Part shown: positions 1 to 64,000 of the stretch, piece after piece
Layout of the letters: every line of letters starts with the position of its first letter
Position numbering within the stretch: the stretch's first letter is position 1
Source: a virus
IMG/VR virus record: IMGVR_UViG_3300027759_000050
Location: 32,001 to 96,000 of that record
Reading direction: 5' to 3' (one strand)
Length of the DNA: 64,000 bases
Notes under the pieces: model-generated
The model's input: the letters and a program-made list of their open reading frames with translations, nothing else
Database searches by the model: none
Told to the model about the DNA's origin: nothing
Program-made: the position numbers and the translations under genes

Positions 1-173
1 GCATTATTACCAACAGATAATGAGGTTCCTGTTCCATTTAATGTTAGTGTGCCTGAATCTTTGGTCCAATCATATTTACCGATAGAATTGATTTCATTTG
101 AATCGGCATTAGTTGCAACAATCCAATCACCAAATGTGTTGGCGTAACCTAAAATATTGACTGTATTTGCCAT
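1..173 (-). CDS. N-terminus of a probable tail fiber/structural protein (runs off the window)
   Basis: ATG at 173 after GGGTTAAG; open to the window edge; MANTVNILGYANTFGDWIVATN resembles the 'TFxxW' N-termini of T4-like fiber proteins. Confidence 0.6.
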   Translation of the reverse strand, partial: MANTVNILGYANTFGDWIVATNADSNEINSIGKYDWTKDSGTLTLNGTGTSLSVGNN

Positions 174-174
174 C

Positions 175-396
175 TTAACCTTTTATTAGTAATTGTTGCA
201 ACAGGGATTTTATCTCATCCATATCCGACTTGATGCAATCTATTTCTGACTTTACTTTATTTATTTCATCTTTTTGCATCTTAACCAACCTAAGTTTAGC
301 ATAGTACTCATTTTTTTCCGTGTTATCTGTAGGCATTATAACTCTACTGTTTATATCACGGACAAAATTTGTACCGGTAACTCTTACTAGTTCCAT
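175..396 (-). CDS. small coiled-coil hypothetical protein typically found after the VrlC-like gene in T4-like phages
   Basis: 73-aa ORF packed tightly between structural genes; heptad-like C-terminus EINKVKSEIDCIKSDMDEIKSLLQQLL. Confidence 0.75.
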   Translation of the reverse strand: MELVRVTGTNFVRDINSRVIMPTDNTEKNEYYAKLRLVKMQKDEINKVKSEIDCIKSDMDEIKSLLQQLLIKG

Positions 397-397
397 T

Positions 398-3300
398 TTA
401 TAATCCTGTTCCTGCTGGTAACGCTAATGCGCGGATGTCTGTTAGGAATGGAACAAGAGTATTATCACTTGTTGCCAAAACTACCTTGATTGCAAATTGG
501 ATGAATGAATCGTATGTCTGACCTGTTGTTGAATTGGTGTAACTGATACTATTGTTAGCTTGATTGCTTGCAAAAATACCAGGAGCACACTCATATTCAT
601 ACAAGTCGGTTCTAGATTTGGAATATGTATTTGGATTTTGGAGAGTGGTCATTAATTGCCAATTTCCAGATTCAAATGGTGATGTATCCGCTGAATTTAG
701 AATCTTATAATAAACATAAACAGCTGTTCCCAGTGGTTTATATGCAGTATAAAACACACGCAAATCACCTGAATCATTTCCTGGTGCAAGTACAACTTTC
801 TTGGTGAAATATTTTGCAATTGCATTACCACCTGAAGGTGATGTTTCACCTGCAACGGTTATAACAACATTTGCATTTCCTCCGCGTGTTGTTGGATTTG
901 AAATTGTAATTGTTGGTGTGTTTATGTAACCAGCTCCCGATGTAATTGTGTATACCGAAGTGATTGCACCATTCGCATTTGCGGTTAATCCTAATGTTGC
1001 AACATTGGAACCAATGTCGGGACTTGAAATTGATATTGTGGTCGCAAGAACATTATAACCATAACCAGGATCCGCGATTGAAATGATGTTATTACCAATA
1101 CCCATGTTGTTAATATTGTAGGAAACAGTATACAATGTAAGGCCGTCATCGGAAATGATTGGAGACACATCAGGATCACTTGTACTTAATGTTGCACTCA
1201 ATGAGAATGAAGTGTTTGTGTGTTTTAATAGGACTCTTTCCCCATTTCCATCAGCCAAGTAAATATCTTCTGAAGTCGGACTTCCTAATCTACCAGGATT
1301 TACTGAATTATATCCTGTTGGAACATTTCCAGAACTTAGTGTTGTTGCATATGTGTAATTAACACCAGTTCCTGTGGGTGCAAGGTCTGTTGTAGTGATG
1401 TTTAATGCACCATATCTTCTATTTGGTGAATAATTTCCAAATAGATTTGAAGCACTGTTTGCATCCAATTTGTTCAAAATGTCTTGGCTTCCCATTTTTC
1501 GATATGGTAAATTCTTAGGAATAAGAAAAGGTATTGAAGCTGTAGTTGTTGAGAATAAACATTTTTCTATAATAAACATTAAATCTTTAGTTTGGTCTGC
1601 TGTCCATGTTATACTATTCTGCGATTCAAATAAAGCACCAACATATGGAGCTGCACCAATTTTTGTCGGATTGGTTGGATTTGGATCAGTTACTTTAGCT
1701 TTTGCTGTAGATGGTATCGCAGTTTGATTTTGTTGACCATAATAAACCACATAATCTTTGGATGTTGATTTTACTATGAAAGCATAAAGAACCCCTGATT
1801 GAATATACACAGGTGCTGCAAAAACAAATTCGGTGTAAGATGATGGGTCCAAATAATGTGGAGAAGTTGAAACATTAACTTTACTTGGTTCCAAAGTCAC
1901 TGTTGAATAATCTAATGTATCTCCTGTTGGATAACCATTGAGTGTCGGCACAACACTAATTGTTACTGGTGAATTATCTGTTGCTTTTGAATAGAAAAAT
2001 ATTTTAATAGAATATAAGAAAATTCCATTAGGATAATTATCTTTAGATACAATGAAAGTTTGTGCAAGAGGATCTGAATTATTGGGTCTGTTATCCCAAG
2101 ATGTTGTTCGGCTAGTTGTTGATGAACTAATGAATTGATTTGATATTTGACTTACTTGCGTAAACACCGATGTAGATGAATCTATTGAAGGCGCAAAATT
2201 TAATTTTTGTACTGTTGTTGATAAACCGGAAGCAGTAAATGTAGCTTCAGCAAATGTTGTTGCGGTTGTAAAATCGGTTGCAACAGTTCTATTGTCTATG
2301 CGGAACACTCTACTTCCTGTTTTGAATATTCCTGATGGTATATTGAAAATTGCAACAAAATTACCAGCTTCATCTGTAGATGGTTTAGCTAATGCAGTTC
2401 CTGCTTGAACTGCAGCATTAATTTTAGTCAAACTACCAGAAATAGAATAAACAGATGTTAAATCTCCACCAACTTGTGAATTTGTTCCCAATGATAAATT
2501 AACTGGTGTACTTAATGTGACTAATTTTGTTGAAACATCATAAGCAGTAATCACTGATTTGAATGTTTGAATTTTGTCATAATACTTGTTATTGTAAATA
2601 TAAACATATTTTGATGTGACACTTATATTTGAACCAACATAATAATTTGAAGTGTTGGAAGCTTTTGATGGATCCAATCTTAATTGTGTTGCATCAATAA
2701 ACCATTCGCCACCACCTGGCATTGCTACTTTTGTACCTGCATTTACATATGAAATTGGCGGATTGATTGTTGAATAAACAATATTACTTCCAGAATCTTT
2801 GATTGTCATACCAAAAGATGAGGTTGTTGTGCCCGAACTTGTTGCTGCGAAACCAATTTTTACTACAACTGGAGCAGTTGCAACTGTATATGTAAATGTT
2901 GTTGTCGATGCTGGTGTGCTTGATAAAGATGCACCAATACTTGTTCCATTTGCGTAAACAAAAGCTGAACCAGATGCACCAACTTCTATGGTGTATGTTC
3001 CTGCGGATGTGAATGTTACAGGTGAAGTAAAATTAAATGATGTTCCATTAGTTGCATCACCCCAAATACCATAATTATTCAGTAATGTTGAATAATTTTG
3101 TACAACAGGTGTTGCATATAATTGAGTTGTTGTACTGCCATTTAATGTATTCGACCAACCTCCACCAACACCACTAATTTTTCCTGATGGGCTTATATTT
3201 ACTATTGCTCCAGCAGGTACAGTTCCTGACGCAGAAGAAGAAACATAATTACCATTAACATCAAAAGTTGCATTTCTTAATGTTGTTGAACCTAGTGAAT

Positions 3301-6300
3301 TTGGTACACCAACCATGTCAGCAACATATAAACGAATTTTTGTTGTGTTTGGATAATAATATACGTTAATTACACGAGCAACTGGATAGAAAACATTTGC
3401 TATATAGAAACCAACAATATCATTTTTATTAAATGTTCCAGATACGCCAGTTAATTCGATGGTATTTGGATTAGACAAATACTGAGATACATCTACACCA
3501 TCAAAATATGTTGATACATTTGAATTGACTAACAGATTGGTAGCACTAATAATAATTGATTGGTTTTTAATATATGGTAATATTGCAATGTTTGTCAAAT
3601 AACCATTATTTATCCCAAAAGTTGATGATGTTGGATTATAAGTTCCTGAAACAGTATTTTTTATTTGACTAGCATAAGTTTCGGTTACAGTTGTTGTTGT
3701 TGATGATCCTTGTTCTCCATTGCCGGTTGTCGAGGTGGATGAACTGGTTTTAAAAGTTGTTGTTCCTGGTATTGTTTGATAATCACCTGAACTCAATAAA
3801 TTAACACCATCACTGGATTGATACACTTGAAAATTAGGATCAGTTACTAGAACCGCAGGAGCTTGAGTGACATCCACCCAATTATCCATTGGAGGATTTA
3901 AATTTAGAATTCCTTCTTTTACAGAAACATTAAAAGGATTAACTGAAACTGTACTACTTGCAAGTGGTTGAAACGCAACATTTTCTGTTGTAAATGGTAA
4001 AGTAAATAGATTTGTTTGAGCATTATTAATACTATTAATTCTATAACTACCTGTATTTGCCACTGTACCTAAACCAGCAAGAACAACAGGATTTTGCAAT
4101 TGGAAATTTTGAACAGATTGTAATGCCGTCATTTGATTTTTGCGTACATTGATATTTGCGGCGTAATCTGGATTATAAGTATCTGCTGTTCCAAACGATG
4201 AAAAATCATCTACTAAAATACCATTTTTAAATCTATTCAAACCATTAGCATCAGCAATTTGTTGAGAACTGGCTTTCTGTTCCAAAATACTTAAAGAAGT
4301 ATAGTATTCTAAATTATTAACACGAGTTTCTAAATCTGTAATATCTTCTTTTGCCCAACGCTTGTGGAGAACTTTATTAATCGACAGATTAGAAGTTACA
4401 CCCGGAGTACCTTCACCTGGAACAAAAGCTGTGTAAGGATCATGTGATAGATTTGCTATTACTAAAGAACCAGAAGGTTCATTTGGTAAAGAAGGATTGA
4501 CAGAAGATGTTCCTTGAATGATATTAAAACTTTTGTCTGTTGTTAAGACCAATTTATCTTTTCTACCCAAATAATATTGATAGAAACCTGTGAAGTTTGA
4601 TAGATTATTAGGTATCAACATACCAAGGTCATTGCTACTAGATTGTGCGCCTGAATATTCCCAAATGTAGGAAGTTTGGCCATTAACACGACAAGGCCTA
4701 AAGTCAATACAATCTCTTAATGCATAGTTAACACCATCTTTAGCTGTGTATGTTCCAATTTGTGCATATGCTTCCGGAGAACTTGATACGCCACCATATG
4801 TTGAACCTGAGGAATTGTATGATTGAATACTGAAATAACCATCACCAGATGATGCTTGACTGTGTGAATAGTAATCTACAACAACTAAGATGTTGCCGGC
4901 CGGTCTAGGTGCACCAGGAATCAATGATACAGATGCATGGTCGTAATAATTATCCCTTTGACCATTATCTAATGTATAGTAAGAAGTGACATCTGTGTAA
5001 CCAGATAATGATCCCGTTGGATTTGTACCTGCTACACCTGAATCAATAACTTTTGTAATTTTCTTAACATCATTCACATATAAAGACATTTTTCCGGTGG
5101 TGGCAATGTCTGAATTTTTAATTGTAATTTGGCCTGTTGTTAGGTCTTGATAGGAATTTGTACCAGAAATTAATGAAAGTGAACCAACAGTTGTAGTATT
5201 TCCTGTAACTAAACTCTTAGATTTTAGAACATAACTTGCAGAATCACCACTACTTACTTGAACTTGTGCAATAATTGTAACATTTTTACCTGTACCTACA
5301 CCTGAACCAACCGTAAATGTTGCTGTAGTTTTATCACCCGAAATGGAAATTGTATTACCTGATGTGGTAAAATCCATAACACTACCTGTTGAATTATCAA
5401 TAACCATGAACAGTTGTTGAGCTGTTGAACTATCTAAAGTTCCGGTACCTTGAAATTTTAATGGATTACTTGCATTTCCTGAAGTTGATTGTAAAGTTAA
5501 TGTTGTTCCTGTGAATGTTTTTGAACGATATACTCTTTGTGTGTAATATGAAGTTGTAATTAATTGAGCAACATAAGGATATCCAATTTGGAATATCATT
5601 TCAGGTGATACTTGTGAGTATAATATGGTATCAGAATTTGCTAGACCATTAACCTTACCACTGGATGCATTGATATTAACATTTGCGGTCATTGCATATG
5701 AACCTGAACCCGCTGTTTTAATAATGGACTCAATATCAGCATTTTTGAATATTAGGGAGAATTTTGAACTAGCTGTTGGAGTAACAGTAAAAGGTGAATC
5801 GACTGTGGCAATTTTGGTGGAACCACTATAACTTACAATTCTTCTAGAATCAATTAAACCACCTGTATTCATACTAACAGTTATTCCATAATATGCATTT
5901 GCAACCGGTGAGAAGGAACCAGTTGTATCTGTGATAGTGAATGTATTTGCAGTACCTGAAGTAACATTTCCAGTTAATGTATTTGCAGAAAAATCTGAAA
6001 TGTATGCGTTGTAAATATAATTTTTTGTAGTTGAACCTGTGCCTGAAACATATTTCATATTGCGGATAAATGCACTGCCAGCCAATGTTGCTGAATATGT
6101 TTTAGTGTTGGTTGAAACAACATTAGATGCGGGAACACAATGAAAATCAACTTGTGGCATTGTCGAAATGTCAAAAACACCATTTGAAGTATCAACAACA
6201 AAGTAATTTCCATAATCAATAAAGACTGGATTGTTACTAATATTTGCAACAGATTGTGCTCTATCGTTTGTTAATTTAATATCTGATTGACTTTCCACTC

Positions 6301-7333
6301 TATAACCATGAACATATGCAACACCTTTACCTATGTTTAAATCATATTTTGTCGATGAGATTGAGTTTGCAGAAGGTGTCAGTTTAAATTCATTTACAAT
6401 GTAATCACCGTTAGTTTCATAATCACGCTTTGCAAAGTAATCATCGATGGTTGAATAAACTGTACCGTCAACTTGTTTAAGAATACTTCCGTTTTCGATG
6501 CGAACTAATTCAATAAAATTATCATCGTTACCTAGTGTTAGTGGTAATGTTACCAGTGTTAGTGTAATAACATAACGGTCTGCACCTGGTGCTTGGTAAT
6601 TTGAAGCACCAACAGCCGGATCCAATAAAGAAGAATCATTTATATAATCATAAATCGTTTCTGTTATTTGGAGACCGACACGATAAGATGGTACATTATC
6701 ATACTTGTCTAAGATGATTGTTTGTGGGTCGACCTGTACGAAGTTACCAATTGAATATTTGATACCGGTTATGTCTGAAACGGAATAACCATTAACAATA
6801 TAGAAGACACCACTGGAAATTGAGGCAACCGAAGATAGTCCTGTAGATACACTTGATGCTGTAGTAGTTGCAACAGAAGCATAATATGTTGATCCTGATG
6901 TTGTTACAATAACAGTACCGTCTGTAAATTGAGCTCCGGATAAGTATGTTACAATCAATGTAGGTGGATCACCAGTCGTGGAACCACTGGATGTAGTTTC
7001 GGCTGTGGCTAGAACTCTAGCTAGAATTGTTCCACTTGCATCTTGAATTATTTGACCTGCAAAATTTTCAGCAGTAACAGTTAATCCATTATATGTGTTG
7101 TTTAACTTGATAAAATAACAATTTTGATTAACTGTTACTTGGCCACCAGAAACTGGAGTATTTTGGGAGAAAATTGCAGAAGCAAAATTTGAAATTTGAT
7201 TTTGCAGAATAGTCTGCGATTGGGTTAATTCACGAGCTTGAACCGCGGATCCGGGTTTAAAAAGTATGCGGTGAAAGTTTTTTGATGGATCAAAATCGTC
7301 AAAATAGGGGCCAACATTGAAATTTAAAGACAT
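398..7333 (-). CDS. giant virion structural protein (VrlC/DUF4815-like baseplate-associated protein)
   Basis: 2311 aa; N-terminus NFNVGPYFDDFDPSKNFHRILFKPGSAVQARELTQSQTILQNQI; internal RVNNLEYYTSLSILE and NRFKNGILVDDF; C-terminal DIRALAL; located after gp8. Confidence 0.85.
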   Translation of the reverse strand: MSLNFNVGPYFDDFDPSKNFHRILFKPGSAVQARELTQSQTILQNQISNFASAIFSQNTPVSGGQVTVNQNCYFIKLNNTYNGLTVTAENFAGQIIQDASGTILARVLATAETTSSGSTTGDPPTLIVTYLSGAQFTDGTVIVTTSGSTYYASVATTTASSVSTGLSSVASISSGVFYIVNGYSVSDITGIKYSIGNFVQVDPQTIILDKYDNVPSYRVGLQITETIYDYINDSSLLDPAVGASNYQAPGADRYVITLTLVTLPLTLGNDDNFIELVRIENGSILKQVDGTVYSTIDDYFAKRDYETNGDYIVNEFKLTPSANSISSTKYDLNIGKGVAYVHGYRVESQSDIKLTNDRAQSVANISNNPVFIDYGNYFVVDTSNGVFDISTMPQVDFHCVPASNVVSTNTKTYSATLAGSAFIRNMKYVSGTGSTTKNYIYNAYISDFSANTLTGNVTSGTANTFTITDTTGSFSPVANAYYGITVSMNTGGLIDSRRIVSYSGSTKIATVDSPFTVTPTASSKFSLIFKNADIESIIKTAGSGSYAMTANVNINASSGKVNGLANSDTILYSQVSPEMIFQIGYPYVAQLITTSYYTQRVYRSKTFTGTTLTLQSTSGNASNPLKFQGTGTLDSSTAQQLFMVIDNSTGSVMDFTTSGNTISISGDKTTATFTVGSGVGTGKNVTIIAQVQVSSGDSASYVLKSKSLVTGNTTTVGSLSLISGTNSYQDLTTGQITIKNSDIATTGKMSLYVNDVKKITKVIDSGVAGTNPTGSLSGYTDVTSYYTLDNGQRDNYYDHASVSLIPGAPRPAGNILVVVDYYSHSQASSGDGYFSIQSYNSSGSTYGGVSSSPEAYAQIGTYTAKDGVNYALRDCIDFRPCRVNGQTSYIWEYSGAQSSSNDLGMLIPNNLSNFTGFYQYYLGRKDKLVLTTDKSFNIIQGTSSVNPSLPNEPSGSLVIANLSHDPYTAFVPGEGTPGVTSNLSINKVLHKRWAKEDITDLETRVNNLEYYTSLSILEQKASSQQIADANGLNRFKNGILVDDFSSFGTADTYNPDYAANINVRKNQMTALQSVQNFQLQNPVVLAGLGTVANTGSYRINSINNAQTNLFTLPFTTENVAFQPLASSTVSVNPFNVSVKEGILNLNPPMDNWVDVTQAPAVLVTDPNFQVYQSSDGVNLLSSGDYQTIPGTTTFKTSSSTSTTGNGEQGSSTTTTVTETYASQIKNTVSGTYNPTSSTFGINNGYLTNIAILPYIKNQSIIISATNLLVNSNVSTYFDGVDVSQYLSNPNTIELTGVSGTFNKNDIVGFYIANVFYPVARVINVYYYPNTTKIRLYVADMVGVPNSLGSTTLRNATFDVNGNYVSSSASGTVPAGAIVNISPSGKISGVGGGWSNTLNGSTTTQLYATPVVQNYSTLLNNYGIWGDATNGTSFNFTSPVTFTSAGTYTIEVGASGSAFVYANGTSIGASLSSTPASTTTFTYTVATAPVVVKIGFAATSSGTTTSSFGMTIKDSGSNIVYSTINPPISYVNAGTKVAMPGGGEWFIDATQLRLDPSKASNTSNYYVGSNISVTSKYVYIYNNKYYDKIQTFKSVITAYDVSTKLVTLSTPVNLSLGTNSQVGGDLTSVYSISGSLTKINAAVQAGTALAKPSTDEAGNFVAIFNIPSGIFKTGSRVFRIDNRTVATDFTTATTFAEATFTASGLSTTVQKLNFAPSIDSSTSVFTQVSQISNQFISSSTTSRTTSWDNRPNNSDPLAQTFIVSKDNYPNGIFLYSIKIFFYSKATDNSPVTISVVPTLNGYPTGDTLDYSTVTLEPSKVNVSTSPHYLDPSSYTEFVFAAPVYIQSGVLYAFIVKSTSKDYVVYYGQQNQTAIPSTAKAKVTDPNPTNPTKIGAAPYVGALFESQNSITWTADQTKDLMFIIEKCLFSTTTASIPFLIPKNLPYRKMGSQDILNKLDANSASNLFGNYSPNRRYGALNITTTDLAPTGTGVNYTYATTLSSGNVPTGYNSVNPGRLGSPTSEDIYLADGNGERVLLKHTNTSFSLSATLSTSDPDVSPIISDDGLTLYTVSYNINNMGIGNNIISIADPGYGYNVLATTISISSPDIGSNVATLGLTANANGAITSVYTITSGAGYINTPTITISNPTTRGGNANVVITVAGETSPSGGNAIAKYFTKKVVLAPGNDSGDLRVFYTAYKPLGTAVYVYYKILNSADTSPFESGNWQLMTTLQNPNTYSKSRTDLYEYECAPGIFASNQANNSISYTNSTTGQTYDSFIQFAIKVVLATSDNTLVPFLTDIRALALPAGTGL

Positions 7334-7342
7334 TTTTTTCCT

Positions 7343-8767
7343 TTAGTATCCTAGTACAAATTTAAATTGTTCGATGCCATCATTACTTCTTTGAACACCA
7401 ACTCTATTCTCAACATAGGTTATATATCCTGAGAATGGAACGAGAGATGGTTCAGTTACAGATAAAACAACCCTAGACGCACCTGAGGTTGCACCAATAA
7501 TTGTTTGGCCAACAGTATAAGTTCCACTTGTATTTATCAACTGTAAAATATTACTTGATGTATTAAAATTTAAAACGGTTGCGTAGTAAGTTATATTACC
7601 ATTTGCATCTTTTTGTTGCACAATCTCATCGGCCGTGTATACATTTCCTTGGCCAGAAGAAAGAAGGAATTGTGTTGTTGTATTATAAATTGCACCGTTT
7701 GCTAAAACAGGACCTGATGTTCCATAAGTCTGTGGATTAACAAGTATGCCAACCTGATGATAGTTTACACCAGTTGTTGGTAAAACTCCACTCTCAGTTC
7801 CATTAAATTCAACCGAGTACATAACATGATTACAACCCAATTCAGAAATTGGATCATATGCGTGGCCACCAACTGGAGAAATTGGTGAAATTGCTGTTGC
7901 TCCAGTGCCTAAAGGTGAAATAAAAGATAAATTTGATGAGGTGTATGCAGTTATTGTGACATTTGCGCTAGTGTAATTTTTACCTGCAAAACCAGGTTTC
8001 ACTACAACATCCTTAATTACACCTGCGGTTATTTCAGAACTAGATATATTTGCAACACATCCTGTACCGTCTCCTGTAACAGAAACAACAATAAACGTAT
8101 TAACTGCATCATAACCTGTGCCACCGTTTGTTATATTGATTACCTCAACGTCTCCATAACCTGCATTGGTCAAGTAAGGTTGTGGTGTATTTGCACCTAT
8201 TGGGATAGGCATCCAATCAGTGTCTAAGAAATTTTTCTTGAGGTTGGCATCAACGGTATACATGTACTTCCACTTATACAGGTCATTACCTTGATAGATG
8301 TTGTTTGTTCCATATGAACCTGGTTGAAAATATGGTTCAGAGGTGGATAATCCGCCGTTATTATTCGCTAGACACTTGAAGACTTGGTCGTATCTATTCT
8401 TTACATAAAAATTATACATTGGAAACCCATTGGCATCCTTTGCATTCATGTTCACGGTGCCTGAATAGGCAAAAAAGTTGGTGTTATTTGCCCAATTGAT
8501 TCTTTGGATTACCGGTGAAATATTACTGGCATTTAACAATTTAACCGCAAACATATTCTTAAAGATTTTCTTTAATGAATACTGGTCTTCTTGTGGTTGT
8601 ATTGGAGTTTCTACAGAACCAACTAATGGCCATGGATCTTCTTGGCCAAGAAATATATAAGTTGAATTAATCGAAGCACCATTGAGTTTCACTGACGGAT
8701 TGTAATAATCCGTCTCAACCCTGATTACTTTTGCTTGATTTGTGAGGATGTTTTTATTTGTAGCCAT
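7343..8767 (-). CDS. gp8: baseplate wedge subunit
   Basis: motifs VIQRINW, VFKCLANN, KWKYMYT, DWMPIP, GGHAYDPISELG; C-terminus YVENRVGVQRSNDGIEQFKFVLGY; synteny. Confidence 0.85.
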   Translation of the reverse strand: MATNKNILTNQAKVIRVETDYYNPSVKLNGASINSTYIFLGQEDPWPLVGSVETPIQPQEDQYSLKKIFKNMFAVKLLNASNISPVIQRINWANNTNFFAYSGTVNMNAKDANGFPMYNFYVKNRYDQVFKCLANNNGGLSTSEPYFQPGSYGTNNIYQGNDLYKWKYMYTVDANLKKNFLDTDWMPIPIGANTPQPYLTNAGYGDVEVINITNGGTGYDAVNTFIVVSVTGDGTGCVANISSSEITAGVIKDVVVKPGFAGKNYTSANVTITAYTSSNLSFISPLGTGATAISPISPVGGHAYDPISELGCNHVMYSVEFNGTESGVLPTTGVNYHQVGILVNPQTYGTSGPVLANGAIYNTTTQFLLSSGQGNVYTADEIVQQKDANGNITYYATVLNFNTSSNILQLINTSGTYTVGQTIIGATSGASRVVLSVTEPSLVPFSGYITYVENRVGVQRSNDGIEQFKFVLGY

Positions 8768-8777
8768 GATTTATTTA

Positions 8778-10418
8778 TTAAGCGTGTACAACAGAAACAA
8801 GAGTATTTGCAAGGTCACCATCTATAGAAAAGTATCTCATGTATGCAGCACTAGTCGCAGGAATAGTGAATGTTGTGGAGTTTGTTGTGGAATTAAGTGC
8901 AGAAATACCGTGTGTTACCGTTCTATTGGTACCGCTTGTATTGATTAACCACAATTCCACCACTTTACCTGCGGTAAAGTTACTATGTGAAACCGTTAAA
9001 TCTGCAACCAAATTGGCTTTAATCAAAGCGTCTGTAGCATAATCAATGGTAATTGTTGTTTGATTTCCAACAGGAAGTCTAGGTGTGTAGATGAAACCTT
9101 TTTGTGGATTAACAACACCTGTAAATTCAGCAGAATTTCCGTTTAAGGTTAGAATGTTTGTCAGTGTATTTGAACCTGTTGTGCAATTCCAAAATTTAAT
9201 CTGTGAACCTGTATTTGCATCTGTATAGTTTTCGGCCGCCATAAAATCTATGCGACCTGTTCCAAAAGCTTGATATTTTGTTGTTCCGTAACCATTGCCG
9301 GAGAATCTACATAATATATCACCAGTTTGAACAGCTGTTGGATTAGATACATTACCTCTTGCTGCACGACCTGCATATACAGCATATGCGCCGGTGCCAT
9401 AAGAATCTGAAACAATCCTTGATGGAATGCCATTTTTACCTGAAATATGAAGCATATAACCATCGTTTGATGGTGTTGCAACTGTTGGTGATGCTGTAAT
9501 TGTCACGGCAGCTTCTGTCGCAGTGAAATTTGAATTTGCAAGTATCATAGTACCATTAACAGTCAAATTGTTCAAGATGTTTAACGAACCATTAAAATTC
9601 CCTGTAGTATTTGCAAGTGCGTTATTTGCTTTAACAAACGCTGAGTTAGCAAATAAAGCTCCCGAATTTGCTGTAACAAAAGAACCATTGGCAAATAATG
9701 CTCCAGAATTTGCTGTATCGAAAGCTGAAGTAATACTTGTGTTCTGTGTGGTATTGATTGCTGATTGTGTTGTAACAGTTGTATTAGCTAACGCAAATGC
9801 AGCCTGAGAGTATGCATTAGAAGCGGCCGCAGTTGTCTGTGTTGTACCATCCGAAAAAGTAATGTAAGACTGTGTATTTAATTTCAATCCAGTGTTTGTC
9901 ATCCATGCAACAATATTTTGACTCATTGTTCCACCTGCAATGAATTGAATTCTTGCGTTTGCAGATGCTGTACCTAAGATTAGATTACCCTGAGCGCTGG
10001 CATCTGTAACTCCATGAACATACAGATACCCGTCATAAGGTTTGAATGCAGAATAATAAACTGGATCATTATATTGTGGATTACCAATACCCATGTCGAT
10101 GTATTTGGTAATATTATCAGAATCTATAGTAGATGCCACAAAATCAGACGATGAATAAATTCCGTTTGCAAAATTTTGTAGGTTTAACTGCACATAACTA
10201 TTAGCCAAACTGGAAAACTGTGCTATTGTATTTGAATAACTAATCCTGTTATTACCCACAATCAATGCAGTATTTGCAAACAGGCCTGCCGCCAATGTTT
10301 CGGCCGAAAACTGGAATGTTTGTGCGGAAGGTATATCAACACCAACAAACAGAGTATTTGCTGTGTTTGCATTGATTGTTGTAAATTGAGGTAATTCTGA
10401 GATTTTAATTGTTGACAT
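8778..10418 (-). CDS. fiber-like virion structural protein
   Basis: 546 aa, rich in N/T/A; MSTIKISELP start; repeated ANSGALFAN units; lies between gp7 and gp8. Confidence 0.7.
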   Translation of the reverse strand: MSTIKISELPQFTTINANTANTLFVGVDIPSAQTFQFSAETLAAGLFANTALIVGNNRISYSNTIAQFSSLANSYVQLNLQNFANGIYSSSDFVASTIDSDNITKYIDMGIGNPQYNDPVYYSAFKPYDGYLYVHGVTDASAQGNLILGTASANARIQFIAGGTMSQNIVAWMTNTGLKLNTQSYITFSDGTTQTTAAASNAYSQAAFALANTTVTTQSAINTTQNTSITSAFDTANSGALFANGSFVTANSGALFANSAFVKANNALANTTGNFNGSLNILNNLTVNGTMILANSNFTATEAAVTITASPTVATPSNDGYMLHISGKNGIPSRIVSDSYGTGAYAVYAGRAARGNVSNPTAVQTGDILCRFSGNGYGTTKYQAFGTGRIDFMAAENYTDANTGSQIKFWNCTTGSNTLTNILTLNGNSAEFTGVVNPQKGFIYTPRLPVGNQTTITIDYATDALIKANLVADLTVSHSNFTAGKVVELWLINTSGTNRTVTHGISALNSTTNSTTFTIPATSAAYMRYFSIDGDLANTLVSVVHA

Positions 10419-10421
10419 TTT

Positions 10422-13400
10422 TTATCCTATTAGAAGCCATTCGTTTGTTTCTGATGTTAATATATCGCCGTTCTCTGTTCCCAATTGTGCAAAATATTGT
10501 GTTCCCACTGGTCCAATGATTTGTACATTATCATATAGAGAAGTGAAACTTCTTCCTACGGAGACATATCCGTTTGCGCCACTTGTCAAAGGACCACTCA
10601 AAACAACTGAAGTAAATGGTGTATTGAATGCTGTTACTGTCTGAGCTACTCCATTAACTGTAATCTTATCTCCAACACGAATAATATCCAATATAGGGTA
10701 TGCGGTGTTACTGTAAGTACCATTATTGACAATATTATAACTCCATGTCAATGACTGTATATTTATTATCTGATTATTACCATTGGCCAAAGAAGATGAT
10801 ACAGCCACATTAGCAAAATACGTCCAAACATTATCTTCCAATGTTACTGTATTCGCGGCATTGTTTACCTTAACAACCATACTATGAACAACATCATTTA
10901 TACCTGTTCCATATGTAAAGACCAATTCTGTGGAGTTTGCAGTAATGAAATCGGAAACATTGGCACCATACATATTATTAAATTTAACAATGTTGTTACT
11001 TGGATTTGCTGCATTTCCTGCTGGAATTGTTACCGTTGCTGCAAGACCGGCATAATAACTTAATCTGTAACCAGTGTCTAAAGCATCAGATACTTCAAAA
11101 TCCATATTACTATTTGAGGCCATTGCAATACGGCCAAGAACTTTTGTTCCAGATGGATGCAATAGATTTAATAATACTTCACGATATTTTTCTATCTCTT
11201 TAGAGAGTGTAATTTGATATGTGTAGTTATTATAGTCAGTGCTTTGTAGTACATCGAACGCACTTGGTTGGCCTGTGGTATCTAAATATTGACCATCTCC
11301 TATAACTAGACCTGACAGGAAAGTTGCATTTGCTTTTGCGAATCCATCACCATATGAAATAATACCGTTAGCTGAATCAAATCTTGTATTTTCTACAGAA
11401 TTGTCAAAAGTTGTATTATGGATGTTTGTATAACCTCCGACCAATGTAACTGCGGCACCCTTTGAATCAATTTTTAATGGTAGATTTTTGTTTGGTATAG
11501 AATTGTAATTGTAAACTCTCAGTTGGTAAATACTGTTATTTGCAGGAACAAAATTCTCTAAGACATTAATCGAATCTACAAAAGCTGTATATGTTGCAGT
11601 ATTTGTATTTGCACCCTGATATATAACATCACCAGCTGAAGGAATCATTGATGAAAAAACATTAGATACAATTAAATCTTGTACTTTAAGTGATACTTTA
11701 GGTGCACCAACATAATCTTCACCGTTATCTATGATATTAAATGATGTGATTGAGCCGACACGATTCAATGCTTGTGAAAATGTTGCACCTGATCCTAAAA
11801 TACCAGGAATTAATAATGATGCTGTTCCTAGATAATACAAATTTGCATTTAGAGTATATGAAGAATTAGAAGTCAAAATCATTGAATTGGAATTTACAAC
11901 AGTCTTAACTGTTCCAATAATGATATTAGTATTAGAAACCAATAAAGCACCGTTGCTGAATTGTGATGTAAAGTTTGTTCCGTTTCCTGTAACCACATTG
12001 CTCGTGGTTGAAACTGTTACATTACCACTACCGGTGCGACCAACTACAATTGTGGGTAAATTAAAGTAACCCATTCCACCCAGTGTCATTCTGTTTGTTG
12101 AATTACTTACATAATCGACAGAAACAATTGAACCGGTACCGTTTACGGTCACATTTGCAAATGCACCATAACCTGAACCACCAATGAAAACAATTTTGTC
12201 GTTGTTAGAATAACCAGAACCTGGATTAATAATTTGGATTGGTGCAAGAATACCTAAATTTTGAAGCTTGGTCTGTGAATAAACATCAGTGGTATATTCT
12301 GAGATTGCTTGAATATCTGGCGGAGCAGAAAAACCACCACCTTGATTTTCAACAATAATAGAGGATAAAGGAAACGTAGAAAAACTAGCAAAACTGAGTG
12401 CATTTGCTAAAGTTGTATTTGCATTTGCACTGGATAGGTTTGCAAACTGATATACCTGTTGTGTCCATAGGCCAGTAGATGAGTTATATGTGTTTGCACC
12501 AGAACTGCCTGCAATATTGCCCAAATAGTGATACTGTTTTAACTGAATACTATCTGTGGGTATAAATGTTACATTTGCAATACCTACAGGATTTAAAGAA
12601 CCAACAACAGCAATAGGTGCTTGTGGATTTGTACCGACTAAATTTGAAAATTTAATAAATGTATTGGCGCCGCCTATTTGTGTATTAGCTATAGAAGTTG
12701 TATAACCATAACCTTCTGAAACAACACTAATACGTTGAATGGAACCTGAAGTAACTGAACCAACCTCAACTGTAGCTCCAGTAGGATTAGATACATTTGA
12801 ATTTAAACCACCATAAACAACAACTGGATCTTTTGCTTGATAAGCTAAACCTCTATTGTTTGGATCAATCTTAACTTGACTAATTTGACCAACAATTTGA
12901 GCTACTAATGTTTCTGATCCTGCTGTTCCAGCTGGTACAATTTCGCTGTTTAAAAAGTAAACAGGTTGATTTGCAGAATCTACAACTATTACATTTTCAC
13001 CAGATTGGAAAAGTCTTTCGATGTTTGAAATGAATACTTCGGTTTTAAGACCGTCATAAATTGCCGCTTCAACTGTTCCTATAGATTTTGAGGTTTGGCC
13101 AAACAATCTGAGATTTTGAATAGATAAGAAGTTTTTATTACTGGTCGCCAACTTCAAACTTCTAGGTACATACCATTTACCTGAAGAAGCTTTAAGAACT
13201 GCATCTTTTGTGTAGAAAAAATCTACATCAGAATTATAAAGTATTCTAAACAAAAATTTATAGGATGCAGGCGTACCTTTACTTTGATACAGTTGCTTTG
13301 CTATCTTGATTGCTTTTGTTTTGTCTGCCAATATTTCTTGTGGAAAATATGACATAAAATCATTCACATAATACTGTAAAAACTGTTCTGTGGTTGTATC

Positions 13401-13577
13401 CACATCCATGTAGTTAAGTAAATTCTTGGAAAAATCTAATGTGTTATTTTGTTGTTCCAACCACTCATAGTAAGCTTGTATGAATAGAACAAAATTGGCG
13501 TAATTTGGGTCCTCGCTAATGAATTTAGGAAGCTGAAAAGGGACCAGTAACGATGTTTTATTGGTACTTTGTAACAT
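10422..13577 (-). CDS. gp7: baseplate wedge initiator (gp7-like)
   Basis: QLPKFISED, FIQAYYEWLEQ, KQLYQSKGTPASYKFLFRILY, LQSTDYNNYTY, LLHPSG motifs; follows gp6. Confidence 0.8.
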   Translation of the reverse strand: MLQSTNKTSLLVPFQLPKFISEDPNYANFVLFIQAYYEWLEQQNNTLDFSKNLLNYMDVDTTTEQFLQYYVNDFMSYFPQEILADKTKAIKIAKQLYQSKGTPASYKFLFRILYNSDVDFFYTKDAVLKASSGKWYVPRSLKLATSNKNFLSIQNLRLFGQTSKSIGTVEAAIYDGLKTEVFISNIERLFQSGENVIVVDSANQPVYFLNSEIVPAGTAGSETLVAQIVGQISQVKIDPNNRGLAYQAKDPVVVYGGLNSNVSNPTGATVEVGSVTSGSIQRISVVSEGYGYTTSIANTQIGGANTFIKFSNLVGTNPQAPIAVVGSLNPVGIANVTFIPTDSIQLKQYHYLGNIAGSSGANTYNSSTGLWTQQVYQFANLSSANANTTLANALSFASFSTFPLSSIIVENQGGGFSAPPDIQAISEYTTDVYSQTKLQNLGILAPIQIINPGSGYSNNDKIVFIGGSGYGAFANVTVNGTGSIVSVDYVSNSTNRMTLGGMGYFNLPTIVVGRTGSGNVTVSTTSNVVTGNGTNFTSQFSNGALLVSNTNIIIGTVKTVVNSNSMILTSNSSYTLNANLYYLGTASLLIPGILGSGATFSQALNRVGSITSFNIIDNGEDYVGAPKVSLKVQDLIVSNVFSSMIPSAGDVIYQGANTNTATYTAFVDSINVLENFVPANNSIYQLRVYNYNSIPNKNLPLKIDSKGAAVTLVGGYTNIHNTTFDNSVENTRFDSANGIISYGDGFAKANATFLSGLVIGDGQYLDTTGQPSAFDVLQSTDYNNYTYQITLSKEIEKYREVLLNLLHPSGTKVLGRIAMASNSNMDFEVSDALDTGYRLSYYAGLAATVTIPAGNAANPSNNIVKFNNMYGANVSDFITANSTELVFTYGTGINDVVHSMVVKVNNAANTVTLEDNVWTYFANVAVSSSLANGNNQIINIQSLTWSYNIVNNGTYSNTAYPILDIIRVGDKITVNGVAQTVTAFNTPFTSVVLSGPLTSGANGYVSVGRSFTSLYDNVQIIGPVGTQYFAQLGTENGDILTSETNEWLLIG

Positions 13578-13581
13578 TTAA

Positions 13582-15657
13582 TTAACTTTTCTTAGCTGTA
13601 ACAGAAACACTTACCGCAGCTGGATCATAAGGATCGATTGTGATTATCCTATTTAACGAAGAAGAAATAATGGTGGTTGTTGGTTGCATTGAAATAGTCA
13701 GTTGACCTAAATCGTTTTCTACAGAAATAGGATTTAAATTTGCCAATGTTATTATTCCGTTTTCATAATCAATTGTGCCCACATCATTTGTAACTATAAT
13801 CTTACCCTTTACAGTATCGTTGTAATAACTTCTAACTGTACCATATTGACCTTGTAGTTTTAAAACAACAGAAGCACCTGTTCCTGTTGTGTCTCCAATC
13901 GCAGGAACAATTGTGGCTAATGCGGATGTGTAACCAACACCAGGATTCGTTACGGTGACTGAATACAACTTGTTATTCACTATCGTAGCTACAGCGACTG
14001 CACCTGTACCATCTCCATTAATTACAACAGTTGGTGTTGCGGTATAGTTGTAACCTGTGTTAATTACTGAAATTGAATCAACACCAACGGTTGAAACTGG
14101 AACTTCCTCAAAGTAAACACCAGACAATGTTGTTTCTATGTTATTTGGATTTACAATTGTTATTCCTGGATAACTAGTCAGAGAACTACCAAAAACACCT
14201 CGCTTTAATGGACTATTATAATATAGATTATAAGTTGTTGGAATACCAAGAGATGGATAAAATTTCTTTTGGACATTTATGGTAAAATCAGAAGAAATAA
14301 CCGATTTATCATATGAATTGATTGTGTTTAGAACATCATATGAACTGAAACTTGAATTAAAAGTGTTCAAATTTGTTGAAGAATAACCATAAATTGCCAT
14401 TTGTAATCCAGTTTTCAGTGAACTGGAATTCAACGTAGTTTGTGTTGCGTTATAAAGTACGTTTGCTAAAATCTGAATGTATGTATAATCAGGATCAACT
14501 ATAGTGGGTTCAACCGTCATCATACTAATTGGTTTAATTACTTGAGACAACAGTATCGATTTTTGTGTTTGCGTTAAATCATATGCACCAGTTGGTTTCA
14601 ATGAAATAAACACTTGGCCATAAACGGGTGGAACATTTTCCTCACCACCCCAAACAGATACTGCATCAAAGGTGATGCCTAAATTATTTTGTTGGAGAGC
14701 TGTGATATAATCATTTTTACTTACTGCACGGCCTTGTGATGCAAAAGCTTTTGGTGCCTGAAATTTGATAGAAGAAATTGATTCTCTGTTTCTACCTTGG
14801 GTGGCTGCATCTCTCGGGTTTATGACCAAACTGGAATAAGAACCAATGTTATCCATTAAAACAAAATTGTTTGCCAATCCACCCAATGTTCCACTGGTTG
14901 AAAGATAAGTCACACCTACAATGTTTCCGTCGGATAGTTGTTTACCTAAAACACCATCACCAAAGTAAATTTGGTAATTGCCATTTACCGCCTCTTGAAC
15001 AAAATAGACTTTATCTGTTGGTCCTAATTCCAAATAACTTGTCTCAACACTATAAACTTCATAATAACTATTTGAAGATGATTCTTGTACTGTAACACTC
15101 ATAGTTGAAATATCAATATTGGTGTCTGGTATTTCAAAGATATATTCTGAATTGGTTGTTGAATTAACAGTAAAGCTATAACTTCCAATTCTACCTTGTT
15201 TTAATTCAACTGCTGTAAAATTTGCAACATTTGCAGAAACATTAACAGTGGTATCTGTCGTAGTCACATAGTTGTAGTTTGCGTTATTGATGGGTTCAGA
15301 TAGAAAATTTGTGTATTTTGGAACAGTAAAAGTGGATGTAGTAACTCCGTTGAAAGTCATATCAATTGTTGCAACTGGACCAATTGCTGATTTTGGAACA
15401 TAGTTCATCAGTTTTGCATGAGACACAACGGAAGAACGCTGTAATGCTGAATCCAAAAACATTTCATTTGCAACCATGTTCAAATAGAAAGCATTGTATT
15501 GTGTATTGTATGCAAGAACATCCAACAAGACTGACAGGGCTGAACCAGTGAAGTTGTAATCTTTAAACGTATCTTGAGACTGCAAATAGGTAATGAAATT
15601 TTGCTTAATGTCCGCAAAATCTAGATTAGCTACTTGTATATTTGTATTTGATGCCAT
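13582..15657 (-). CDS. gp6: baseplate wedge subunit
   Basis: LDFADIKQN, DYNFTGSALSVLLDVLAYNT, EMFLDSA, IYFGDGVLGK, QGRAVSKNDY, VWGGEEN are classic gp6 motifs. Confidence 0.93.
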   Translation of the reverse strand: MASNTNIQVANLDFADIKQNFITYLQSQDTFKDYNFTGSALSVLLDVLAYNTQYNAFYLNMVANEMFLDSALQRSSVVSHAKLMNYVPKSAIGPVATIDMTFNGVTTSTFTVPKYTNFLSEPINNANYNYVTTTDTTVNVSANVANFTAVELKQGRIGSYSFTVNSTTNSEYIFEIPDTNIDISTMSVTVQESSSNSYYEVYSVETSYLELGPTDKVYFVQEAVNGNYQIYFGDGVLGKQLSDGNIVGVTYLSTSGTLGGLANNFVLMDNIGSYSSLVINPRDAATQGRNRESISSIKFQAPKAFASQGRAVSKNDYITALQQNNLGITFDAVSVWGGEENVPPVYGQVFISLKPTGAYDLTQTQKSILLSQVIKPISMMTVEPTIVDPDYTYIQILANVLYNATQTTLNSSSLKTGLQMAIYGYSSTNLNTFNSSFSSYDVLNTINSYDKSVISSDFTINVQKKFYPSLGIPTTYNLYYNSPLKRGVFGSSLTSYPGITIVNPNNIETTLSGVYFEEVPVSTVGVDSISVINTGYNYTATPTVVINGDGTGAVAVATIVNNKLYSVTVTNPGVGYTSALATIVPAIGDTTGTGASVVLKLQGQYGTVRSYYNDTVKGKIIVTNDVGTIDYENGIITLANLNPISVENDLGQLTISMQPTTTIISSSLNRIITIDPYDPAAVSVSVTAKKS

Positions 15658-16049
15658 TATCTGGACCTTTGAAGAATTAGGTTAACTGCTGTTGGTACTG
15701 TATTATTGCCAATGAAGAAACTCAAATAAACTGAAAATGAATTTTTATCGGGATTAAGAGTTACTTGTAAACTATCAATAGAAACTCTAGGTTCATAATT
15801 GTTGATAACATTCCTTATCTCGGATTCTAAAATGTTCGCAGTCAAGCTTGTTGCGGGTTCAAACAATAACTTATCCAAATTTGAACCAACATCAGGTTGA
15901 AAAGGTCTTTCATAGAAATTAGTTAATAAAAGACTTCTAACAGAAGCAATCACCGAATTCTCGTCATATCTCATAGCAACGTCATTGGTACCAGGCACTC
16001 TTTTGAATGTCAGGTCTAAGTCTGAATATATTTTTTTTAGTGTTGCCAT
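15657..16049 (-). CDS. gp25: baseplate wedge subunit
   Basis: YSDLDLTF, LLLTNFYERPFQPDVGS, INNYEPRV. Confidence 0.92.
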   Translation of the reverse strand: MATLKKIYSDLDLTFKRVPGTNDVAMRYDENSVIASVRSLLLTNFYERPFQPDVGSNLDKLLFEPATSLTANILESEIRNVINNYEPRVSIDSLQVTLNPDKNSFSVYLSFFIGNNTVPTAVNLILQRSR

Positions 16050-16068
16050 CTTCTATTTATTACTCTTA

Positions 16069-16911
16069 TTAAGAGATATTTGCGGTTTGTGTCTGAGATA
16101 GTATTCGAGTTTTCAATTTATTTGTTCCGATATAGTTATTTACCAAAAGTGTTTCAGTCGCACCCATATCACCTAATGGGGAAACTGTAGAATAATCTGC
16201 CATGACATTCTTTGTATTTGTAAAGAATGCATTATCTTGTGCAGGATAAGTTGTCATTAGTGTGTTGATTGAACTTACAGTGCTTTGTAACGCTTGGGTT
16301 TGAGCCAGTGTAAAATCTGATGTATTTGGTGAACCCATTGTAATGCTAGCGGATAATGCAATTTGTTGTGAGGATAATGAATTACTAAGTGTATTTAATG
16401 TATTACCTAAGGTTATACTAGTAAAGTTGCCCATGATTGGTGAGTTATTTTGTACATTGTCTGACTGGTAAGTGATATAGGACATTATTTTACCATATCC
16501 TATCGCCATCTTATAGTGTACTGTCGTAACATCTGTACCAGGATCAACTACATTTGATTCTCGGTTAGTAACATACAGGTAATTTGAAGCTGTTGATACA
16601 GCTGCAGCGGCTGTATTACCCAAATCATGGAGGGCCTGTGTCACAGTTGAAGAAATCGTGGACTGCACATTGACACCAATTGTTGCAGCGTTTATAGAAT
16701 TCATTGTGGATGATATTGTTGCCGTTACACCCGCAACTGGATTAACAAAATAACTACCAACATTTGATGTGGATATATCTTCGGTTTGCCAGGCGTTCAA
16801 CAACGGCGGCATTAATGCCATGTTATTTGCAACAGAACTACTGTAATTACTGACTGTTGCGTTAGTTGTTGGATCTGATGAATTAAACCCTAATCTTCCA
16901 TAAATACTCAT
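16069..16911 (-). CDS. hypothetical virion protein
   Basis: 280-aa S/T/N-rich ORF within the baseplate operon, SD GGA upstream. Confidence 0.7.
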   Translation of the reverse strand: MSIYGRLGFNSSDPTTNATVSNYSSSVANNMALMPPLLNAWQTEDISTSNVGSYFVNPVAGVTATISSTMNSINAATIGVNVQSTISSTVTQALHDLGNTAAAAVSTASNYLYVTNRESNVVDPGTDVTTVHYKMAIGYGKIMSYITYQSDNVQNNSPIMGNFTSITLGNTLNTLSNSLSSQQIALSASITMGSPNTSDFTLAQTQALQSTVSSINTLMTTYPAQDNAFFTNTKNVMADYSTVSPLGDMGATETLLVNNYIGTNKLKTRILSQTQTANIS

Positions 16912-16920
16912 AATATATCC

Positions 16921-17751
16921 TTAAGCTGTAGTTTCAGAGGTTGTTGGTGGACTTGTTGGTCCATAAGGTGCAATATGTATCTGCATATTTCTTATGATAC
17001 CATTTACAATATCTTTAGATAAGAATGCTGTTGATATACCTGAAGTTATCAGTGGTGCAGACATTGAAACCTTTGAATTGATTGGGCCAGTACAGTTAAT
17101 CTCTAATGGAATAGGCGCCTCTAATGGGCCAACAGATACACCACCAAACTCGGTTGTAAAACCACCAGATGTGGCTGACATACCAGTGAGGCAATCTACA
17201 CGACCTTTAGAAAAAATCTTCTCGGCAGTAATCTCTCCTCGGACCTTTAAATCACCACGAACACTTACATATTCACCTGGAGTAATGAATAAACCTCCAG
17301 ATAATGCACCGCCCGCTTTAATGTCCATGTCACCCTGTGAAACGAAACTAGTCAATCCTTCAACTACTGTGGTATAATTCCCCTTGACATGCAGTTCATA
17401 ATTACCATCAACTTGTTCAACCACGTTTCCTAGTGTGTATAAGTTTGCATTACCTAGAACGGTAATGTTCATATTTCCATTAATCAGTATGTTTTTATCT
17501 TTGATAGTTATTTCATATCCGTCACCGTAAACCTTATGCACCTCATCACCATTAGGATGCATTTCTATGAATGTCTTTGAACGGTGTTGCAACCTGATGC
17601 GTTCCCTTGTTGGAGTGTCATCCAATTCAAAAGCGTGACCACTGGGTGTCTGGGTTGAATTGTTGAATGGAAAAATTGGTTGGTAATCTGTATTTGCCGC
17701 AGATTCAGGTTCTGTCCATCCTGCGAAGAAACTTGGTTTTTGTTCAGGCAT
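16921..17751 (-). CDS. gp5: gp5 C-terminal part (spike beta-helix region); start revised to ATG 17751
   Basis: TPSGHAFELDDTPTRERIRLQHRSKTFIEMHPNG motif followed by V.GN-type beta-helix repeats; no lysozyme domain seen. Confidence 0.8.
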   Translation of the reverse strand: MPEQKPSFFAGWTEPESAANTDYQPIFPFNNSTQTPSGHAFELDDTPTRERIRLQHRSKTFIEMHPNGDEVHKVYGDGYEITIKDKNILINGNMNITVLGNANLYTLGNVVEQVDGNYELHVKGNYTTVVEGLTSFVSQGDMDIKAGGALSGGLFITPGEYVSVRGDLKVRGEITAEKIFSKGRVDCLTGMSATSGGFTTEFGGVSVGPLEAPIPLEINCTGPINSKVSMSAPLITSGISTAFLSKDIVNGIIRNMQIHIAPYGPTSPPTTSETTA

Positions 17752-17764
17752 TATAAATTTTCCA

Positions 17765-18610
17765 TTAAGGTTTACTTGAGTTACTGAACTTGGAACCAAA
17801 GTAATCAGCTGCAGCAGCCTTACCTGATTCTATTCCAGAATTAATTGATGCACTTAGTCCATCTATTTTAGCGTTCAATGGATCAGTCACATATGATGTT
17901 ACTGTGGTCGGTTGTGGTGCTTCATCTTCATTCACTAATCCCAGTGTAAGAAGGTTTTGTGTTTGACTTAAACTTGTTGAGAATTGTGTACCAACCGAAG
18001 CAATTGCTGAATTGAAATTCAATACACAATCTTCTAGTATTTTTCTAACTCTATCCGGTAGAGATTTAATCCAATCTGTAATTTGTTGTATTTCTTGTAT
18101 TAAATAATAAACCATCGCAACATCAGCTATAACTTGAGCTACAATTTTTAATTTTTCGTTAATCTCTCTCACCTTCTCTTTAAGAAAAGAAAAATTAGCC
18201 GAAATGAGACCTGTTACGTCAGCGTTAAGAGCACCTAAAATTGCGTCGATTGCAAGCCTAAACAACTCATTTAGTTTTGTTATTGCTGTGCGAATTGCCG
18301 CTGACGCAGCATTTTTACCATTCTTGATTGCTCCAGTTAAAATTCCTAAATTTGGAATTAAAGCGGACAAAGATAGGTTTGTACTTAATCTAAATTTAAA
18401 ATCACAAACGTGAGCAACTTGACTGTTGGTAATATAAACACCTGTGTTTATTAAAGCACCTCTAGCAATACCGGGAGTAGTTTGAACACCACCAACAGAA
18501 AAAGAACCAGTCCAAGACCACTTTGGTGAATCTTTTTCTATGATTTTTCCGTTTATTACTTCAGTTTGAGCTGTATTAGTAAAACTTTGTGAGAGATTAA
18601 GAAGTGCCAT
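17765..18610 (-). CDS. hypothetical helical protein between the two gp5 parts
   Basis: 281-aa ORF with an amphipathic helical middle; SD GGGA; flanked by the gp5 N and C parts. Confidence 0.7.
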   Translation of the reverse strand: MALLNLSQSFTNTAQTEVINGKIIEKDSPKWSWTGSFSVGGVQTTPGIARGALINTGVYITNSQVAHVCDFKFRLSTNLSLSALIPNLGILTGAIKNGKNAASAAIRTAITKLNELFRLAIDAILGALNADVTGLISANFSFLKEKVREINEKLKIVAQVIADVAMVYYLIQEIQQITDWIKSLPDRVRKILEDCVLNFNSAIASVGTQFSTSLSQTQNLLTLGLVNEDEAPQPTTVTSYVTDPLNAKIDGLSASINSGIESGKAAAADYFGSKFSNSSKP

Positions 18611-18620
18611 ATTTTCCCTA

Positions 18621-18950
18621 TTATACAGAGTAACCAGCTTGAGGAACAGGTGCTATTCCAGGTAAGACACCCATCATAACAGGATACTGGCCACTTTCAC
18701 CATCCATAAAGAAACCAACAACCCAGTCATTGAGTTCAGGTGTATAGTAAGTTTTAGAGTTATTTATTGATAACATTGGTGTTGCCCAAGGTAGGTGGTC
18801 ATCAGGTATTAAAGTAACGTCATCGGTGTGCCAACCAAATATTCTGACCTTACAACGGCCAACACCCAATGGGTCCGCTCGGTCTCTTATTACACCAACC
18901 CACCAAATGAATCCATTCAAACCTGCAAAATTACTGGTAACCTTAGACAT
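18621..18950 (-). CDS. gp5: gp5 N-terminal OB-fold as a stand-alone protein
   Basis: FIWWVGVIRDRADPLGVGRCKVRIFGWH, LPWA, WVVGFFMDGESGQYPVMMG; TAA stop after 109 aa. Confidence 0.85.
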   Translation of the reverse strand: MSKVTSNFAGLNGFIWWVGVIRDRADPLGVGRCKVRIFGWHTDDVTLIPDDHLPWATPMLSINNSKTYYTPELNDWVVGFFMDGESGQYPVMMGVLPGIAPVPQAGYSV

Positions 18951-20338
18951 TACATATTTCCTTTAACTGCATTAGTCCAACCCGGAGAACTATTTTTAAC
19001 TGACGCATATGGTTCAGTTGTACTTTCTTTACACAATTCCAAAACTGTTCTGTATTGAAACGGTGTCAATAGGTGCCTAACCGCAGTCACCAAATAGTTA
19101 CCTGAATAAAACTTATCGGTTGCTTTTAATTGCGGGTCTGGATTTTTTGAGGTCAGATTGAAATTAATAACAACACCCGCCGTCAATGCTGGATCACCTG
19201 GAACAGAAATCTTCACTCTTGTATAGTTAGCCAAAGGTATTTGTGCTGTTCTATTCGGTATGTAGGTCTCTGCAAAAATATCATGTGCAACAGAACCTGG
19301 ATTAGATTTAACTAATGATGAGTCATTTTGGTTTGAATTAGAAAAAACCAATTTGAATGATGCTTCAGGTGTTTCGTATAGTTTATCACCAAAACGATTC
19401 TGATAGTTGTTTATGATTGGCCAAGTGTTTAGGTGCGTAGCCTTTCCTGCATACTCATTATAACTGAAATCTGTTTTCTGATACCTTCTCAAAAGAACAT
19501 CAAGTGATAATACACGGTTTGCAAAAACACCTTGATTGATTGCACCCAAGGTATCAAAAGAATCCATTATTTCATATGATAGTGCATTAGATAGGTTATA
19601 AGCCATATCTGTTACATTCAAATTCTTTGGATTGTAAAAGTATTGTCTCATTGGACTTTGAGAATACAAAGACTGCAATGACCTAAAGTTGTAACCAAAT
19701 TTATCTTCATAGAATACCATATCAGCACCAATCATACTCCAAGAACCAAAGTTGTTTTCACCTGGTCTTGCGTATGTTGATAACCAATTGATTGCATCGA
19801 AAGGTTTTAGATATGGAACAATGAAGTCATAGATGCCATATGTCTGGTCAATCTTTGAGATTTTCTTTTCAGGAACTTGAAGGTGTGTTTTCAGTATGTC
19901 TTTTATATTCGATGTTATGTCTGAACCTTTGTAGGATTTACTGATTTTGTATTGTTCCGATAAAAGCAATTCTTCCGAACAAAAGTAGATTGAGTAGGTT
20001 TCTGTACTACCTTCATTCTTAGGTTCTCGCCTTGTTATGTTGAATACACGGAAGGTTTTGTCTACAATGTTTGTGGTCGTGTCACCTTTACCAAATGATA
20101 TACGGATAAACTCGTTACCATTAAGGTGAAGATTATTGATGAAACCCATAGAATCAACAACCATCAAATAGCCAGATGCAGTATTGTTGAAAACATCTTC
20201 ATTATATGATAGTTCAACGAGAATGGAACTTACATCCATGTTGGTGATGGATGTAAATAGTGTTAGGTGTATTAATGTAAAATCATTCGGATATCTTATA
20301 CCCGGAACGCTAGGTTCAATGCTCCATGTATCTGCCAT
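18950..20338 (-). CDS. baseplate hub protein (gp27-like)
   Basis: KPFDAINWL, FYEDKFGYNFRSL, VPGDPALTAG, YSGNYLVTAVRH; located between gp53 and gp5. Confidence 0.75.
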   Translation of the reverse strand: MADTWSIEPSVPGIRYPNDFTLIHLTLFTSITNMDVSSILVELSYNEDVFNNTASGYLMVVDSMGFINNLHLNGNEFIRISFGKGDTTTNIVDKTFRVFNITRREPKNEGSTETYSIYFCSEELLLSEQYKISKSYKGSDITSNIKDILKTHLQVPEKKISKIDQTYGIYDFIVPYLKPFDAINWLSTYARPGENNFGSWSMIGADMVFYEDKFGYNFRSLQSLYSQSPMRQYFYNPKNLNVTDMAYNLSNALSYEIMDSFDTLGAINQGVFANRVLSLDVLLRRYQKTDFSYNEYAGKATHLNTWPIINNYQNRFGDKLYETPEASFKLVFSNSNQNDSSLVKSNPGSVAHDIFAETYIPNRTAQIPLANYTRVKISVPGDPALTAGVVINFNLTSKNPDPQLKATDKFYSGNYLVTAVRHLLTPFQYRTVLELCKESTTEPYASVKNSSPGWTNAVKGNM

Positions 20339-20339
20339 A

Positions 20340-20999
20340 TTATAGATTCATTAATGAGTAGAATTGTGATTCAAAACTGGAAACATAAGATGAGTTTACC
20401 AAATTGATTGACCTACGGGTTTCATTCAATTCAACTTCATATTCATAGATGGTCTGTGTGTATTTTGTAATAATCTCAGTAACTTGAGCACCTGTTGTAA
20501 AATTTCTAACTTCTTCTGATTCGATGATGTTGTTATAAGAATCTAAATCCAAATAGTAATCTGTTGTTTTAGATTCTAACGAAGTGCTGTCTATTGTTGT
20601 TACATTCTTTATATAATTTTTTATTGTACTTTGCGTGTATACTATGACCTGTGTATCTGTTATTGTGTTTACGGGAATGGCCAGTGCGGCCGCAGCCTCA
20701 CTTTTGTATTTTTCCACAATATAGTTTGTTAACAGGCTTGAATTCATTGGCCAATTCCATTGCGGATCAATTAATTGGTTTGCAAACAATACAATCCAAT
20801 AACGATACGGATCACCATAGTATTTGGATGCAATTATCTCTGGTGTATCACCATCTCTTATATCATAAGAATAGAATAATAATGGATTGTTTAGTAGACT
20901 TGGTATAATTTCAGCCCTAACCATAAGATTGGTTAGAACTATGGCATTACCACTGTAATCTATTGTTGCAATTTTAGGTAAAGTATTAAAATAGTTCAT
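20340..20999 (-). CDS. gp53: baseplate wedge subunit with LysM-like motif
   Basis: YFNTLPKI, YDIRDGDTPEIIASKYYGDPYRYWIVLFAN, WPM, YEYEVELNE. Confidence 0.9.
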   Translation of the reverse strand: MNYFNTLPKIATIDYSGNAIVLTNLMVRAEIIPSLLNNPLLFYSYDIRDGDTPEIIASKYYGDPYRYWIVLFANQLIDPQWNWPMNSSLLTNYIVEKYKSEAAAALAIPVNTITDTQVIVYTQSTIKNYIKNVTTIDSTSLESKTTDYYLDLDSYNNIIESEEVRNFTTGAQVTEIITKYTQTIYEYEVELNETRRSINLVNSSYVSSFESQFYSLMNL

Positions 21000-22198
21000 T
21001 ATCTTAATCCAGATGTTGGTGAGTTGAAACCCATTTGTAGTCTTGCTTTATCAACAATCTCAACTTCATGGAAACTTAATGTTAAATGTGTTTGTATTGG
21101 AGCCCCATCACCATGCGCAGCCCAACCGTTTGGTGCATAATCGACTGTAATATCTTCTAACACACAATCAGTATATCTTGGTAGATTTTTATTTTCATTT
21201 CCATCATAATAAAACCTAACTTCAAAAAGTGCTGGTGGTGTTAAAAACATTGATTTGTTTGGAGATTGACCTGGTGTTTGTAATGTTGGTGCTGCATAAT
21301 ATTTAAATTGATGTATGATTGCTTCAACATCTCTCGCTTCAACCATCGATTTTGGTGTAAACACAAAATTCAAAGTAAATGGTCTAAAACTTGCACCATG
21401 ATAAATCATTTGTAATTGAGGATTTGAAGTATATCCTTGTGTCTGCAATATTGCATCACTTAGGCCTTGTCCAGCTTCAAACATTCTTCCAAAGGAATCA
21501 ATAGCCCATTTTATTGCCGCTGGATCTGCACCAATTGCATTACCTGCGCCGGTAAGACCATCTTGACCTATGCCTTCAAGGCCTGACCCAGCAATTGAAC
21601 CAATGGTTCTTATTGATTGTAGAGCTTGACCTAATTCATCTCTCATACTAATTGAAGCATAATCTGCGTGGTAGGTTGCTTGTAAGGTATCTGGCATATA
21701 CAGAGAAATGTATGATTTCACTGATGTTCGATTTGCTTTAATATCCATTGAACCATTCAAGGCATCAACCACACCTTTTATTTTTCCTCCGGCCGCTGTT
21801 GATTTCTCCGCTAACAATTTTTGTGTTGCAGCCAATTCAGCTCTAGCCGACTCTAAATCAGTACCTGACAATTCTCTTATTTTTTCTGTGAGATTATTAT
21901 AAGATGATTCCAATTGGGCAACTGTATAATCACGGACTGCTGCGCCAGCGCCAGCCATTCTATCATAAACATTGCTTAAAAATGCTGCACCTTTTGTTCC
22001 TGCTGCATATGATTGTGGTGTAATTTCTTTTGCCAGAAATGTAACATAGTGTTTTTTACTGTCATCTGTACCCAACTCCCTTGGATAACTGAATGTGGAC
22101 ATACCCAAAGTTCTTGAAAGTCCAGCCAAAGGTCCGGTGATAGTCGAATTTGGACCTGTAGGTGTGGAAACGCTTGAGATTTCTATAGATGCTGCCAT
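20999..22198 (-). CDS. gp48: baseplate tail tube cap
   Basis: ISLYMPD, NPQLQMIY, FRPFTLNFVFTPKS, CVLEDITVDYAPNG, LTLSFHEVE. Confidence 0.85.
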   Translation of the reverse strand: MAASIEISSVSTPTGPNSTITGPLAGLSRTLGMSTFSYPRELGTDDSKKHYVTFLAKEITPQSYAAGTKGAAFLSNVYDRMAGAGAAVRDYTVAQLESSYNNLTEKIRELSGTDLESARAELAATQKLLAEKSTAAGGKIKGVVDALNGSMDIKANRTSVKSYISLYMPDTLQATYHADYASISMRDELGQALQSIRTIGSIAGSGLEGIGQDGLTGAGNAIGADPAAIKWAIDSFGRMFEAGQGLSDAILQTQGYTSNPQLQMIYHGASFRPFTLNFVFTPKSMVEARDVEAIIHQFKYYAAPTLQTPGQSPNKSMFLTPPALFEVRFYYDGNENKNLPRYTDCVLEDITVDYAPNGWAAHGDGAPIQTHLTLSFHEVEIVDKARLQMGFNSPTSGLR

Positions 22199-22229
22199 TT
22201 ATTTTCCAAGAAGATTATACATACTATTT

Positions 22230-22664
22230 ATGGCATACTCAGGCAAATTTATTCCCAAATATCCACAGAAGTATGTGGGTGATTACACTAACATTATTTA
22301 TCGCTCTTCCTGGGAAGCGAGAGTTATGTATTGGTTAGACTCAAATCCGAATATTGTTTCATGGGCTTCAGAGGAACTTATAATCCCTTATATATCACCT
22401 GTGGATGGTAAGAGACACAGGTATTTCCCTGATTTTATAGTCAAATCAAAGACAAAAGACAATAAAATTAAAACTATGATTATAGAAGTGAAACCAAAAA
22501 AACAGTCGATTGAACCTGAAAAGAAGAAAAGAGTGACAAAACAATACATCCAAGAGGTTATGACTTGGGGTGTCAATCAGGCAAAATGGAAAGCTGCAAC
22601 AGAATATGCATTGGATAGGGGTTGGGAGTTCATGGTGATAACAGAGGATCACTTGGGCCTCTGA
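22230..22664 (+). CDS. gp4: head completion nuclease (TnsA-like); start revised to ATG 22230
   Basis: MAYSGKFIPKYPQKYVGD, IIYRSSWE, WASEE, HRYFPDF, IEVKP, NQAKWKAA. Confidence 0.93.
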   Translation: MAYSGKFIPKYPQKYVGDYTNIIYRSSWEARVMYWLDSNPNIVSWASEELIIPYISPVDGKRHRYFPDFIVKSKTKDNKIKTMIIEVKPKKQSIEPEKKKRVTKQYIQEVMTWGVNQAKWKAATEYALDRGWEFMVITEDHLGL

Positions 22665-22675
22665 CTAAATAGTAC

Positions 22676-23296
22676 ATGGCATCTAAATTAACATCACTGG
22701 CAGAACAAAAGACAACGGCAGGTTACAAAACCATGTCGAGGGATTCTATTGCTTGGTTGCAAGAGAAGATTGCTGAGATAAAAAGACCAGACAGAATACC
22801 TGCGGCAATCAATGCTGAAACCTTTAGAAGAAGGTCTACATTTAGTTTGGGAATGATGTATTGTTTCTTTTATGATCCTAAAACAAAAGCAGATTTACCT
22901 TACTGGGATAAGTTTCCTGTCATTTTGGTGTTGGAGAAGTATAACGATGGTTTTCTAGGAATAAATTTACATTATTTGCCAGTAAAAATGAGAATGGCAT
23001 TTATGTCCAAGTTGATGAAATTTGCACAGTTGACACCAGAAGATGACATAAAGCGTATGCGTGTGTCCTACGAAATCCTAAACTCTGCCAAGAGGTACGC
23101 TGAGTTCAGACCTATGTTGAAAAGATACTTATTCTCCCAAGTCAGGTCAAAGATGTTAATGATACAACCAAATGAATGGGATGTGGCAGCAATGTTGCCT
23201 ATACAACAATTCAAGGGTGCTAGAACATCCACTGTATGGAAAGATTCCATGCAACACCATAAAGACCATATGGCTCACTTTAACCAGGAAGAATAA
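22676..23296 (+). CDS. gp2: DNA end protector protein
   Basis: FFYDPKTKADLPYWDKFP, GFLGINLHYLP, KRYL; late-type CTAAATA just upstream. Confidence 0.9.
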   Translation: MASKLTSLAEQKTTAGYKTMSRDSIAWLQEKIAEIKRPDRIPAAINAETFRRRSTFSLGMMYCFFYDPKTKADLPYWDKFPVILVLEKYNDGFLGINLHYLPVKMRMAFMSKLMKFAQLTPEDDIKRMRVSYEILNSAKRYAEFRPMLKRYLFSQVRSKMLMIQPNEWDVAAMLPIQQFKGARTSTVWKDSMQHHKDHMAHFNQEE

Positions 23297-23298
23297 AA

Positions 23299-24000
23299 AT
23301 GCCAAGCATTACCCAATTTAGAAATTCATTTACTTCCGATATTGCTAGACCAAAACTCTTTGATGTTACCTTGACACCACCAACTGGTTTGCAGGATTAC
23401 ATTAAGACAGCAAGAAATCTTACATTCAGGTGTGAGTCTACGCAATTTCCTAGTAGGACTTTTGCAACAACTGAACAAAAGTTTGGTTCCAACCCAACAG
23501 AAAAACACGCATATCACACAACTTACAATGATATTGAAATGAGTTTTATTGTTTCAGAAGATATGTCTGAGAAGAAATTCTTTGATGCATGGATGAACTT
23601 AATCAATCCAACTGCATCTTTTGATTTCAACTATAGAGATGATTACATAACCGACTTCTATGTTTTCCAATATGATGGAACACAAACAGTAAGAACCTAT
23701 TCTATTGCATTACTTGATGCTTTTCCAATTTCCGTAAATCAATTGGACTTAGATTGGTCTAATGATAATTTCCACAAACTGTCTGTTACTTTTGCATACA
23801 GATATTGGAAAAATATAGGTGCTGAAGACCAAGCTAAAGAAACTTTTGTGGTTGCAGATAATATAAGTTCAACGGATCAAACTACTTATAGTGAAGACGG
23901 CCCGAATAGTGTACAAGACCGTAAAAACCAACCGAATTATCAATATGTTTTACAACAAGAAAGAGAAGCGGAAGCAGAACAACGCGGTGCTGACCTTTGA
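23299..24000 (+). CDS. tail tube/baseplate tail-tube initiator family protein (gp54/gp19-like)
   Basis: ARPKLFDV, CESTQFPSR, FFDAWMNLI, AFPISVNQLDLDW, LSVTFAYRYW. Confidence 0.8.
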   Translation: MPSITQFRNSFTSDIARPKLFDVTLTPPTGLQDYIKTARNLTFRCESTQFPSRTFATTEQKFGSNPTEKHAYHTTYNDIEMSFIVSEDMSEKKFFDAWMNLINPTASFDFNYRDDYITDFYVFQYDGTQTVRTYSIALLDAFPISVNQLDLDWSNDNFHKLSVTFAYRYWKNIGAEDQAKETFVVADNISSTDQTTYSEDGPNSVQDRKNQPNYQYVLQQEREAEAEQRGADL

Positions 24001-24040
24001 ATCAGCAGTACCATAATCATTAATTATTAGGAGTTTTATA

Positions 24041-24769
24041 ATGGCATTACCAAAAATTGATTCACCAGTGTATGAATTGACTTTACCTATGAGCAAGAAA
24101 CAGGTGCGCTTCCGTCCTTTCTTAGTGAAAGAACAGAGAAACTTGATGATGGCGATGGAATCAGACAGTAAAGAAACAATTGAAAAAAATATCAAACAAG
24201 TTCTCCATAATTGTACCTTGACAGAGAATATTGACATTGATGAATTGCCCATCATTGATATTGAATACTATTTCATCCAGTTGAGAGCAAGGTCTGTGGG
24301 TGAGGTTGTTGACAACAAGTACCGTTGTGAGAATCTTGTAAATGAAGATCCGTGTGGTAATTTGATGGAAGTTAAGATAAACCTACTGGACATTCAGATT
24401 ACAGACTCTGGTATTGACAAATCTGAAATTCAAATTACCGATAAGATTGCGATTAAGTTATCTTATCCTAAGTTTTCTGCACTTAATACAGTAAAAAATA
24501 CTGAAAGTGCATCTGATATGGCCTTTGAAATGATTTTGAATAGTGTCGAGCACATCTTTGACGGTGAACAATTCTATTATGCAAAAGAAACAAGCAGGGA
24601 AGAACTGGTCGACTTCATTGAATCCTTGAACCAGGACCAGTTCTCAAGAATAGAAGACTTTTTCGATAACCTTCCTACATTAAATAAGAAGGTTGAAGTA
24701 GATTGTAAGAAGTGTGGCTTTCACCACAGTATTGAAGTGGAGGGCCTCGAAAATTTTTTCGGGTCGTGA
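24041..24769 (+). CDS. gp26: baseplate hub assembly subunit
   Basis: MALPKI, FRPFLVKEQ, DIEYYFIQLRARSVGE, CKKCG, EGLENFF. Confidence 0.9.
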   Translation: MALPKIDSPVYELTLPMSKKQVRFRPFLVKEQRNLMMAMESDSKETIEKNIKQVLHNCTLTENIDIDELPIIDIEYYFIQLRARSVGEVVDNKYRCENLVNEDPCGNLMEVKINLLDIQITDSGIDKSEIQITDKIAIKLSYPKFSALNTVKNTESASDMAFEMILNSVEHIFDGEQFYYAKETSREELVDFIESLNQDQFSRIEDFFDNLPTLNKKVEVDCKKCGFHHSIEVEGLENFFGS

Positions 24770-24957
24770 TGCGGCATGATAACCTAAGAAATTATTATAC
24801 CACTAATTTTGCATTGATGCAGCATCACAAGTACAGTTTGACGGAACTTGAATCGATGTTACCTTGGGAAAGGGACATTTATATTACTTTGTTAACCCAG
24901 TTTATTGAAGAAGAAAATGAGAAAATAAAACAACGGAACGCAGCAAGTAAAAAATGA
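24766..24957 (+). CDS. gp51: baseplate hub assembly catalyst
   Basis: YYTTNFALMQHHKYSLTELESMLPWERDIY. Confidence 0.9.
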   Translation: MMRHDNLRNYYTTNFALMQHHKYSLTELESMLPWERDIYITLLTQFIEEENEKIKQRNAASKK

Positions 24958-27446
24958 AAAAAGAAGTATTCGACAAGATGCTCAACTCTGGTGAGTTTGA
25001 GCAAATGTTCAACGAAAACAAAATCAACGACCTGTTGAATGACGGGAGTTTGTCTAAAGAACAGATAGACAAACTCGTCGACCTTGGTAAGAGAATGTCT
25101 AAGGATGAAATACTCAGAAGACAAAGAGACTTGGCTAAACAACCAGGTTACAAAGAGCATGTACTTACTCCGTTGATTAAAAAGATTATTGCACAACAAG
25201 GCCGCGCTCGTGACCCAATAACTGGCAAATACATCAAACAAGAAGTAACGAATCAACAAAAAACTGAAGAACAACCACAGGGTCAACCGCAAGCTGATAC
25301 ACCTAATGCAGAAAAAACAGCTGAAAAAGCTGGCCAGATGGGTCAAAAATTCAAGCCAAAGAGAATGAAAAATATGTTCTCTGGTTCCCGTGGTGCAACC
25401 GCAAAGCCAGCAACATCTAAGGTCAACACAGAGTTATATTCTAAGATAGGTCAGGTTCAAAATCCAAGACTTCTCAAAGGTGACAATGCAGCTACTGTTG
25501 CATCTAAATTATATTCCATAATGAAAAATGACATTAATGAATATAATGTCAGAAGCAAACTAGAAAGAAAGAGGGACAATCAGTACCTCGACAATGAAAG
25601 AATAAGACATAATCAGATAATAGCTGCACTTAATAAAGCTGGTGGTGGACCAGGTGGGCCTTCAACAACTACAGCTAAAACCGGTATGGGCATGGGTACC
25701 AAATTGGCTGTTGGTGCAGGTCTTCTTGGTGCTGCAGGCTTAGCAGCTGCAGGCCAAAAACCAACACCTGAAGTTTTACCATCTGAACCAAAAATTGAAC
25801 CAGTTGTACCTAAAGTTGAAACTCCTCCAGCAACACCAGTACAACCAACGGTCAATGTAGAAGCGGAGACTCGCAAAAAACAATTAGAAGCGGAAAGAGA
25901 AACTGCAGCTCAACAAGAAAAACAAAAGCGTGAACAAGAAAGTCAAGCAAGACAAGCTGAACAAGATAGAAAAGCTGCTGAACAAAAACAAGCAGCTGAA
26001 GATAAAGCAGCTAAAATTGAAGCGGACAAGAAAGCTGCAGCTCAACAAAAAGCTGCAGCGGATGAAGAAGCTCGTAAACAAAAAGAACAACAAGAAGAAG
26101 ATAAGAGAAAAGCTGCTGAAGCAAAGGCTAAAACCGAAAGAGAAGAAAAAGAAAGAAAAGCTTTAGCTGATGAGGAGAAAAGAAAGAAAGACGAAGCTGA
26201 AAGAATCGCTAAAGCTGAGGCAGATAACGAAAGGAGAGAAGCTGAAAGACTTCGTAGAGAGGAAGAAAAAACAGCAAGAGAAGAAGCTGCACGAATTAAA
26301 AAAGAAAGAGAAGATGCGGAAAAGGAAGCTGATGCTCAAAGGAAAGAAACTGCATTACAGAGAAAAAAACAAGCTGAGGCTATAGCTGCCGAAATAGAAA
26401 GACAAAGAGCTCAGAAAGAAGATTATCAACAACCAAGAAACGGTCCAAGAGAATTACCTTTTGATGAATCTATTGGTCGCAGGTATCCTACACCTATTGT
26501 ACGACCAACACCAGCACCACCTGTTGTTACTCCAGTTCCAAGACCAAATCCGCCACGCACTTTAACACCGGTTGAAGAACCTGAACCGGCACCACCTGTT
26601 GTTACCCCAGTTCCAAGACCAGCACCACCGCGCGCATCAGTAACTCGCGTGCCGGGAAGAGGTTTGTCCTTAACGAATGCTATGAAAAAGACTTTTAAGA
26701 ATGAACAAAGAGTGACCACACTTGAAGAAGCGTTAGATGCTGCGGGTAACATAACAGAAGATGTAACTGGTATTTACAATTATGGTGTTTTTGGTTTAAT
26801 TAATAAAAAAAATGAACAAGGAATTTCCAATATTGGAGAATTTGTTAAAAAGAATCCACAACTTAATCTTCCCGATCCTGATAAAGATTCTAAAAAATTT
26901 AACACAGAATGGAAAAAATTGGGAAAAGAAAATCCTGAAAAATTACTTGAAGCTCAATTAAATCGATTCAATGAAGTTTATGTTTCCGCAGCAGTAGGAA
27001 TATTAAAACAATCAAATCTACCTAAAAATATAATTGACGATCCATTGGTACAAGATTACTTAACCGACCAAGTTGTTGTTGGCCAAGCAGGATTAAAAGA
27101 AGCTCTTAAATATATTGAAAAACAAAACGTGAAAACACCTGGAGAATTTGCACTAGCATTAACTGACTGGAATTTAGTTAATACTAATAAAATATTTCCA
27201 TCAGTATATAAAAGTGAGAGTCAACGAAAAAAATGGGAAGCAGGTATCAAAAAGAGAATTACAAACAGATTGGAACAAAATTTCCCAGATATTAATTATA
27301 ATAGAACGGAAATGGAAAAATTGAAAAGAAAAGGGCCTATAGTCATAATCAATAACGGAACAACCGTAGTAGGTTCAACGAATCGTTCCGGACTATCAAT
27401 ACCAACTAGTCCAGATAATAGTGCTTACTATCCTTACGCAGCATAA
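24954..27446 (+). CDS. hub/tape-measure-like protein with a long E/K/A/R coiled coil, Pro-rich repeats and a possible C-terminal muramidase-like domain
   Basis: 830 aa directly after gp51, where gp29-like genes occur; composition; PAPPVVTPVPRP occurs twice. Confidence 0.65.
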   Translation: MKKEVFDKMLNSGEFEQMFNENKINDLLNDGSLSKEQIDKLVDLGKRMSKDEILRRQRDLAKQPGYKEHVLTPLIKKIIAQQGRARDPITGKYIKQEVTNQQKTEEQPQGQPQADTPNAEKTAEKAGQMGQKFKPKRMKNMFSGSRGATAKPATSKVNTELYSKIGQVQNPRLLKGDNAATVASKLYSIMKNDINEYNVRSKLERKRDNQYLDNERIRHNQIIAALNKAGGGPGGPSTTTAKTGMGMGTKLAVGAGLLGAAGLAAAGQKPTPEVLPSEPKIEPVVPKVETPPATPVQPTVNVEAETRKKQLEAERETAAQQEKQKREQESQARQAEQDRKAAEQKQAAEDKAAKIEADKKAAAQQKAAADEEARKQKEQQEEDKRKAAEAKAKTEREEKERKALADEEKRKKDEAERIAKAEADNERREAERLRREEEKTAREEAARIKKEREDAEKEADAQRKETALQRKKQAEAIAAEIERQRAQKEDYQQPRNGPRELPFDESIGRRYPTPIVRPTPAPPVVTPVPRPNPPRTLTPVEEPEPAPPVVTPVPRPAPPRASVTRVPGRGLSLTNAMKKTFKNEQRVTTLEEALDAAGNITEDVTGIYNYGVFGLINKKNEQGISNIGEFVKKNPQLNLPDPDKDSKKFNTEWKKLGKENPEKLLEAQLNRFNEVYVSAAVGILKQSNLPKNIIDDPLVQDYLTDQVVVGQAGLKEALKYIEKQNVKTPGEFALALTDWNLVNTNKIFPSVYKSESQRKKWEAGIKKRITNRLEQNFPDINYNRTEMEKLKRKGPIVIINNGTTVVGSTNRSGLSIPTSPDNSAYYPYAA

Positions 27447-27464
27447 CCATAAAAGAGAAAAGAA

Positions 27465-29003
27465 ATGTCATATCAAAGATCCAGAGGAATAAGAACAACA
27501 AGTCTCAAAGACCTTATCTTAGACAGAACAGTGCAGGGACGTGGTTTAGGTACGTCCATTGTTAGTTCCATCAAGGATAAGACCATCGCTAATGTGAAAG
27601 GTGTAACCGAAAAGTTTGACCCACTAAACATTGCCACAGCTTTTGGTGGTTCTTTGGGTGGTTATGCATTTGGTAAACTCACAGGAAGAAGCAAAGAAGA
27701 CATTTCATATTTCACTGGCAGAGGTGGCCGTGGTTCTTTTATGGATTCCAGAAAGAATAAAAATCCATTAGTTTCAAAAGTTGGTGCAGGTGAAAATAGA
27801 CCAACCAAAAAAGGGGAAGGCCTTGCTGATATAATGGCGAGAATATTCAACCTAATTAAAAAGAACTCGGAACAGGTCAAGAAAAGACAAGAGATAACTG
27901 CAAACTTTGAAGAAGAAAAAGAAGATGAAAGAGCTCTAAGGCATAAAGAGTTACTTGAAGCCATTTCAAATATAGGCGGTGGAACTGCAACACAAGTTGG
28001 ACCCGTAAAAGAAGAAAAAGGCATTTTCAGTAAATTGCTTGGCATGATGAAGAACATGATTGAAAAAGCATTTAAAGCAATCAAACCAATACTAGACTTT
28101 GTTAAAAGTATAATGAAAGCATTAGGTGGTAAAGCAATTCAATTTTTGAAATTTTTAGCTGCATTTGGTGGTGAAGCCGCTTTAGCCTTTTTATTACCTG
28201 CAACCGCAATCATAGCTTTAAAGTTATTAGGTGACCAACAAAAAGAAGATATAAGAAAAAATCCTAATGACCCACGTTGGAAAGATACTCCTTATGCTCG
28301 CACGGTTAGAAAAGAATTTGAAGACTTAGATGCTGCAAGAGCTTTTAATGAAGCTAGAACACTTAAAGTTAAGAATAGAGCGGCTGTTCAGCTAGCTGTT
28401 GATTCTCAAATGACCGATAAACAACTCATGTCGGATCAAAATTTTGGAGCTTCAAGAGAAACTTTAAAGAAATGGTTAAAAGAACATCCTGAAGAAACAG
28501 CAAGATGGCAGGCTCCTGTTAAATATCCTGGCACCGATGTGGTTGTTATGCCTGCTTCGGATTATAAAGAGGCGAAAATTGTAACACCTGATGTATTTAA
28601 AACACCTAATCAATTGGAAATGTATCCGCCGGGTGGATCAAAGAAAACCTATACACGAAATCAGGAATCCACTGTAGGTGAATCTGAAGGTTCACCTATA
28701 GGTGAATCAGTAAGTATTCCACAAAATGAAGACCGTAGTATGTCATCCGTGTCTTCTATAGGTGCAACACAAATGGCCGCAGCACCAAGTCCTGTTACAT
28801 CAAGATATTCAGCATCACAGAGGTCTAATTTTGATTTGAATCTAACATCTGCATCTTCTCCTGAACCTATCATTATTGATAATTCGAAAGTTGTATCTGC
28901 TGGTAGTTCAGGTGGTGTTGACATTATCAAGTCCGCTTCAGTGCGAACAGATAGTCCTACACTAAAAGGCATACAGAAACAAAGCCTTAGGTCGTTTGCA
29001 TAA
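27465..29003 (+). CDS. hub/tape-measure-like protein, partial paralog of 24954..27446
   Basis: 512 aa; shares a SK.G..KG..RH..I/L..GGG block and a C-terminal PIII.N motif with the upstream ORF. Confidence 0.65.
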   Translation: MSYQRSRGIRTTSLKDLILDRTVQGRGLGTSIVSSIKDKTIANVKGVTEKFDPLNIATAFGGSLGGYAFGKLTGRSKEDISYFTGRGGRGSFMDSRKNKNPLVSKVGAGENRPTKKGEGLADIMARIFNLIKKNSEQVKKRQEITANFEEEKEDERALRHKELLEAISNIGGGTATQVGPVKEEKGIFSKLLGMMKNMIEKAFKAIKPILDFVKSIMKALGGKAIQFLKFLAAFGGEAALAFLLPATAIIALKLLGDQQKEDIRKNPNDPRWKDTPYARTVRKEFEDLDAARAFNEARTLKVKNRAAVQLAVDSQMTDKQLMSDQNFGASRETLKKWLKEHPEETARWQAPVKYPGTDVVVMPASDYKEAKIVTPDVFKTPNQLEMYPPGGSKKTYTRNQESTVGESEGSPIGESVSIPQNEDRSMSSVSSIGATQMAAAPSPVTSRYSASQRSNFDLNLTSASSPEPIIIDNSKVVSAGSSGGVDIIKSASVRTDSPTLKGIQKQSLRSFA

Positions 29004-29030
29004 TAAAAAACCCCGCACTAGGCGGGGTAT
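29004..29030. terminator. intrinsic terminator at the convergence of the late hub operon and gp32
   Basis: CCCCGC-ACTAG-GCGGGG hairpin (29011-29027); the upstream A-run gives a U-tail on the minus strand. Confidence 0.85.
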
Positions 29031-29053
29031 TAACTTCCATGAAAGAAAAGAGT

Positions 29054-29944
29054 TTAATCTTCTTCAGCCAACTTTGAGAAGTAGGCCATATCACTATCAT
29101 CATCACTAATTGACAATTCAGGTTCAACATTCTTAGGCTTAAATGCCTCAGGTGTTGCCTTCATTTGTTCAACAGTAGTCTTAGGTTTAATAGTTTCACC
29201 ATTCAAACCAAGAACACGATTTAGGCGAGTCGATAGTTCATCATAAGTTTTGAATTCCTTATCAGCAGTCATCTCTTTCAAAGAGTGTTCTGATTTCCAG
29301 ATTTTCTCAAGCTTTGCATCATCTGTAGACAATGGTGCAGGAGATTCAAATTCAGACTTGTCATAGTTTTGGTAACCCTCAACTTTACGAATCTTCAATT
29401 TGAAGTTAGCGCCGCCCCATAGGTCGAACGGATTGATTGCTTGTTCATCAGCAAACTGTGGGTTCATTGCTTCAGTAATCTTATCAAAGATTTTCTTACC
29501 GAAACGGAACAATTTGATTTGTCCTTCGTTCTCAGGATGTTTTGGATCCGAAACGATATAGACATTTGCAATATAGTTTAGTTTACGCTTTTGTTTGCGT
29601 ACAATTTCTTTGTTGGCTTCAATACCAGAATTCCACAATGAAGAATTGTGTTCACACACAGGACATTGTTGGTTTTTGGTTGTCAAGCAGTTGTCAATAA
29701 GCCAACCACCTGGACCTTGAAAGCCATGAGAGAACATTTTGACCCACGGAAGTGCGTCATCCCCATCTACAGCCGGAGCTGGAAGAAAACGGATAGTAGC
29801 CATGCCGTTACCAGCCTTGTCTACTTCAGGTTTCCAATAATTGTCTGATTTGTCAGAACCCTCGGATGTGTTCAAAGCTTCGATAGCTTTAGAGAGTTTG
29901 TCAAGATTGCCCGAAGAGCGTTTAAGATTTGCGAAATCTACCAT
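29054..29944 (-). CDS. gp32: single-stranded DNA-binding protein
   Basis: WKPEVDKAGNG, IRFLPAP, HGFQGPGGW, CPVCE, FGKKIFDKI, GANFKLKIRKVEGYQNYDKSEF; acidic tail YFSKLAEED. Confidence 0.96.
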   Translation of the reverse strand: MVDFANLKRSSGNLDKLSKAIEALNTSEGSDKSDNYWKPEVDKAGNGMATIRFLPAPAVDGDDALPWVKMFSHGFQGPGGWLIDNCLTTKNQQCPVCEHNSSLWNSGIEANKEIVRKQKRKLNYIANVYIVSDPKHPENEGQIKLFRFGKKIFDKITEAMNPQFADEQAINPFDLWGGANFKLKIRKVEGYQNYDKSEFESPAPLSTDDAKLEKIWKSEHSLKEMTADKEFKTYDELSTRLNRVLGLNGETIKPKTTVEQMKATPEAFKPKNVEPELSISDDDSDMAYFSKLAEED

Positions 29945-30016
29945 GATTTTTCCTTTATATAACGGAGTGTAAAAATTTAAAACGGATTATCCACTTTATA
30001 CATAATATAAGTGTAT

Positions 30017-30508
30017 TTAGTCGCTCAATAAAGCGTCTAATGAAGCAATAGTAGATGCAGCATCCGTGTGAAGGATTGCTGTACCGCCTGCTTCAACCCA
30101 GTCATTGATAACAGATTGTGTGTCATCAATGATAATGGATTCTGGTGTTGCAAAGGTGTACTTCAGGCTTTTACCTGGTACAAAATTGCGCGGATAGTTG
30201 ATACCATGTGAAATCAACCATACTCTTTTCTGGTCTGAAATATCTGCATGTGCTTCCTGTCTTGCTGTAGAAGAAAGAATCTCTACAGGAAGCTTCAATG
30301 TGTTCAAGTGATCCAATAACATCCTTGCATCAGGCATTATATCAAGGCTTGCAAATTGTTTTGTTGCAATAAAAGTGTTAAAGAAACCACCAAAATTACG
30401 ATTCCTGTCAGCTTGTTGTGGTGTGATATGGAACAACTCTTTGTATCGTTTGGCAAAGTCAGCAATCACGCCGTCTAAATCCAAATAGATTTTTGTATAC
30501 TTACTCAT
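30017..30508 (-). CDS. HAD-family 5'(3')-nucleotidase-like protein
   Basis: IYLDLDGVIADF motif I, ILSS, IIIDD, WVEAGG. Confidence 0.8.
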   Translation of the reverse strand: MSKYTKIYLDLDGVIADFAKRYKELFHITPQQADRNRNFGGFFNTFIATKQFASLDIMPDARMLLDHLNTLKLPVEILSSTARQEAHADISDQKRVWLISHGINYPRNFVPGKSLKYTFATPESIIIDDTQSVINDWVEAGGTAILHTDAASTIASLDALLSD

Positions 30509-31106
30509 TTGTAATTGCCTCTTTTAAAATATTCTTAAACTTAACTTTATCGTATGTAATAAATGGTGCATACTTTTCACACTTCAATTTGTAGGATGGC
30601 CAAATAATGTCATCACTAATCTTTTTATCCCACATGGAAAAGAAGTTCATCATATCATTCAGTATCACCAATGTTTCAATCGAAATTGAATTCTGCATTG
30701 CACCAACTAGTAGGTCAGGATACTCACCAGACCTTACTTTCATCAATTCATCAGGACTATTTACCTGTTCTAAGATGCGTACTATATCAGATTCAAAATT
30801 ATATGTCAAGCTCTGAGAAATCTTTTGCCACTTTTTATATACATCTTCACCACTTGGTCCAGTCATTTCACCAACCCAAGTTGAGTCACCGTATACAAAA
30901 TTGGCCACATAGAAGTTCCTGAGTTCATCCAACGAATATTTCCGTGATAACTTGTAGAAGCTATATTTATCTTTACGCTTCAGAAAGGTATCTTTGCTTA
31001 CATTGGTCTTCCCATGGTACTTAAAGTAATCATAGGAAGACGAGGTGAAATGTAACTTCAAAGCATTATATAACGCAAAGGCCGCAAAGCCTGTACCTTC
31101 ATTCAT
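30501..31106 (-). CDS. gp59: helicase loader
   Basis: YNALKLHFT, YDYFKYHGK, KRKDKYSFYKLS, ISIETLVIL; synteny gp33-gp59-gp32. Confidence 0.88.
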   Translation of the reverse strand: MNEGTGFAAFALYNALKLHFTSSSYDYFKYHGKTNVSKDTFLKRKDKYSFYKLSRKYSLDELRNFYVANFVYGDSTWVGEMTGPSGEDVYKKWQKISQSLTYNFESDIVRILEQVNSPDELMKVRSGEYPDLLVGAMQNSISIETLVILNDMMNFFSMWDKKISDDIIWPSYKLKCEKYAPFITYDKVKFKNILKEAITNE

Positions 31107-31324
31107 AGTGGTAGCTTTGCGGCCTTTTTGATTAGATTAACTGATTGTGCTTCTTCACGGATACGAGCCTTGAGAAATGCAGAAACCAATGTTGCTGCAA
31201 TCTCTACCTCGATGCCTGTTTCACTACAATATTGGATAATGACATCCATACAAGGTTGTCCTTGTTCATCAGCCATCTCCAATATTTTAGTGGAGAAATC
31301 GGATATTTCTTCCCTAGTAGCCAT
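31103..31324 (-). CDS. gp33: late transcription coactivator
   Basis: CMDVIIQYCSETGIEVE, LKARIREEA, AKLPL C-terminus; synteny. Confidence 0.85.
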   Translation of the reverse strand: MATREEISDFSTKILEMADEQGQPCMDVIIQYCSETGIEVEIAATLVSAFLKARIREEAQSVNLIKKAAKLPL

Positions 31325-31539
31325 TAGCGTTTACCTAGAGAATAAGCTATGCAAGTTGAAGTGGGAGTTTTTTCATAGGAACATTTAATCGAAAGTGGAT
31401 CAACACCTTTTGAGATTGCTGATTCCATGTTCTTTGCAAAGTTATTTTGTTCGTTTAGGTTACCGATGGTCGCACTTGCAATAATAGAACCAAACAATAT
31501 TGTTAAACAAACGACGGCTGTCATAATATCTTTATTCAT
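31324..31539 (-). CDS. small membrane-anchored hypothetical protein
   Basis: SD AGGAG before ATG 31539; N-terminal TM segment; C-terminal Cys pair. Confidence 0.7.
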   Translation of the reverse strand: MNKDIMTAVVCLTILFGSIIASATIGNLNEQNNFAKNMESAISKGVDPLSIKCSYEKTPTSTCIAYSLGKR

Positions 31540-32083
31540 AAAAACTCCTATTTCTGTCAATTTTATCCACACGGCTTCTATAAAAAATGTGATGACCTAT
31601 TTTCTTCACTTTTTCCAATTTCCATTGTGGATTTACATAGTCGGCATGGTAGTATGTTGCACCTTGTGTAACATCTTCCTTGAGGTCACGGTTTAGAACC
31701 ATGTCCACGGCCAACTCACGAACTTCATTATACAATGAACTATCTCTAATTGTCAAGCGTTTACTGGTAATGTTTTTATCACACAACCAGGAAAACTGAC
31801 AGGTTTCTCCCGTCTTCTGATGAACAACTCCGCAAATATCTTTACTGTAACCGGCTTGAACACGATTAATGGTAACAAAAGCAACAGCTTTCTTACCATC
31901 TAAAGGTTCATGTCCAGCTTCAAAGTAAATGTTCTCTGCAAGGCATGTAACCTGCCTTTTTGTTGCCTCAGTAAGATTTTGATAATCAGCTTTTAGGGGC
32001 ATCCTAAAATTAATGTTTATCATGGAGAGGCAAAGAACTATTGCGGAAACTACTATGCTGAAAAGTATTGGTTTACTTCGCAT
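31532..32083 (-). CDS. SleB/Hydrolase_2 cell wall hydrolase
   Basis: CLAENIYFEA, AVAFVTINRV, ICGVVHQ, CQFSW, GATYYHADYVNPQW, IGHHIFY; N-terminal signal anchor. Confidence 0.92.
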   Translation of the reverse strand: MRSKPILFSIVVSAIVLCLSMININFRMPLKADYQNLTEATKRQVTCLAENIYFEAGHEPLDGKKAVAFVTINRVQAGYSKDICGVVHQKTGETCQFSWLCDKNITSKRLTIRDSSLYNEVRELAVDMVLNRDLKEDVTQGATYYHADYVNPQWKLEKVKKIGHHIFYRSRVDKIDRNRSFYE

Positions 32084-32159
32084 GGGTTTCCTTTCGAAAA
32101 ATTGATAGGTTATTTGGACGGGAATGCCGTCAGGGGAAACCTATTAAACCCTTTTTAGT

Positions 32160-32603
32160 TTAGAAACTAAATTTAAGACCAGCAGTGATACGGCTTCCGT
32201 TTTCTGCAACAACACGGTCTTGACCAGCTTGGTAACTGTAATCAAGTCCTGCTGAAACTGATTTAGTGATTGGCAAACGAGCACCAATACCAACTACAGC
32301 GGCATAACCATCAGAAGATGGGCCTGATTGGCTATCAATAAAAAGAAGACCAAATTTAGCATCAACTGCTACAGGTCCCATTTTTGCTACCTCTACAGCA
32401 TTTACCAAACTATAAGAGTCGGCTGTTGTAGAACGATTGAATCCTGCGGTTAGGTCATAACCTTTTACGGTTTCACCTACTGTAACACCCCAAACATTTT
32501 GCGTTGAGCTAAGATTAGTGCCATCATTGATACCAACTTCTAAAGCTTGTGCGCTTGCAAATACACCCATAAGAGATGCGATAAGTACGAGTTTTTTAAT
32601 CAA
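32160..32603 (-). CDS. outer-membrane beta-barrel protein (8-stranded OmpA/Ail-type)
   Basis: signal peptide MIKKLVLIASLMGVFASAQA; alternating amphipathic strands; C-terminal GLKFSF beta-signal; SD AGGAG with TTG start. Confidence 0.8.
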   Translation of the reverse strand: MIKKLVLIASLMGVFASAQALEVGINDGTNLSSTQNVWGVTVGETVKGYDLTAGFNRSTTADSYSLVNAVEVAKMGPVAVDAKFGLLFIDSQSGPSSDGYAAVVGIGARLPITKSVSAGLDYSYQAGQDRVVAENGSRITAGLKFSF

Positions 32604-32629
32604 AATTTTCTCCTTTTGTTGAACAAATT

Positions 32630-32925
32630 GCCGACTGATTGGATAATAAGGACAGTCGGCGAAACCTCAGCTTAGCTTAAGCAGCTAGGCGATATGCGGA
32701 GTCGTTTGCATTTACGTTTTTTTACTTTTATCGACTATCTGTGTCGGGTAGCCAATTAGTTTACTCATATGTCGGTCGATTACCGTATCATCCCCATCAA
32801 AAGCATATTAGTTCTCAGTGACCGATGCCGTTAAATAACACCGATGTATCTAATATGCTTATGGTGGAGATGGAGGGAGTCGAACCCTCGTGTCGCCATC
32901 GTTTCAAAAAATCAGTTTACTACCA
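32630..32925 (-). ncRNA. ssrA: circularly permuted two-piece tmRNA: acceptor piece about 32925-32862 ending CCA, intervening segment 32861-32796, coding piece from G1 at 32795; tag (A)NDSAYRLAA
   Basis: T-arm GAGGG-TTCGACT-CCCTC and CATCTCCACCA lie UPSTREAM of GGGGATG; the acceptor stem pairs 7/7 with G3.U70; tag frame GCA AAC GAC TCC GCA TAT CGC CTA GCT GCT TAA at 32709-32677; 3' hairpin GCCGACTG...CAGTCGGC. Confidence 0.93.
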
Positions 32926-32929
32926 TTAC

Positions 32930-33022
32930 AACACACTTAGGGAGATTCTCACTCCCGTACCCACAATGTGGGAACTTAGTCTAATTGCACAGCCGAGCCA
33001 TGTCCCAGTTCATAAGTGTGTT
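32930..33022 (-). ncRNA. structured RNA in the tmRNA primary-transcript leader
   Basis: 10-bp perfect closing IR AACACACTTA/TAAGTGTGTT with internal hairpins CCCACA/TGTGGG and GGGAG/CTCCC; begins at the predicted start site of the promoter at 33031-33059. Confidence 0.55.
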
Positions 33023-33030
33023 AAGTATGT

Positions 33031-33059
33031 ATTATATCACAGGATTAGAGACTTGTCAA
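33031..33059 (-). promoter_or_regulatory. sigma70 promoter driving the leader RNA, tmRNA and possibly the OMP gene
   Basis: TTGACA-N17-TATAAT, perfect consensus. Confidence 0.9.
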
Positions 33060-33077
33060 GCCCTTCTGTGAAATGTA

Positions 33078-33842
33078 TTATCCCAGCGTGCCGAGTCTGG
33101 TGCCTGTTGTTAACCAATTGATATATGCATTTGAACCGGTCGTTGTGCAATAACCAGCTGCGCCACCTGATGTACCTAGACCTGCACCGTTACTTCCAGC
33201 AGTACCTAAATTACCGCCTGAACCACCGGCCCAACCCCATCTATCATTACCGTACCCACCAAAAGAACCACCTGAACCACCTGCACCACCAGTTGTAAGT
33301 GTTCCTGCTGTTCCTGCTGTTTGGCCGTAATTCTGAGTTGAACCATTTTTATTCAATGGGCCACCAGCACCGACAATATTACCCGCGCCGCCGCCACCGC
33401 CGCCACCATAACCATCTATGCCACCATTACCACCAGCTCCGCCTCCGCCGCCACCACCACCGCCGGCGATTGTTCCATTGTTGGTAATACTTACTGAGAA
33501 GCTCGCCGTAAGTGCTGGGCCGCCCGGTCCACCGACACTGCCAGCTGAACCAGAACCGCCAATTGAACCTGTACCACCTGTGCCACCTGCACCAGCTATA
33601 GTTCCTGAATTGATTATTTCAACACGGTCACCTGTAGCAAATCCTGAGATTGTTAATGCTGGAGTGGAAATCGATGTACTTCCTATAACCACACCTGAAG
33701 GAATTATGTAAGTTACAACCGATGAACCACTAACATAATTCGGAAACATCGCCGGATTAACGGTCACATTGGTGGCACTAGATGCTGTCACCGATGCAAC
33801 TAATCGCCTCTTTGATAAGAAATAATTAAAAGAACTAAACAT
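33078..33842 (-). CDS. glycine-rich adhesin similar to T-even gp38 receptor-recognition proteins
   Basis: IINSGTIAGAGG, GGPAL, ITNNGTIAGGGGGGGGG polyglycine motifs; start revised to ATG 33842, coupled to the upstream stop. Confidence 0.7.
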   Translation of the reverse strand: MFSSFNYFLSKRRLVASVTASSATNVTVNPAMFPNYVSGSSVVTYIIPSGVVIGSTSISTPALTISGFATGDRVEIINSGTIAGAGGTGGTGSIGGSGSAGSVGGPGGPALTASFSVSITNNGTIAGGGGGGGGGAGGNGGIDGYGGGGGGGAGNIVGAGGPLNKNGSTQNYGQTAGTAGTLTTGGAGGSGGSFGGYGNDRWGWAGGSGGNLGTAGSNGAGLGTSGGAAGYCTTTGSNAYINWLTTGTRLGTLG

Positions 33843-34213
33843 TAAGCATAACCTTGAGAAAAGCTTCCATACCAATATGTTCCGTCACAAATGAATGAGA
33901 GTATGTCGTTTCTGCTGGCTGTTGTAGTTATTGTTGGTGCCGTTCCATAAGGCCATTTTACACCAGTAAAAGTTGCTGTAAAACCTCCAGCAACAGTGTA
34001 AAGCATCAGAATAAAAGAAACACCGGACGCAACAGAAGGCATTGTAAAAGTGCAACTTTGATTCAAAGTGCAAGTTTGATATGTCCCAGTTGCCAGTGAA
34101 AGTGTTTTTGATGTTCCAGAATTACCAATAGCCACGACACCTTCATTATAAGGACCACTTAGTGTTAGACCTGGTAAAGAAACTCCAGAAGTGCCATTAA
34201 TTGTAACAGGCAT
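33842..34213 (-). CDS. small fiber-tip-associated beta protein
   Basis: MPVTINGTSGV start; VKWPYGTAPTITTTASRNDILSF..DGTYWYG motif common in phage fiber C-terminal modules. Confidence 0.7.
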   Translation of the reverse strand: MPVTINGTSGVSLPGLTLSGPYNEGVVAIGNSGTSKTLSLATGTYQTCTLNQSCTFTMPSVASGVSFILMLYTVAGGFTATFTGVKWPYGTAPTITTTASRNDILSFICDGTYWYGSFSQGYA

Positions 34214-34242
34214 TTTTTACCCCCCATTTTTTGTTTATACCC

Positions 34243-34250
34243 TATTTATA
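34243..34250 (-). promoter_or_regulatory. T4-type late promoter
   Basis: perfect TATAAATA about 30 nt upstream of ATG 34213. Confidence 0.75.
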
Positions 34251-34905
34251 AGGTTGTTTTATAGAATTCAATTGCTTTCACAAGTCCCTCAATGTGGTCT
34301 TCTGTCTTTTCAATAAACACCAATGGTTCTGAACCATCTACTGCCATAAGCGTAACAATCTGGTCAACAGGTGTACCAATCATTTCTTCCAACATCAATG
34401 CATACGCAGTTTCTTGCCAAAAGTAAGACATAACCTTATCTCTACTTTTTATTCTGCTACTTGTCTTAAAGTCAATGATGGATAGTTTACCGTTCCAATG
34501 TGCAATCAAGTCAACACGACCAGCAACACCAAGTTTCTTGGAGAACAATGCACACTCTTGATACCAAATATCGGTCACATTGTCATCTATGATTGGTTTG
34601 ATACTCTTGAACATTTCCAATGCATCCGGCATAGCCTTCTTTGAATACTCTAGGTTATTGTTTAGATATGCCTCACAAATACTATGCACATTAGTGCCAC
34701 GACCAGATGCTTTGCGTGAGATTTTGTTTGCTTCTTCTTCACCAACCCGCTTGCGCCATGCAAGTATGTCAGCTTTACTTAATGCACCCAGCACGGTCGT
34801 AATAGATGGCAACCTTGTGCCATCTTCCATAACATAGTATCGACCGTCTGGGAAAGTCTCAGCCTTAATATCTTTTAGTGTAGGTACATCACAATAGTTA
34901 AACAT
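34246..34905 (-). CDS. PD-(D/E)xK exonuclease (Cas4-like fold, usual phoH neighbour)
   Basis: PSITTVL, WRKRVGEEEANKIS, RGTNVH, AGRVDLI, IIDFKTS, QETAYA. Confidence 0.88.
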   Translation of the reverse strand: MFNYCDVPTLKDIKAETFPDGRYYVMEDGTRLPSITTVLGALSKADILAWRKRVGEEEANKISRKASGRGTNVHSICEAYLNNNLEYSKKAMPDALEMFKSIKPIIDDNVTDIWYQECALFSKKLGVAGRVDLIAHWNGKLSIIDFKTSSRIKSRDKVMSYFWQETAYALMLEEMIGTPVDQIVTLMAVDGSEPLVFIEKTEDHIEGLVKAIEFYKTTL

Positions 34906-35669
34906 TATATTCCTAATTTATCGCAGGCAACAATCCATGATTTAACCAAACTGCTGCGAACAATATCGTCTGGTGTAAATCCAATTTCAGTAAACTCATT
35001 CATATGTCTCGCAACATTCAAAAACTCCGCAAGGCCTGATATATCATTCCTACTCTTAATTAGGTCATTCTGTTTCAGGTCGCCAACAAAGATAATCTTA
35101 GAACGGTGACCTACACGGGAGATAACAGAACTCAATTCGTGAAAGGTCATTGACTGACATTCATCTACAATAATGATAGAGTTATCAATAGAGATACCAC
35201 GAATAGCGGTAGTTGAAATGAATCTAGCGTAACCTTGTTCCTTTAATCTTTCCCATGCATCAGAACGACCAAAAAGTGTCTCACAAATTTCTTTGTAAGG
35301 CACTTCATAAATCTCCATCTTTTCTTCTAGTGTACCTGGAACAAAACCTTGGTCCCTTACCTGTACAGCAGAGCGAACAACTACAACATGAGTGAATGGA
35401 TTATCTTTGTTTAATACTTCTTCGATTGCACGATATAAGGCTAAAAATGTTTTACCTACACCTGGTGATCCTAATAGGCCAATAAAGTAATCACCTGTTT
35501 TGTATGCATCAAAGAACTTTTGTTGATTTTGTGTTAGTGCTTCAAATGTTTTTAAATGGTCTAATTTTATTTTTAGTGAGTTTGAAACGGGTTGATGTCT
35601 GTGTGTTGTTGAATCACCTTCAATTGAATCATCACGTTTTTGTATTGCTGTTTTTCTATTGGTTGCCAT
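34905..35669 (-). CDS. phoH: PhoH-family ATPase
   Basis: GSPGVGKTFLA, VRSAV, GFVPG, IIVDECQ, GDLKQND, DIVRSSLVK. Confidence 0.93.
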   Translation of the reverse strand: MATNRKTAIQKRDDSIEGDSTTHRHQPVSNSLKIKLDHLKTFEALTQNQQKFFDAYKTGDYFIGLLGSPGVGKTFLALYRAIEEVLNKDNPFTHVVVVRSAVQVRDQGFVPGTLEEKMEIYEVPYKEICETLFGRSDAWERLKEQGYARFISTTAIRGISIDNSIIIVDECQSMTFHELSSVISRVGHRSKIIFVGDLKQNDLIKSRNDISGLAEFLNVARHMNEFTEIGFTPDDIVRSSLVKSWIVACDKLGI

Positions 35670-35696
35670 TGAAACATCCTTGTTGTTGTTGCGGGA

Positions 35697-35852
35697 TTAT
35701 TTGGAGGTTTTTGTTATCGCAGGATCCTTCTTCAATAAAGCAGCTACTTTGGTTTGTGGGACTTTCTTGGCTTGTGCTTGATGTTTTTGTGGCTGCTTGT
35801 AGAAGCCAGTACCAAGAAGTGCAGGAATGCGATAAGGACGATTGATTACCAT
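35697..35852 (-). CDS. small basic hypothetical protein (51 aa, not in ORF track)
   Basis: ATG overlaps the end of the upstream ORF; MVINRPYRIPALLGTGFYKQ...TSK; fills the intergenic gap. Confidence 0.5.
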   Translation of the reverse strand: MVINRPYRIPALLGTGFYKQPQKHQAQAKKVPQTKVAALLKKDPAITKTSK

Positions 35853-36124
35853 TCTCTGGGCAACTTTGTCTTATGACCTGACATTGTGTTTCCTGGAATG
35901 GTTTCTTTCATGCGTTGAATGACACCACGCTCAAAGGCCATGTGAGCTTGACCAATACCAGGAACAGACATGCGAGCACCGTCTGACATAATTGGAAGAT
36001 TGTGTGCTGTGTGATAGCGTTCAAGGTGTGGATTGTTTTGAGCAAACGAATCTAGTTCCGCAATTCTCATACGGTGTTCTTCTACTTCGTTTGTATCTTT
36101 ATTTAAGAAATCATAGCTGGGCAT
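35846..36124 (-). CDS. FmdB-like small protein lacking the Cys ligands
   Basis: MPSYDFLNKDTNEVEEH...NPHLE pattern typical of T4-like phage FmdB-like proteins. Confidence 0.65.
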   Translation of the reverse strand: MPSYDFLNKDTNEVEEHRMRIAELDSFAQNNPHLERYHTAHNLPIMSDGARMSVPGIGQAHMAFERGVIQRMKETIPGNTMSGHKTKLPREW

Positions 36125-36677
36125 TATACCATCCTGGAACATTACGAGAGTTAATCTTACCACGCCATGAGGCTAGGTGCGTCTTATTATTTATATAGTA
36201 ATTGTGATAGGAGGCAATAGAATCACCGGCAATTTTTACCTCATCAGGCATTGCAGGAGTAGGTTGTGTAAAACCACTGTTCCCAATATTATGAGGAATG
36301 TTTTTAAGTAGTACATCAGCAAGTCCATCTCTTTCAACTTTATGAGTTTTGCCATAACGATAGGTGTATTCTTCACACAATGCAATCAACATGTTAGCTA
36401 ACCAAAGATAGTTTTCAATAGATTGTCTACACCAAATTGCTGATGGATGGTTAATATGAGTTGCCCGATAAAGCAAAGAATCACGATTATCAGAGAGTAT
36501 ATACGTGGTTCGTTGTCTACCAGTTGCACCTCCCCTATCAACAGTAGGGACGCCATCAAGATACCGATGGGCGGTAGAAAGTAGTTGAGCATATTCGATA
36601 ACCATTTTTGTTACATGACGATCCACATGCATTTTAGCACATTCAGCAGGATCATGGGAAAGATAAAAAATGTTAAT
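36111..36677 (-). CDS. denV: pyrimidine-dimer DNA glycosylase (DenV-like); probable ATT start at 36677
   Basis: in-frame (I)NIFYLSHDPAECAKMHVDRHVTKMVIEYAQLLSTAHR, HINHPSAIW, EYTYRYGKTH, PTPAMPD; AAGGAG 7 nt upstream of ATT. Confidence 0.85.
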   Translation of the reverse strand: MNIFYLSHDPAECAKMHVDRHVTKMVIEYAQLLSTAHRYLDGVPTVDRGGATGRQRTTYILSDNRDSLLYRATHINHPSAIWCRQSIENYLWLANMLIALCEEYTYRYGKTHKVERDGLADVLLKNIPHNIGNSGFTQPTPAMPDEVKIAGDSIASYHNYYINNKTHLASWRGKINSRNVPGWYNAQL

Positions 36678-37203
36678 TTTGTTTCTCCTTCAAAGCTTTA
36701 TAAAAATTACCAATCATAATTAATTCATCTAATGTTGCATCTTTTTTAAGTTTATTTGCTCTTACGGACATAATCATAATGTTATTTTTAATGTAACCTT
36801 TACTATTGTCAATCCTATCGATACTTGGTGCATTTTGGTTGTTTCTTCTTGTACCTGTTTCCAATTTGATGTTTAGCACCGGACAAAAATCAGGAATAAT
36901 AATGTCATCTATTTGTATGTTATGTTCAATTCCAGATACTTTAGCTCTTTGTTTTGAATTATTCAACATATGTCTAGCTGGTTCATTTTTCCAATTTTCT
37001 TTTCTTTTTTCTCTTTCTTTTTTTGCTCTTTCACTACAACAAGATTTACAATTATCACGGATTCCTTGCGAAGGATCATTTTTTATTTTATACGAAAATA
37101 GATTTTGTGTCAACCATTTTTTACAACCAACACACATAACTTTTGGTCTTGCTGTACCATGTTGATTTTTACCATTTCTGGCCATTTGCGGCATCTTTAA
37201 CAT
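36673..37203 (-). CDS. HNH/His-Cys-type homing endonuclease
   Basis: N-terminal CxxC...CxxC; IPDFCPVL, PSIDRIDNSKGYIKNNI, RANKLK; preceded by late TATAAATA at about 37234-37241. Confidence 0.8.
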   Translation of the reverse strand: MLKMPQMARNGKNQHGTARPKVMCVGCKKWLTQNLFSYKIKNDPSQGIRDNCKSCCSERAKKEREKRKENWKNEPARHMLNNSKQRAKVSGIEHNIQIDDIIIPDFCPVLNIKLETGTRRNNQNAPSIDRIDNSKGYIKNNIMIMSVRANKLKKDATLDELIMIGNFYKALKEKQN

Positions 37204-37263
37204 AAATCCTCCTGTGCATATTCTTATATATTATATTTATAAAAAAAGAATATGCTAGAATAT

Positions 37264-37518
37264 TCATAATTGAATTTGTATCCGTGGCACTTCTTGCCAA
37301 ATTCCATGTAGTTTAATATTGCCGTATTGGTCATGTGTATGCATACAAACTTGTAAAGCAACCTTATCTATTTTTCCATCTTTCATATATTCAGCCACCC
37401 GAAACTCATAACTGATTGGTTCGGGGATTGTAACAGACCAACTTGGTGAAGGTGGCGGTGGAGGTGGTGGAAAAGGTGTTAGCTGGTTAACAGTGAATGT
37501 ATTTGTCGTTAATATCAT
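37264..37518 (-). CDS. hypothetical protein with poly-Pro tract
   Basis: ORF in frame with the operon; PFPPPPPPPSP; YEFRVAE. Confidence 0.6.
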   Translation of the reverse strand: MILTTNTFTVNQLTPFPPPPPPPSPSWSVTIPEPISYEFRVAEYMKDGKIDKVALQVCMHTHDQYGNIKLHGIWQEVPRIQIQL

Positions 37519-37793
37519 AGTACCATTCTTAATAGTCCGATAAAGTCGATGGTGACCAATAGGCAATAATTAGCGAGCATACCAAAGGAACGCCGACTAT
37601 AAGCGCACCCAGCGTAAATAAAACAACCTGTAATCCAAACTGGGTACAAGAAAAGAAGGGGAGGATTAGGCACGGTGAGGGCCATAGTGATAGAACAACC
37701 AATAGATATAGCCCAAGCAAGGACCTCAAAACAAAAACGTATTCTATTACTTTTGTAATCATTACCAATCCATTTTAGAATGTTACTCATCAA
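37515..37793 (-). CDS. small integral membrane protein
   Basis: about three hydrophobic helices; overlaps neighbours in ATGA style. Confidence 0.7.
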   Translation of the reverse strand: MMSNILKWIGNDYKSNRIRFCFEVLAWAISIGCSITMALTVPNPPLLFLYPVWITGCFIYAGCAYSRRSFGMLANYCLLVTIDFIGLLRMVL

Positions 37794-38055
37794 ATACTGT
37801 AGACCATTTTTTTAGTTTGTGAATTTTGTTTTCTTGTGCTTCAAGCACCTTGACAGGATTAATAATTTTCAAATCGTAGCAAATGTAAACCATAGCCATT
37901 AGGTCACCTATTTCTTCTTCTAGGTGTTCACGATTAGTTTTAGTTGTATTTGGCTTGATGTTATCGAGGCCAAACCTAAAACATTTACTAATCGCTTGTA
38001 TTACCTCTGCACATTCTTCTTGTGCAATTAACAATACTTCTCGGTTATTATCCAT
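37783..38055 (-). CDS. MazG-like NTP pyrophosphohydrolase
   Basis: EECAEVIQAISK and LEEEIGDL acidic motifs. Confidence 0.8.
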   Translation of the reverse strand: MDNNREVLLIAQEECAEVIQAISKCFRFGLDNIKPNTTKTNREHLEEEIGDLMAMVYICYDLKIINPVKVLEAQENKIHKLKKWSTVFDE

Positions 38056-38375
38056 TATTCAAGACTCGCTGCGCCGCCAGCAACACTCATACCTTGTTTT
38101 GGTGGCCGACCTGGACCACGGCGTTCTTCTTGCGGTTGCATTTTTTGAATTCGTGCTGCAATATCTTCAGGTGATACTGTTTGTAGTGCAAATTGCAAAA
38201 ACATAGCATAAGAATCTGTAACTTTCATGGAGTTTTTACCACCAACAGCCGCAGCATCAGGGAAAAACAGATTACAACCACCTTCACGGAGTGGTGCAAT
38301 TTCTAGAATTGAATCTAGATTGATAATTACTTTGGTGTTTTTTTCAACAGAAAATACTTCGATAAATGTGCTCAT
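38055..38375 (-). CDS. hypothetical protein with C-terminal AT-hook-like motif
   Basis: RRGPGRPPK near the C-terminus. Confidence 0.7.
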   Translation of the reverse strand: MSTFIEVFSVEKNTKVIINLDSILEIAPLREGGCNLFFPDAAAVGGKNSMKVTDSYAMFLQFALQTVSPEDIAARIQKMQPQEERRGPGRPPKQGMSVAGGAASLE

Positions 38376-38407
38376 AATATTCTTTCAGGTTAGTGGTTGG
38401 GTTGTAT

Positions 38408-38587
38408 TTATTCGTCTTTATTCTTAGCATTCACACCCATCATATGTCGTTCGGATGTATCTGCTGCGTACTGAGCTTGAATCATGTTTTTCTTAAAAGC
38501 ATTTCGCTGTTCCTCAGTTTTGAAAGGTAACAGAGCAATCATAGTTTTATTTTTTTTCGACAGTTTAAAAGTGGAAGGGGTTTTCAT
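38408..38587 (-). CDS. small basic hypothetical protein (59 aa, not in ORF track)
   Basis: SD AGGA; MKTPSTFKLSKKNKTMIALL...RNAFKKNMIQAQ. Confidence 0.6.
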   Translation of the reverse strand: MKTPSTFKLSKKNKTMIALLPFKTEEQRNAFKKNMIQAQYAADTSERHMMGVNAKNKDE

Positions 38588-38822
38588 ATAATCCTAAAAA
38601 GTTATTAACAAAATACAGTATAACACAAAGACACATGATTGTCAAGGTCTTATATCCTAGGGATACCATTTCATCACGGTAATAATCAACTTCTAATTCC
38701 AAGAAGTCTCTTTGGCCTAGAAGCATAGGTTGACATTCATCCTCACCACCCATCATTAGGATAGTTTTTTTGGCTTCACGCAACCTATTCTTTGCCTCAA
38801 AATAATTAAATATAGATTTCAT
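38565..38822 (-). CDS. hypothetical membrane protein
   Basis: 85 aa with a C-terminal TM helix. Confidence 0.65.
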   Translation of the reverse strand: MKSIFNYFEAKNRLREAKKTILMMGGEDECQPMLLGQRDFLELEVDYYRDEMVSLGYKTLTIMCLCVILYFVNNFLGLYENPFHF

Positions 38823-39334
38823 TAGATAAAACCATCTTCGTTTTGAAGAGCAATAGATCCATCTTCAACTGTGTGGCGATATTCATAGATTGGTTTATCT
38901 GGCACAGTATATGGAAATGTCACAGGCACACGGGAATCACGGGCAGTATAATATATTTTGATTGCTTGACCTGTTTCCAAATCTCTAAACCATTCCCAAA
39001 ATACCTTGCCATCAATATCATAACAAGAACCATCAGCATCTTTGAATACTGAACTATGTCGGTTATTTTGCCAGCGCATGGTAGTTCCATCTCCGTAGGA
39101 TGCTACATCATTCCATTCAGAATCTTCACCAGTCAATGGTGTCAATGGTTTAAAGTCCATCAATTTGGTTAGAATTTTTATTGCATATGGTGCAGAGAAA
39201 CCAGAATGTCCTTCATCAGCAAATTCTTTGACCATGTGTAGAATATGTTTACGCATCGCAGAATCATATTCACCATTATCAACAAGACCTAGAAGGTCCA
39301 TTTCTCTTTCGGCGTGCTTAACTAAATTACTCAT
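38822..39334 (-). CDS. conserved phage hypothetical protein
   Basis: FADEGHSGFSA, PLTPLTGEDSEW, QNNRHSSVFK, PVTFPY. Confidence 0.75.
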   Translation of the reverse strand: MSNLVKHAEREMDLLGLVDNGEYDSAMRKHILHMVKEFADEGHSGFSAPYAIKILTKLMDFKPLTPLTGEDSEWNDVASYGDGTTMRWQNNRHSSVFKDADGSCYDIDGKVFWEWFRDLETGQAIKIYYTARDSRVPVTFPYTVPDKPIYEYRHTVEDGSIALQNEDGFI

Positions 39335-39621
39335 AGGTTTTCTTCATTTATATTCAAACCATTACTATGTTTGTTTGTTTGTGCATCGACATCCTGAAAC
39401 AGGCGTTTTTCCTGTTGTGTAGGTTCGTTGAATACTTTACGAGGATTACCACACATTACACAATTTGGATTGCCACAATTCAATGCATGTTTCTTGGCGA
39501 ACTTATGTGGTTCTTTAACCTGAACACCAAATGCTTTGGCAATTTTTGCCTGTTTGTTTACAGCATTCTCATCTTTGAGTAGGCGTTTGCTATGTTTGAA
39601 TTTGTCATCTTCATTGCTCAT
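39331..39621 (-). CDS. hypothetical Zn-binding protein
   Basis: CGNPNCVMCGNPRK. Confidence 0.75.
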   Translation of the reverse strand: MSNEDDKFKHSKRLLKDENAVNKQAKIAKAFGVQVKEPHKFAKKHALNCGNPNCVMCGNPRKVFNEPTQQEKRLFQDVDAQTNKHSNGLNINEENL

Positions 39622-39748
39622 TTTGTAGTGCCTTTATATAACGATACAAATATATGTAGTAAGCGAACCTTCTAGGTTCATGCACATGGTTTGGTAAATC
39701 ATCACCAAACATTTCAATCAACTCAGCACCAATATTGTCGTAATCCAT
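39611..39748 (-). CDS. small hypothetical protein (45 aa, not in ORF track)
   Basis: MDYDNIGAELIEMFGDDLPNHVHEPRRFAYY...; SD GGGA upstream. Confidence 0.6.
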   Translation of the reverse strand: MDYDNIGAELIEMFGDDLPNHVHEPRRFAYYIYLYRYIKALQNEQ

Positions 39749-39788
39749 ATATGTTAATCCCAAAAAGTTCGATATACTAAATACCTAT

Positions 39789-40439
39789 ATGATATACACA
39801 ATTTACAAGTCTGTCAATAGACAAAACGGCAAAGTTTATATAGGTTTTGATTCCAATTGGCCTAACCGAGTTAAAATACATAAATCTTCCTATAAAAAAC
39901 AAGATTATAAGTTCTACAGAGCCATCCAAAAATATGGATGGGAAGAATTCGAATGGTCTGTTGTATATCAATCTTTAGAAGAAGAACATACATTAAATAT
40001 TATGGAAAACTTTTTCATAAAAGAATACGATTCATATCAAAATGGATATAATTCAACATTGGGTGGTGATGGTACATTAGGTGTTGAAATGTCCAAAGAA
40101 AATAAATTGAAAATGAGTGTGTTGCATAGTGGTAAAAAATTAACGGCAGAACACATTGAAATACTTCGTGAAAAGGGTAAAAAATTAGTTGGTGATAAAA
40201 ATCCAATGTTTGGTAAAAAACTCACAGATGAACACAAAAAGAAGATTTCTAAATCCAGTAAAGGTGTATCGAAAGTTTTTACGGAAGAACATAAAAAAAA
40301 TCTAAAATGTCATAACAATAATTCATCCAAAGTTTTATGTCCCTATTGTGATAAAATTGGACAATTAACAAACATGAAGCGTTGGCATTTTGATAATTGT
40401 AAATTAAGTCCAAAGTCCTCTATAGTAACGGCCAAATAG
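39789..40439 (+). CDS. GIY-YIG homing endonuclease with NUMOD3-type repeats, inserted against the operon direction
   Basis: IYTIYK...KVYIG, YRAIQKYG, GYNSTLGGDG, KNPMFGKKLTDEHKKKIS, CPYC...RWHFDNCK; late-like CTAAATA upstream. Confidence 0.88.
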   Translation: MIYTIYKSVNRQNGKVYIGFDSNWPNRVKIHKSSYKKQDYKFYRAIQKYGWEEFEWSVVYQSLEEEHTLNIMENFFIKEYDSYQNGYNSTLGGDGTLGVEMSKENKLKMSVLHSGKKLTAEHIEILREKGKKLVGDKNPMFGKKLTDEHKKKISKSSKGVSKVFTEEHKKNLKCHNNNSSKVLCPYCDKIGQLTNMKRWHFDNCKLSPKSSIVTAK

Positions 40440-41081
40440 AAGCATAGCATTGTCAATACGATCCGAATGGACCTTGTAACCTTCAACATCAAAGTGACTG
40501 GTATCTTTATCTGTTTTCCTCATTTCAAACATACCATCATCTTTTGGAATCCATTCGTGGTCATGTACACCTGTATGGTATTGAGCATCCCAATCATAAT
40601 CAGGTTGTTCTTGTTCAAAACCCCAAATGATTTCATCAAGTACCCAATCCCAACGCTTGAAATGGTTTTCATCGGTGTCCCATTCATTTTCTTTAGGTGG
40701 TGCTTCAGTAGAACGGAGATTCAAACCTTCAGGTACATCTTCATCACGGACATATGGTGCACCGTGTTTACGATCCTTTAGTTGTTTCAACATTGGCAGA
40801 ATAATCAAAGCCAATGTTCCATCCATGTTCCAAGTATCCCAACGGTCAATTTTTACCTCGACAGTTCGATTTCTTTTTGAATGTACCCAGTGGCAAAACT
40901 TAGACAGAAGCGATTCTTCACCTTTGCTGTTTTTACTTAAGCGTTTACCAAATTCGTGTACCCAATCTGGTTTATCTTTAAATCCGTGTTCATCTTTTAC
41001 TTCTTTAACCCAAAAGCAAAGCATATCTGCAATCTGATATGGGCCAATCCAGTTGATGTAGGGACCAATTTTGATTTTCAT
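40404..41081 (-). CDS. conserved phage hypothetical protein
   Basis: KIDRWDTWNMDGTLALIILPMLKQL, RWDWVLDEIIWGF, FGRYYRGLW. Confidence 0.8.
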   Translation of the reverse strand: MKIKIGPYINWIGPYQIADMLCFWVKEVKDEHGFKDKPDWVHEFGKRLSKNSKGEESLLSKFCHWVHSKRNRTVEVKIDRWDTWNMDGTLALIILPMLKQLKDRKHGAPYVRDEDVPEGLNLRSTEAPPKENEWDTDENHFKRWDWVLDEIIWGFEQEQPDYDWDAQYHTGVHDHEWIPKDDGMFEMRKTDKDTSHFDVEGYKVHSDRIDNAMLLFGRYYRGLWT

Positions 41082-41347
41082 TACATACCTTTAATTTCAG
41101 GATTATCTTCGACAAAAGCAATCAATGCATGAGTAAGAAACTTAACTTGTTCTTCATTCATTTTTAGATTGTATGCATCACTGAGTATATGTAGGGTTTC
41201 ATGCCACAAAGCAATCTTTTTGGTTTGCTCTGAAAAATTGTTATTGATCCAAATCTCTTGGTCATTGAAACGAGCTAAGCCAATATTGCCTTGCATTTCT
41301 TCTGGTGTTTTGTACAACACCTCATAGTTTATTCCACAAATTTTCAT
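41081..41347 (-). CDS. small HExxH zinc-metallopeptidase-like protein
   Basis: LWHETLH followed by EEQV. Confidence 0.65.
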   Translation of the reverse strand: MKICGINYEVLYKTPEEMQGNIGLARFNDQEIWINNNFSEQTKKIALWHETLHILSDAYNLKMNEEQVKFLTHALIAFVEDNPEIKGM

Positions 41348-41595
41348 ATTTCTTCCCTGTTAGTCCAATTCTTCCTACATTCTTCTTCTGAGGATTTCAA
41401 ATACAACATACAATCAGAAATGTATTGTATTGGTGTAGTTTCAATTACAACTTCAACCGATTTGTCTTCAATCTTTACAATTGGAACAATTTCAACAATC
41501 TTTTGTTCTACAGGTACAATACAGGTTTTATTATCATCAGTGCAAGCATGAAGTAAAAAACAAATAAGCACAACGGCCAAAATTTTATCAAACAT
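41344..41595 (-). CDS. putative lipoprotein
   Basis: hydrophobic N-terminus ending in LHAC lipobox. Confidence 0.6.
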   Translation of the reverse strand: MFDKILAVVLICFLLHACTDDNKTCIVPVEQKIVEIVPIVKIEDKSVEVVIETTPIQYISDCMLYLKSSEEECRKNWTNREEI

Positions 41596-41597
41596 TT

Positions 41598-41930
41598 TTA
41601 GTTAATGTAAGGTTCACAGTTAACAGAAATGGGTACCAGAATTTTGCCAGCTTCTGCACGGACAGAAACATAGGTAACACGAGGACGCATTTTAGAAAGA
41701 ACACATTCACGGGAATGCATTGCTAGTTCGTTAGAGTCCATTGCTTCAGGACCTTTGTAGTTTTGCAACTTGTAGGTATCTGTTTCAACGGGCTTAGGCA
41801 TGTTGACAATAACGGTTGGTGCCGGTGCAGGCTTTGCAGGAACATTTACTTCCCATGCAGTCTTATTGGAAGCTGCACAACCAGTGATAAGAACAACAGC
41901 AGCAAGAGCTGACAACAATTTAACTTTCAT
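41598..41930 (-). CDS. putative lipoprotein; start revised to ATG 41930
   Basis: MKVKLLSALAAVVLITGC signal peptide II/lipobox; Pro-rich linker. Confidence 0.7.
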   Translation of the reverse strand: MKVKLLSALAAVVLITGCAASNKTAWEVNVPAKPAPAPTVIVNMPKPVETDTYKLQNYKGPEAMDSNELAMHSRECVLSKMRPRVTYVSVRAEAGKILVPISVNCEPYIN

Positions 41931-41944
41931 AATATACTCACTTT

Positions 41945-42169
41945 TCACAAAAAACGACCAGTATGGTCACTAACAAACTTTCGCACCATTTCATCATATG
42001 GTTTACCAAGATACATTGCTTCCCAAATCAAACGCAATTCATCTGTAGGATCACCCATTGGAAGACTACCAACAGATTGAAATACTGTATAACCTTTACG
42101 CTCAATGTAATCAATTATATCATCAGTATCAAAATCATCTAGATGAACTTCAACTTCAACATAAGCCAT
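41945..42169 (-). CDS. hypothetical protein
   Basis: SD GGAG; VEVHLDDFDTDDIIDYIE. Confidence 0.7.
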   Translation of the reverse strand: MAYVEVEVHLDDFDTDDIIDYIERKGYTVFQSVGSLPMGDPTDELRLIWEAMYLGKPYDEMVRKFVSDHTGRFL

Positions 42170-42171
42170 GA

Positions 42172-42429
42172 TTATGCTCCGAATGTAATCGACTTAACAG
42201 ATTCAATACTGAATGCACGCCAGCCTTTAATATCCAAATCAAACACAGCAACTGATGTTTCAGATTTAGCACGCTGAGTAGTTTCAGTGGATTCAGGCAG
42301 GTCTTTGACCGGCAGCCATTCAGGCATAAGTGTACAACGCATATTGCGGTCAGTACCATCTTTCTTAACAAAAGCCACTGTCACAACTTGGTCAGTTAGC
42401 AATTCTTCAAACCATTTACGATTCATCAT
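42172..42429 (-). CDS. SH3/Sm-like beta-barrel protein (WYL_2-type) common in T4-like phages
   Basis: VAFVKKDGTDRNMRCTL and VFDLDIKGWRAF. Confidence 0.8.
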   Translation of the reverse strand: MMNRKWFEELLTDQVVTVAFVKKDGTDRNMRCTLMPEWLPVKDLPESTETTQRAKSETSVAVFDLDIKGWRAFSIESVKSITFGA

Positions 42430-42440
42430 ATATCCTCAAT

Positions 42441-42671
42441 TTACAATTTACTCTTAATACTATTGATTAGGTCATTTGCCTGGGCAAAATCCCCGTCCTC
42501 GGGACCATCATAACACAAAACTCGACGATTGTCAAGCTCTTCGCTGTACATTTTCAAAAGTTCGGTTGCATATTCCCTGTCCTGCATAGGGGCCGACAAC
42601 CACCACGCAAGTAATGTCATTTCATCCAAACTCATTAGGTAATGTAGGTTTTTTCGGTCTCTTTTTTTCAT
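42441..42671 (-). CDS. hypothetical protein
   Basis: ATGA-coupled ORF in a minus-strand operon. Confidence 0.65.
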   Translation of the reverse strand: MKKRDRKNLHYLMSLDEMTLLAWWLSAPMQDREYATELLKMYSEELDNRRVLCYDGPEDGDFAQANDLINSIKSKL

Positions 42672-42868
42672 GCCAATGTGTCCACTCTTTGTCCTGTAGG
42701 ACGGTTTAATTTACGATTCATTTCAACACGCTGAGCCTCATCAACTTTTCGCTGTTCTTTGTTTCTAATTTCCTCTTGCACCAATTCTGTATGTTCTTTT
42801 TCCATTCTTTTACAGTCTTGCAATCTATACAGCTCATTAGTATGTGTTTGGAGTGAATTGATTTTCAT
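42668..42868 (-). CDS. hypothetical protein
   Basis: ATGA-coupled; charged helix. Confidence 0.65.
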   Translation of the reverse strand: MKINSLQTHTNELYRLQDCKRMEKEHTELVQEEIRNKEQRKVDEAQRVEMNRKLNRPTGQRVDTLA

Positions 42869-43164
42869 TTGCGGAATCCAGAACTGCGTAGAAAATAGTT
42901 AGCAAGCAAAAGGATAAAATTGATACCAGCAAACCAATAGTGACCCTTTGCAAGAGAATCCAGTGTACCCATTATCAAGATTCCTATTACAAGCCAAGTA
43001 ATCTCTACATTGTTTTCTTTGTACCATTCTGTAATGCTTTGAGATTCTGGTCGTGGCGGATTGGCAGGACAATCACGACCTTGATTGCAATCACCATGGC
43101 ATGGCGGGCAGGTCAATTCGTTCTCTATACTATCAGCAATCTGACGCTTTCTCCAACCACTCAT
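42865..43164 (-). CDS. membrane protein with Cys motif
   Basis: CPPCHGDCNQGRDCP plus two C-terminal TM helices. Confidence 0.7.
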   Translation of the reverse strand: MSGWRKRQIADSIENELTCPPCHGDCNQGRDCPANPPRPESQSITEWYKENNVEITWLVIGILIMGTLDSLAKGHYWFAGINFILLLANYFLRSSGFRK

Positions 43165-43514
43165 ACAGTCTCCAATTCTTCCGTTACGATAGTTGTTACA
43201 ATAGTTTCTCTTTCAGTAACAGGTGTCACAGTAGTGGGTCGACCAATATATCGTCCTTCTGCATTAAACTCGTTACAATTCTTTAGTTGATATGCGGTGA
43301 CATTGCGACCTGTCTTGAACACTTTAATCACGCCTCCATCACGACGGATATTGTATATATTAGTCGGCAACCGATACAGGACTGCCTCTTGGTCGGTGCC
43401 CTTGAAACAGGCCTTAATATCATCTGGTGATACAGGCAGGCCTGACAACAGGACAACAGTGATTTTTTCGTGGCGATTTTGTTTGCCGGTGCGTACTTTA
43501 AGTTTTGTAGCCAT
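43161..43514 (-). CDS. hypothetical protein (possible winged-helix)
   Basis: YRLPTNIYNIRRDGGVIKVFK..RNVTAYQL. Confidence 0.7.
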   Translation of the reverse strand: MATKLKVRTGKQNRHEKITVVLLSGLPVSPDDIKACFKGTDQEAVLYRLPTNIYNIRRDGGVIKVFKTGRNVTAYQLKNCNEFNAEGRYIGRPTTVTPVTERETIVTTIVTEELETV

Positions 43515-43529
43515 AATATATTCTTTCAA

Positions 43530-44699
43530 TTAAAAGGGAATCTCATCATCAAATGCCGGTGCAACCGGTTTTGCAGGTGTTGGCACTGGTTCAGGTTCAG
43601 GTGCATGGACTTTTGCATCAACCTTGCTATACAGGTCAAGGAATGCAGTCTTAGTTTCTTCATCGAAACGATTGACACAGAGTGTAATAGCCTTCATACG
43701 GTCATTGAAAATCGTATATGCTCGTGCAATGTGAACCAAACGGCGAGTAGAAATGATTTCATCTGTACCACCCTCTTTGAATGTCTTACGAACTGTATCA
43801 GCCCATGTAACCAAGCAGGTAACAAAATCTTCTTCAGCAATCAAAGGCTTCAGAATCTTTGTTTCAGTCTTAACATCAGGATAGTCCTGTTCGACTGTAA
43901 TAGGGAATCGTTCAAGGAATGCATCATCAAGAATTTGTGACAGATACTTACCCTCATCTGAACCACGACCTTTGGTGTTCGCAGTAGCAATGATATTGAA
44001 ACCGGTTTTAGGATGTACCAACTCACCAGATTTTTTGTTGTAGTAAGGTTTGCCCTCAAGGATGCCTTGCAAGCACATTAGTTTGTTTGAACCGCGGTCA
44101 ACTTCATCGATTAGAAGGACTGCACCGCGTTTCATAGCGATAATGACAGGACCATCACGGTTGACGACATTGCCGTTGACAAGAGTAGGACCACCCAGCA
44201 GGTCTGATTCATCAGTTTCAATAGAAATGTTAACACGGATGCACTCACGCTGGAGCTCAGCACATACTTGTTCAACCATAAGTGTTTTGCCGTTGCCAGA
44301 ATGACCAGTAACGAACACGGGATAAAACATAGAAGACTTAACAATATTGCGAAGGTCTTTAAAGAAACCAAAAGGGACATAATCAGGGTACTTTACGGGA
44401 ATAGAGGTGTCAGATTCATCAACCAGTTTAGGTTGGCGAAATGAAAGGACTTGACCAACTGCCATATCAACAGTTTCAAGCTCAGGTTCTTTTGCTTTCA
44501 CAGATACAAGACCTGGAATAAAGGGAACAATATACTGACCACGACCTGCACGGTGTTCAGTCTTAGTTACTAACCAGAAAGGATAGGTGCAACCAGATTC
44601 TTCTACAACATCAGAAATTTGGTCACGGGAAATAATTGCACCGACACCATACTTTTGTGTAGCTGCTGCAATAAACTCTTTTTGATTCTTATTCATCAT
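43530..44699 (-). CDS. MoxR/CobS-like AAA+ ATPase
   Basis: Walker A GHSGNGKT, ETDESDLLGG, Walker B LLIDEVD, ATANTKGRG, AFLERF, ISTRRL. Confidence 0.9.
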   Translation of the reverse strand: MMNKNQKEFIAAATQKYGVGAIISRDQISDVVEESGCTYPFWLVTKTEHRAGRGQYIVPFIPGLVSVKAKEPELETVDMAVGQVLSFRQPKLVDESDTSIPVKYPDYVPFGFFKDLRNIVKSSMFYPVFVTGHSGNGKTLMVEQVCAELQRECIRVNISIETDESDLLGGPTLVNGNVVNRDGPVIIAMKRGAVLLIDEVDRGSNKLMCLQGILEGKPYYNKKSGELVHPKTGFNIIATANTKGRGSDEGKYLSQILDDAFLERFPITVEQDYPDVKTETKILKPLIAEEDFVTCLVTWADTVRKTFKEGGTDEIISTRRLVHIARAYTIFNDRMKAITLCVNRFDEETKTAFLDLYSKVDAKVHAPEPEPVPTPAKPVAPAFDDEIPF

Positions 44700-44838
44700 T
44701 TTCTCCATCTACTGTCAGGCCCAATGCAGCCTGCACTTGTTTAATATCAACTTCCAACATCAATGCAATGTCATCAGGTTCATAACCATTATCAGCCATA
44801 TCCTGAATATCTGCGTAAACATCTTTCATTTTTGCCAT
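44689..44838 (-). CDS. small acidic protein (49 aa, not in ORF track)
   Basis: SD GAGG; MAKMKDVYADIQDMADNGYEPDDIALMLEV; first gene after promoter 44861. Confidence 0.65.
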   Translation of the reverse strand: MAKMKDVYADIQDMADNGYEPDDIALMLEVDIKQVQAALGLTVDGENDE

Positions 44839-44860
44839 ACAATCCTCAGTTAAAAATTAC

Positions 44861-44889
44861 ATTATACACCATTTTTCGGTATATGTCAA
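44861..44889 (-). promoter_or_regulatory. sigma70 early promoter
   Basis: TTGACA-N17-TATAAT. Confidence 0.85.
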
Positions 44890-44903
44890 GCACTTTTTTG
44901 GTT

Positions 44904-45440
44904 TTAGCCCTTGACAATATCGAAACTCAGTATAGGATGGCGGTGTCCCTGATTGAACATAGGTGCTCTAGTGGTTTCTTTCCATGTCCAGATTTCATTA
45001 AAACCTTCCTCTAATTTAGGAGGTTCATATCCTTGGATCATGTTATCAATTACATCCACTGGAATAACTTTACCAGCACGAAGGCTTAATCTTTGATTCA
45101 ATTCTGACCTGTCAGGTGTAGGAAATACCACAGCAATAATATAGTAATCAGACAACATAGCGAACTTTTTACGCCGACTGTTTATAGTAGTGGAGGTTTG
45201 ATCCCAAATAATATCCTGATTGTTTTCGCGAGCATAGATAACTTCAGCAGCCATCAACTCTACGGCTGCTGGCATAAAAGTGGAGAAAATATCACTATAC
45301 TCCCGATACAATTCTCCAGCCCATTTTTCAATGTGTTTGTCTGTAGAAATGTAAGCACACTCACTAGCCCATTTTTGATTTTGTGCCCAAGAAGATTTAC
45401 CTGAACCTGGAACACCAACCAACATATACAAATAACTCAT
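44904..45440 (-). CDS. P-loop kinase (AAA_33/PNK-like)
   Basis: LVGVPGSGKSSW, ISTD, IIWDQT, PKLEEGF. Confidence 0.85.
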   Translation of the reverse strand: MSYLYMLVGVPGSGKSSWAQNQKWASECAYISTDKHIEKWAGELYREYSDIFSTFMPAAVELMAAEVIYARENNQDIIWDQTSTTINSRRKKFAMLSDYYIIAVVFPTPDRSELNQRLSLRAGKVIPVDVIDNMIQGYEPPKLEEGFNEIWTWKETTRAPMFNQGHRHPILSFDIVKG

Positions 45441-45649
45441 TCTTCAACTCCGAAATGTTTTTTAATCTCTAGAATAGGATGTAGGTATTCTTCACCTGGT
45501 CTGCTCATTCTAACAGTATACGGAGCAATAATGTCAATACATTCCTGCACAATCAACTCGGCGAACTTTTCTTTGTCAAATGTTCGTTCTTGTCCGTTAC
45601 TATAACATTCAGTAGCCTGTTTGATAAGTTCTCGAATTCGTTCGTTCAT
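45437..45649 (-). CDS. hypothetical protein, paralog of 50171..50398
   Basis: MNERI.EL, KFAELIV.EC, HFGV.E shared. Confidence 0.75.
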   Translation of the reverse strand: MNERIRELIKQATECYSNGQERTFDKEKFAELIVQECIDIIAPYTVRMSRPGEEYLHPILEIKKHFGVEE

Positions 45650-45858
45650 ATCTTCACCTTTTTTACCTCGACAAAGGTCCTATTCTTAAAGTTCATTATC
45701 AGGCCATTTTTGAAAAATGCTACCTCATCACTATCTTGCCGAATGTAACCTACAGCCTTCACCGTCTTACCTTTAGGTTTATCTTCAAACAAGTATAGAT
45801 GATTGCAGGCCGAACCTGCCATCTTCCAATCAGTTGTTTCTTTTAGAATGTGGTACAT
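45646..45858 (-). CDS. hypothetical protein
   Basis: LKETTDW...NHLYL...RTFVEV. Confidence 0.65.
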   Translation of the reverse strand: MYHILKETTDWKMAGSACNHLYLFEDKPKGKTVKAVGYIRQDSDEVAFFKNGLIMNFKNRTFVEVKKVKI

Positions 45859-46168
45859 AACTTTTGATACCTTCAACGATAGCATTATAAACGGCACGAA
45901 CGGACATATAGTATTCGTAATTTACATTTTCCACATCTACATTTTCATATTGATTATAATCTTGAAGGTCGATAATATCACAGGCCAAATTCACTGGTGT
46001 TTTGTATGCAGCAGTGAAACTTTCACGGTCATTATGCCTAGTGAATCCATTTCTATTTGAAATAAACTCATACGACCTTTTGGTCATAAATTCAATATCA
46101 ATAGTTGCACAGACAATCAGGTTGCTAGCAATAAGCACCTGGTCTGCTTTTGATATAGGTTCTCTCAT
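45830..46168 (-). CDS. hypothetical protein
   Basis: ATGA-coupled ORF. Confidence 0.65.
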   Translation of the reverse strand: MREPISKADQVLIASNLIVCATIDIEFMTKRSYEFISNRNGFTRHNDRESFTAAYKTPVNLACDIIDLQDYNQYENVDVENVNYEYYMSVRAVYNAIVEGIKSYVPHSKRNN

Positions 46169-46413
46169 ATTAGGTCCAACTGAATTTGATATGATTGCTC
46201 TTTCATTTCATGGTCGAATATTCGTATTGTAGTACCAACACCACCACAATTTTCATTTTTCATTATGTGCAGGACATTCAGCAATGCTGTAGTTTGTGTG
46301 CTAAAAGGACCACACACAAGGTCTTGAATTGTTGTATTATAACCAACACCATTGACGATAGCACGAACCCGTTGCTTGTTTTTGAAACCGGGAACAATTT
46401 GTTTAGTACGCAT
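46165..46413 (-). CDS. hypothetical early protein
   Basis: SD AGGA; first gene after promoter 46444. Confidence 0.65.
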   Translation of the reverse strand: MRTKQIVPGFKNKQRVRAIVNGVGYNTTIQDLVCGPFSTQTTALLNVLHIMKNENCGGVGTTIRIFDHEMKEQSYQIQLDLI

Positions 46414-46443
46414 AAAAATCCTATTTACTGAGTCAATAGTGGT

Positions 46444-46496
46444 ATTATACACTATTCGGCATAAATGTCAATGGTATGTGTTGTTTTTAGGCAACA
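46444..46496 (-). promoter_or_regulatory. sigma70 early promoter with upstream TGTTG-N8-CAACA palindrome
   Basis: TTGACA-N16-TATAAT (46471-46444); TGTTGTTTTTAGGCAACA at 46479-46496. Confidence 0.8.
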
Positions 46497-46675
46497 GTCC
46501 TAGGGAATGTTTTCATCCATTCCACTAGAATGTCTCGCGCTTCATACCGGCCGAGTCCATACTGTTCCTGGATCAATCGGCCACCCTCAAACATATTGAC
46601 AGCACCAGATTCTCGGACAGCGTCCAGGAAATCGAACATTTCATCTTTCATATCATTACTCATATTAAACTCCTA

Positions 46676-47542
46676 TCAACCGCAGATAGCGTATTCCGCC
46701 AATTCTTTCCACTTACCATTCGGATTAGATTTCCGAATCTTAATCACTTGCATAAGAGTACGCAAGGACAATTCTTTGATTTTCTCGCACAGAGTATCAA
46801 TCAGCTCCATTGCATCCGACTTGTGAGTCATAGCAAAATCTTCCATGAAGTCTGGTTGAGTCAACAGGAAATGCATACGCTCGACCTTCTGCTTAGCAGT
46901 CATAGTCAAGTCAACAGCAAGCGAACGGGTAATGATTGCTTGGTCCATAGAACCTGAGGACAGGTTAGAGATAAACACCACACGGCCTTTGAATTCAAAG
47001 ACATTAGGCAGGTCTTCATCTTTAATATCTGCACGCCAAGAGATGATACGGCGAGAGTACGAATCGAGAGCAGCTTTGAGCAGATTCAAGGACACAGGAT
47101 CCTTGAGCACAGAGTCACAATCATCGAACACGATAACCGAATTGCGGTTCTCATACAGGACACGATACAGACCTTTAGGTGTAGAGTAACCTTTGATAAC
47201 ACGATACGAATTCTTGGGGATATTGTCGCCAACATCGAGCTCATCGAGCACAGATACATCATTGAAACCGGCGTCACGCAGAGCAGCCGACACAGTATGA
47301 GATTTACCAAGACCACCAGGACCAGTAACAACCACGGACGCTTGGTCGCCGTTAGCGAGCATAGTGACCATATCTTTCACAAAACCGAAACGCTGGTTGA
47401 TTGTGAATTTAGATTCAACGACAGGTTCTGCCGCATCGGTACGCTTGAGCATACGCTCTAGAGCACGGCGATTGGAACGCTTGACGGTTTTGCCGTCAAT
47501 GATAGCTGCAAATTTGTCGCCGAGAGTGAAAATGTTTGACAT
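46676..47542 (-). CDS. AAA+-type ATPase of unknown function; start revised to ATG 47542
   Basis: Walker A GPGGLGKS, IVFDDCD, NLLKAALD, FKGRVVFISN; SD GGAG. Confidence 0.85.
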   Translation of the reverse strand: MSNIFTLGDKFAAIIDGKTVKRSNRRALERMLKRTDAAEPVVESKFTINQRFGFVKDMVTMLANGDQASVVVTGPGGLGKSHTVSAALRDAGFNDVSVLDELDVGDNIPKNSYRVIKGYSTPKGLYRVLYENRNSVIVFDDCDSVLKDPVSLNLLKAALDSYSRRIISWRADIKDEDLPNVFEFKGRVVFISNLSSGSMDQAIITRSLAVDLTMTAKQKVERMHFLLTQPDFMEDFAMTHKSDAMELIDTLCEKIKELSLRTLMQVIKIRKSNPNGKWKELAEYAICG

Positions 47543-47642
47543 AAAATCTCCAGTAGTCAATCAGTTAAAATGGCAATTATACACGATTGGGACGGAAAGT
47601 CAAGCAACCACAGTTGTGATTTTTGTTGTTTTTAGGCAACAG
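47540..47642 (-). repeat. about 103-bp promoter/RBS cassette, copy 1
   Basis: near-identical to 48022-48125; contains both palindromes, TTGACT-N16-TATAAT, SD GGAG and ATG. Confidence 0.95.
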
Positions 47643-48024
47643 ATTTTTCGGTGCAGAATTCACCGAATTCGGCCCAAGTGCCATAAAAAATAACGGCGTT
47701 TTTATAGTTTTTTACAAGTACGAATTCCTGATAGATGTGGTATTCGTATTCTTGGCCGGCATCATTCGTATTGGTGGGGTAGAGATAAAATGCACCAGTT
47801 CCAATTTTGAAATGTGCAATCATTTGAGCAGCCAGGCAACCCATGCCGTTTGCTGTTTTACGGGTTTCACCAACTTGGATGCCATTGGTTATGGCTTCAA
47901 ACTGATTCAGGAATTCAACCAGTTCGGCACCGTGGCCTGTAGGATAACCATCAAACTGGCGGTACATACAAACCAAAGGTTCATCATTTGAATCGTAAAC
48001 AAAAGTCAATGAACGAGTACCCAT
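47632..48024 (-). CDS. conserved phage hypothetical protein flanked by direct repeats
   Basis: MGTRSLT, YRQFDGYPTGHG, NGMGCLAAQ, EYEYHI. Confidence 0.8.
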   Translation of the reverse strand: MGTRSLTFVYDSNDEPLVCMYRQFDGYPTGHGAELVEFLNQFEAITNGIQVGETRKTANGMGCLAAQMIAHFKIGTGAFYLYPTNTNDAGQEYEYHIYQEFVLVKNYKNAVIFYGTWAEFGEFCTEKSVA

Positions 48025-48125
48025 AAAAATCTCCAGTAGTCAATCAGTTAAAATGGCAATTATACACGATTGGGACGGAAAGTCAAGCAACCACAGTTGT
48101 GATTTTTGTTGTTTTTATACAACAG
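48022..48125 (-). repeat. about 104-bp promoter/RBS cassette, copy 2
   Basis: differs from copy 1 by one A indel and a GG/TA change near the end. Confidence 0.95.
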
Positions 48126-48347
48126 TTAGACTTGTCCTTTTAGGTCGTCCACTTTTGCATTGATACAGGTGCCTTCCAATGTCTCAATAGGAAATCCTGA
48201 TTTCTCGGCATTTTGAATCATCACTTTCTTTTGTGTATCGATAGATGCTCTGCATTGTACTTCACTCTTATAATGTGTTTGCGCCTGCATAAAATTGCAG
48301 CTTCCGTTTAGGCACATGAATAGTACCGGTATAAAAATTTCAATCAT
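48126..48347 (-). CDS. small Cys-containing exported/hypothetical protein
   Basis: IFIPVLFMCLNGSC...C...C. Confidence 0.65.
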   Translation of the reverse strand: MIEIFIPVLFMCLNGSCNFMQAQTHYKSEVQCRASIDTQKKVMIQNAEKSGFPIETLEGTCINAKVDDLKGQV

Positions 48348-48739
48348 TTTGTTTCCTCTGCTAGTTTCCTATAACCCGACCAACTTGGATGTATTTTGTC
48401 TTTCGCAAGTTTTTCAATTGGTAATACAATATCACCATAATCTTTTGCTACCAATTGGACCATTTGCTGAACATAGGGTTTGTTTGCAGGCAATATCCAA
48501 AACACCCTGTCAGCATCAACTCTATTCCTTAGTTTCTGCAACTCCCACAGCGTCCTAACACCCTCATGGTCGTTTGATCCTAGGCTGATAATGACTGTTT
48601 TTGCATTCAGATTCTTATTCGCATTCCGTTTGTTCCATTGAGAACTATTGATACCACTTTCTGCATATGCAATACACCTAGGCCGAAACTGCTGTGTGCC
48701 TTCTGCAATACTATCACCAAGAATCAAACAATCAATCAT
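48344..48739 (-). CDS. SGNH/GDSL hydrolase-like protein
   Basis: ILGDSIA (block I), ISLGSND (block III), DKIHP (block V). Confidence 0.8.
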   Translation of the reverse strand: MIDCLILGDSIAEGTQQFRPRCIAYAESGINSSQWNKRNANKNLNAKTVIISLGSNDHEGVRTLWELQKLRNRVDADRVFWILPANKPYVQQMVQLVAKDYGDIVLPIEKLAKDKIHPSWSGYRKLAEETK

Positions 48740-48942
48740 TCTTCGATTTCCTCATTCCACATTCTTACAGGCATATAACCCATTGAGCTGTTTAACCAGT
48801 AATCAACTTCCGATTGGGGCATTCCTTCTGCGACCAACCATTTATAGAATTCATTTCCGACTAATGCTTCATCAGGCATTGCTTTTGGGAATCCCCATTT
48901 CCAACCACTTGGTGGGTCACATATAGTTACAGTTTTTTTCAT
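48736..48942 (-). CDS. hypothetical protein
   Basis: DPPSGWKWGFPK motif. Confidence 0.7.
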   Translation of the reverse strand: MKKTVTICDPPSGWKWGFPKAMPDEALVGNEFYKWLVAEGMPQSEVDYWLNSSMGYMPVRMWNEEIEE

Positions 48943-49186
48943 ATATTATCCTTATACTGAGTAAATAAAGTCCCTGTAGACACCATAGCGGCGTATCAGA
49001 ATCGTAATTAAAACGCCTATGGTCAGTTCCAATGCGAACAAAACCGCTAGTATGGTGCCTAAAATTATCATTTTTTAGTAGTCATTTCGACCATCCAAGT
49101 CCTAAAATCACGGCGAGATATATTGGTTATAGGTATACCAGCCGTCTTACAGAAATGGTAAGCATCAAGATAAAATCCAAACTCTT

Positions 49187-49702
49187 TCATACTTTTTCTC
49201 CTTCGGAATCATCTTCATCCATATTTTCTTCTTCCCAATCTCGAATATAACCAACGATATTAAACATTTCATCCAATTCCTCAGGAATGGTTGCAGCAAC
49301 ATCATCGGCATCACCTTCAAGAGCATACTCATCATTCTGGCCATTTTCGTAGATACCAGCAAAGCCCATGCCAGATTCGTAGTAATAACCTTTGACAGTG
49401 TAACCTTGTTCAGTCAGATAATCATAGAATCGAACAGGAGGTGCCCATGCTGAATCAAATGAAAGGGTTACAGATTCATCGGTGTCCTCGGTGACATAAA
49501 CATCCACATCCCACTTGGTTCCCCAATTAGAAACATTCCAATCATACCAGCTTTCTTCTTCACCGGCAGGCCGAGGAAGCAGGACATTCATAAAATCAGT
49601 TGAAACCTTGGTTTGGTTATTCAGCACGGCCTGACGGAACTCATCCAATTTAGATTTATCGGCATGAGAAACAACAACAACATTAGCGCACCAATTAGGC
49701 AT
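49187..49702 (-). CDS. YubB/ferredoxin-like-fold phage protein (DUF1281-like)
   Basis: MPNWCAN, WYDWNVSNWGTKWD, FDSAWAPP, YYESGMGFAG. Confidence 0.8.
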   Translation of the reverse strand: MPNWCANVVVVSHADKSKLDEFRQAVLNNQTKVSTDFMNVLLPRPAGEEESWYDWNVSNWGTKWDVDVYVTEDTDESVTLSFDSAWAPPVRFYDYLTEQGYTVKGYYYESGMGFAGIYENGQNDEYALEGDADDVAATIPEELDEMFNIVGYIRDWEEENMDEDDSEGEKV

Positions 49703-49724
49703 AATAATTCCTTAAAATATAAAA

Positions 49725-49916
49725 TTAACGATTACACAATTCACAGTCAGCACCATCAGGGCCAACCTTTACTTCGTCATACCATGACAAGTCCATCCCA
49801 TCAGTTAGCATGAAATCGACACGAGCTTGTGCTAATTCTGCTGTGGGATAAACACCAAAGATATAACTCTCAGGGCATCCCCGGGTCTCTGCACGGACAA
49901 TAAAAATTGAAGTCAT
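49725..49916 (-). CDS. hypothetical protein
   Basis: SD AGGA; IFGVYPTAELA. Confidence 0.65.
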   Translation of the reverse strand: MTSIFIVRAETRGCPESYIFGVYPTAELAQARVDFMLTDGMDLSWYDEVKVGPDGADCELCNR

Positions 49917-49925
49917 AATAATCCT

Positions 49926-50174
49926 TTAACCAAAAATCTGAGCGTCCATCTCTTGGACTTGTAACTCTTTAGTGGTGTGGTCGATAATCTCCCAAATACC
50001 ACCTTTGACCGGCAAGGCCATCACAATATCATGCGAATAGACCGAACCCATTTCAGTGTAATAACCTTCTACCTCGACCATACGGGTCGTACCGCGTTGG
50101 TTATCCATCATAGTACCGTACCAGCCATTACGCATACGGACACGCATACCTTTTTTAATATCAGCAGTTTTCAT
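49926..50174 (-). CDS. hypothetical protein
   Basis: ATGA-coupled; EVEGYYTEMGSVYSHDI. Confidence 0.7.
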   Translation of the reverse strand: MKTADIKKGMRVRMRNGWYGTMMDNQRGTTRMVEVEGYYTEMGSVYSHDIVMALPVKGGIWEIIDHTTKELQVQEMDAQIFG

Positions 50175-50398
50175 TCTTTGACTCCAAAGTGTTCCATTAT
50201 AACATCAGACGATATGCCATAAGGTTCATCATTCCTTATACATTCATAATTGTATTTTCTCACCAATTTGGCACATTCCCACACAATCAACTCGGCGAAC
50301 TTGTTCAACTGTGCTGGCAATAATTTATCAGTTGCAGGGTTATCCCAATATTCTTCTGCCCAAATTTTATCAGCAAGTTCTTGGATTCGTTCGTTCAT
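50171..50398 (-). CDS. hypothetical protein, paralog of 45437..45649
   Basis: shared MNERI and KFAELIV motifs, also similar at DNA level. Confidence 0.75.
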   Translation of the reverse strand: MNERIQELADKIWAEEYWDNPATDKLLPAQLNKFAELIVWECAKLVRKYNYECIRNDEPYGISSDVIMEHFGVKE

Positions 50399-50487
50399 AT
50401 CAAGGTTCCAATAACATTCGTATAGTAATCAATATTACACACACTACAATGATCCAGGCTTGTGTTTCTGTCATCATTCATTACCTC

Positions 50488-51015
50488 TTACTTGTTATCA
50501 ACCACAACAAACTCGGTGATGCCATACTTTTTGGTCAGAAATGCTTTTGCAGCATCGACAGTAGGACGGGCCGCTTCAGATTTACCACCGAACCAGGCCA
50601 TATACTTTTGACGGTCTGCACGGAACACGATAGTACCATCTGCAAAGGTTTCTTTAGTAGATACTTTTGCTACCTTGACAGTCTTAGGTGCTTTCGGCGC
50701 TTTAGCAGGTTTTGCTACCTTGACAGGTTTGGTACCAGTGATATCCATACCTACAGAATCCATCAATTCTACAACGGACACTTCCTTGGTCGCTTTTGGT
50801 GTCAGCACCTTGACAGGACCACGCCACGGTAGGAAACCGAGAGCACCAGTCTTACCTTTGGCTTGCATCACATCTTCCATGAGATACTCGCAGCGTGACC
50901 ATTCCTGGGACTCGGCATCGAACCAGCGATACGGAGTGCCGAGTTTCTCACCACGGTCGACCACATACAAGCCAGAGTGAACAGGATTAACACCAGAATT
51001 AAATACTTTTTCCAT
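50488..51015 (-). CDS. early protein with K/A/P-rich histone-like linker
   Basis: SD GAGG; KPVKVAKPAKAPKAPKTVKVAK. Confidence 0.75.
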   Translation of the reverse strand: MEKVFNSGVNPVHSGLYVVDRGEKLGTPYRWFDAESQEWSRCEYLMEDVMQAKGKTGALGFLPWRGPVKVLTPKATKEVSVVELMDSVGMDITGTKPVKVAKPAKAPKAPKTVKVAKVSTKETFADGTIVFRADRQKYMAWFGGKSEAARPTVDAAKAFLTKKYGITEFVVVDNK

Positions 51016-51043
51016 AATTACCTCTATCAACAAATCAAACTAT

Positions 51044-51096
51044 ATTATAACAGAATCCAACGGATATGTCAAGCACACTGTTGTTTTTATACAACA
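51044..51096 (-). promoter_or_regulatory. sigma70 early promoter with TGTTG-N8-CAACA palindrome
   Basis: TTGACA-N17-TATAAT; TGTTGTTTTTATACAACA at 51079-51096. Confidence 0.85.
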
Positions 51097-51336
51097 TCAA
51101 TATTCATATGCCGAGAAAGCAACAGCATTCTGCTTCAGGCAGGTAGACTGACGGCAGGTACCGTTCCGATTAGGAAACGCATCGGCAGGAGTATTACGAG
51201 GACCACGGTATCGCAGTTTGTAATATTTACCAGTGATTTTAGATATTTCCCGAAATACAGGAAGATATTTAATTGGGATATTAGAATATTCAGCCCGTGC
51301 CGAGTAATTAGCAAAAGAATTAAAAGATATTTTCAT
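51097..51336 (-). CDS. hypothetical protein
   Basis: NIPIKYL, LRYRGPR, STCLKQNA. Confidence 0.7.
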   Translation of the reverse strand: MKISFNSFANYSARAEYSNIPIKYLPVFREISKITGKYYKLRYRGPRNTPADAFPNRNGTCRQSTCLKQNAVAFSAYEY

Positions 51337-51360
51337 GATAATATAATAATTAAATAATAA

Positions 51361-52110
51361 TTATGCCGCTTTGAGCATAATTGAAGGGTATTTTACGAAA
51401 CCAGAGGTATCTTTTTTCGCTTTACCTTTTGCATAGAGACCGACCACAGAGTTTGCAGGGTCCAGAAAACGCAGGTCCGATTCATCGCCGTTAAATACAG
51501 GCATAAATTTATAGGTTTCAGGCATTGCTGAACCTTTTTTGATACCGAATACCACAGCAATATTATAACCTTGGGTCATCGCCGACATTACATCAGCATC
51601 ATTACCATCAGCAGCAGAAAATGTCAGGTGATAATTAGCAATATTATTTACTTTACGACCTAGCACCTTGGTGTAGTCATAGAATTGGACATTAGGAAAT
51701 GCCGCGAAAATATTGATATATGTCACACCGTCTACCTCGACAGTATATTTTTCCCATGATATATCAGAGGTACCATTGAGGCGGAACACAGGAACCAGAC
51801 CTTGTTTCGCTGCCTGCTTGATTGCTAATTTAATATCAGCGACCAACCACTCAAAGAAACCAGCACGCTCTTCGTAGAAAAACACCGTTTTGCGAATCCG
51901 TGCCTTTTGAATAACATTGGTATTTTCACCTTTTTTGAACATACCGCCGCGACCGGCAGTATTCAAGCAGGCAGCAATACAACCTGCCGTTGCTTTGGGG
52001 CAAGTATTATGTCCTGATAATGTAGCAGGAGCAAGGTGCAGAATATAGGTCATATAACCTTGAGTCATACCCTTGAGCGTTTTGGGATTACCGACTGATA
52101 ATAATTTCAT
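51361..52110 (-). CDS. GP88-family (radical-SAM-like Cys-motif) protein
   Basis: LHLAPA, CPKATAGCIAACLNTAGRG, FRLNGTSDI, QFYDYTK, YHLTFS, GDESDLRFLD, GLYAKGKA. Confidence 0.75.
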   Translation of the reverse strand: MKLLSVGNPKTLKGMTQGYMTYILHLAPATLSGHNTCPKATAGCIAACLNTAGRGGMFKKGENTNVIQKARIRKTVFFYEERAGFFEWLVADIKLAIKQAAKQGLVPVFRLNGTSDISWEKYTVEVDGVTYINIFAAFPNVQFYDYTKVLGRKVNNIANYHLTFSAADGNDADVMSAMTQGYNIAVVFGIKKGSAMPETYKFMPVFNGDESDLRFLDPANSVVGLYAKGKAKKDTSGFVKYPSIMLKAA

Positions 52111-52113
52111 AAT

Positions 52114-52323
52114 TTACTCCACAGAAACAAAAATATCAACTACAGAGGACAAAAGCATCGACATTTCATAGTCGCCATTATTATCATCTTCGCATTCTGC
52201 CACCAATTCGAATTCGTTTAGAGCATCATAGATTAAATCTAATTGCTCTTGCGTGAATAATTGTTGCAACATTGCTTGCTGTTCTGCTTTTGTCATTTTG
52301 TTACTTTCAGTATCGTTTAACAT
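52114..52323 (-). CDS. small acidic early protein, probably leaderless (ATG 52323)
   Basis: ATG 7 nt after TATAAT; no SD. Confidence 0.65.
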   Translation of the reverse strand: MLNDTESNKMTKAEQQAMLQQLFTQEQLDLIYDALNEFELVAECEDDNNGDYEMSMLLSSVVDIFVSVE

Positions 52324-52330
52324 GAGTGCC

Positions 52331-52372
52331 ATTATACACGAATCCTAGGATTTGTCAAGCAACCTTAGTTGC
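52331..52372 (-). promoter_or_regulatory. sigma70 promoter with GCAAC-N4-GTTGC palindrome abutting the -35
   Basis: TTGACA-N16-TATAAT; GCAACTAAGGTTGC identical to the copy at 54174. Confidence 0.85.
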
Positions 52373-52579
52373 GATCCGGTCTTTCTTTACAGAATGATCC
52401 GAAAATACAGAATAAACTCCGTCGGGGGTAATAAATTTCCGCAATTTATGGTTATATTGACCATCCGATACTTTAGTATAACCGTATTGTGGGTGCTGCA
52501 AACGAATATCATCCGTTTTCAACATAAACAGGACATTTTTATATCCGTTATAAACGGCACAGTTTGCAATAATTTTCAT
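52355..52579 (-). CDS. hypothetical early protein ending in IATKVA
   Basis: the stop TGA lies inside the downstream -35 TTGACA. Confidence 0.65.
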   Translation of the reverse strand: MKIIANCAVYNGYKNVLFMLKTDDIRLQHPQYGYTKVSDGQYNHKLRKFITPDGVYSVFSDHSVKKDRIATKVA

Positions 52580-52845
52580 TTTGGACTAATTCCGACTACC
52601 ATATTCATAGTAGAAAAAGATATATTAACCAGAAGCATATTACGGTCGTTCAATGCTGCTTCGATTTTATTCACAATATTATCCTTGAATTGTTGCTCTT
52701 CAAAGGATAGATTATGCCGCGCTTCATGGAGATGGGTATAACCATTATTATCAAAAGTAAATGGTACCAAATATACCTCTTTTGATCCACCTGCGGTAGT
52801 ACCATTCAGCAGTCTCCGAGAATTAAATAATATTTTATTCGCCAT
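52576..52845 (-). CDS. hypothetical early protein
   Basis: SD AGGT; ATGA coupling. Confidence 0.65.
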   Translation of the reverse strand: MANKILFNSRRLLNGTTAGGSKEVYLVPFTFDNNGYTHLHEARHNLSFEEQQFKDNIVNKIEAALNDRNMLLVNISFSTMNMVVGISPK

Positions 52846-52872
52846 AATATCTACCTTTACAGTCCAGACTAA

Positions 52873-53046
52873 TCAATATTCCGCCAGCATTTCATACTCC
52901 GATACCACAGTATCAAAAGCATCCTGCTCAGTAGCAGTTAAGCCCGCATATTCCAGTTCCATTGTTTCAATAGCGTCCATAAATGATTCGCATTTATTAG
53001 AGTAACCGAAGCGAGAAACTACCGCCATTGCTTGTCCGAATGTCAT
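52873..53046 (-). CDS. small acidic early protein (57 aa, not in ORF track)
   Basis: SD AAGG; MTFGQAMAVVSRFGY...EYEMLAEY. Confidence 0.6.
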   Translation of the reverse strand: MTFGQAMAVVSRFGYSNKCESFMDAIETMELEYAGLTATEQDAFDTVVSEYEMLAEY

Positions 53047-53063
53047 AATATAACCTTTTCCAA

Positions 53064-53336
53064 TTAAACCGTTATTAAATAATAATCTTTGATAATACGA
53101 ATAGCATCCTGAATATTATCAGCAGCATTATACAACCAACCAGTTTGAGTATCACCCAAATCAATATTAGAATGATATACTGATATTCCACCAGTTTTCA
53201 TATTATGCACAAATTTACCGATTAGTTTAGAACCATCGAATAAATTATAAGTATAATATTCGGGGTCAGTATCAGCAGTAAATTTGCTAGATTCAGCAAT
53301 AATATAAAAATTGCGCGCGGTAGTATCGTTTTTCAT
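53064..53336 (-). CDS. early protein, probably leaderless (ATG 53336)
   Basis: TATAAT-GGCACCT-ATG geometry. Confidence 0.7.
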   Translation of the reverse strand: MKNDTTARNFYIIAESSKFTADTDPEYYTYNLFDGSKLIGKFVHNMKTGGISVYHSNIDLGDTQTGWLYNAADNIQDAIRIIKDYYLITV

Positions 53337-53343
53337 AGGTGCC

Positions 53344-53875
53344 ATTATACAGGTGCCATAGAGGATTGTCAAGCACTCATAGTTGCGATCCTAGGATTAT
53401 TGTGCAATATAGTGCATTTTTGTGTCATAAAAACAACAGCCCGCAGGATATGTCGCATTATCATGTAAATGAGAATGATTCTCATCCATATTGTCGCATC
53501 CAGAACATTTTAGCGGAGTTTAGTCTGTGTGTCCGATTTTCCTGTGAATAATCCAGCATTATATCAGAAAATCCGAAGGTTGTCAAGCGTTTTCCGCACA
53601 ATTTTCGCATATTTTTCGCTATTGCTTCGAGGTTCTTCATAGATAAAAACTATCGCGGGTCTCTGAGATGCTCTGAGAATATATCAACCACTCTCCACGT
53701 CCATCCCGCTCATTGCTTCGAATCATGCGTCCATTATACCAGAACCCCTGAGCATTGTCAAGCCCTCCTGCCTATTGTATTCCTCTATCAGCCTCTGAGG
53801 TCTCATAGAGGGACTCTATCGATTCGCCCACAGTCGGTGTGCCTCCATCCTATCACAATCCAGAGCCCCTGTCAA
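53344..53875 (-). promoter_or_regulatory. four tandem leftward sigma70 promoters (53344-53372, 53558-53586, 53733-53761, 53847-53875)
   Basis: TTGACA-N17-TATAAT three times and TTGACA-N17-TAGGAT once, with no substantial ORF between them. Confidence 0.85.
53469..53485. promoter_or_regulatory. Fur-box-like operator
   Basis: ATGAGAAT-G-ATTCTCAT perfect 8-1-8 palindrome matching the 7-1-7 Fur motif variant TGAGAAT-N-ATTCTCA. Confidence 0.7.
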
Positions 53876-53885
53876 GCCCCAGCTG

Positions 53886-53975
53886 GACACTACCTGGCCA
53901 CCTGTTTTTTCGGATAGCTTCGAAAAGCTGCAGCTTTCCGCTGGTTTTGACGGAATCAGGTGGCCAGGTAGTGTC
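53886..53975. repeat. 90-bp nested dyad at the early-transcription divergence point
   Basis: 19-bp perfect IR GACACTACCTGGCCACCTG (53886-53904 and 53957-53975) and 14-bp palindrome AAAGCTGCAGCTTT (53924-53937) share one axis (53930/53931). Confidence 0.95.
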
Positions 53976-53985
53976 TCACCATTTC

Positions 53986-54037
53986 GCAACCATTGTTGTG
54001 ATTTTTCGCTTGACAATCCCACTGGTTCTGGTATAAT
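53986..54037 (+). promoter_or_regulatory. first rightward sigma70 promoter with GCAAC-N4-GTTG box
   Basis: GCAACCATTGTTG at 53986; TTGACA(54010)-N16-TATAAT(54032). Confidence 0.85.
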
Positions 54038-54044
54038 GGCACCT

Positions 54045-54191
54045 ATGAAAACGACACACCCTACACCACCAGCCACAGGATGCGACACCGGCCTTTGCCA
54101 GGACTATGATAGTGGATTGGCCCGCTGGTTCTCCAGCCGGTTGGGTGCTCTCTATTATTTGAGACTCCATTTCGCAACTAAGGTTGCTTGA
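54045..54191 (+). CDS. leaderless 48-aa early protein (not in ORF track)
   Basis: ATG 7 nt after TATAAT; MKTTHPTPPATGCDTGLCQDYDSGLARWFSSRL...FATKVA; stop lies within the next -35. Confidence 0.65.
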   Translation: MKTTHPTPPATGCDTGLCQDYDSGLARWFSSRLGALYYLRLHFATKVA

Positions 54192-54216
54192 CATTCCTAC
54201 CAATCCATTGTATAAT
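54174..54216 (+). promoter_or_regulatory. sigma70 promoter cassette
   Basis: GCAACTAAGGTTGC-TTGACA-N17-TATAAT-GGCACC...AAACGAAAC. Confidence 0.88.
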
Positions 54217-54246
54217 GGCACCACTTAAACGAAACAAGGACGCAAA

Positions 54247-54558
54247 ATGATAATCTCCGAATATGATGCTCTGCAAAGCTACGACGAAATGCTGGATGAC
54301 GTATACCCTGAGGTTACTCTGGGCTTCTCCTCCTTCCTGCCTTCCCGTGTGCTGAAGGAAATGGACCGTACGGCCTACAATGAGGGTTTCCATGACTATG
54401 TAAATTCTATGGCTGACGACGGCACCTACGTTGAAGGCTACACCGATGACCTGGAAGAATCCGTCGATGATTCTATGGACGGTGACCACGATTCGGCCAT
54501 GGCCTCTGCGGGCTTTGGTACGGATGAGGATTATGGTTCTTTTGGTAATGAGGAATAA
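54247..54558 (+). CDS. highly acidic early protein
   Basis: SD AGGA; YDEMLDDVY...VLKEMD and SMDGDHDSAMASAGFGTDEDY. Confidence 0.8.
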   Translation: MIISEYDALQSYDEMLDDVYPEVTLGFSSFLPSRVLKEMDRTAYNEGFHDYVNSMADDGTYVEGYTDDLEESVDDSMDGDHDSAMASAGFGTDEDYGSFGNEE

Positions 54559-54559
54559 A

Positions 54560-54688
54560 ATGAAATTTTTAATTGGTATGGCTTTTGGTATCATAGTGGC
54601 TACGGTTGGTTTTACTGGCTTTGCTCAGTTGGCCGACCATGGTCTGGTCAAGGTCAAGGCTGCGGCCACTGAGGTGATTGCCAAATAG
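54560..54688 (+). CDS. small membrane protein; start revised to 54560
   Basis: SD GAGG; MKFLIGMAFGIIVATVGFTG. Confidence 0.7.
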   Translation: MKFLIGMAFGIIVATVGFTGFAQLADHGLVKVKAAATEVIAK

Positions 54689-54697
54689 TTCCAAATC

Positions 54698-54739
54698 GCA
54701 ACTATAGGTTGTGACAGGAAAGACCAACTCTGGTATAAT
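54698..54739 (+). promoter_or_regulatory. sigma70 promoter cassette
   Basis: GCAACTATAGGTT-GTGACA-N17-TATAAT; flanks repeated at 55932-55993. Confidence 0.82.
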
Positions 54740-54760
54740 GGCACCATCTAAACGAAACAA

Positions 54761-54846
54761 GGTTGATCCAAAAAGCAAGACACGCAAAACGGAACCCACG
54801 CGAAAGCAAAAAGGGAACCACGCAAAAAGTCAAGCACGGATCAACC
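54761..54846 (+). ncRNA. stem-closed, U-depleted repetitive leader RNA
   Basis: 9-bp IR GGTTGATCC/GGATCAACC enclosing 68 nt with a single T and three CACGCRAAA units. Confidence 0.5.
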
Positions 54847-54866
54847 ACCTAATTTAAGGACTCCAA

Positions 54867-55235
54867 ATGACCGAAATGACCCGCACCGAAGAGCTTCAAT
54901 CCATCCACTGGGATATGTACAAGGACGCTCATGGCTTCCGTCCTCGCCATGTAAATACCCTCCACTGGACCGAGGAAATGTTCTTGGCTGAATTTGAGGC
55001 TCTCGAGCTGGTCATCCGCCAAGAGGAGCTGCAGCGTGCCTTCGCTGAAGGTAAAGCCGCTGCTCGCTTCGAGGCTCGCGTGGATGACCTGATGGCCACT
55101 GGTGCTAAGGATGCCGAGACGGCCATCCGTTGGATCATGGACGCCGAAGGCGCTAATGGCGACCAAGGCTTCGCTGAGTACCTGCTGGGCCTGCCCTACG
55201 GTTACATTACCAAATTCGCAACCAAAGTTGCTTGA
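54867..55235 (+). CDS. conserved phage early protein ending in FATKVA
   Basis: SD AAGGA; WDMYKDAHGFRPR, GAKDAETAIRW, LGLPYGY. Confidence 0.85.
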   Translation: MTEMTRTEELQSIHWDMYKDAHGFRPRHVNTLHWTEEMFLAEFEALELVIRQEELQRAFAEGKAAARFEARVDDLMATGAKDAETAIRWIMDAEGANGDQGFAEYLLGLPYGYITKFATKVA

Positions 55236-55260
55236 CTTTTCTCTCAACCGGGTGTATAAT
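55218..55260 (+). promoter_or_regulatory. sigma70 promoter cassette
   Basis: GCAACCAAAGTTGC-TTGACT-N17-TATAAT. Confidence 0.85.
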
Positions 55261-55293
55261 ACATCCATCGTAAACAAAAAAGGAAACTTTAAA

Positions 55294-55563
55294 ATGGCTA
55301 AATCAAAATCTTTTCTCGGTTCTGCTCTCGCACTCAAGCGTGAAGCTCTGAAGGCTCTCAAAGCTGAAGTCGCTCAAATGGCTAAACAATATGCTCATGA
55401 GCGTTTCGCTATCAAGCAAGATAAATTGGTTATGGCTGCTGCGCGCAAGGAAGCTGCTATCGCAAAAGCGAAAGCTAAACTGGAAAAGCTGACTGCTCCA
55501 GTCGGTGCGAAAGCTCTCAAAGCGAATCGCAAACCATCCGCAGTTATTGTGACCAAGGGCTGA
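55294..55563 (+). CDS. very basic K/A-rich early protein (possible nucleic-acid binder); start revised to 55294
   Basis: SD AGGA; ARKEAAIAKAKAKLEKL...VGAKALKANRKPS. Confidence 0.8.
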   Translation: MAKSKSFLGSALALKREALKALKAEVAQMAKQYAHERFAIKQDKLVMAAARKEAAIAKAKAKLEKLTAPVGAKALKANRKPSAVIVTKG

Positions 55564-55596
55564 TTATATCACAAGGGGCTTGCTTTGTCAAGCCCC
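55563..55596 (-). promoter_or_regulatory. antisense sigma70 promoter overlapping a GC hairpin
   Basis: minus-strand TTGACA-N17-TATAAT (55591-55563); hairpin GGGGCTTG...CAAGCCCC. Confidence 0.7.
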
Positions 55597-55694
55597 CATA
55601 TAGAAGCATACTGCTTGCCTGACCGAAAAAGTCGTGGTAAACTATAAGAGAAAGAGGTTCGAATCCTCGGGACTGGTAGTGTGCTTCTATATGG
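55596..55694 (+). ncRNA. stem-closed RNA carrying a tRNA-like T-arm
   Basis: closing stem CCATATAGAAGCATACT/AGTGTGCTTCTATATGG (17 bp, one G.U); inside are TGGTAAA and GAGG-TTCGAAT-CCTC. Confidence 0.6.
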
Positions 55695-55710
55695 TAACCA
55701 AGGACATAAA

Positions 55711-55941
55711 ATGAACGAAAATTACAAAGCTGACCTGATGCAACGCTTACAAGGACAAACCTTGACCCGTGCCGAACTATTCAAGGATGACCCTGCTTCC
55801 CTAATCGATGCCGTCCTGGATCAGATTAAAACCGACATAGCCATGGGTGACCTGATGGCCATCGAGGGGCTCCTGATGAATTGCCGCGAGGAGGCTCTGC
55901 TGGGATACCTGCCTGAAGAATTCCTAGGATCGCAACTATAG
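55711..55941 (+). CDS. hypothetical early protein; start revised to 55711
   Basis: SD AAGGA; LIDAVLDQIKTDI..GDL.AIEGLL...LLGYLPE. Confidence 0.75.
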   Translation: MNENYKADLMQRLQGQTLTRAELFKDDPASLIDAVLDQIKTDIAMGDLMAIEGLLMNCREEALLGYLPEEFLGSQL

Positions 55942-55973
55942 GTTGTGACATTCCGACCGAACCTGTGTATAAT
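55932..55973 (+). promoter_or_regulatory. sigma70 promoter cassette
   Basis: GCAACTATAGGTT-GTGACA-N17-TATAAT. Confidence 0.82.
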
Positions 55974-56003
55974 GGCACCATCTAAACGAAACTAGGAAGC
56001 AAA

Positions 56004-56237
56004 ATGTTCAAGACACAATCCGCAGCAAGCAAAGTCCGTACCCTCCGTATGCAAAACCTCCTGAGGGACTTCGGTGACGCTTCGGTTAAAAAGCACAAGA
56101 CCTACGCCTTCTCGGCAGGTTACATGGAGAGCACGGTCCTGTCCATGTTCTCGGAGATGACCAAGGCACAGCAAGAGCATTGGCTTGAGTGCTTCGCGGC
56201 TCGTACCTCTGACGCTATCAAAGCTTTGGAGGCATAA
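56004..56237 (+). CDS. hypothetical early protein
   Basis: SD AGGA; YAFSAGYMES. Confidence 0.75.
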   Translation: MFKTQSAASKVRTLRMQNLLRDFGDASVKKHKTYAFSAGYMESTVLSMFSEMTKAQQEHWLECFAARTSDAIKALEA

Positions 56238-56238
56238 T

Positions 56239-56346
56239 ATGGACAAGGACATGGAGAAGACCTTGACTGGTCTGGCATTCACCTTGACCTACCTGTTGGT
56301 CTTGGTGGTAGTGGTAATGGATACAGTTTACTGGAGGGCAGGATAA
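56239..56346 (+). CDS. 35-aa membrane peptide (not in ORF track)
   Basis: SD GGAGG; LAFTLTYLLVLVVVVMD..YWR. Confidence 0.6.
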   Translation: MDKDMEKTLTGLAFTLTYLLVLVVVVMDTVYWRAG

Positions 56347-56458
56347 TGGCATGGTTGGATATGGTTAATGTTCTGATGGGTTATGATATGGCTCGGAGGA
56401 TCGGGCTCGCTCTGGATTGCTCTGTGGCTGGCAAGCTAATCCACAAGGCTAATCAGGC

Positions 56459-56487
56459 AGTATAACACAGGTGGTGGGGGAGGTCAA
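56459..56487 (-). promoter_or_regulatory. antisense sigma70 promoter at the end of the rightward early block
   Basis: minus-strand TTGACC-N17-TATACT. Confidence 0.55.
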
Positions 56488-56693
56488 GCCCCCACTGCTT
56501 GGAAGCACAGTGGTCGGCAGGGGCTGGCAGCAGTGCCGGCGACAGGCTATGGCGATATGGCGGTGCGTGCTAAGAAAAAGTTCTCCATGGCGAAACTCTT
56601 TTCTTTTCCATTTTATTTTCTGGCCCCTCCAAGCAGTTTTCGAATTTTCACTATTTTCGCCTCCTAATTTTTTTTCAGGAGGCCGCAGAGGCC

Positions 56694-56840
56694 CTAATGT
56701 TTTTTCCTCTTAGTGGTTCTAGCAACACCTGATGGTTTCACTCTCTTGGTCGATGTACTGACCTTACCTGTCTTTCTATTTGTGGTCTTTGTGGTTCTAA
56801 AAGAACCCGCAATCTTTACCATCTTCTCAAATAGTTTCAT
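56694..56840 (-). CDS. 48-aa highly basic peptide (not in ORF track)
   Basis: SD GGAG; overlaps the stop of 56827..57369; K/R/T-rich. Confidence 0.5.
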   Translation of the reverse strand: MKLFEKMVKIAGSFRTTKTTNRKTGKVSTSTKRVKPSGVARTTKRKKH

Positions 56841-57369
56841 TCTTTATCTCCCACCTAGTCTTTATTTCCTCTAAGGCTTCTTCGAGCGCCTTCGTTCTTT
56901 GTTCCAAATTGGGGTTCGGATAACTATACTGAGTGGTTACTGTGGTGTTAATATTACTAATTGTACCACCTGATCCTATTGGTAACATAGTAACAGGTAA
57001 CATAGTACCAACGGCAACCGTAATAGCCGGCTGCGGCTGAAATTCATCATTAATAATAGTGGAAGCGAATTTACCTGATATACCGTTGGAACCTTTTTGA
57101 ACATCCTCTATGGTCTTTCTAGCCTTAATGGCTTTTATGCACCATGTTATCTCATCTAAATCAGTTCTGTCCTCATAGGACCCAATATAGTATCCTTCTA
57201 TTTCGTTCAAGCCTTTAAGTTGATTTGCATTACTAACATAGACGTACTCAGGAAAATATCCTTCTAATTCTCCACCATATTCGGTCCACTCATGGAGTTT
57301 CTTTCTTTGGTAATCTTCGAACTCTTTGGGGTTACCCGCCACTATAAAAATTTTCTTCTTGGGGGTCAT
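56827..57369 (-). CDS. hypothetical protein
   Basis: IFIVAGN...YVYVS...LKGL...GYYIGS. Confidence 0.7.
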   Translation of the reverse strand: MTPKKKIFIVAGNPKEFEDYQRKKLHEWTEYGGELEGYFPEYVYVSNANQLKGLNEIEGYYIGSYEDRTDLDEITWCIKAIKARKTIEDVQKGSNGISGKFASTIINDEFQPQPAITVAVGTMLPVTMLPIGSGGTISNINTTVTTQYSYPNPNLEQRTKALEEALEEIKTRWEIKNETI

Positions 57370-57587
57370 TTAATCTCTAAGCGTTTGATTAGGTTAGTAA
57401 GCAAAGAACTTGGTGACCTAGGATTGGAAATCTGAAAACCACCACCAGGTGCTCGTTTGACTTTGACACCAGGATTCTGTTTCTTGATTTTCTTAATCAT
57501 CTCCTTATCTTTGGCTTTTTTCTCGGCCGGTGTAAGTTCAGGTTCTTTGTTGATTGGTTCAATATCTTCAATAATTTCTTCGGTCAT
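57366..57587 (-). CDS. hypothetical protein
   Basis: SD AGGAG; ATGA coupling. Confidence 0.7.
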   Translation of the reverse strand: MTEEIIEDIEPINKEPELTPAEKKAKDKEMIKKIKKQNPGVKVKRAPGGGFQISNPRSPSSLLTNLIKRLEIK

Positions 57588-57614
57588 TCTTAAACTCCTA
57601 TTTGTCCTATTTGT

Positions 57615-58079
57615 TCATTTCCTATTTCTTTCAGCTTCCGCCACTCTCTTACGGAGACTGGAGGATGAAAAAGAATGGTCTCGGCCATTGTAAACAATTC
57701 CTATTCCTCTTTTTTGGCATATATCTCTACCAGTAAAGTCCTTATCCTTGTACTCTACTCCTAATATTCTAACATCAACAGGCAGAATAAGCAAGAGGTC
57801 CTCTAAATCTTTTTCTGTCTGATAAACTACCACTTCATCCACATTGCGATTCGTAGATAATTGAATCTGTCTTTCTACTATACTCTGAATGGGAGGATTC
57901 TTGGACTCAGGTCGGTCGATAGTCGGATCGGTCTGAAGTGCAGCAATCAGGTAATCACAATGGTTCTTCGCTTCAGCCAGCATAGCAATATGTCCAGCAT
58001 GTAATAGGTCAAAGGTCGAAAAGGTAATACCGATGGTCAGGCCTTGTTGTTTTAATTCTTTGATTCTATTGAATATCAT
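57615..58079 (-). CDS. cytidylyltransferase (TagD-like HxGH family)
   Basis: TFDLLHAGH, ALQTDP, ERQIQL, VDEV, RDHSFSSSSLR. Confidence 0.9.
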   Translation of the reverse strand: MIFNRIKELKQQGLTIGITFSTFDLLHAGHIAMLAEAKNHCDYLIAALQTDPTIDRPESKNPPIQSIVERQIQLSTNRNVDEVVVYQTEKDLEDLLLILPVDVRILGVEYKDKDFTGRDICQKRGIGIVYNGRDHSFSSSSLRKRVAEAERNRK

Positions 58080-58273
58080 ACCATGTCCATAAAAAGTCTA
58101 CTACGAGCTTTCCGGCTAATCTGTGAATCTATGATTTCAGCTGACCGTTGCATCATAGCACAAGCCATCATTAGAAGTTCTTCTCGGCTATCACACATCA
58201 AAATTTGTTGTTCTACAGGAAACATTAGTTCATGCATCCTAATACGAACGGAATCTTTTTCATCTTCTGTCAT
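58076..58273 (-). CDS. hypothetical protein
   Basis: ATGA-coupled; QILMCDSREELLM. Confidence 0.7.
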   Translation of the reverse strand: MTEDEKDSVRIRMHELMFPVEQQILMCDSREELLMMACAMMQRSAEIIDSQISRKARSRLFMDMV

Positions 58274-58458
58274 TTCTTTTTCCTCTTAGGTGGAGGTTCA
58301 ATAGTCTCCTGAAACCTTGCAACCCATTCTTCGTGGTCTTTGTTGTTTTTATTGAATGTCACTTCATCAATCTCAACATCATTCCAGAAGTGCCTGTAAC
58401 CTTCGGTACTCAGGACTTCTACGACAAACGGTTCAGGCTTCTTGCTTCTGGTCGCCAT
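58270..58458 (-). CDS. hypothetical protein
   Basis: coupled ORF; SD GAGG. Confidence 0.6.
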   Translation of the reverse strand: MATRSKKPEPFVVEVLSTEGYRHFWNDVEIDEVTFNKNNKDHEEWVARFQETIEPPPKRKKK

Positions 58459-58639
58459 TGTACATCCTCACACATTCACGGAGCCTCAGTTCTTTCTTAA
58501 TGAAAAAGGCTTTATCGTCATACTCCATGTGTTTGCTTTTGTGTTCAATAGACAATCCAGTATAATATTGAAAGTTGGCTTTCAGGGCCGCATCGGACAA
58601 CCGTTCAGTGGGTTCAGTAATCATATAAAGTTTTTCCAT
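58433..58639 (-). CDS. hypothetical protein
   Basis: ORF in a minus-strand operon. Confidence 0.6.
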   Translation of the reverse strand: MEKLYMITEPTERLSDAALKANFQYYTGLSIEHKSKHMEYDDKAFFIKKELRLRECVRMYNGDQKQEA

Positions 58640-58646
58640 AATAAAT

Positions 58647-58976
58647 TCATTTAACCTGTTTCAAGATTTGTACCATGTCCGAAGGAACAAGGAATGCTCG
58701 AGCTAGATAATCGGTGCCACCTATTATTTTATCTTCCCTTTTTGTAAACAAAACATGTTTAGACCGTAACAATTCTTCAGCAATCATATGACATAAATTT
58801 TTCTTAATCCAAGCTTCTGAATCTCCAACGTCGAGGCTTAATTTTTGAAATTCTGTTATTTTAAAATTAGCCGTCAACATTTCACCTTTGATTACATGTT
58901 GAGTTTCTAGCAATGGGTCATTTATGTTTTTGTGAAAATCGTCCCAAGAATTTATATTCCAATTTGTTTTTGCCAT
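58647..58976 (-). CDS. hypothetical protein
   Basis: SD GAGG; ARAFLVP. Confidence 0.7.
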   Translation of the reverse strand: MAKTNWNINSWDDFHKNINDPLLETQHVIKGEMLTANFKITEFQKLSLDVGDSEAWIKKNLCHMIAEELLRSKHVLFTKREDKIIGGTDYLARAFLVPSDMVQILKQVK

Positions 58977-59237
58977 TTATTCCTCAAAAATCAAAACTAC
59001 ATCTTCTTCGGAAAGGATATAGAATGTGTTTCCTTCAACAACAGTCTTTGAAGCTGCATTCCAGTTGGTTAGTATAACATCACCAACAGAAATGTCAAGC
59101 ACTTCTGGACCAACAGAGATAACTTTACCGCGGTTAACTTCATCACGGTCAGTTCTGGTCAAAATAATACCACCTGGTGATACCTTTTCTTTTTCGATAA
59201 TTTCTACCACTAGTTTTTTGTTCAAAGGCTTTAGCAT
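58977..59237 (-). CDS. groES: co-chaperonin GroES
   Basis: LKPLNKKLVV, SPGGIIL, GKVISVGP, SVGDVI, ILSEEDV. Confidence 0.9.
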   Translation of the reverse strand: MLKPLNKKLVVEIIEKEKVSPGGIILTRTDRDEVNRGKVISVGPEVLDISVGDVILTNWNAASKTVVEGNTFYILSEEDVVLIFEE

Positions 59238-59247
59238 AATTTTCTTT

Positions 59248-60069
59248 CTATATTTTTAACATTTCTTCGTAAGTATAATTACGTTCCATGTAAGTTGAGG
59301 GATTCTTCAAATAATTTTCTACGGCATCACCCGGTCGCCTAGGAGAATGACTCACTTTGAAATCTACACCGTTGACTTTCTTAAAAATGTCAATAATCTC
59401 TTGGACTGTCCGAGTATCACCATAAGCTAAGTTCTCAATAGACATACTTGGTTTATCTATAGCTTTAATGAGCGCTCTGCAAATATCGTTCACATGGACA
59501 TATTCCCGGACAGCAGTACCATCCTTGGTTCGATAATCCGTTCCATTAAGAGTGAAATCTCTAGTTTGTATAGCGTTAGTCAGATTGTAGAACAGACCAT
59601 CTGGATTCGTTGCAGGATAACCTCCAGACCCAATAACATTATAGAATCGAAATATGGTGTAATCTCTTTCTCCCATATATTCTCTAATGATATGTTCAGC
59701 CATCAACTTACTATAACCATAAGGACTTGTTGGATTGTCTGCAGCACCGGTAGATGCAAAAATGAAGTTTTTATATTCCAAATTCTCCAGTAGATTGATT
59801 GTACCATTGACATTTGTTTTGCAATATTCGCTAGGTTTTTGAACCGATTCTCCCACACGGATAAGTGCGGCAAGATGGATTACGGCACCAAACTTAATAC
59901 CAAAAAAACTCTTGTAAAGAGCATTAGGATTACGAATATCAATACTGTTAGTCCACACAGGATCAGCATAGTCTAATCGCCAAATATCAATGTCAGGTCG
60001 AGTCTCGGTAAGCATCTTATACAAATGCTTACCGATGTACCCGTTTGAACCAGTGATTAATACTTTCAT
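59248..60069 (-). CDS. NAD-dependent epimerase (GalE-like)
   Basis: ITGSNGYIG, IHLAALIRVGESV, YGYSK, FRFYNVIG, DGTAVREYVHV, RRPGD. Confidence 0.9.
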   Translation of the reverse strand: MKVLITGSNGYIGKHLYKMLTETRPDIDIWRLDYADPVWTNSIDIRNPNALYKSFFGIKFGAVIHLAALIRVGESVQKPSEYCKTNVNGTINLLENLEYKNFIFASTGAADNPTSPYGYSKLMAEHIIREYMGERDYTIFRFYNVIGSGGYPATNPDGLFYNLTNAIQTRDFTLNGTDYRTKDGTAVREYVHVNDICRALIKAIDKPSMSIENLAYGDTRTVQEIIDIFKKVNGVDFKVSHSPRRPGDAVENYLKNPSTYMERNYTYEEMLKI

Positions 60070-60263
60070 TCTGATAGGAATGTAGGACGGCTATTACCAA
60101 CAAAATCATCAGCCAATTTCTCAGCTTCTTCTTTTACATAACTCCGTGAAGAATGTGAAAACATTTCATTCATATAGAAAGCGATAGTGTATACACCCAT
60201 TGCATCCTTGCGAACTTCACTTTTCTTATTATCTACTTGTGCAGTATAACATAAATCAAACAT
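60066..60263 (-). CDS. hypothetical protein
   Basis: SD AAGGAG; AEKLADDFV. Confidence 0.7.
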   Translation of the reverse strand: MFDLCYTAQVDNKKSEVRKDAMGVYTIAFYMNEMFSHSSRSYVKEEAEKLADDFVGNSRPTFLSE

Positions 60264-60272
60264 ACTAACTCC

Positions 60273-62477
60273 TTATGTAATCAAATCAATAAACCGGTTC
60301 AAAACAACACGGCTACTTTTCCTTGAAGAACTGAATTTATTAAATTCAGAAGCAATCTTTTTCAAAGATGCAGATTCTTCTACTTCAAATTCAGAATCTT
60401 CATCAGTATCTAGGCCTTCGGAACGGAGCAAATAATATTCATCAAAACCACCGTTGGTGATAACCTGAAATTTGTTAGTACGAAAATCTTTTTTCATTTT
60501 GTCAACATGAACAGTGTCAAGGTCTGGCATGTATTTTGATGCAACATAACTAAATTGGCGACCTGGAAGAACATAGAAACCAATGATGTTACAACCTGTA
60601 CGAACTTTCAAAAGTTTGATATAAGCTGAAGTCAGTTCATTGTCGGACATAGTTGAAATCATCACTTCATACTTTGTAATTGGATCACGGATAACCAATC
60701 TTTGATTCTTACTACCATAACCTTGAGCTGACCACAGATAACGGCCATAACCATCAGCAACAGCAGTCCATTTGTTTCCTTCACCATCAGTCAAGAATAC
60801 GGTATTAACAATTTGCAGTCTATTTTCTTTTTTGAATTTAGGAACAATTTTCATTGCAGCAACAATAGATTCATTCAAAGGAGTTCCGCCAAGTTTAAAC
60901 CAATCAGGCATTGTCCAACGCCCATGTTGTTCATATCTTAAAAGAGCACCAGCAGCTTTAGTGAATTGAACGGCACTCATTTTGTTTGAAAGAAGATTCA
61001 ATAATCTAAAATCAGAAAGACACATATCTCCACGTTTTAAACTATTTTGATGTTGCCAACCTTTATCAATGTCTTCATATTCTGTACTGAAAGCATACAC
61101 TTCATAAGGAATATTAATCTTCTTGCAAAACATCACAAGGTTCAATAATTGCTTTACGGTGTTTCCAATGTTATCAGACATGGAACCTGACCAATCAATG
61201 AACATAACCAGACCATGTGATTTACCACCAGGTACAACAGTAATCTTCTTGAAAATATCTTCACTGAATTGATAAGAGAAAATCTTACTCATGTTCAGTT
61301 CACCAGTTTTTGAAATGCTTGCACGTTTCATTTGGTCAGCATTCTTACGCAGCTCAAATTCTTTTACAAGATAAGAAACCACTTTCTTAGAATCTTCACG
61401 AAATTTAAGAAATTCTTCTTTATCTTTTACTAAGAATTCTTTCCATTCGGATTTGGGTCCACCCAATTCTTTATACTTAAAAGTAACATCATCTTCATAA
61501 CGAGACCAAACTACACTGTGGTCCACGATAATTCTATCAGTGTTCAGATTTGGAACATTACCATATCCATATTCTAAGGAACTAGAAGAAAACATTCGGC
61601 TTTCGTTTTTACGGTAAGCTTCATCTGTTTCTGAAACAGGTTCTTCAACTTGTTTTGTTTTACGGCCGCCGGCACCACCACCTTGATTTTTACCAGATTT
61701 ATCATCAACACCTTCAGCTCCGCCACTTTCAGGTTTAGAAGATTTTGTTCCTTCTTCATTTACACCTTCTTCATCAGAAGTTTTGCCTTTTTTACTTTCT
61801 TCTTCTTTGGAATTTTCATCAGATTTTTCACCAAGGATTTCTTCAAGAATTTGATCCATTTCTTCATCGGATAAATCAACTTCGCCTTTTTCAGTTCCAC
61901 TTTCTTCTTCCGGATTTTCTTCTTCTTGGCTTTTCATGTAATCAGAAACTTTTTTATAAACTTCAATTACATCATCATAGGTTTGTGTATTTTCGATTTC
62001 TTCCAGAAGTTCGGTTTCAACATCATCGAATTTAATACCAGTAGATGCACCACCTTTGCAGTAAAGGTTAACACGGTCGATGAAATTTAGTTCATTTAGG
62101 TCTTTGCCTGCGGTACCAAAGAAATCTTGGTCAACCAATTCTCTGTAAGCACGAATGAAAGACTGGCGAATGCCAGGATATTTTGTTTTGATTTTACGTT
62201 CAATACGGGAATCTTCCAGTACATTCATAACACTCATGGAGTATTTTAGGTCGTAGGCCTTTTTCATACCATCTTCTGGTGTATAAAGTGCATGACCGAC
62301 TTCGTGACCCATGAATAGGTCGTACAGGTAAGATGATATTCCGTTTTCCAGGATAGGAATGGTTAGAATACGATTTTTAACATCAAAGGATGCTGTTGGA
62401 ACCTTGCGTTGTTCGATATGAAGGTTCTCGGTTGCCATAAGTTTGGCTAGAATTGACTTGGATTCGATTAGTTCCAT
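60273..62477 (-). CDS. HExxH peptidase-like plus VWA-domain protein (CobT-like MoxR partner)
   Basis: LAKLMATEN, HEVGHALYT, NVLEDSRIE; acidic linker; MIDAS IDWSGSM...GGTPL...FLTDGE. Confidence 0.88.
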   Translation of the reverse strand: MELIESKSILAKLMATENLHIEQRKVPTASFDVKNRILTIPILENGISSYLYDLFMGHEVGHALYTPEDGMKKAYDLKYSMSVMNVLEDSRIERKIKTKYPGIRQSFIRAYRELVDQDFFGTAGKDLNELNFIDRVNLYCKGGASTGIKFDDVETELLEEIENTQTYDDVIEVYKKVSDYMKSQEEENPEEESGTEKGEVDLSDEEMDQILEEILGEKSDENSKEEESKKGKTSDEEGVNEEGTKSSKPESGGAEGVDDKSGKNQGGGAGGRKTKQVEEPVSETDEAYRKNESRMFSSSSLEYGYGNVPNLNTDRIIVDHSVVWSRYEDDVTFKYKELGGPKSEWKEFLVKDKEEFLKFREDSKKVVSYLVKEFELRKNADQMKRASISKTGELNMSKIFSYQFSEDIFKKITVVPGGKSHGLVMFIDWSGSMSDNIGNTVKQLLNLVMFCKKINIPYEVYAFSTEYEDIDKGWQHQNSLKRGDMCLSDFRLLNLLSNKMSAVQFTKAAGALLRYEQHGRWTMPDWFKLGGTPLNESIVAAMKIVPKFKKENRLQIVNTVFLTDGEGNKWTAVADGYGRYLWSAQGYGSKNQRLVIRDPITKYEVMISTMSDNELTSAYIKLLKVRTGCNIIGFYVLPGRQFSYVASKYMPDLDTVHVDKMKKDFRTNKFQVITNGGFDEYYLLRSEGLDTDEDSEFEVEESASLKKIASEFNKFSSSRKSSRVVLNRFIDLIT

Positions 62478-62502
62478 GGTATTTCCTAAAAGTAATGTAT
62501 GT

Positions 62503-62530
62503 ATTATACACTATTTTCGTTATTTGTCAA
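62503..62530 (-). promoter_or_regulatory. sigma70 promoter for the VWA gene
   Basis: TTGACA-N16-TATAAT. Confidence 0.8.
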
Positions 62531-62719
62531 GCTTTTGTCAGTAATAATTAGTGTGCCTTCTTCGGTCACCTCTAAATGTAGTGTTGTTCCTTCTTTCCAA
62601 CCCATTTTTTCGATTAGCTCTGGTGGAAAAGTCAGAATTCCATCGCCGGATCCGTCTTCGGCTTCTTGAATGTATGTAATCCAAGTGTTTTCAGTTGGTA
62701 TATTGTCGTAGTTGTTCAT
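62504..62719 (-). CDS. AbrB/MazE-like small protein
   Basis: GDGILTFPPELIEKMGWKEGTTL. Confidence 0.75.
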   Translation of the reverse strand: MNNYDNIPTENTWITYIQEAEDGSGDGILTFPPELIEKMGWKEGTTLHLEVTEEGTLIITDKSLTNNENSV

Positions 62720-62996
62720 AATTTTCTTGATCCTGTTCGAATTGTGTCATAACAGCCCATCGGCAAACTGCTTGATTGAGTTCATTTAGTGATTCCGCAG
62801 TGAATTTTGGTTTTTTATTGTCAATTTCTGTATTTTCTGTCATTTTTATTGCTCTCCGAGAAGAATTCGTGACAGTTTCTGCGGATGTTTGACTTTCCGG
62901 TCGTGCTCTGACACAATTTTGTGCTTTTGCACGGGTTTTATGGGAGTCCGGCAGTGCGGACGTGCTAGTTTTAGTGTAAAATTGAGTTTTTTCATG

Positions 62997-63341
62997 TTAA
63001 CGCCTCATACTTGAAATGTCTTTTGCTTGTTCATCAGTAAAAACAGGTACGGCATTAGATTTATGCATTGTTGCAATACCTTTGACCATAGAACCAGTGT
63101 ATATTTTAGCTGGAGCTTTAGTTGCATCACCTGGTCCCGTATCTAAAGACTTAAATTTGGCCGTTTCACGGACATAAACACTGGTCACAACAGGAGTTTT
63201 AACTTCCATTGTTTTAGAGTATTTACTTAATGACTTAGGCTTCATATCCTCGATGGATTTGAGCCATTCTTCATACTGTGCCTGTTGGTTCTTAGGCACT
63301 TTCCGTTTTTTAGATTTGGGAACTTTACAGTGGATAAACAT
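62997..63341 (-). CDS. conserved T4-like hypothetical protein
   Basis: YTGSMVKGIATMHKSNAVPVF...AKDISSMRR. Confidence 0.8.
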   Translation of the reverse strand: MFIHCKVPKSKKRKVPKNQQAQYEEWLKSIEDMKPKSLSKYSKTMEVKTPVVTSVYVRETAKFKSLDTGPGDATKAPAKIYTGSMVKGIATMHKSNAVPVFTDEQAKDISSMRR

Positions 63342-63365
63342 AATATATTTCCGTACAAGATTCAC

Positions 63366-63418
63366 ATTATACAGAACTTTCAAGTAATTGTCAAGTTATT
63401 TGTTGTTTTAATACAACA
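63366..63418 (-). promoter_or_regulatory. sigma70 promoter with TGTTG-N8-CAACA palindrome
   Basis: TTGACA-N17-TATAAT; TGTTGTTTTAATACAACA at 63401-63418. Confidence 0.85.
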
Positions 63419-63419
63419 C

Positions 63420-63599
63420 TTAACGTCTAAATTTCATTTTATCGGCACCCCAATCGGTTTCGTACTTATCAAATTGAGATGGTCTAGTAAAACTCTTTTG
63501 TTTGTCTCGCTTCTTACGTTTATCGTATTGGTTTTTTTCAAAACCATAATCTTCGTTGTAGTTTCTATCTTTGCGAAACTTCTCTACATCTTTTGACAC
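63420..63599 (-). CDS. 59-aa charged protein, GTG start (not in ORF track)
   Basis: SD AGGAG; MSKDVEKFRKDRNYNEDY. Confidence 0.6.
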   Translation of the reverse strand: MSKDVEKFRKDRNYNEDYGFEKNQYDKRKKRDKQKSFTRPSQFDKYETDWGADKMKFRR

Positions 63600-63614
63600 C
63601 TAAAACTCCTATAG

Positions 63615-64000
63615 TTATGGCAACATTGCCGGGAAAGCCTCTTTAACGAACTTATAATTAAGTCCAATTACACCGAAATCTTTTCTGAAAATACCCATTA
63701 CAACTTCCGCTTCACGGGGTTCCAAATTCTGCAACAACTCAACCAAAAGTTGTTCACGTTTTTTATCTGTTAGTTTATCAGCGGTTTCGTTACCCTTTTG
63801 GAACATATACAGTTTTCGCATCTCGGTTGAAAGGCTCGCATAACTCATTCCTGGAGGAACATTTTTAACCACATATCCAGCAGGCATTTCATTAAAGTAC
63901 CATTTTGGTTCTGGATGAAATCCTAGCTTTAACACATCAGCCAATACTTGTGATAGATTTTTTCCAATTACATCCATTCGTTGTTGCTTAGTTACAGCAA
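63615..64000 (-). CDS. conserved T4-like hypothetical protein (5' end beyond the window)
   Basis: LSTEMRKLYMF, KREQLLVELLQNLEPREA, VKEAFP. Confidence 0.8.
   Translation of the reverse strand, partial: AVTKQQRMDVIGKNLSQVLADVLKLGFHPEPKWYFNEMPAGYVVKNVPPGMSYASLSTEMRKLYMFQKGNETADKLTDKKREQLLVELLQNLEPREAEVVMGIFRKDFGVIGLNYKFVKEAFPAMLP

What the first reader, a model, noticed from the sequence alone, without database searches (positions are those of the whole stretch)
32796..55694. Family of RNA cassettes sharing one closing-stem motif but carrying different cargo
Seen: three separate non-coding inserts of about 60-100 nt are closed by 10-17-bp stems with a common core ARCAYAYT...ARTRTGYT. They are the tmRNA intervening segment (AAGCATATTAG/CTAATATGCTT, 32801-32860), the tmRNA leader (AACACACTTA/TAAGTGTGTT, 32930-33022) and the early-region element (TAGAAGCATACT/AGTGTGCTTCTA, about 55601-55689). 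The differences between stems are compensatory or G.U, and the enclosed sequences are unrelated. Inference: a standard processing or recognition helix releases, protects or circularises diverse small RNAs, i.e. a modular small-RNA expression system. Its presence as the tmRNA intervening segment hints at a link to the permutation.
Basis: partly seen in the sequence, partly recalled or inferred. Interest (0 to 1): 0.75.

Follow-up and report, generated by a model that had tools for sequence, protein, structure and literature searches.

The report
Stem-clamped small RNA cassettes in phage
The three hairpin-closed inserts are real members of a large, apparently undescribed, phage-only family of small RNAs that all share one conserved ~19-base-pair closing helix but carry over a hundred unrelated folded interiors, and that sit between tRNA genes or inside and in front of the phage's two-piece tmRNA gene.

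Summary
Observation confirmed. Derived from this window alone, the motif recovers more than 300 cassettes in other phage contigs, against 0-5 in shuffles.

The family has a 17-21 bp helix, which I call P1. Its consensus is 5' ACCAUAUWAAAACAYAUU paired with 3' ARUGUGUUUCWAUAUGGU. G.U pairs are valid only on the tRNA-sense strand. P1 begins at the NCCA end of the upstream tRNA or tmRNA acceptor piece and often ends at the 5' end of the next RNA. It encloses about 160 unrelated cargo types.

- Element 3 (55596-55694) is a strongly covarying cargo type with a T-arm. In a distant phage the same cargo is the tmRNA intervening segment.
- Close relatives differ by presence or absence of cassettes and by cargo swaps between conserved arms.
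- No Rfam family matches and I found no paper. Cellular genomes hold it only on short, likely phage, tRNA-array contigs.

Best reading: small RNAs excised from tRNA/tmRNA precursors and end-protected by P1. Release is inferred, not shown. A link to the tmRNA permutation is not supported.

A Ro60-like protein lies in the phage's tRNA array, but it tracks a different RNA handle (the CAGC-box), not P1.

This scan noted the same family earlier on other DNA (e1-5367156, e1-5698094).

The parts
32796..32862 (-). tmRNA intervening segment, which is a P1-type cassette. The closing stem pairs 32850-32860 with 32801-32811 (11 bp). The 38-nt cargo is unique to this phage.
   Evidence: (z = -5.2). Relatives carry other cargos in the same slot behind a similar stem.
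32930..33022 (-). tmRNA leader cassette. A 10-11 bp P1-type stem encloses a three-hairpin cargo. It starts 1-3 nt after the predicted transcription start and ends 5 nt before the acceptor piece.
   Evidence: Two stem positions change CG to UA in the L008/L075 lineage. The cassette is always found upstream of this tmRNA type.
55596..55694 (+). T-arm cassette (element 3). It has a 20-bp P1, hairpin H1 with a 7-nt loop, a conserved linker, a T-arm-like hairpin GAGG-UUCGAAU-CCUC, and an invariant GGGAC.
   Evidence: z = -6.2; 16 of 28 pairs show compensatory changes; 117.7 bits. It is absent from the same site in a 93%-identical relative.
32863..32924 (-). tmRNA acceptor piece, ending in CCA at 32865-32863.
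   Evidence: Rfam RF04321 and RF01850 alignments.
32620..32795 (-). tmRNA coding piece. Its 5' GGGG is at 32795-32792 and the tag is ANDSAYRLAA.
33031..33059 (-). Consensus sigma-70 promoter TTGACA-17-TATAAT (with TG extension) that drives the leader and tmRNA.
   Evidence: Read from the sequence. The same GGGCTTGACA context is conserved in L005 and L073.

Best explanation
The three elements are stem-clamped small-RNA cassettes embedded in stable-RNA precursors.

Each cassette is transcribed as part of a tRNA-array, tmRNA or, for element 3, early-mRNA transcript. Its conserved 17-21 bp terminal helix (P1) pairs the sequence starting at the NCCA 3' end of the upstream RNA with the sequence just before the 5' end of the downstream RNA. 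In some cases the pairing includes the first nucleotides of that downstream RNA.

The nucleases that mature the neighbours would therefore free the cassette as a roughly tRNA-sized hairpin-closed RNA. These would be RNase P at the downstream 5' end, and a post-CCA endonuclease (RNase E or BN type) or RNase III within P1 at the upstream end. P1 would then shield both ends of the cassette, and the variable cargo would be the working part.

In the tmRNA gene, one such cassette is the segment that must be removed to make the two pieces. A second cassette is the leader in front of the acceptor piece.

Shown: the family exists, selection acts at the RNA level, cassettes sit at mature ends, cargo is diverse and exchanged, and at least one cargo has a covarying structure.

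Inferred: excision, end protection, and that cargos have functions of their own.
For: - Helix consensus. With one representative for each of 38 cargo clusters, three pairs are invariant. An A.C mismatch (C on the 3' arm) recurs in 20/38 and a U.G wobble in 23/38. Outside that position there are 58 G.U against 18 A.C pairs.
- Orientation. The G.U-defined sense strand equals the tRNA strand in 156 cases and opposes it in 30.
- Position. 17 of 35 helices start inside the upstream NCCA, and 10 of 35 end at or inside the first nucleotides of the next tRNA.
- Motif-free check. Of 910 inter-tRNA spacers, 146 have a terminal helix of at least 13 bp starting at NCCA, and 89 of those carry the P1 core.
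- Cargo diversity. There are 163 cargo clusters among 280 distinct cassettes. Median cargo is 49 nt and median P1 is 19 bp.
- Cargo structure. The T-arm cargo covaries in P1, H1 and the T-arm. The type-B cargo has one compensatory change.
- Shared cargo across slots. The T-arm cargo is the tmRNA intervening segment in L013, L044 and L047, but lies between genes here. The cargo in the L012/L014 intervening segment also occurs outside a tmRNA, in L039.
- Own genome. It has three more cassettes between tRNAs: Gln/Ser, Glu/Lys and Leu/Asp.
Against: - No transcript ends were observed, so release and stability are untested.
- A 20-bp helix that sequesters the CCA and the RNase P leader could hinder tRNA maturation rather than help it.
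- Element 3 has no flanking stable RNA, so tRNA-processing enzymes cannot define its ends there.
- The acceptor-piece 5' end behind the leader cassette is not an RNase P site.
- Strong sequence conservation in P1 is not explained by a purely structural clamp. It suggests an unidentified sequence-specific partner.
- Most cargo clusters (134 of 163) are singletons, so their structure is untested.
- The loci were ascertained with P1 or T-arm patterns, which inflates apparent prevalence within the loci.
Confidence: 0.55

Rival explanations
1. P1 is only a processing or insulating device for the neighbouring tRNAs and tmRNA pieces. For example, it could be an RNase III site like the stems flanking 16S/23S rRNA or the T7 early RNase III sites. 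On this reading the cargo is dispensable filler that drifts.
For: P1 is about 19-20 bp, the size of an RNase III substrate. It spans exactly from one mature end to the next. Most cargo types are singletons. The window's intervening-segment cargo occurs nowhere else. A second helix family with a different sequence occupies the same NCCA-to-UGGU position.
Against: Filler loops would be expected to shrink, yet the median cargo is 49 nt. Several cargos are conserved across many contigs: the T-arm type occurs in 56 contigs with compensatory changes. Most inter-tRNA spacers in the same arrays need no such helix (764 of 910). Element 3 lies in an mRNA with no RNA to release.
Confidence: 0.2
2. The cassettes are selfish, mobile or recombining DNA modules, like MITEs or integron cassettes. 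Their inverted termini would be recognised or recombined at the DNA level.
For: Presence/absence differs between phages of 92-93% identity. At the tRNA-Gln slot, different cargos lie between conserved arms. The same cargo appears in three kinds of genomic slot. An extra cassette in L003 is flanked by TTTT on both sides. An HNH endonuclease gene lies in the array.
Against: Pairs are strand-specific (G.U far more common than A.C) and orientation follows the tRNAs. The cargo covaries at the RNA level. There is no consistent target-site duplication at the element 3 site or the Leu/Asp site. No transposase or integron-type core sites were seen. Exchange by homologous recombination at the arms is compatible with an RNA function and needs no dedicated mobility.
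Confidence: 0.1
3. P1 cassettes are Y-RNA-like partners of the Ro60-like protein encoded in the phage's tRNA array. P1 would be the Ro-binding helix and the T-arm cargo a YrlA-like tRNA mimic.
For: A 476-aa DUF2828/DUF7788 protein lies in the array. Its model (pLDDT 92.8) matches Ro60/TROVE structures as the top 13 PDB hits, with TM 0.56-0.62. A terminal helix with a variable module is the Y-RNA plan (PMC4201824). Among large contigs, those with the T-arm cassette carry the gene in 8 of 12 cases and those without it in 2 of 19.
Against: Of 31 large P1-bearing genomes, 21 lack the gene, including 8 of 10 complete ones. Only 1 of 80 Ro-like loci has a T-arm cassette within 6 kb. A different handle, UUAG-N5-GUWCAGCAA...CUGUU, tracks the gene: 9 of 10 Ro-positive against 3 of 21 Ro-negative genomes, with three tandem copies just upstream of the gene here. 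P1 lacks the GNCGAAN0-1G / GGUCCGA motif.
Confidence: 0.1
4. The resemblance of the three stems is coincidence among unrelated hairpins.
For: The motif was defined after the fact. Only 5 hits against 1.1 expected occur in this genome, and one hit is inside an ORF.
Against: The motif generalises to hundreds of cassettes in other phages, against 0-5 in shuffles. The leader's 3' arm and flank also match the family consensus beyond the core, up to AUGGUA.
Confidence: 0.01

Closest known systems
Bacterial and phage Y RNAs (YrlA/YrlB, Yrn1) bound by Ro60/Rsr (Chen et al. 2014, PMC4201824)
   Same: The 5' and 3' ends pair into a long terminal helix and the variable module lies distal to it. Some members carry a tRNA-like T-arm. 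They are roughly tRNA-sized and occur in phages. A Ro60-like gene lies in the same array.
   Different: P1 has no GNCGAAN0-1G / GGUCCGA motif. The cassettes are not adjacent to the Ro-like gene and occur in many genomes without one. Element 3 has no D-arm mimic. The helix sequence itself is the conserved part across more than 100 cargos. The cassette starts at a tRNA CCA end.
Precursor processing stems cut by RNase III (stems flanking 16S/23S rRNA; T7 early-region R sites). From my own knowledge, not tested here.
   Same: A helix of about 20 bp formed by sequences flanking an RNA that is to be released from a polycistronic precursor. Element 3 sits between early genes, as a T7 R site does.
   Different: Here one conserved helix sequence flanks many small unrelated RNAs. 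The helix incorporates the neighbour's CCA end. No cleavage data exist, and the phage encodes no RNase III.
Large ornate RNAs of phage tRNA arrays (GOLLD, ROOL) and the small stable RNAs of the T4 tRNA cluster. The T4 RNAs are cited from my own knowledge.
   Same: Non-tRNA structured RNAs co-transcribed with phage tRNAs. A GOLLD RNA in L020 is directly followed by a CCACCA end and a P1 cassette.
   Different: Those are single families with their own folds. They have no shared closing helix and no modular cargo.
Intervening segments of two-piece (permuted) tmRNA genes
   Same: The window's stem 1 is such a segment: it lies between the acceptor-piece CCA and the RNase P site of the coding piece.
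   Different: In these phages the segment is a slot filled by interchangeable P1 cassettes, including cargos also found in tRNA arrays. In L003 and L024 it even holds small ORFs.
MITE-like elements transcribed into RNase III-sensitive hairpins (Neisseria Correia elements). Cited from my own knowledge.
   Same: Short elements with inverted termini, variably present between relatives, forming long RNA hairpins.
   Different: P1 cassettes are strand-specific and orientation-locked, lack target duplications, and have unrelated, structured interiors.

Membership tests
Two-piece (permuted) tmRNA (context of stems 1 and 2) | Acceptor piece with a T-arm and CCA lies upstream of a coding piece with a tag reading frame, matching the permuted covariance models | tested here: met
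   RF04321 scores 99.7 bits against a gathering cut-off of 47. RF01850 scores 80.1 bits, just under its cut-off of 84. ARAGORN calls a permuted tmRNA with tag ANDSAYRLAA.
Y RNA / YrlA | Terminal helix formed by the 5' and 3' ends | tested here: met
   P1 is 17-21 bp with covariation.
Y RNA / YrlA | Ro-binding motif GNCGAAN0-1G (bacteria) or GGUCCGA (animals) in the 5' strand of the helix | tested here: not met
   The P1 5' strand consensus is ACCAUAUWAAAACAYAUU and contains no such motif. The motif is as defined in PMC4201824.
Y RNA / YrlA | tRNA-like domain with both T- and D-arm mimics | tested here: inconclusive
   Element 3 has a covarying T-arm-like hairpin with a UUCGAAU loop but no recognisable D-arm. 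Only about 6 of 163 cargo types have any T-arm.
Y RNA / YrlA | Encoded next to a Ro60 (TROVE) gene | tested here: not met
   The Pfam TROVE model is absent. The divergent Ro60-like gene is 44 kb from element 3. Only 1 of 80 Ro-like loci has a T-arm cassette within 6 kb, and 21 of 31 P1-bearing genomes lack the gene.
Y RNA / YrlA | Match to a curated covariance model | tested here: not met
   No Rfam 15 family reached E <= 10 on element 3 apart from a 14-bit RAGATH-19 match. Nothing matched the leader.
RNase III processing stem | About two turns of double-stranded RNA flanking the RNA to be released | tested here: met
   Median P1 is 19 bp, and it spans from one mature end to the next.
RNase III processing stem | Cleavage by RNase III giving 2-nt 3' overhangs | not testable with these tools
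   No RNA-end data are available. The phage encodes no RNase III or dsRBD protein.
MITE / terminal-inverted-repeat mobile element | Insertion in either orientation, with target-site duplication | tested here: not met
   Orientation follows the tRNA strand, 156 against 30. There is no consistent duplication at the filled and empty sites compared.
Known self-cleaving ribozymes or other Rfam families (as cargo) | Match to an Rfam model | tested here: not met
   In 131 kb of cassette-rich loci only tRNA, permuted tmRNA and one GOLLD RNA reached the gathering scores.

The most novel reading that the evidence does not exclude
P1 is a universal 'socket' that large freshwater phages use to express a combinatorial library of small structured RNAs from their tRNA/tmRNA operons. 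These RNAs might be aptamer-like decoys or regulators aimed at host factors or defences. The conserved arms would also serve as recombination points, so that cargos are traded between slots and between phages. That would make the system an RNA-gene analogue of integron cassettes, recognised by an as yet unidentified sequence-specific factor.
Probability: 0.25. Interest if true: 0.9.

Novelty: new variant of a known kind. Interest (0 to 1): 0.8.

Why it matters
If the cassettes are released as stable RNAs, phage tRNA arrays are also operons for a hidden repertoire of more than a hundred structured small RNA classes, all built on one socket.

- Annotation. Many 'spacers' and odd tRNA-like calls in phage tRNA arrays could be annotated with a simple sequence rule.
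- tmRNA. The rule explains what fills the intervening segment and leader of phage two-piece tmRNA genes.
- Experiments. It gives experimenters a defined helix to mutate and a set of conserved cargos, the T-arm cargo first, for which to seek partners.
- Ro60. It separates two RNA systems that share these arrays. The P1 cassettes are independent of the Ro60-like protein, whereas the CAGC-box RNAs travel with it.

Tried and rejected
- Nucleotide search of both regions against cultured phage records found no match.
- Rfam at permissive thresholds on element 3, the leader and the region upstream of the Ro-like gene gave nothing meaningful.
- I looked in the phage for TROVE, RNase III, RtcB, CCA-adding enzyme and dsRBD domains. 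None was found.
- P1 as the handle of the Ro60-like protein: considered seriously, then down-weighted.
- A Y-RNA-like element with GGUCCG plus a T-arm upstream of the Ro-like gene is present here and in L212, but is not general (3 of 70 loci).
- The covariance model of the T-arm cassette did not recover the window's intervening-segment or leader cassettes. It hit only the L005 intervening segment, weakly (25.9 bits). The three window cargos are therefore not homologous.
- Window 6043-6105 is rejected as a member. It is inside an ORF and has no folding signal.
- One pattern search was wasted on a wrong spacer length and repeated correctly.
- Literature searches found no description. The library holds open-access papers only, so this is not proof of novelty.
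- Reading the 5' arm as a T4-type late promoter (TATAAATA-like) was rejected, because the common UAUUGAAAC variant breaks it.


Full report
**Context.** The window is bases 32001-96000 of a 160,679-bp IMG/VR phage genome with direct terminal repeats. On the minus strand outside the window the genome has 28 tRNA genes at 130.5-138.4 kb. Inside the window it has one permuted tmRNA. The tmRNA is of the betaproteobacterial two-piece type: RF04321 scores 99.7 bits, RF01850 scores 80.1 bits, and the tag is ANDSAYRLAA. A consensus promoter (TTGACA-17-TATAAT, minus strand, 33059-33031) lies about 95 nt upstream of the acceptor piece.

**The observation.** All three stems are present as described. Folding z-scores are -5.2 for the intervening segment with the acceptor stem, -2.8 for the leader, and -6.2 for element 3 on the plus strand. 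Two G.U pairs fix the strand of element 3. Because the motif was derived from these very stems, that number alone proves little.

**Relatives.**
- A neighbouring protein led to 12 related loci.
- L005-7 keep the leader cassette.
- L008 and L075 keep it with two CG-to-UA compensatory changes in the closing stem.
- L003 and L004 have a second, unrelated cassette inserted between leader and tmRNA, closed by AACACTATA/TATAGTGTT.
- Every relative has a different intervening segment behind a similar stem that starts 2 nt after the CCA.
- The intervening segment of the distant L013 is homologous, stem and cargo, to window element 3.
- A 93%-identical relative (L002) has the same two flanking genes and the same upstream hairpin but no element 3.

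**The T-arm cassette.** A pattern from the shared cargo hit 56 IMG/VR contigs. In most of them the cassette directly follows a tRNA, its helix beginning with that tRNA's CCA, and precedes the next tRNA. In three contigs it is a tmRNA intervening segment. An alignment of 41 distinct copies gives 28 consensus pairs, 16 of them with compensatory changes, in the closing helix, in hairpin H1 and in the T-arm-like hairpin. A covariance model built from it scores window element 3 at 117.7 bits.

**One helix, many cargos.**
- Scanning the fetched loci for the core plus pairing found 141 hairpins in 687 kb, against 0-5 in ten shuffles.
- These fell into 47 cargo clusters.
- In 1.7 Mb from 173 loci there are 315 cassettes, 280 of them distinct, in 163 cargo clusters. 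Median cargo is 49 nt and median helix 19 bp.
- With one representative per cargo cluster, the helix consensus is 5' ACCAUAUWAAAACAYAUU paired with 3' ARUGUGUUUCWAUAUGGU. Three pairs are invariant, an A.C mismatch recurs in 20/38 and a U.G wobble in 23/38. Elsewhere G.U outnumbers A.C by 58 to 18.
- The G.U-defined sense strand equals the tRNA strand in 156 cases against 30.
- 17 of 35 helices start inside the upstream NCCA, and 10 of 35 end at or inside the first nucleotides of the downstream tRNA.
- A motif-free test found a terminal helix of at least 13 bp in 146 of 910 inter-tRNA spacers. Of these, 89 have the P1 core. The rest are P1 variants or a second family beginning ACCAUUUGUUU.

The three window elements fit this consensus. 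For the leader the fit extends to its 3' flank, GUGUGUU-GUAAUGGUA.

**This phage's own array.** Three further P1 cassettes lie between tRNA-Gln/Ser, tRNA-Glu/Lys and tRNA-Leu/Asp, at genome 136481-136582, 135918-135999 and 135170-135255. I aligned the array with that of the 92%-identical phage G001.
- The Leu/Asp cassette is absent there; the two tRNAs are 6 nt apart.
- At the Gln slot the two phages carry different cargos between homologous arms.
- A 502-nt stretch carrying an HNH endonuclease ORF is present only here.

**Distribution and novelty.**
- The strict helix pattern occurs in only five stretches on four contigs among 185,579 cellular genomes. All are tRNA arrays on short contigs, most labelled MAGs, and so are likely phage.
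- Rfam 15 recognises only tRNAs, a permuted tmRNA and one GOLLD RNA in 131 kb of cassette-rich loci.
- That GOLLD RNA ends in CCACCA and is followed by a P1 cassette.
- Literature searches found no description.
- Earlier notes of this scan describe the same family in other genomes.

**The Ro60 lead.** Inside the array is a 476-aa DUF2828/DUF7788 protein. Its AlphaFold model (pLDDT 92.8, pTM 0.92) has Ro60/TROVE structures as its 13 best PDB matches (E 2e-8 to 6e-6, TM 0.56-0.62). It has a conserved MIDAS motif. In 80 IMG/VR loci the gene is embedded in tRNA arrays, and all 955 neighbouring tRNAs are on its strand.

This suggested that P1 might be a Ro handle, but the tests speak against it.
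- 21 of 31 large P1-bearing genomes lack the gene, including 8 of 10 complete ones, and none has a canonical TROVE match.
- Only 1 of 80 Ro-like loci has a T-arm cassette nearby.
- A different handle, UUAG-N5-GUWCAGCAA...CUGUU, stands in three tandem copies just upstream of the gene here. It is found in 9 of 10 Ro-positive genomes against 3 of 21 Ro-negative ones. This agrees with earlier scan notes on a 'CAGC-box' family.

P1 cassettes are thus a separate system sharing the same arrays.

**Mechanism.** The helix brackets exactly the stretch between one mature 3' end and the next mature 5' end. It is selected as RNA on the sense strand and encloses conserved, structured cargos. The most economical reading is therefore a small RNA excised by the neighbours' maturation nucleases and clamped at both ends by P1.

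The tmRNA intervening segment and an inter-tRNA spacer are topologically the same slot: a CCA end, then an RNase P site. That explains why the same cassettes occur in both. It also removes the need for any causal link to the permutation.

Several things remain unexplained. These are the strong sequence conservation of P1, which suggests a sequence-specific partner, how element 3 and the leader are trimmed where no tRNA end is present, and what any cargo does. I put 0.55 on the excised, clamped small-RNA reading and 0.2 on a pure processing or insulator role. I put 0.1 each on DNA-level mobility and on a Ro60 partnership.

Noticed in passing
outside the window: genome 130860-132290, minus strand (L202:861-2291:-): A 476-aa DUF2828/DUF7788 protein inside the tRNA array folds as a Ro60-like TROVE+vWA protein; its top 13 PDB matches are all Ro60/TROVE. 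In 80 IMG/VR loci the gene sits in tRNA arrays, always on the tRNA strand.
   Followed up: yes
outside the window: genome about 132290-132670 and 134320-134337, minus strand (L202:2290-2672): A third cassette type, UUAG-N5-GUWCAGCAA ... CUGUU ('CAGC-box'), has covarying 7-nt stems. Three tandem copies lie behind their own promoter just upstream of the Ro60-like gene. It co-occurs with that gene (9/10 against 3/21 genomes). The first copy carries GGUCCG plus a T-arm-like hairpin. There is a weak Rfam hit to Dictyostelium Class I RNA (16.6 bits).
   Followed up: partly
window 55563-55591, minus strand: A perfect TTGACA-17-TATAAT promoter with TG extension points back into the end of the plus-strand gene 55102-55563. 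Its -35 element lies in the hairpin GGGGCTTG...CAAGCCCC that abuts element 3. It is conserved in L002, which lacks the cassette.
   Followed up: no
L003:~2725-2800 and L024 (minus strand) ~7800-7990: The tmRNA intervening segments of two relatives contain small ORFs with Shine-Dalgarno sequences, of about 22 and 60 codons, both ending ...SL*. These are protein-coding 'cargo' inside a tmRNA gene.
   Followed up: no
outside the window: genome ~135330-135840 (L202:5336-5830:-): An HNH endonuclease ORF sits between tRNA-Lys and tRNA-Leu. It is a 502-nt insertion absent from the 92%-identical phage G001, which suggests homing-driven mosaicism of the array.
   Followed up: partly
L020:1768-2233: A GOLLD RNA (201 bits) lies inside a phage tRNA array. 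It ends in CCACCA and is immediately followed by a P1 cassette.
   Followed up: partly
loci L143, L214, L215, L220, L222 and others: A second family of terminal helices occupies the same NCCA-to-UGGU position. Its sequence differs (ACCAUUUGUUUAGUGUUAUCA / UGAUAACACUAAACAAAUGGU) and its spacers are about 160 nt.
   Followed up: no
outside the window: genome 132826-132928, minus strand: The Phe-to-Leu spacer folds as a tRNA-like RNA with a 7-bp acceptor stem, a canonical T-arm and ACCA. ARAGORN does not call it; it may be a non-canonical tRNA.
   Followed up: no
window 53886-53975: The longest inverted repeat of the window has 22-nt arms, 95% complementary, with a 46-nt loop. It lies among the divergent early promoters and is not of P1 type.
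   Followed up: no
outside the window: L202:3400-3888:- and L202:7514-7993:-: An RNaseH_like (PF04308) protein and a cytidine/dCMP deaminase are also encoded within the tRNA array.
   Followed up: no

Follow-up and report, generated by a model that had tools for sequence, protein, structure and literature searches.

The dyad described here lies in the early region of a T4-like phage, within a window (the whole stretch of DNA analysed, 64,000 nt) that corresponds to positions 32001-96000 of a complete, circular genome of 160,679 bp. T4-like genes recognised in this phage include those for the terminase subunits, DNA polymerase, helicase, UvsX, SSB, primase, an SbcC-like gp46 and the late sigma. 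The nearest annotated capsid protein is that of Methylophilales phage Melnitz; with a best match of just 65% identity, the phage therefore has no cultured close relative. The surroundings of the dyad have a GC content above the genome level and hold short ORFs, every one of them with its own sigma70 promoter close to consensus. Elsewhere, we noted a DUF2828/DUF7788 gene (genome 130860-132290) and a GIY-YIG/NUMOD3 homing-endonuclease-like gene (window 39789-40439, plus strand), which lies on the strand opposite its neighbours and is absent from a complete close relative, G001, described below.

The dyad is built from the two arms of an inverted repeat (53886-53904 and 53957-53975), a 52-bp core between them (53905-53956) and a palindrome at the centre of that core (53924-53937; 14 bp long in this phage and 16 bp in most relatives). 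An earlier note, made from the letters of this DNA alone, had described a perfect GC-rich repeat and a palindrome on one axis, separated by mostly unpaired spacers, and this description is accurate: the arms pair at 19/19 positions and have 63% GC, the palindrome pairs at 7/7 positions about the same axis (53930/53931), and the two 19-bp spacers pair at just 7/19 positions, their equal length being an automatic consequence of the shared axis. The left arm contains an 18-bp invariant part (53887-53904) with two tandem CYACCTG heptamers 8 bp apart, and the arm cores stand 62 bp apart, each 31 bp from the axis. The left half of the core has a degenerate pair of 10-bp direct repeats with A-tracts in phase (53913-53932, plus strand) and the right half a mirror pair (53929-53948, minus strand), giving 37/60 identities at a lag of 10 (p<5e-5). 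The A/T tracts of the core are phased at about 10 bp (95-99.6th genome percentile), which is partly a by-product of the palindrome.

No other perfect short-range inverted repeat in the genome has arms as long as those of the dyad. Perfect arms such as these are expected by chance 1.3e-4 times per genome, and the coaxial centre multiplies this figure by 9e-5. No further copy of an arm was found in the genome, allowing up to four mismatches. The GC content is 52% for the dyad and 44% for its core, against 37% for the genome and 49-57% for the surrounding 100-bp windows. As single-stranded DNA the dyad folds at -31.2 kcal/mol (z -6.0) and as RNA at about -50 kcal/mol. With respect to short words, GATC is strongly avoided genome-wide (169 observed vs 498 expected), and CTGCAG, which forms the centre of the dyad, is also rarer than expected (20 vs 46).

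Genome-wide, all five of the plus-strand promoters that match the sigma70 consensus at 11/12 positions or better lie at 54010-55945, while the other 39 are on the minus strand; with every strong plus-strand promoter placed just to its right, the gap that holds the dyad is therefore the main sigma70 divergence of the genome. The first consensus rightward promoter is at 54010-54037 (plus strand) and the consensus leftward promoter at 53733-53761 (minus strand), the non-coding leader of the latter defining what we call the hub in all relatives. Between that leftward promoter and the dyad is a weak sigma70-like one (53847-53875, minus strand; 10/12, extended -10). The earlier note had set the dyad exactly at the axis of divergence with outward promoters immediately on both sides. 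It does lie within the main divergence gap and between a divergent pair, but 12 bp off centre, with 55 and 79 bp between the axis and the starts of the outward -35 boxes, and its closest leftward neighbour is only the weak promoter. A switch in cumulative GC skew at the dyad, which the note had suggested looking for, does not occur: the curve peaks near genome 60.7 kb and then falls through the site without reversal.

Among alleles, the distance from the dyad to its flanking promoters varies from 52 to 79 bp with no common phase, and lineages differ in where the dyad stands relative to the promoter cassettes nearby. The weak promoter of L002 is found on the other side of the dyad and aims into it, with a start site at the first arm base; no inward promoter is present in the window or in the L001 group. 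Given the variable, unphased distances and the exchanged side of the weak promoter in L002, the dyad is autonomous and not the operator of any one promoter. The promoter cassettes themselves (window 52331-55973) carry a GCAAC-N4/5-GTTG motif that abuts the -35 box, are repeated in both orientations and are PeSL-like. Leftward promoters predicted at 55563-55591 and 56459-56487 (minus strand) aim antisense into the rightward early gene block. At window 54041-54074, four independent contigs start within the 0-30 bp that follow the start site predicted for the 54010 promoter; if these are RNA assemblies, they would support that promoter and the passage of no RNA across the dyad.

Relatives carrying the dyad were recovered by pattern scans of IMG/VR and metagenomes and by look-ups of neighbouring proteins, and the clade so defined consists of T4-like freshwater phages. 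The dyad was found in three lineages, namely that of the window (L049, L046, L230-233, L254-257), the L001/L013 group and the L002 group, in all of which there is one copy per genome, always at the early hub. When 49 related records, of which 10 are at least 90% complete, were searched with a profile, only the known copies came up and none outside the hub. Neither a relaxed arm pattern, a core-only pattern nor the profile model yielded further dyad families, and no dyads of other sequence were seen at divergence points among 80 GP88 loci. Most metagenome pattern hits (34/42) were unrelated, GC-rich or REP-like; L018, L025, L026, L029, L030, L039 and L043, for instance, are unrelated bacterial REP-like inverted pairs that share the 10-bp arm core through chance of the search pattern. 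The GTDB genomes gave no dyad match, their seven scattered 18-mer hits being at chance level, and no match was found in annotated phages or plasmids, among Rfam families or, as a published description, in the literature searched. Suspected likenesses to hix/gix, shufflon, SOS, NrdR and Burkholderia parS sites were dropped for apparent misfits of spacing or sequence. The dyad is thus real, conserved and undescribed in what was searched, but, as shown below, optional.

Seven alleles could be aligned without gaps. The 18-bp arms of the window and of the L001 group are identical at 18/18 positions, while the flanks align at only 46-58% and the cores are 58-63% identical (53-77% between lineages overall). 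L002 keeps one full 18-bp arm and 15/18 positions of the other. In the alignment as a whole, 15/18 arm pairs never vary and none covaries. At the centre, two of eight pairs have changed on both sides between lineages, including the innermost pair, which could not close a hairpin; this covariation represents one evolutionary event among three independent lineages only and carries little statistical weight. No allele departs from a core of 52 bp, homopolymer runs notwithstanding. These patterns suggest that selection acts on both the sequence and the spacing of the dyad, as would be expected for proteins that read duplex DNA. The proposal of the earlier note that the symmetry reflects proteins bound to duplex DNA, and not an RNA hairpin, is supported by the invariant arms, the fixed spacing, a centre compensated to its innermost pair and the tolerance of inversion.

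That inversion is seen in one strain (L013/L042), in which the core is the reverse complement of that in L001, L024 and L045, although the flanks keep the same orientation (85-88% identical); turned round, the core is 98.9% identical to theirs. The inversion alleles that the note had asked about therefore exist, but the orientation is fixed per strain, with eight assemblies inverted and 11 sister-strain assemblies the other way, and the two never occur within one strain among these consensus contigs, in which rare flips would not show, so the core does not appear to be a switch. The eight independent assemblies also rule out an assembly artefact. Core orientation is uniform in the L002 and L046 groups. 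The arms of the flipped allele are 24 bp long instead of 18 bp, gained by loss of one mismatch, and an intermolecular template switch is known to yield an inverted spacer with homogenised arms (PMC8604942); the inverted core together with the perfected arms thus fits template switching as a rare historical event. As the flip is tolerated, the function of the dyad is presumably independent of core orientation. Two single contigs deserve mention here: L199 joins the left flank of the flipped strain to an unflipped core and is possibly a recombinant, and L200:1-904 ends at the first bases of a dyad arm, possibly a sequencing drop-out at a hairpin.

In other relatives a 99-bp block (53881-53979), bounded by CCA microhomology, is missing altogether (L056, L203-207, L251, L258-261). 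The complete genome that holds L056 (G001, 170,520 bp) has 89% nucleotide identity to the source phage over 107 kb, with 98.3% identity in the polymerase, 97.8% in both terminase subunits and 95% in the helicase; in it the two hub flanks are joined directly, and no dyad copy occurs anywhere. The empty site recurs in five further assemblies of the L056 phage, as well as in L251 and L258-261, and its presence in JGI, Logan and ENA assemblies rules out an assembly artefact. More widely, the hub was identified in 18 IMG/VR stretches, only two of which have the dyad. Conservation in relatives is thus rigid across three lineages, but the dyad is missing from most relatives that share the hub, a complete close one included, and the idea of an essential unique centre is not supported, since G001 does without it. 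Alleles with and without the dyad are intermingled on the GP88 tree (L086 falls with L013, and L056 with the window) and core divergence follows the tree; the simplest history to be drawn from these sequences is therefore a single ancient gain followed by repeated losses, with the proviso that the deep GP88 node is weakly supported and the region recombines. Repeated transfer may have occurred instead of a single gain.

The hub contains other small elements. A palindrome at 53468-53486, Fur-box-like by the Fur consensus, is as patchy among relatives as the dyad: it is present with sequence variants in the window, L046, L251, L001, L002 and L086 and absent in L056, L254 and L258. The window has a single DnaA-box match (53543-53551, minus strand), and tandem DnaA boxes 11-12 bp apart lie near the hub in the lytic-type T4-like phages L001 (9704-9724), L024, L002 (G004 45210-45229), L138, L144 (12835-12855), L149 (5443-5463) and L151; in each of three long contigs (G004, G005, G006) this is the only close pair. 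Both the Fur-like and the DnaA boxes vary independently of the dyad. The leader of the 53761 promoter (window 53694-53738, minus strand) is non-coding, G-rich and conserved in 18/18 hub-bearing viral stretches, and so more widely spread than the dyad; it may be a small RNA or an R-loop primer, and is a more promising origin candidate than the dyad. Elements closed by 13-22-bp terminal stems, many of which begin CCATAT, were found at window 55596-55694 and at genome 133212-133305 and 136489-136585, with many copies in G005 and G006, and are probably small RNAs.

We looked for a partner of the dyad among phage genes. The protelomerase or recombinase genes that the earlier note had in mind were sought in the complete genome as PF16684, PF00589 and PF00239, all without a match; by Pfam, the phage encodes no tyrosine recombinase, serine recombinase/resolvase or protelomerase, and no ParB, endonuclease VII or Y1 transposase; a host recombinase could conceivably act on the core instead. 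No ORF of at least 45 aa co-segregates with the dyad in a comparison that comprised partial contigs and one complete dyad-bearing genome. Three individual candidates were rejected: an Api92-like ORF (49187-49702), found also in the dyad-less G003 and G008; a 345-aa ORF at genome 114304, found also in the dyad-less complete G032; and a 73-aa ORF (57366-57587), missing from the dyad-bearing L001.

Most likely, the dyad serves as an optional site for protein binding and is not where the phage starts replication, packages its DNA or resolves its ends. Our preferred reading, held with moderate confidence, is that it would act as an accessory, orientation-independent protein-binding module on duplex DNA, recruiting or titrating what is probably a host protein to a benefit that depends on the host. 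A dimeric or oligomeric protein would read the tandem heptamers of each arm and the central half-sites, all of which would fall on one helical face, and the A-tracts would bend the DNA between these sites to give a compact wrapped complex. A host-encoded binder is more likely because no phage gene tracks with the dyad and the rest of the genome is free of half-sites. The most likely role of the dyad, suggested only by analogy with the Fur box and DnaA boxes that are just as patchy at this hub, would be to recruit or titrate such a host protein in the only gap of the early region that is free of transcription. A host-dependent benefit would in turn explain the patchy distribution. Loss could proceed by slippage between the flanking CCA repeats or by recombination with empty alleles, and the core flip would be a rare template switch.

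The main rival, possible though unlikely, is that the dyad is a redundant accessory replication origin or origin enhancer, where an initiator binds the arms and the 10-bp repeats like iterons and divergent transcription gives supercoiling and primers. Loss of such an origin could be tolerated, since replication in T4-type phages starts from several origins and also depends on recombination; T4 has at least five origins, with oriE, oriF and oriG near transcription-strand switches (PMC3016281). The location of the dyad at a transcription divergence beside early promoters, its iteron-like repeats and fixed geometry, the tandem DnaA boxes that several relatives have close to the hub and the presence of UvsX, helicase, primase and SSB genes would all suit an origin. 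However, the GC-rich dyad and its equally GC-rich neighbourhood lack an AT-rich unwinding element, the skew does not switch, no initiator gene was found to co-segregate, most hub-sharing relatives have no dyad, and dyad and DnaA-box pairs occur independently of each other.

A second and distinctly unlikely alternative is a non-autonomous mobile element (MITE/REPIN-like) or a remnant recombination site inserted at the hub, the arms being kept as recognition ends. It would account for the differing placement of the dyad among promoter cassettes and for the clean filled and empty alleles, although their 3-bp flanking repeat is confined to the window's lineage and deletion by slippage fits equally well. 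A mobile element is hard to reconcile with a single copy per genome at the hub only in 49 related records and with GTDB genomes devoid of copies; moreover, no target duplication common to the lineages and no transposase or recombinase was found, and core divergence follows the phage phylogeny.

We regard as improbable a stem-closed small RNA or RNase III processing stem, comparable to other long-stem RNAs of these phages. The stable RNA fold, the weak L002 promoter that would start transcripts at the first arm base and the similar terminal-stem elements (window 55596-55694, genome 133212 and 136489) point that way, but the window and the L001 group have no inward promoter, the 18-bp stem shows no covariation, complementing the whole loop is tolerated and Rfam offers no match.

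An essential unique centre, whether a packaging/entry site, a hairpin-telomere resolution site or a recombinase-driven inversion switch, is highly improbable. Nested symmetry, unique position and the existence of two core orientations would be in keeping with it, yet G001 lacks the dyad while sharing 97.8% identical terminase subunits, no protelomerase, integrase or resolvase was found, and the orientation is strain-fixed, the perfected arms of the flipped allele being as template switching predicts (PMC8604942). Very improbable, too, is a neutral fold-back relic that owes its perfect arms solely to template switching from one arm to the other. Although the dyad is dispensable and repeatedly lost and template switching does act on it, homogenisation cannot hold arms identical between lineages while the core diverges by about 40% (chance about 0.6^18 = 1e-4), and the spacing is fixed despite homopolymer runs.

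Returning to the accessory protein-binding module, we suggest, tentatively, that the early hub as a whole may be a swappable array of host-protein sites (Fur, DnaA and the dyad's binder) that would titrate host regulators during phage replication or form an optional host-assisted origin, with the dyad as an undescribed wrapped nucleoprotein site. The dispensability of the dyad and the lack of a found binder speak against a unique control centre. As an undescribed family of cis-elements with unusually rigid geometry, the dyad offers a ready-made comparison in its natural filled, empty and flipped alleles in otherwise close phages, and if the hub is indeed a modular array of host-protein sites, non-coding DNA would be an accessory tool of host takeover in T4-like phages.

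Among known systems, spacer inversion by intermolecular template switching (PMC8604942) matches the inverted spacer and homogenised arms of L013/L042, and accounts for this flipped allele only, not for the conservation of the dyad. T4 oriE (with its 12-nt iterons and early promoter), oriF and oriG resemble the dyad in the vicinity of a strand switch, early promoters, short spaced repeats and individual non-essentiality (PMC3016281); unlike them, the dyad is symmetric and GC-rich, and has no unwinding element, skew shift or linked repEA/repEB-like gene that we could find. PeSL promoter/stem-loop cassettes belong to T4-type phages (PMC2839356, PMC4122927). Like these, the dyad lies in a hyperplastic early region crowded with repeats of sigma70 promoter cassettes, and close relatives differ by its gain or loss, but it is single-copy, is tied to no one promoter, has a 52-bp spacer with its own palindrome and is without terminator geometry. 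The single copy and variable promoter distance led us to reject it as a PeSL cassette, i.e. a repeated terminator stem-loop with an adjacent sigma70 promoter; the PeSL-like repeats here are the neighbouring promoter cassettes. The telRL site of N15 is a near-perfect palindrome beside the gene for its enzyme and is essential. It shares with the dyad a central palindrome with coaxial flanking inverted repeats, whereas the dyad has unpaired spacers, no protelomerase gene to go with it and a dispensable role. P1 parS and similar bent nucleoprotein sites have two protein-binding arms, tandem short boxes and a central bend. Although the dyad lies in a lytic T4-like context, in a phage without a ParB gene, it is like P1 parS in architecture: about 90 bp, with two arms of tandem short boxes held at a fixed spacing.
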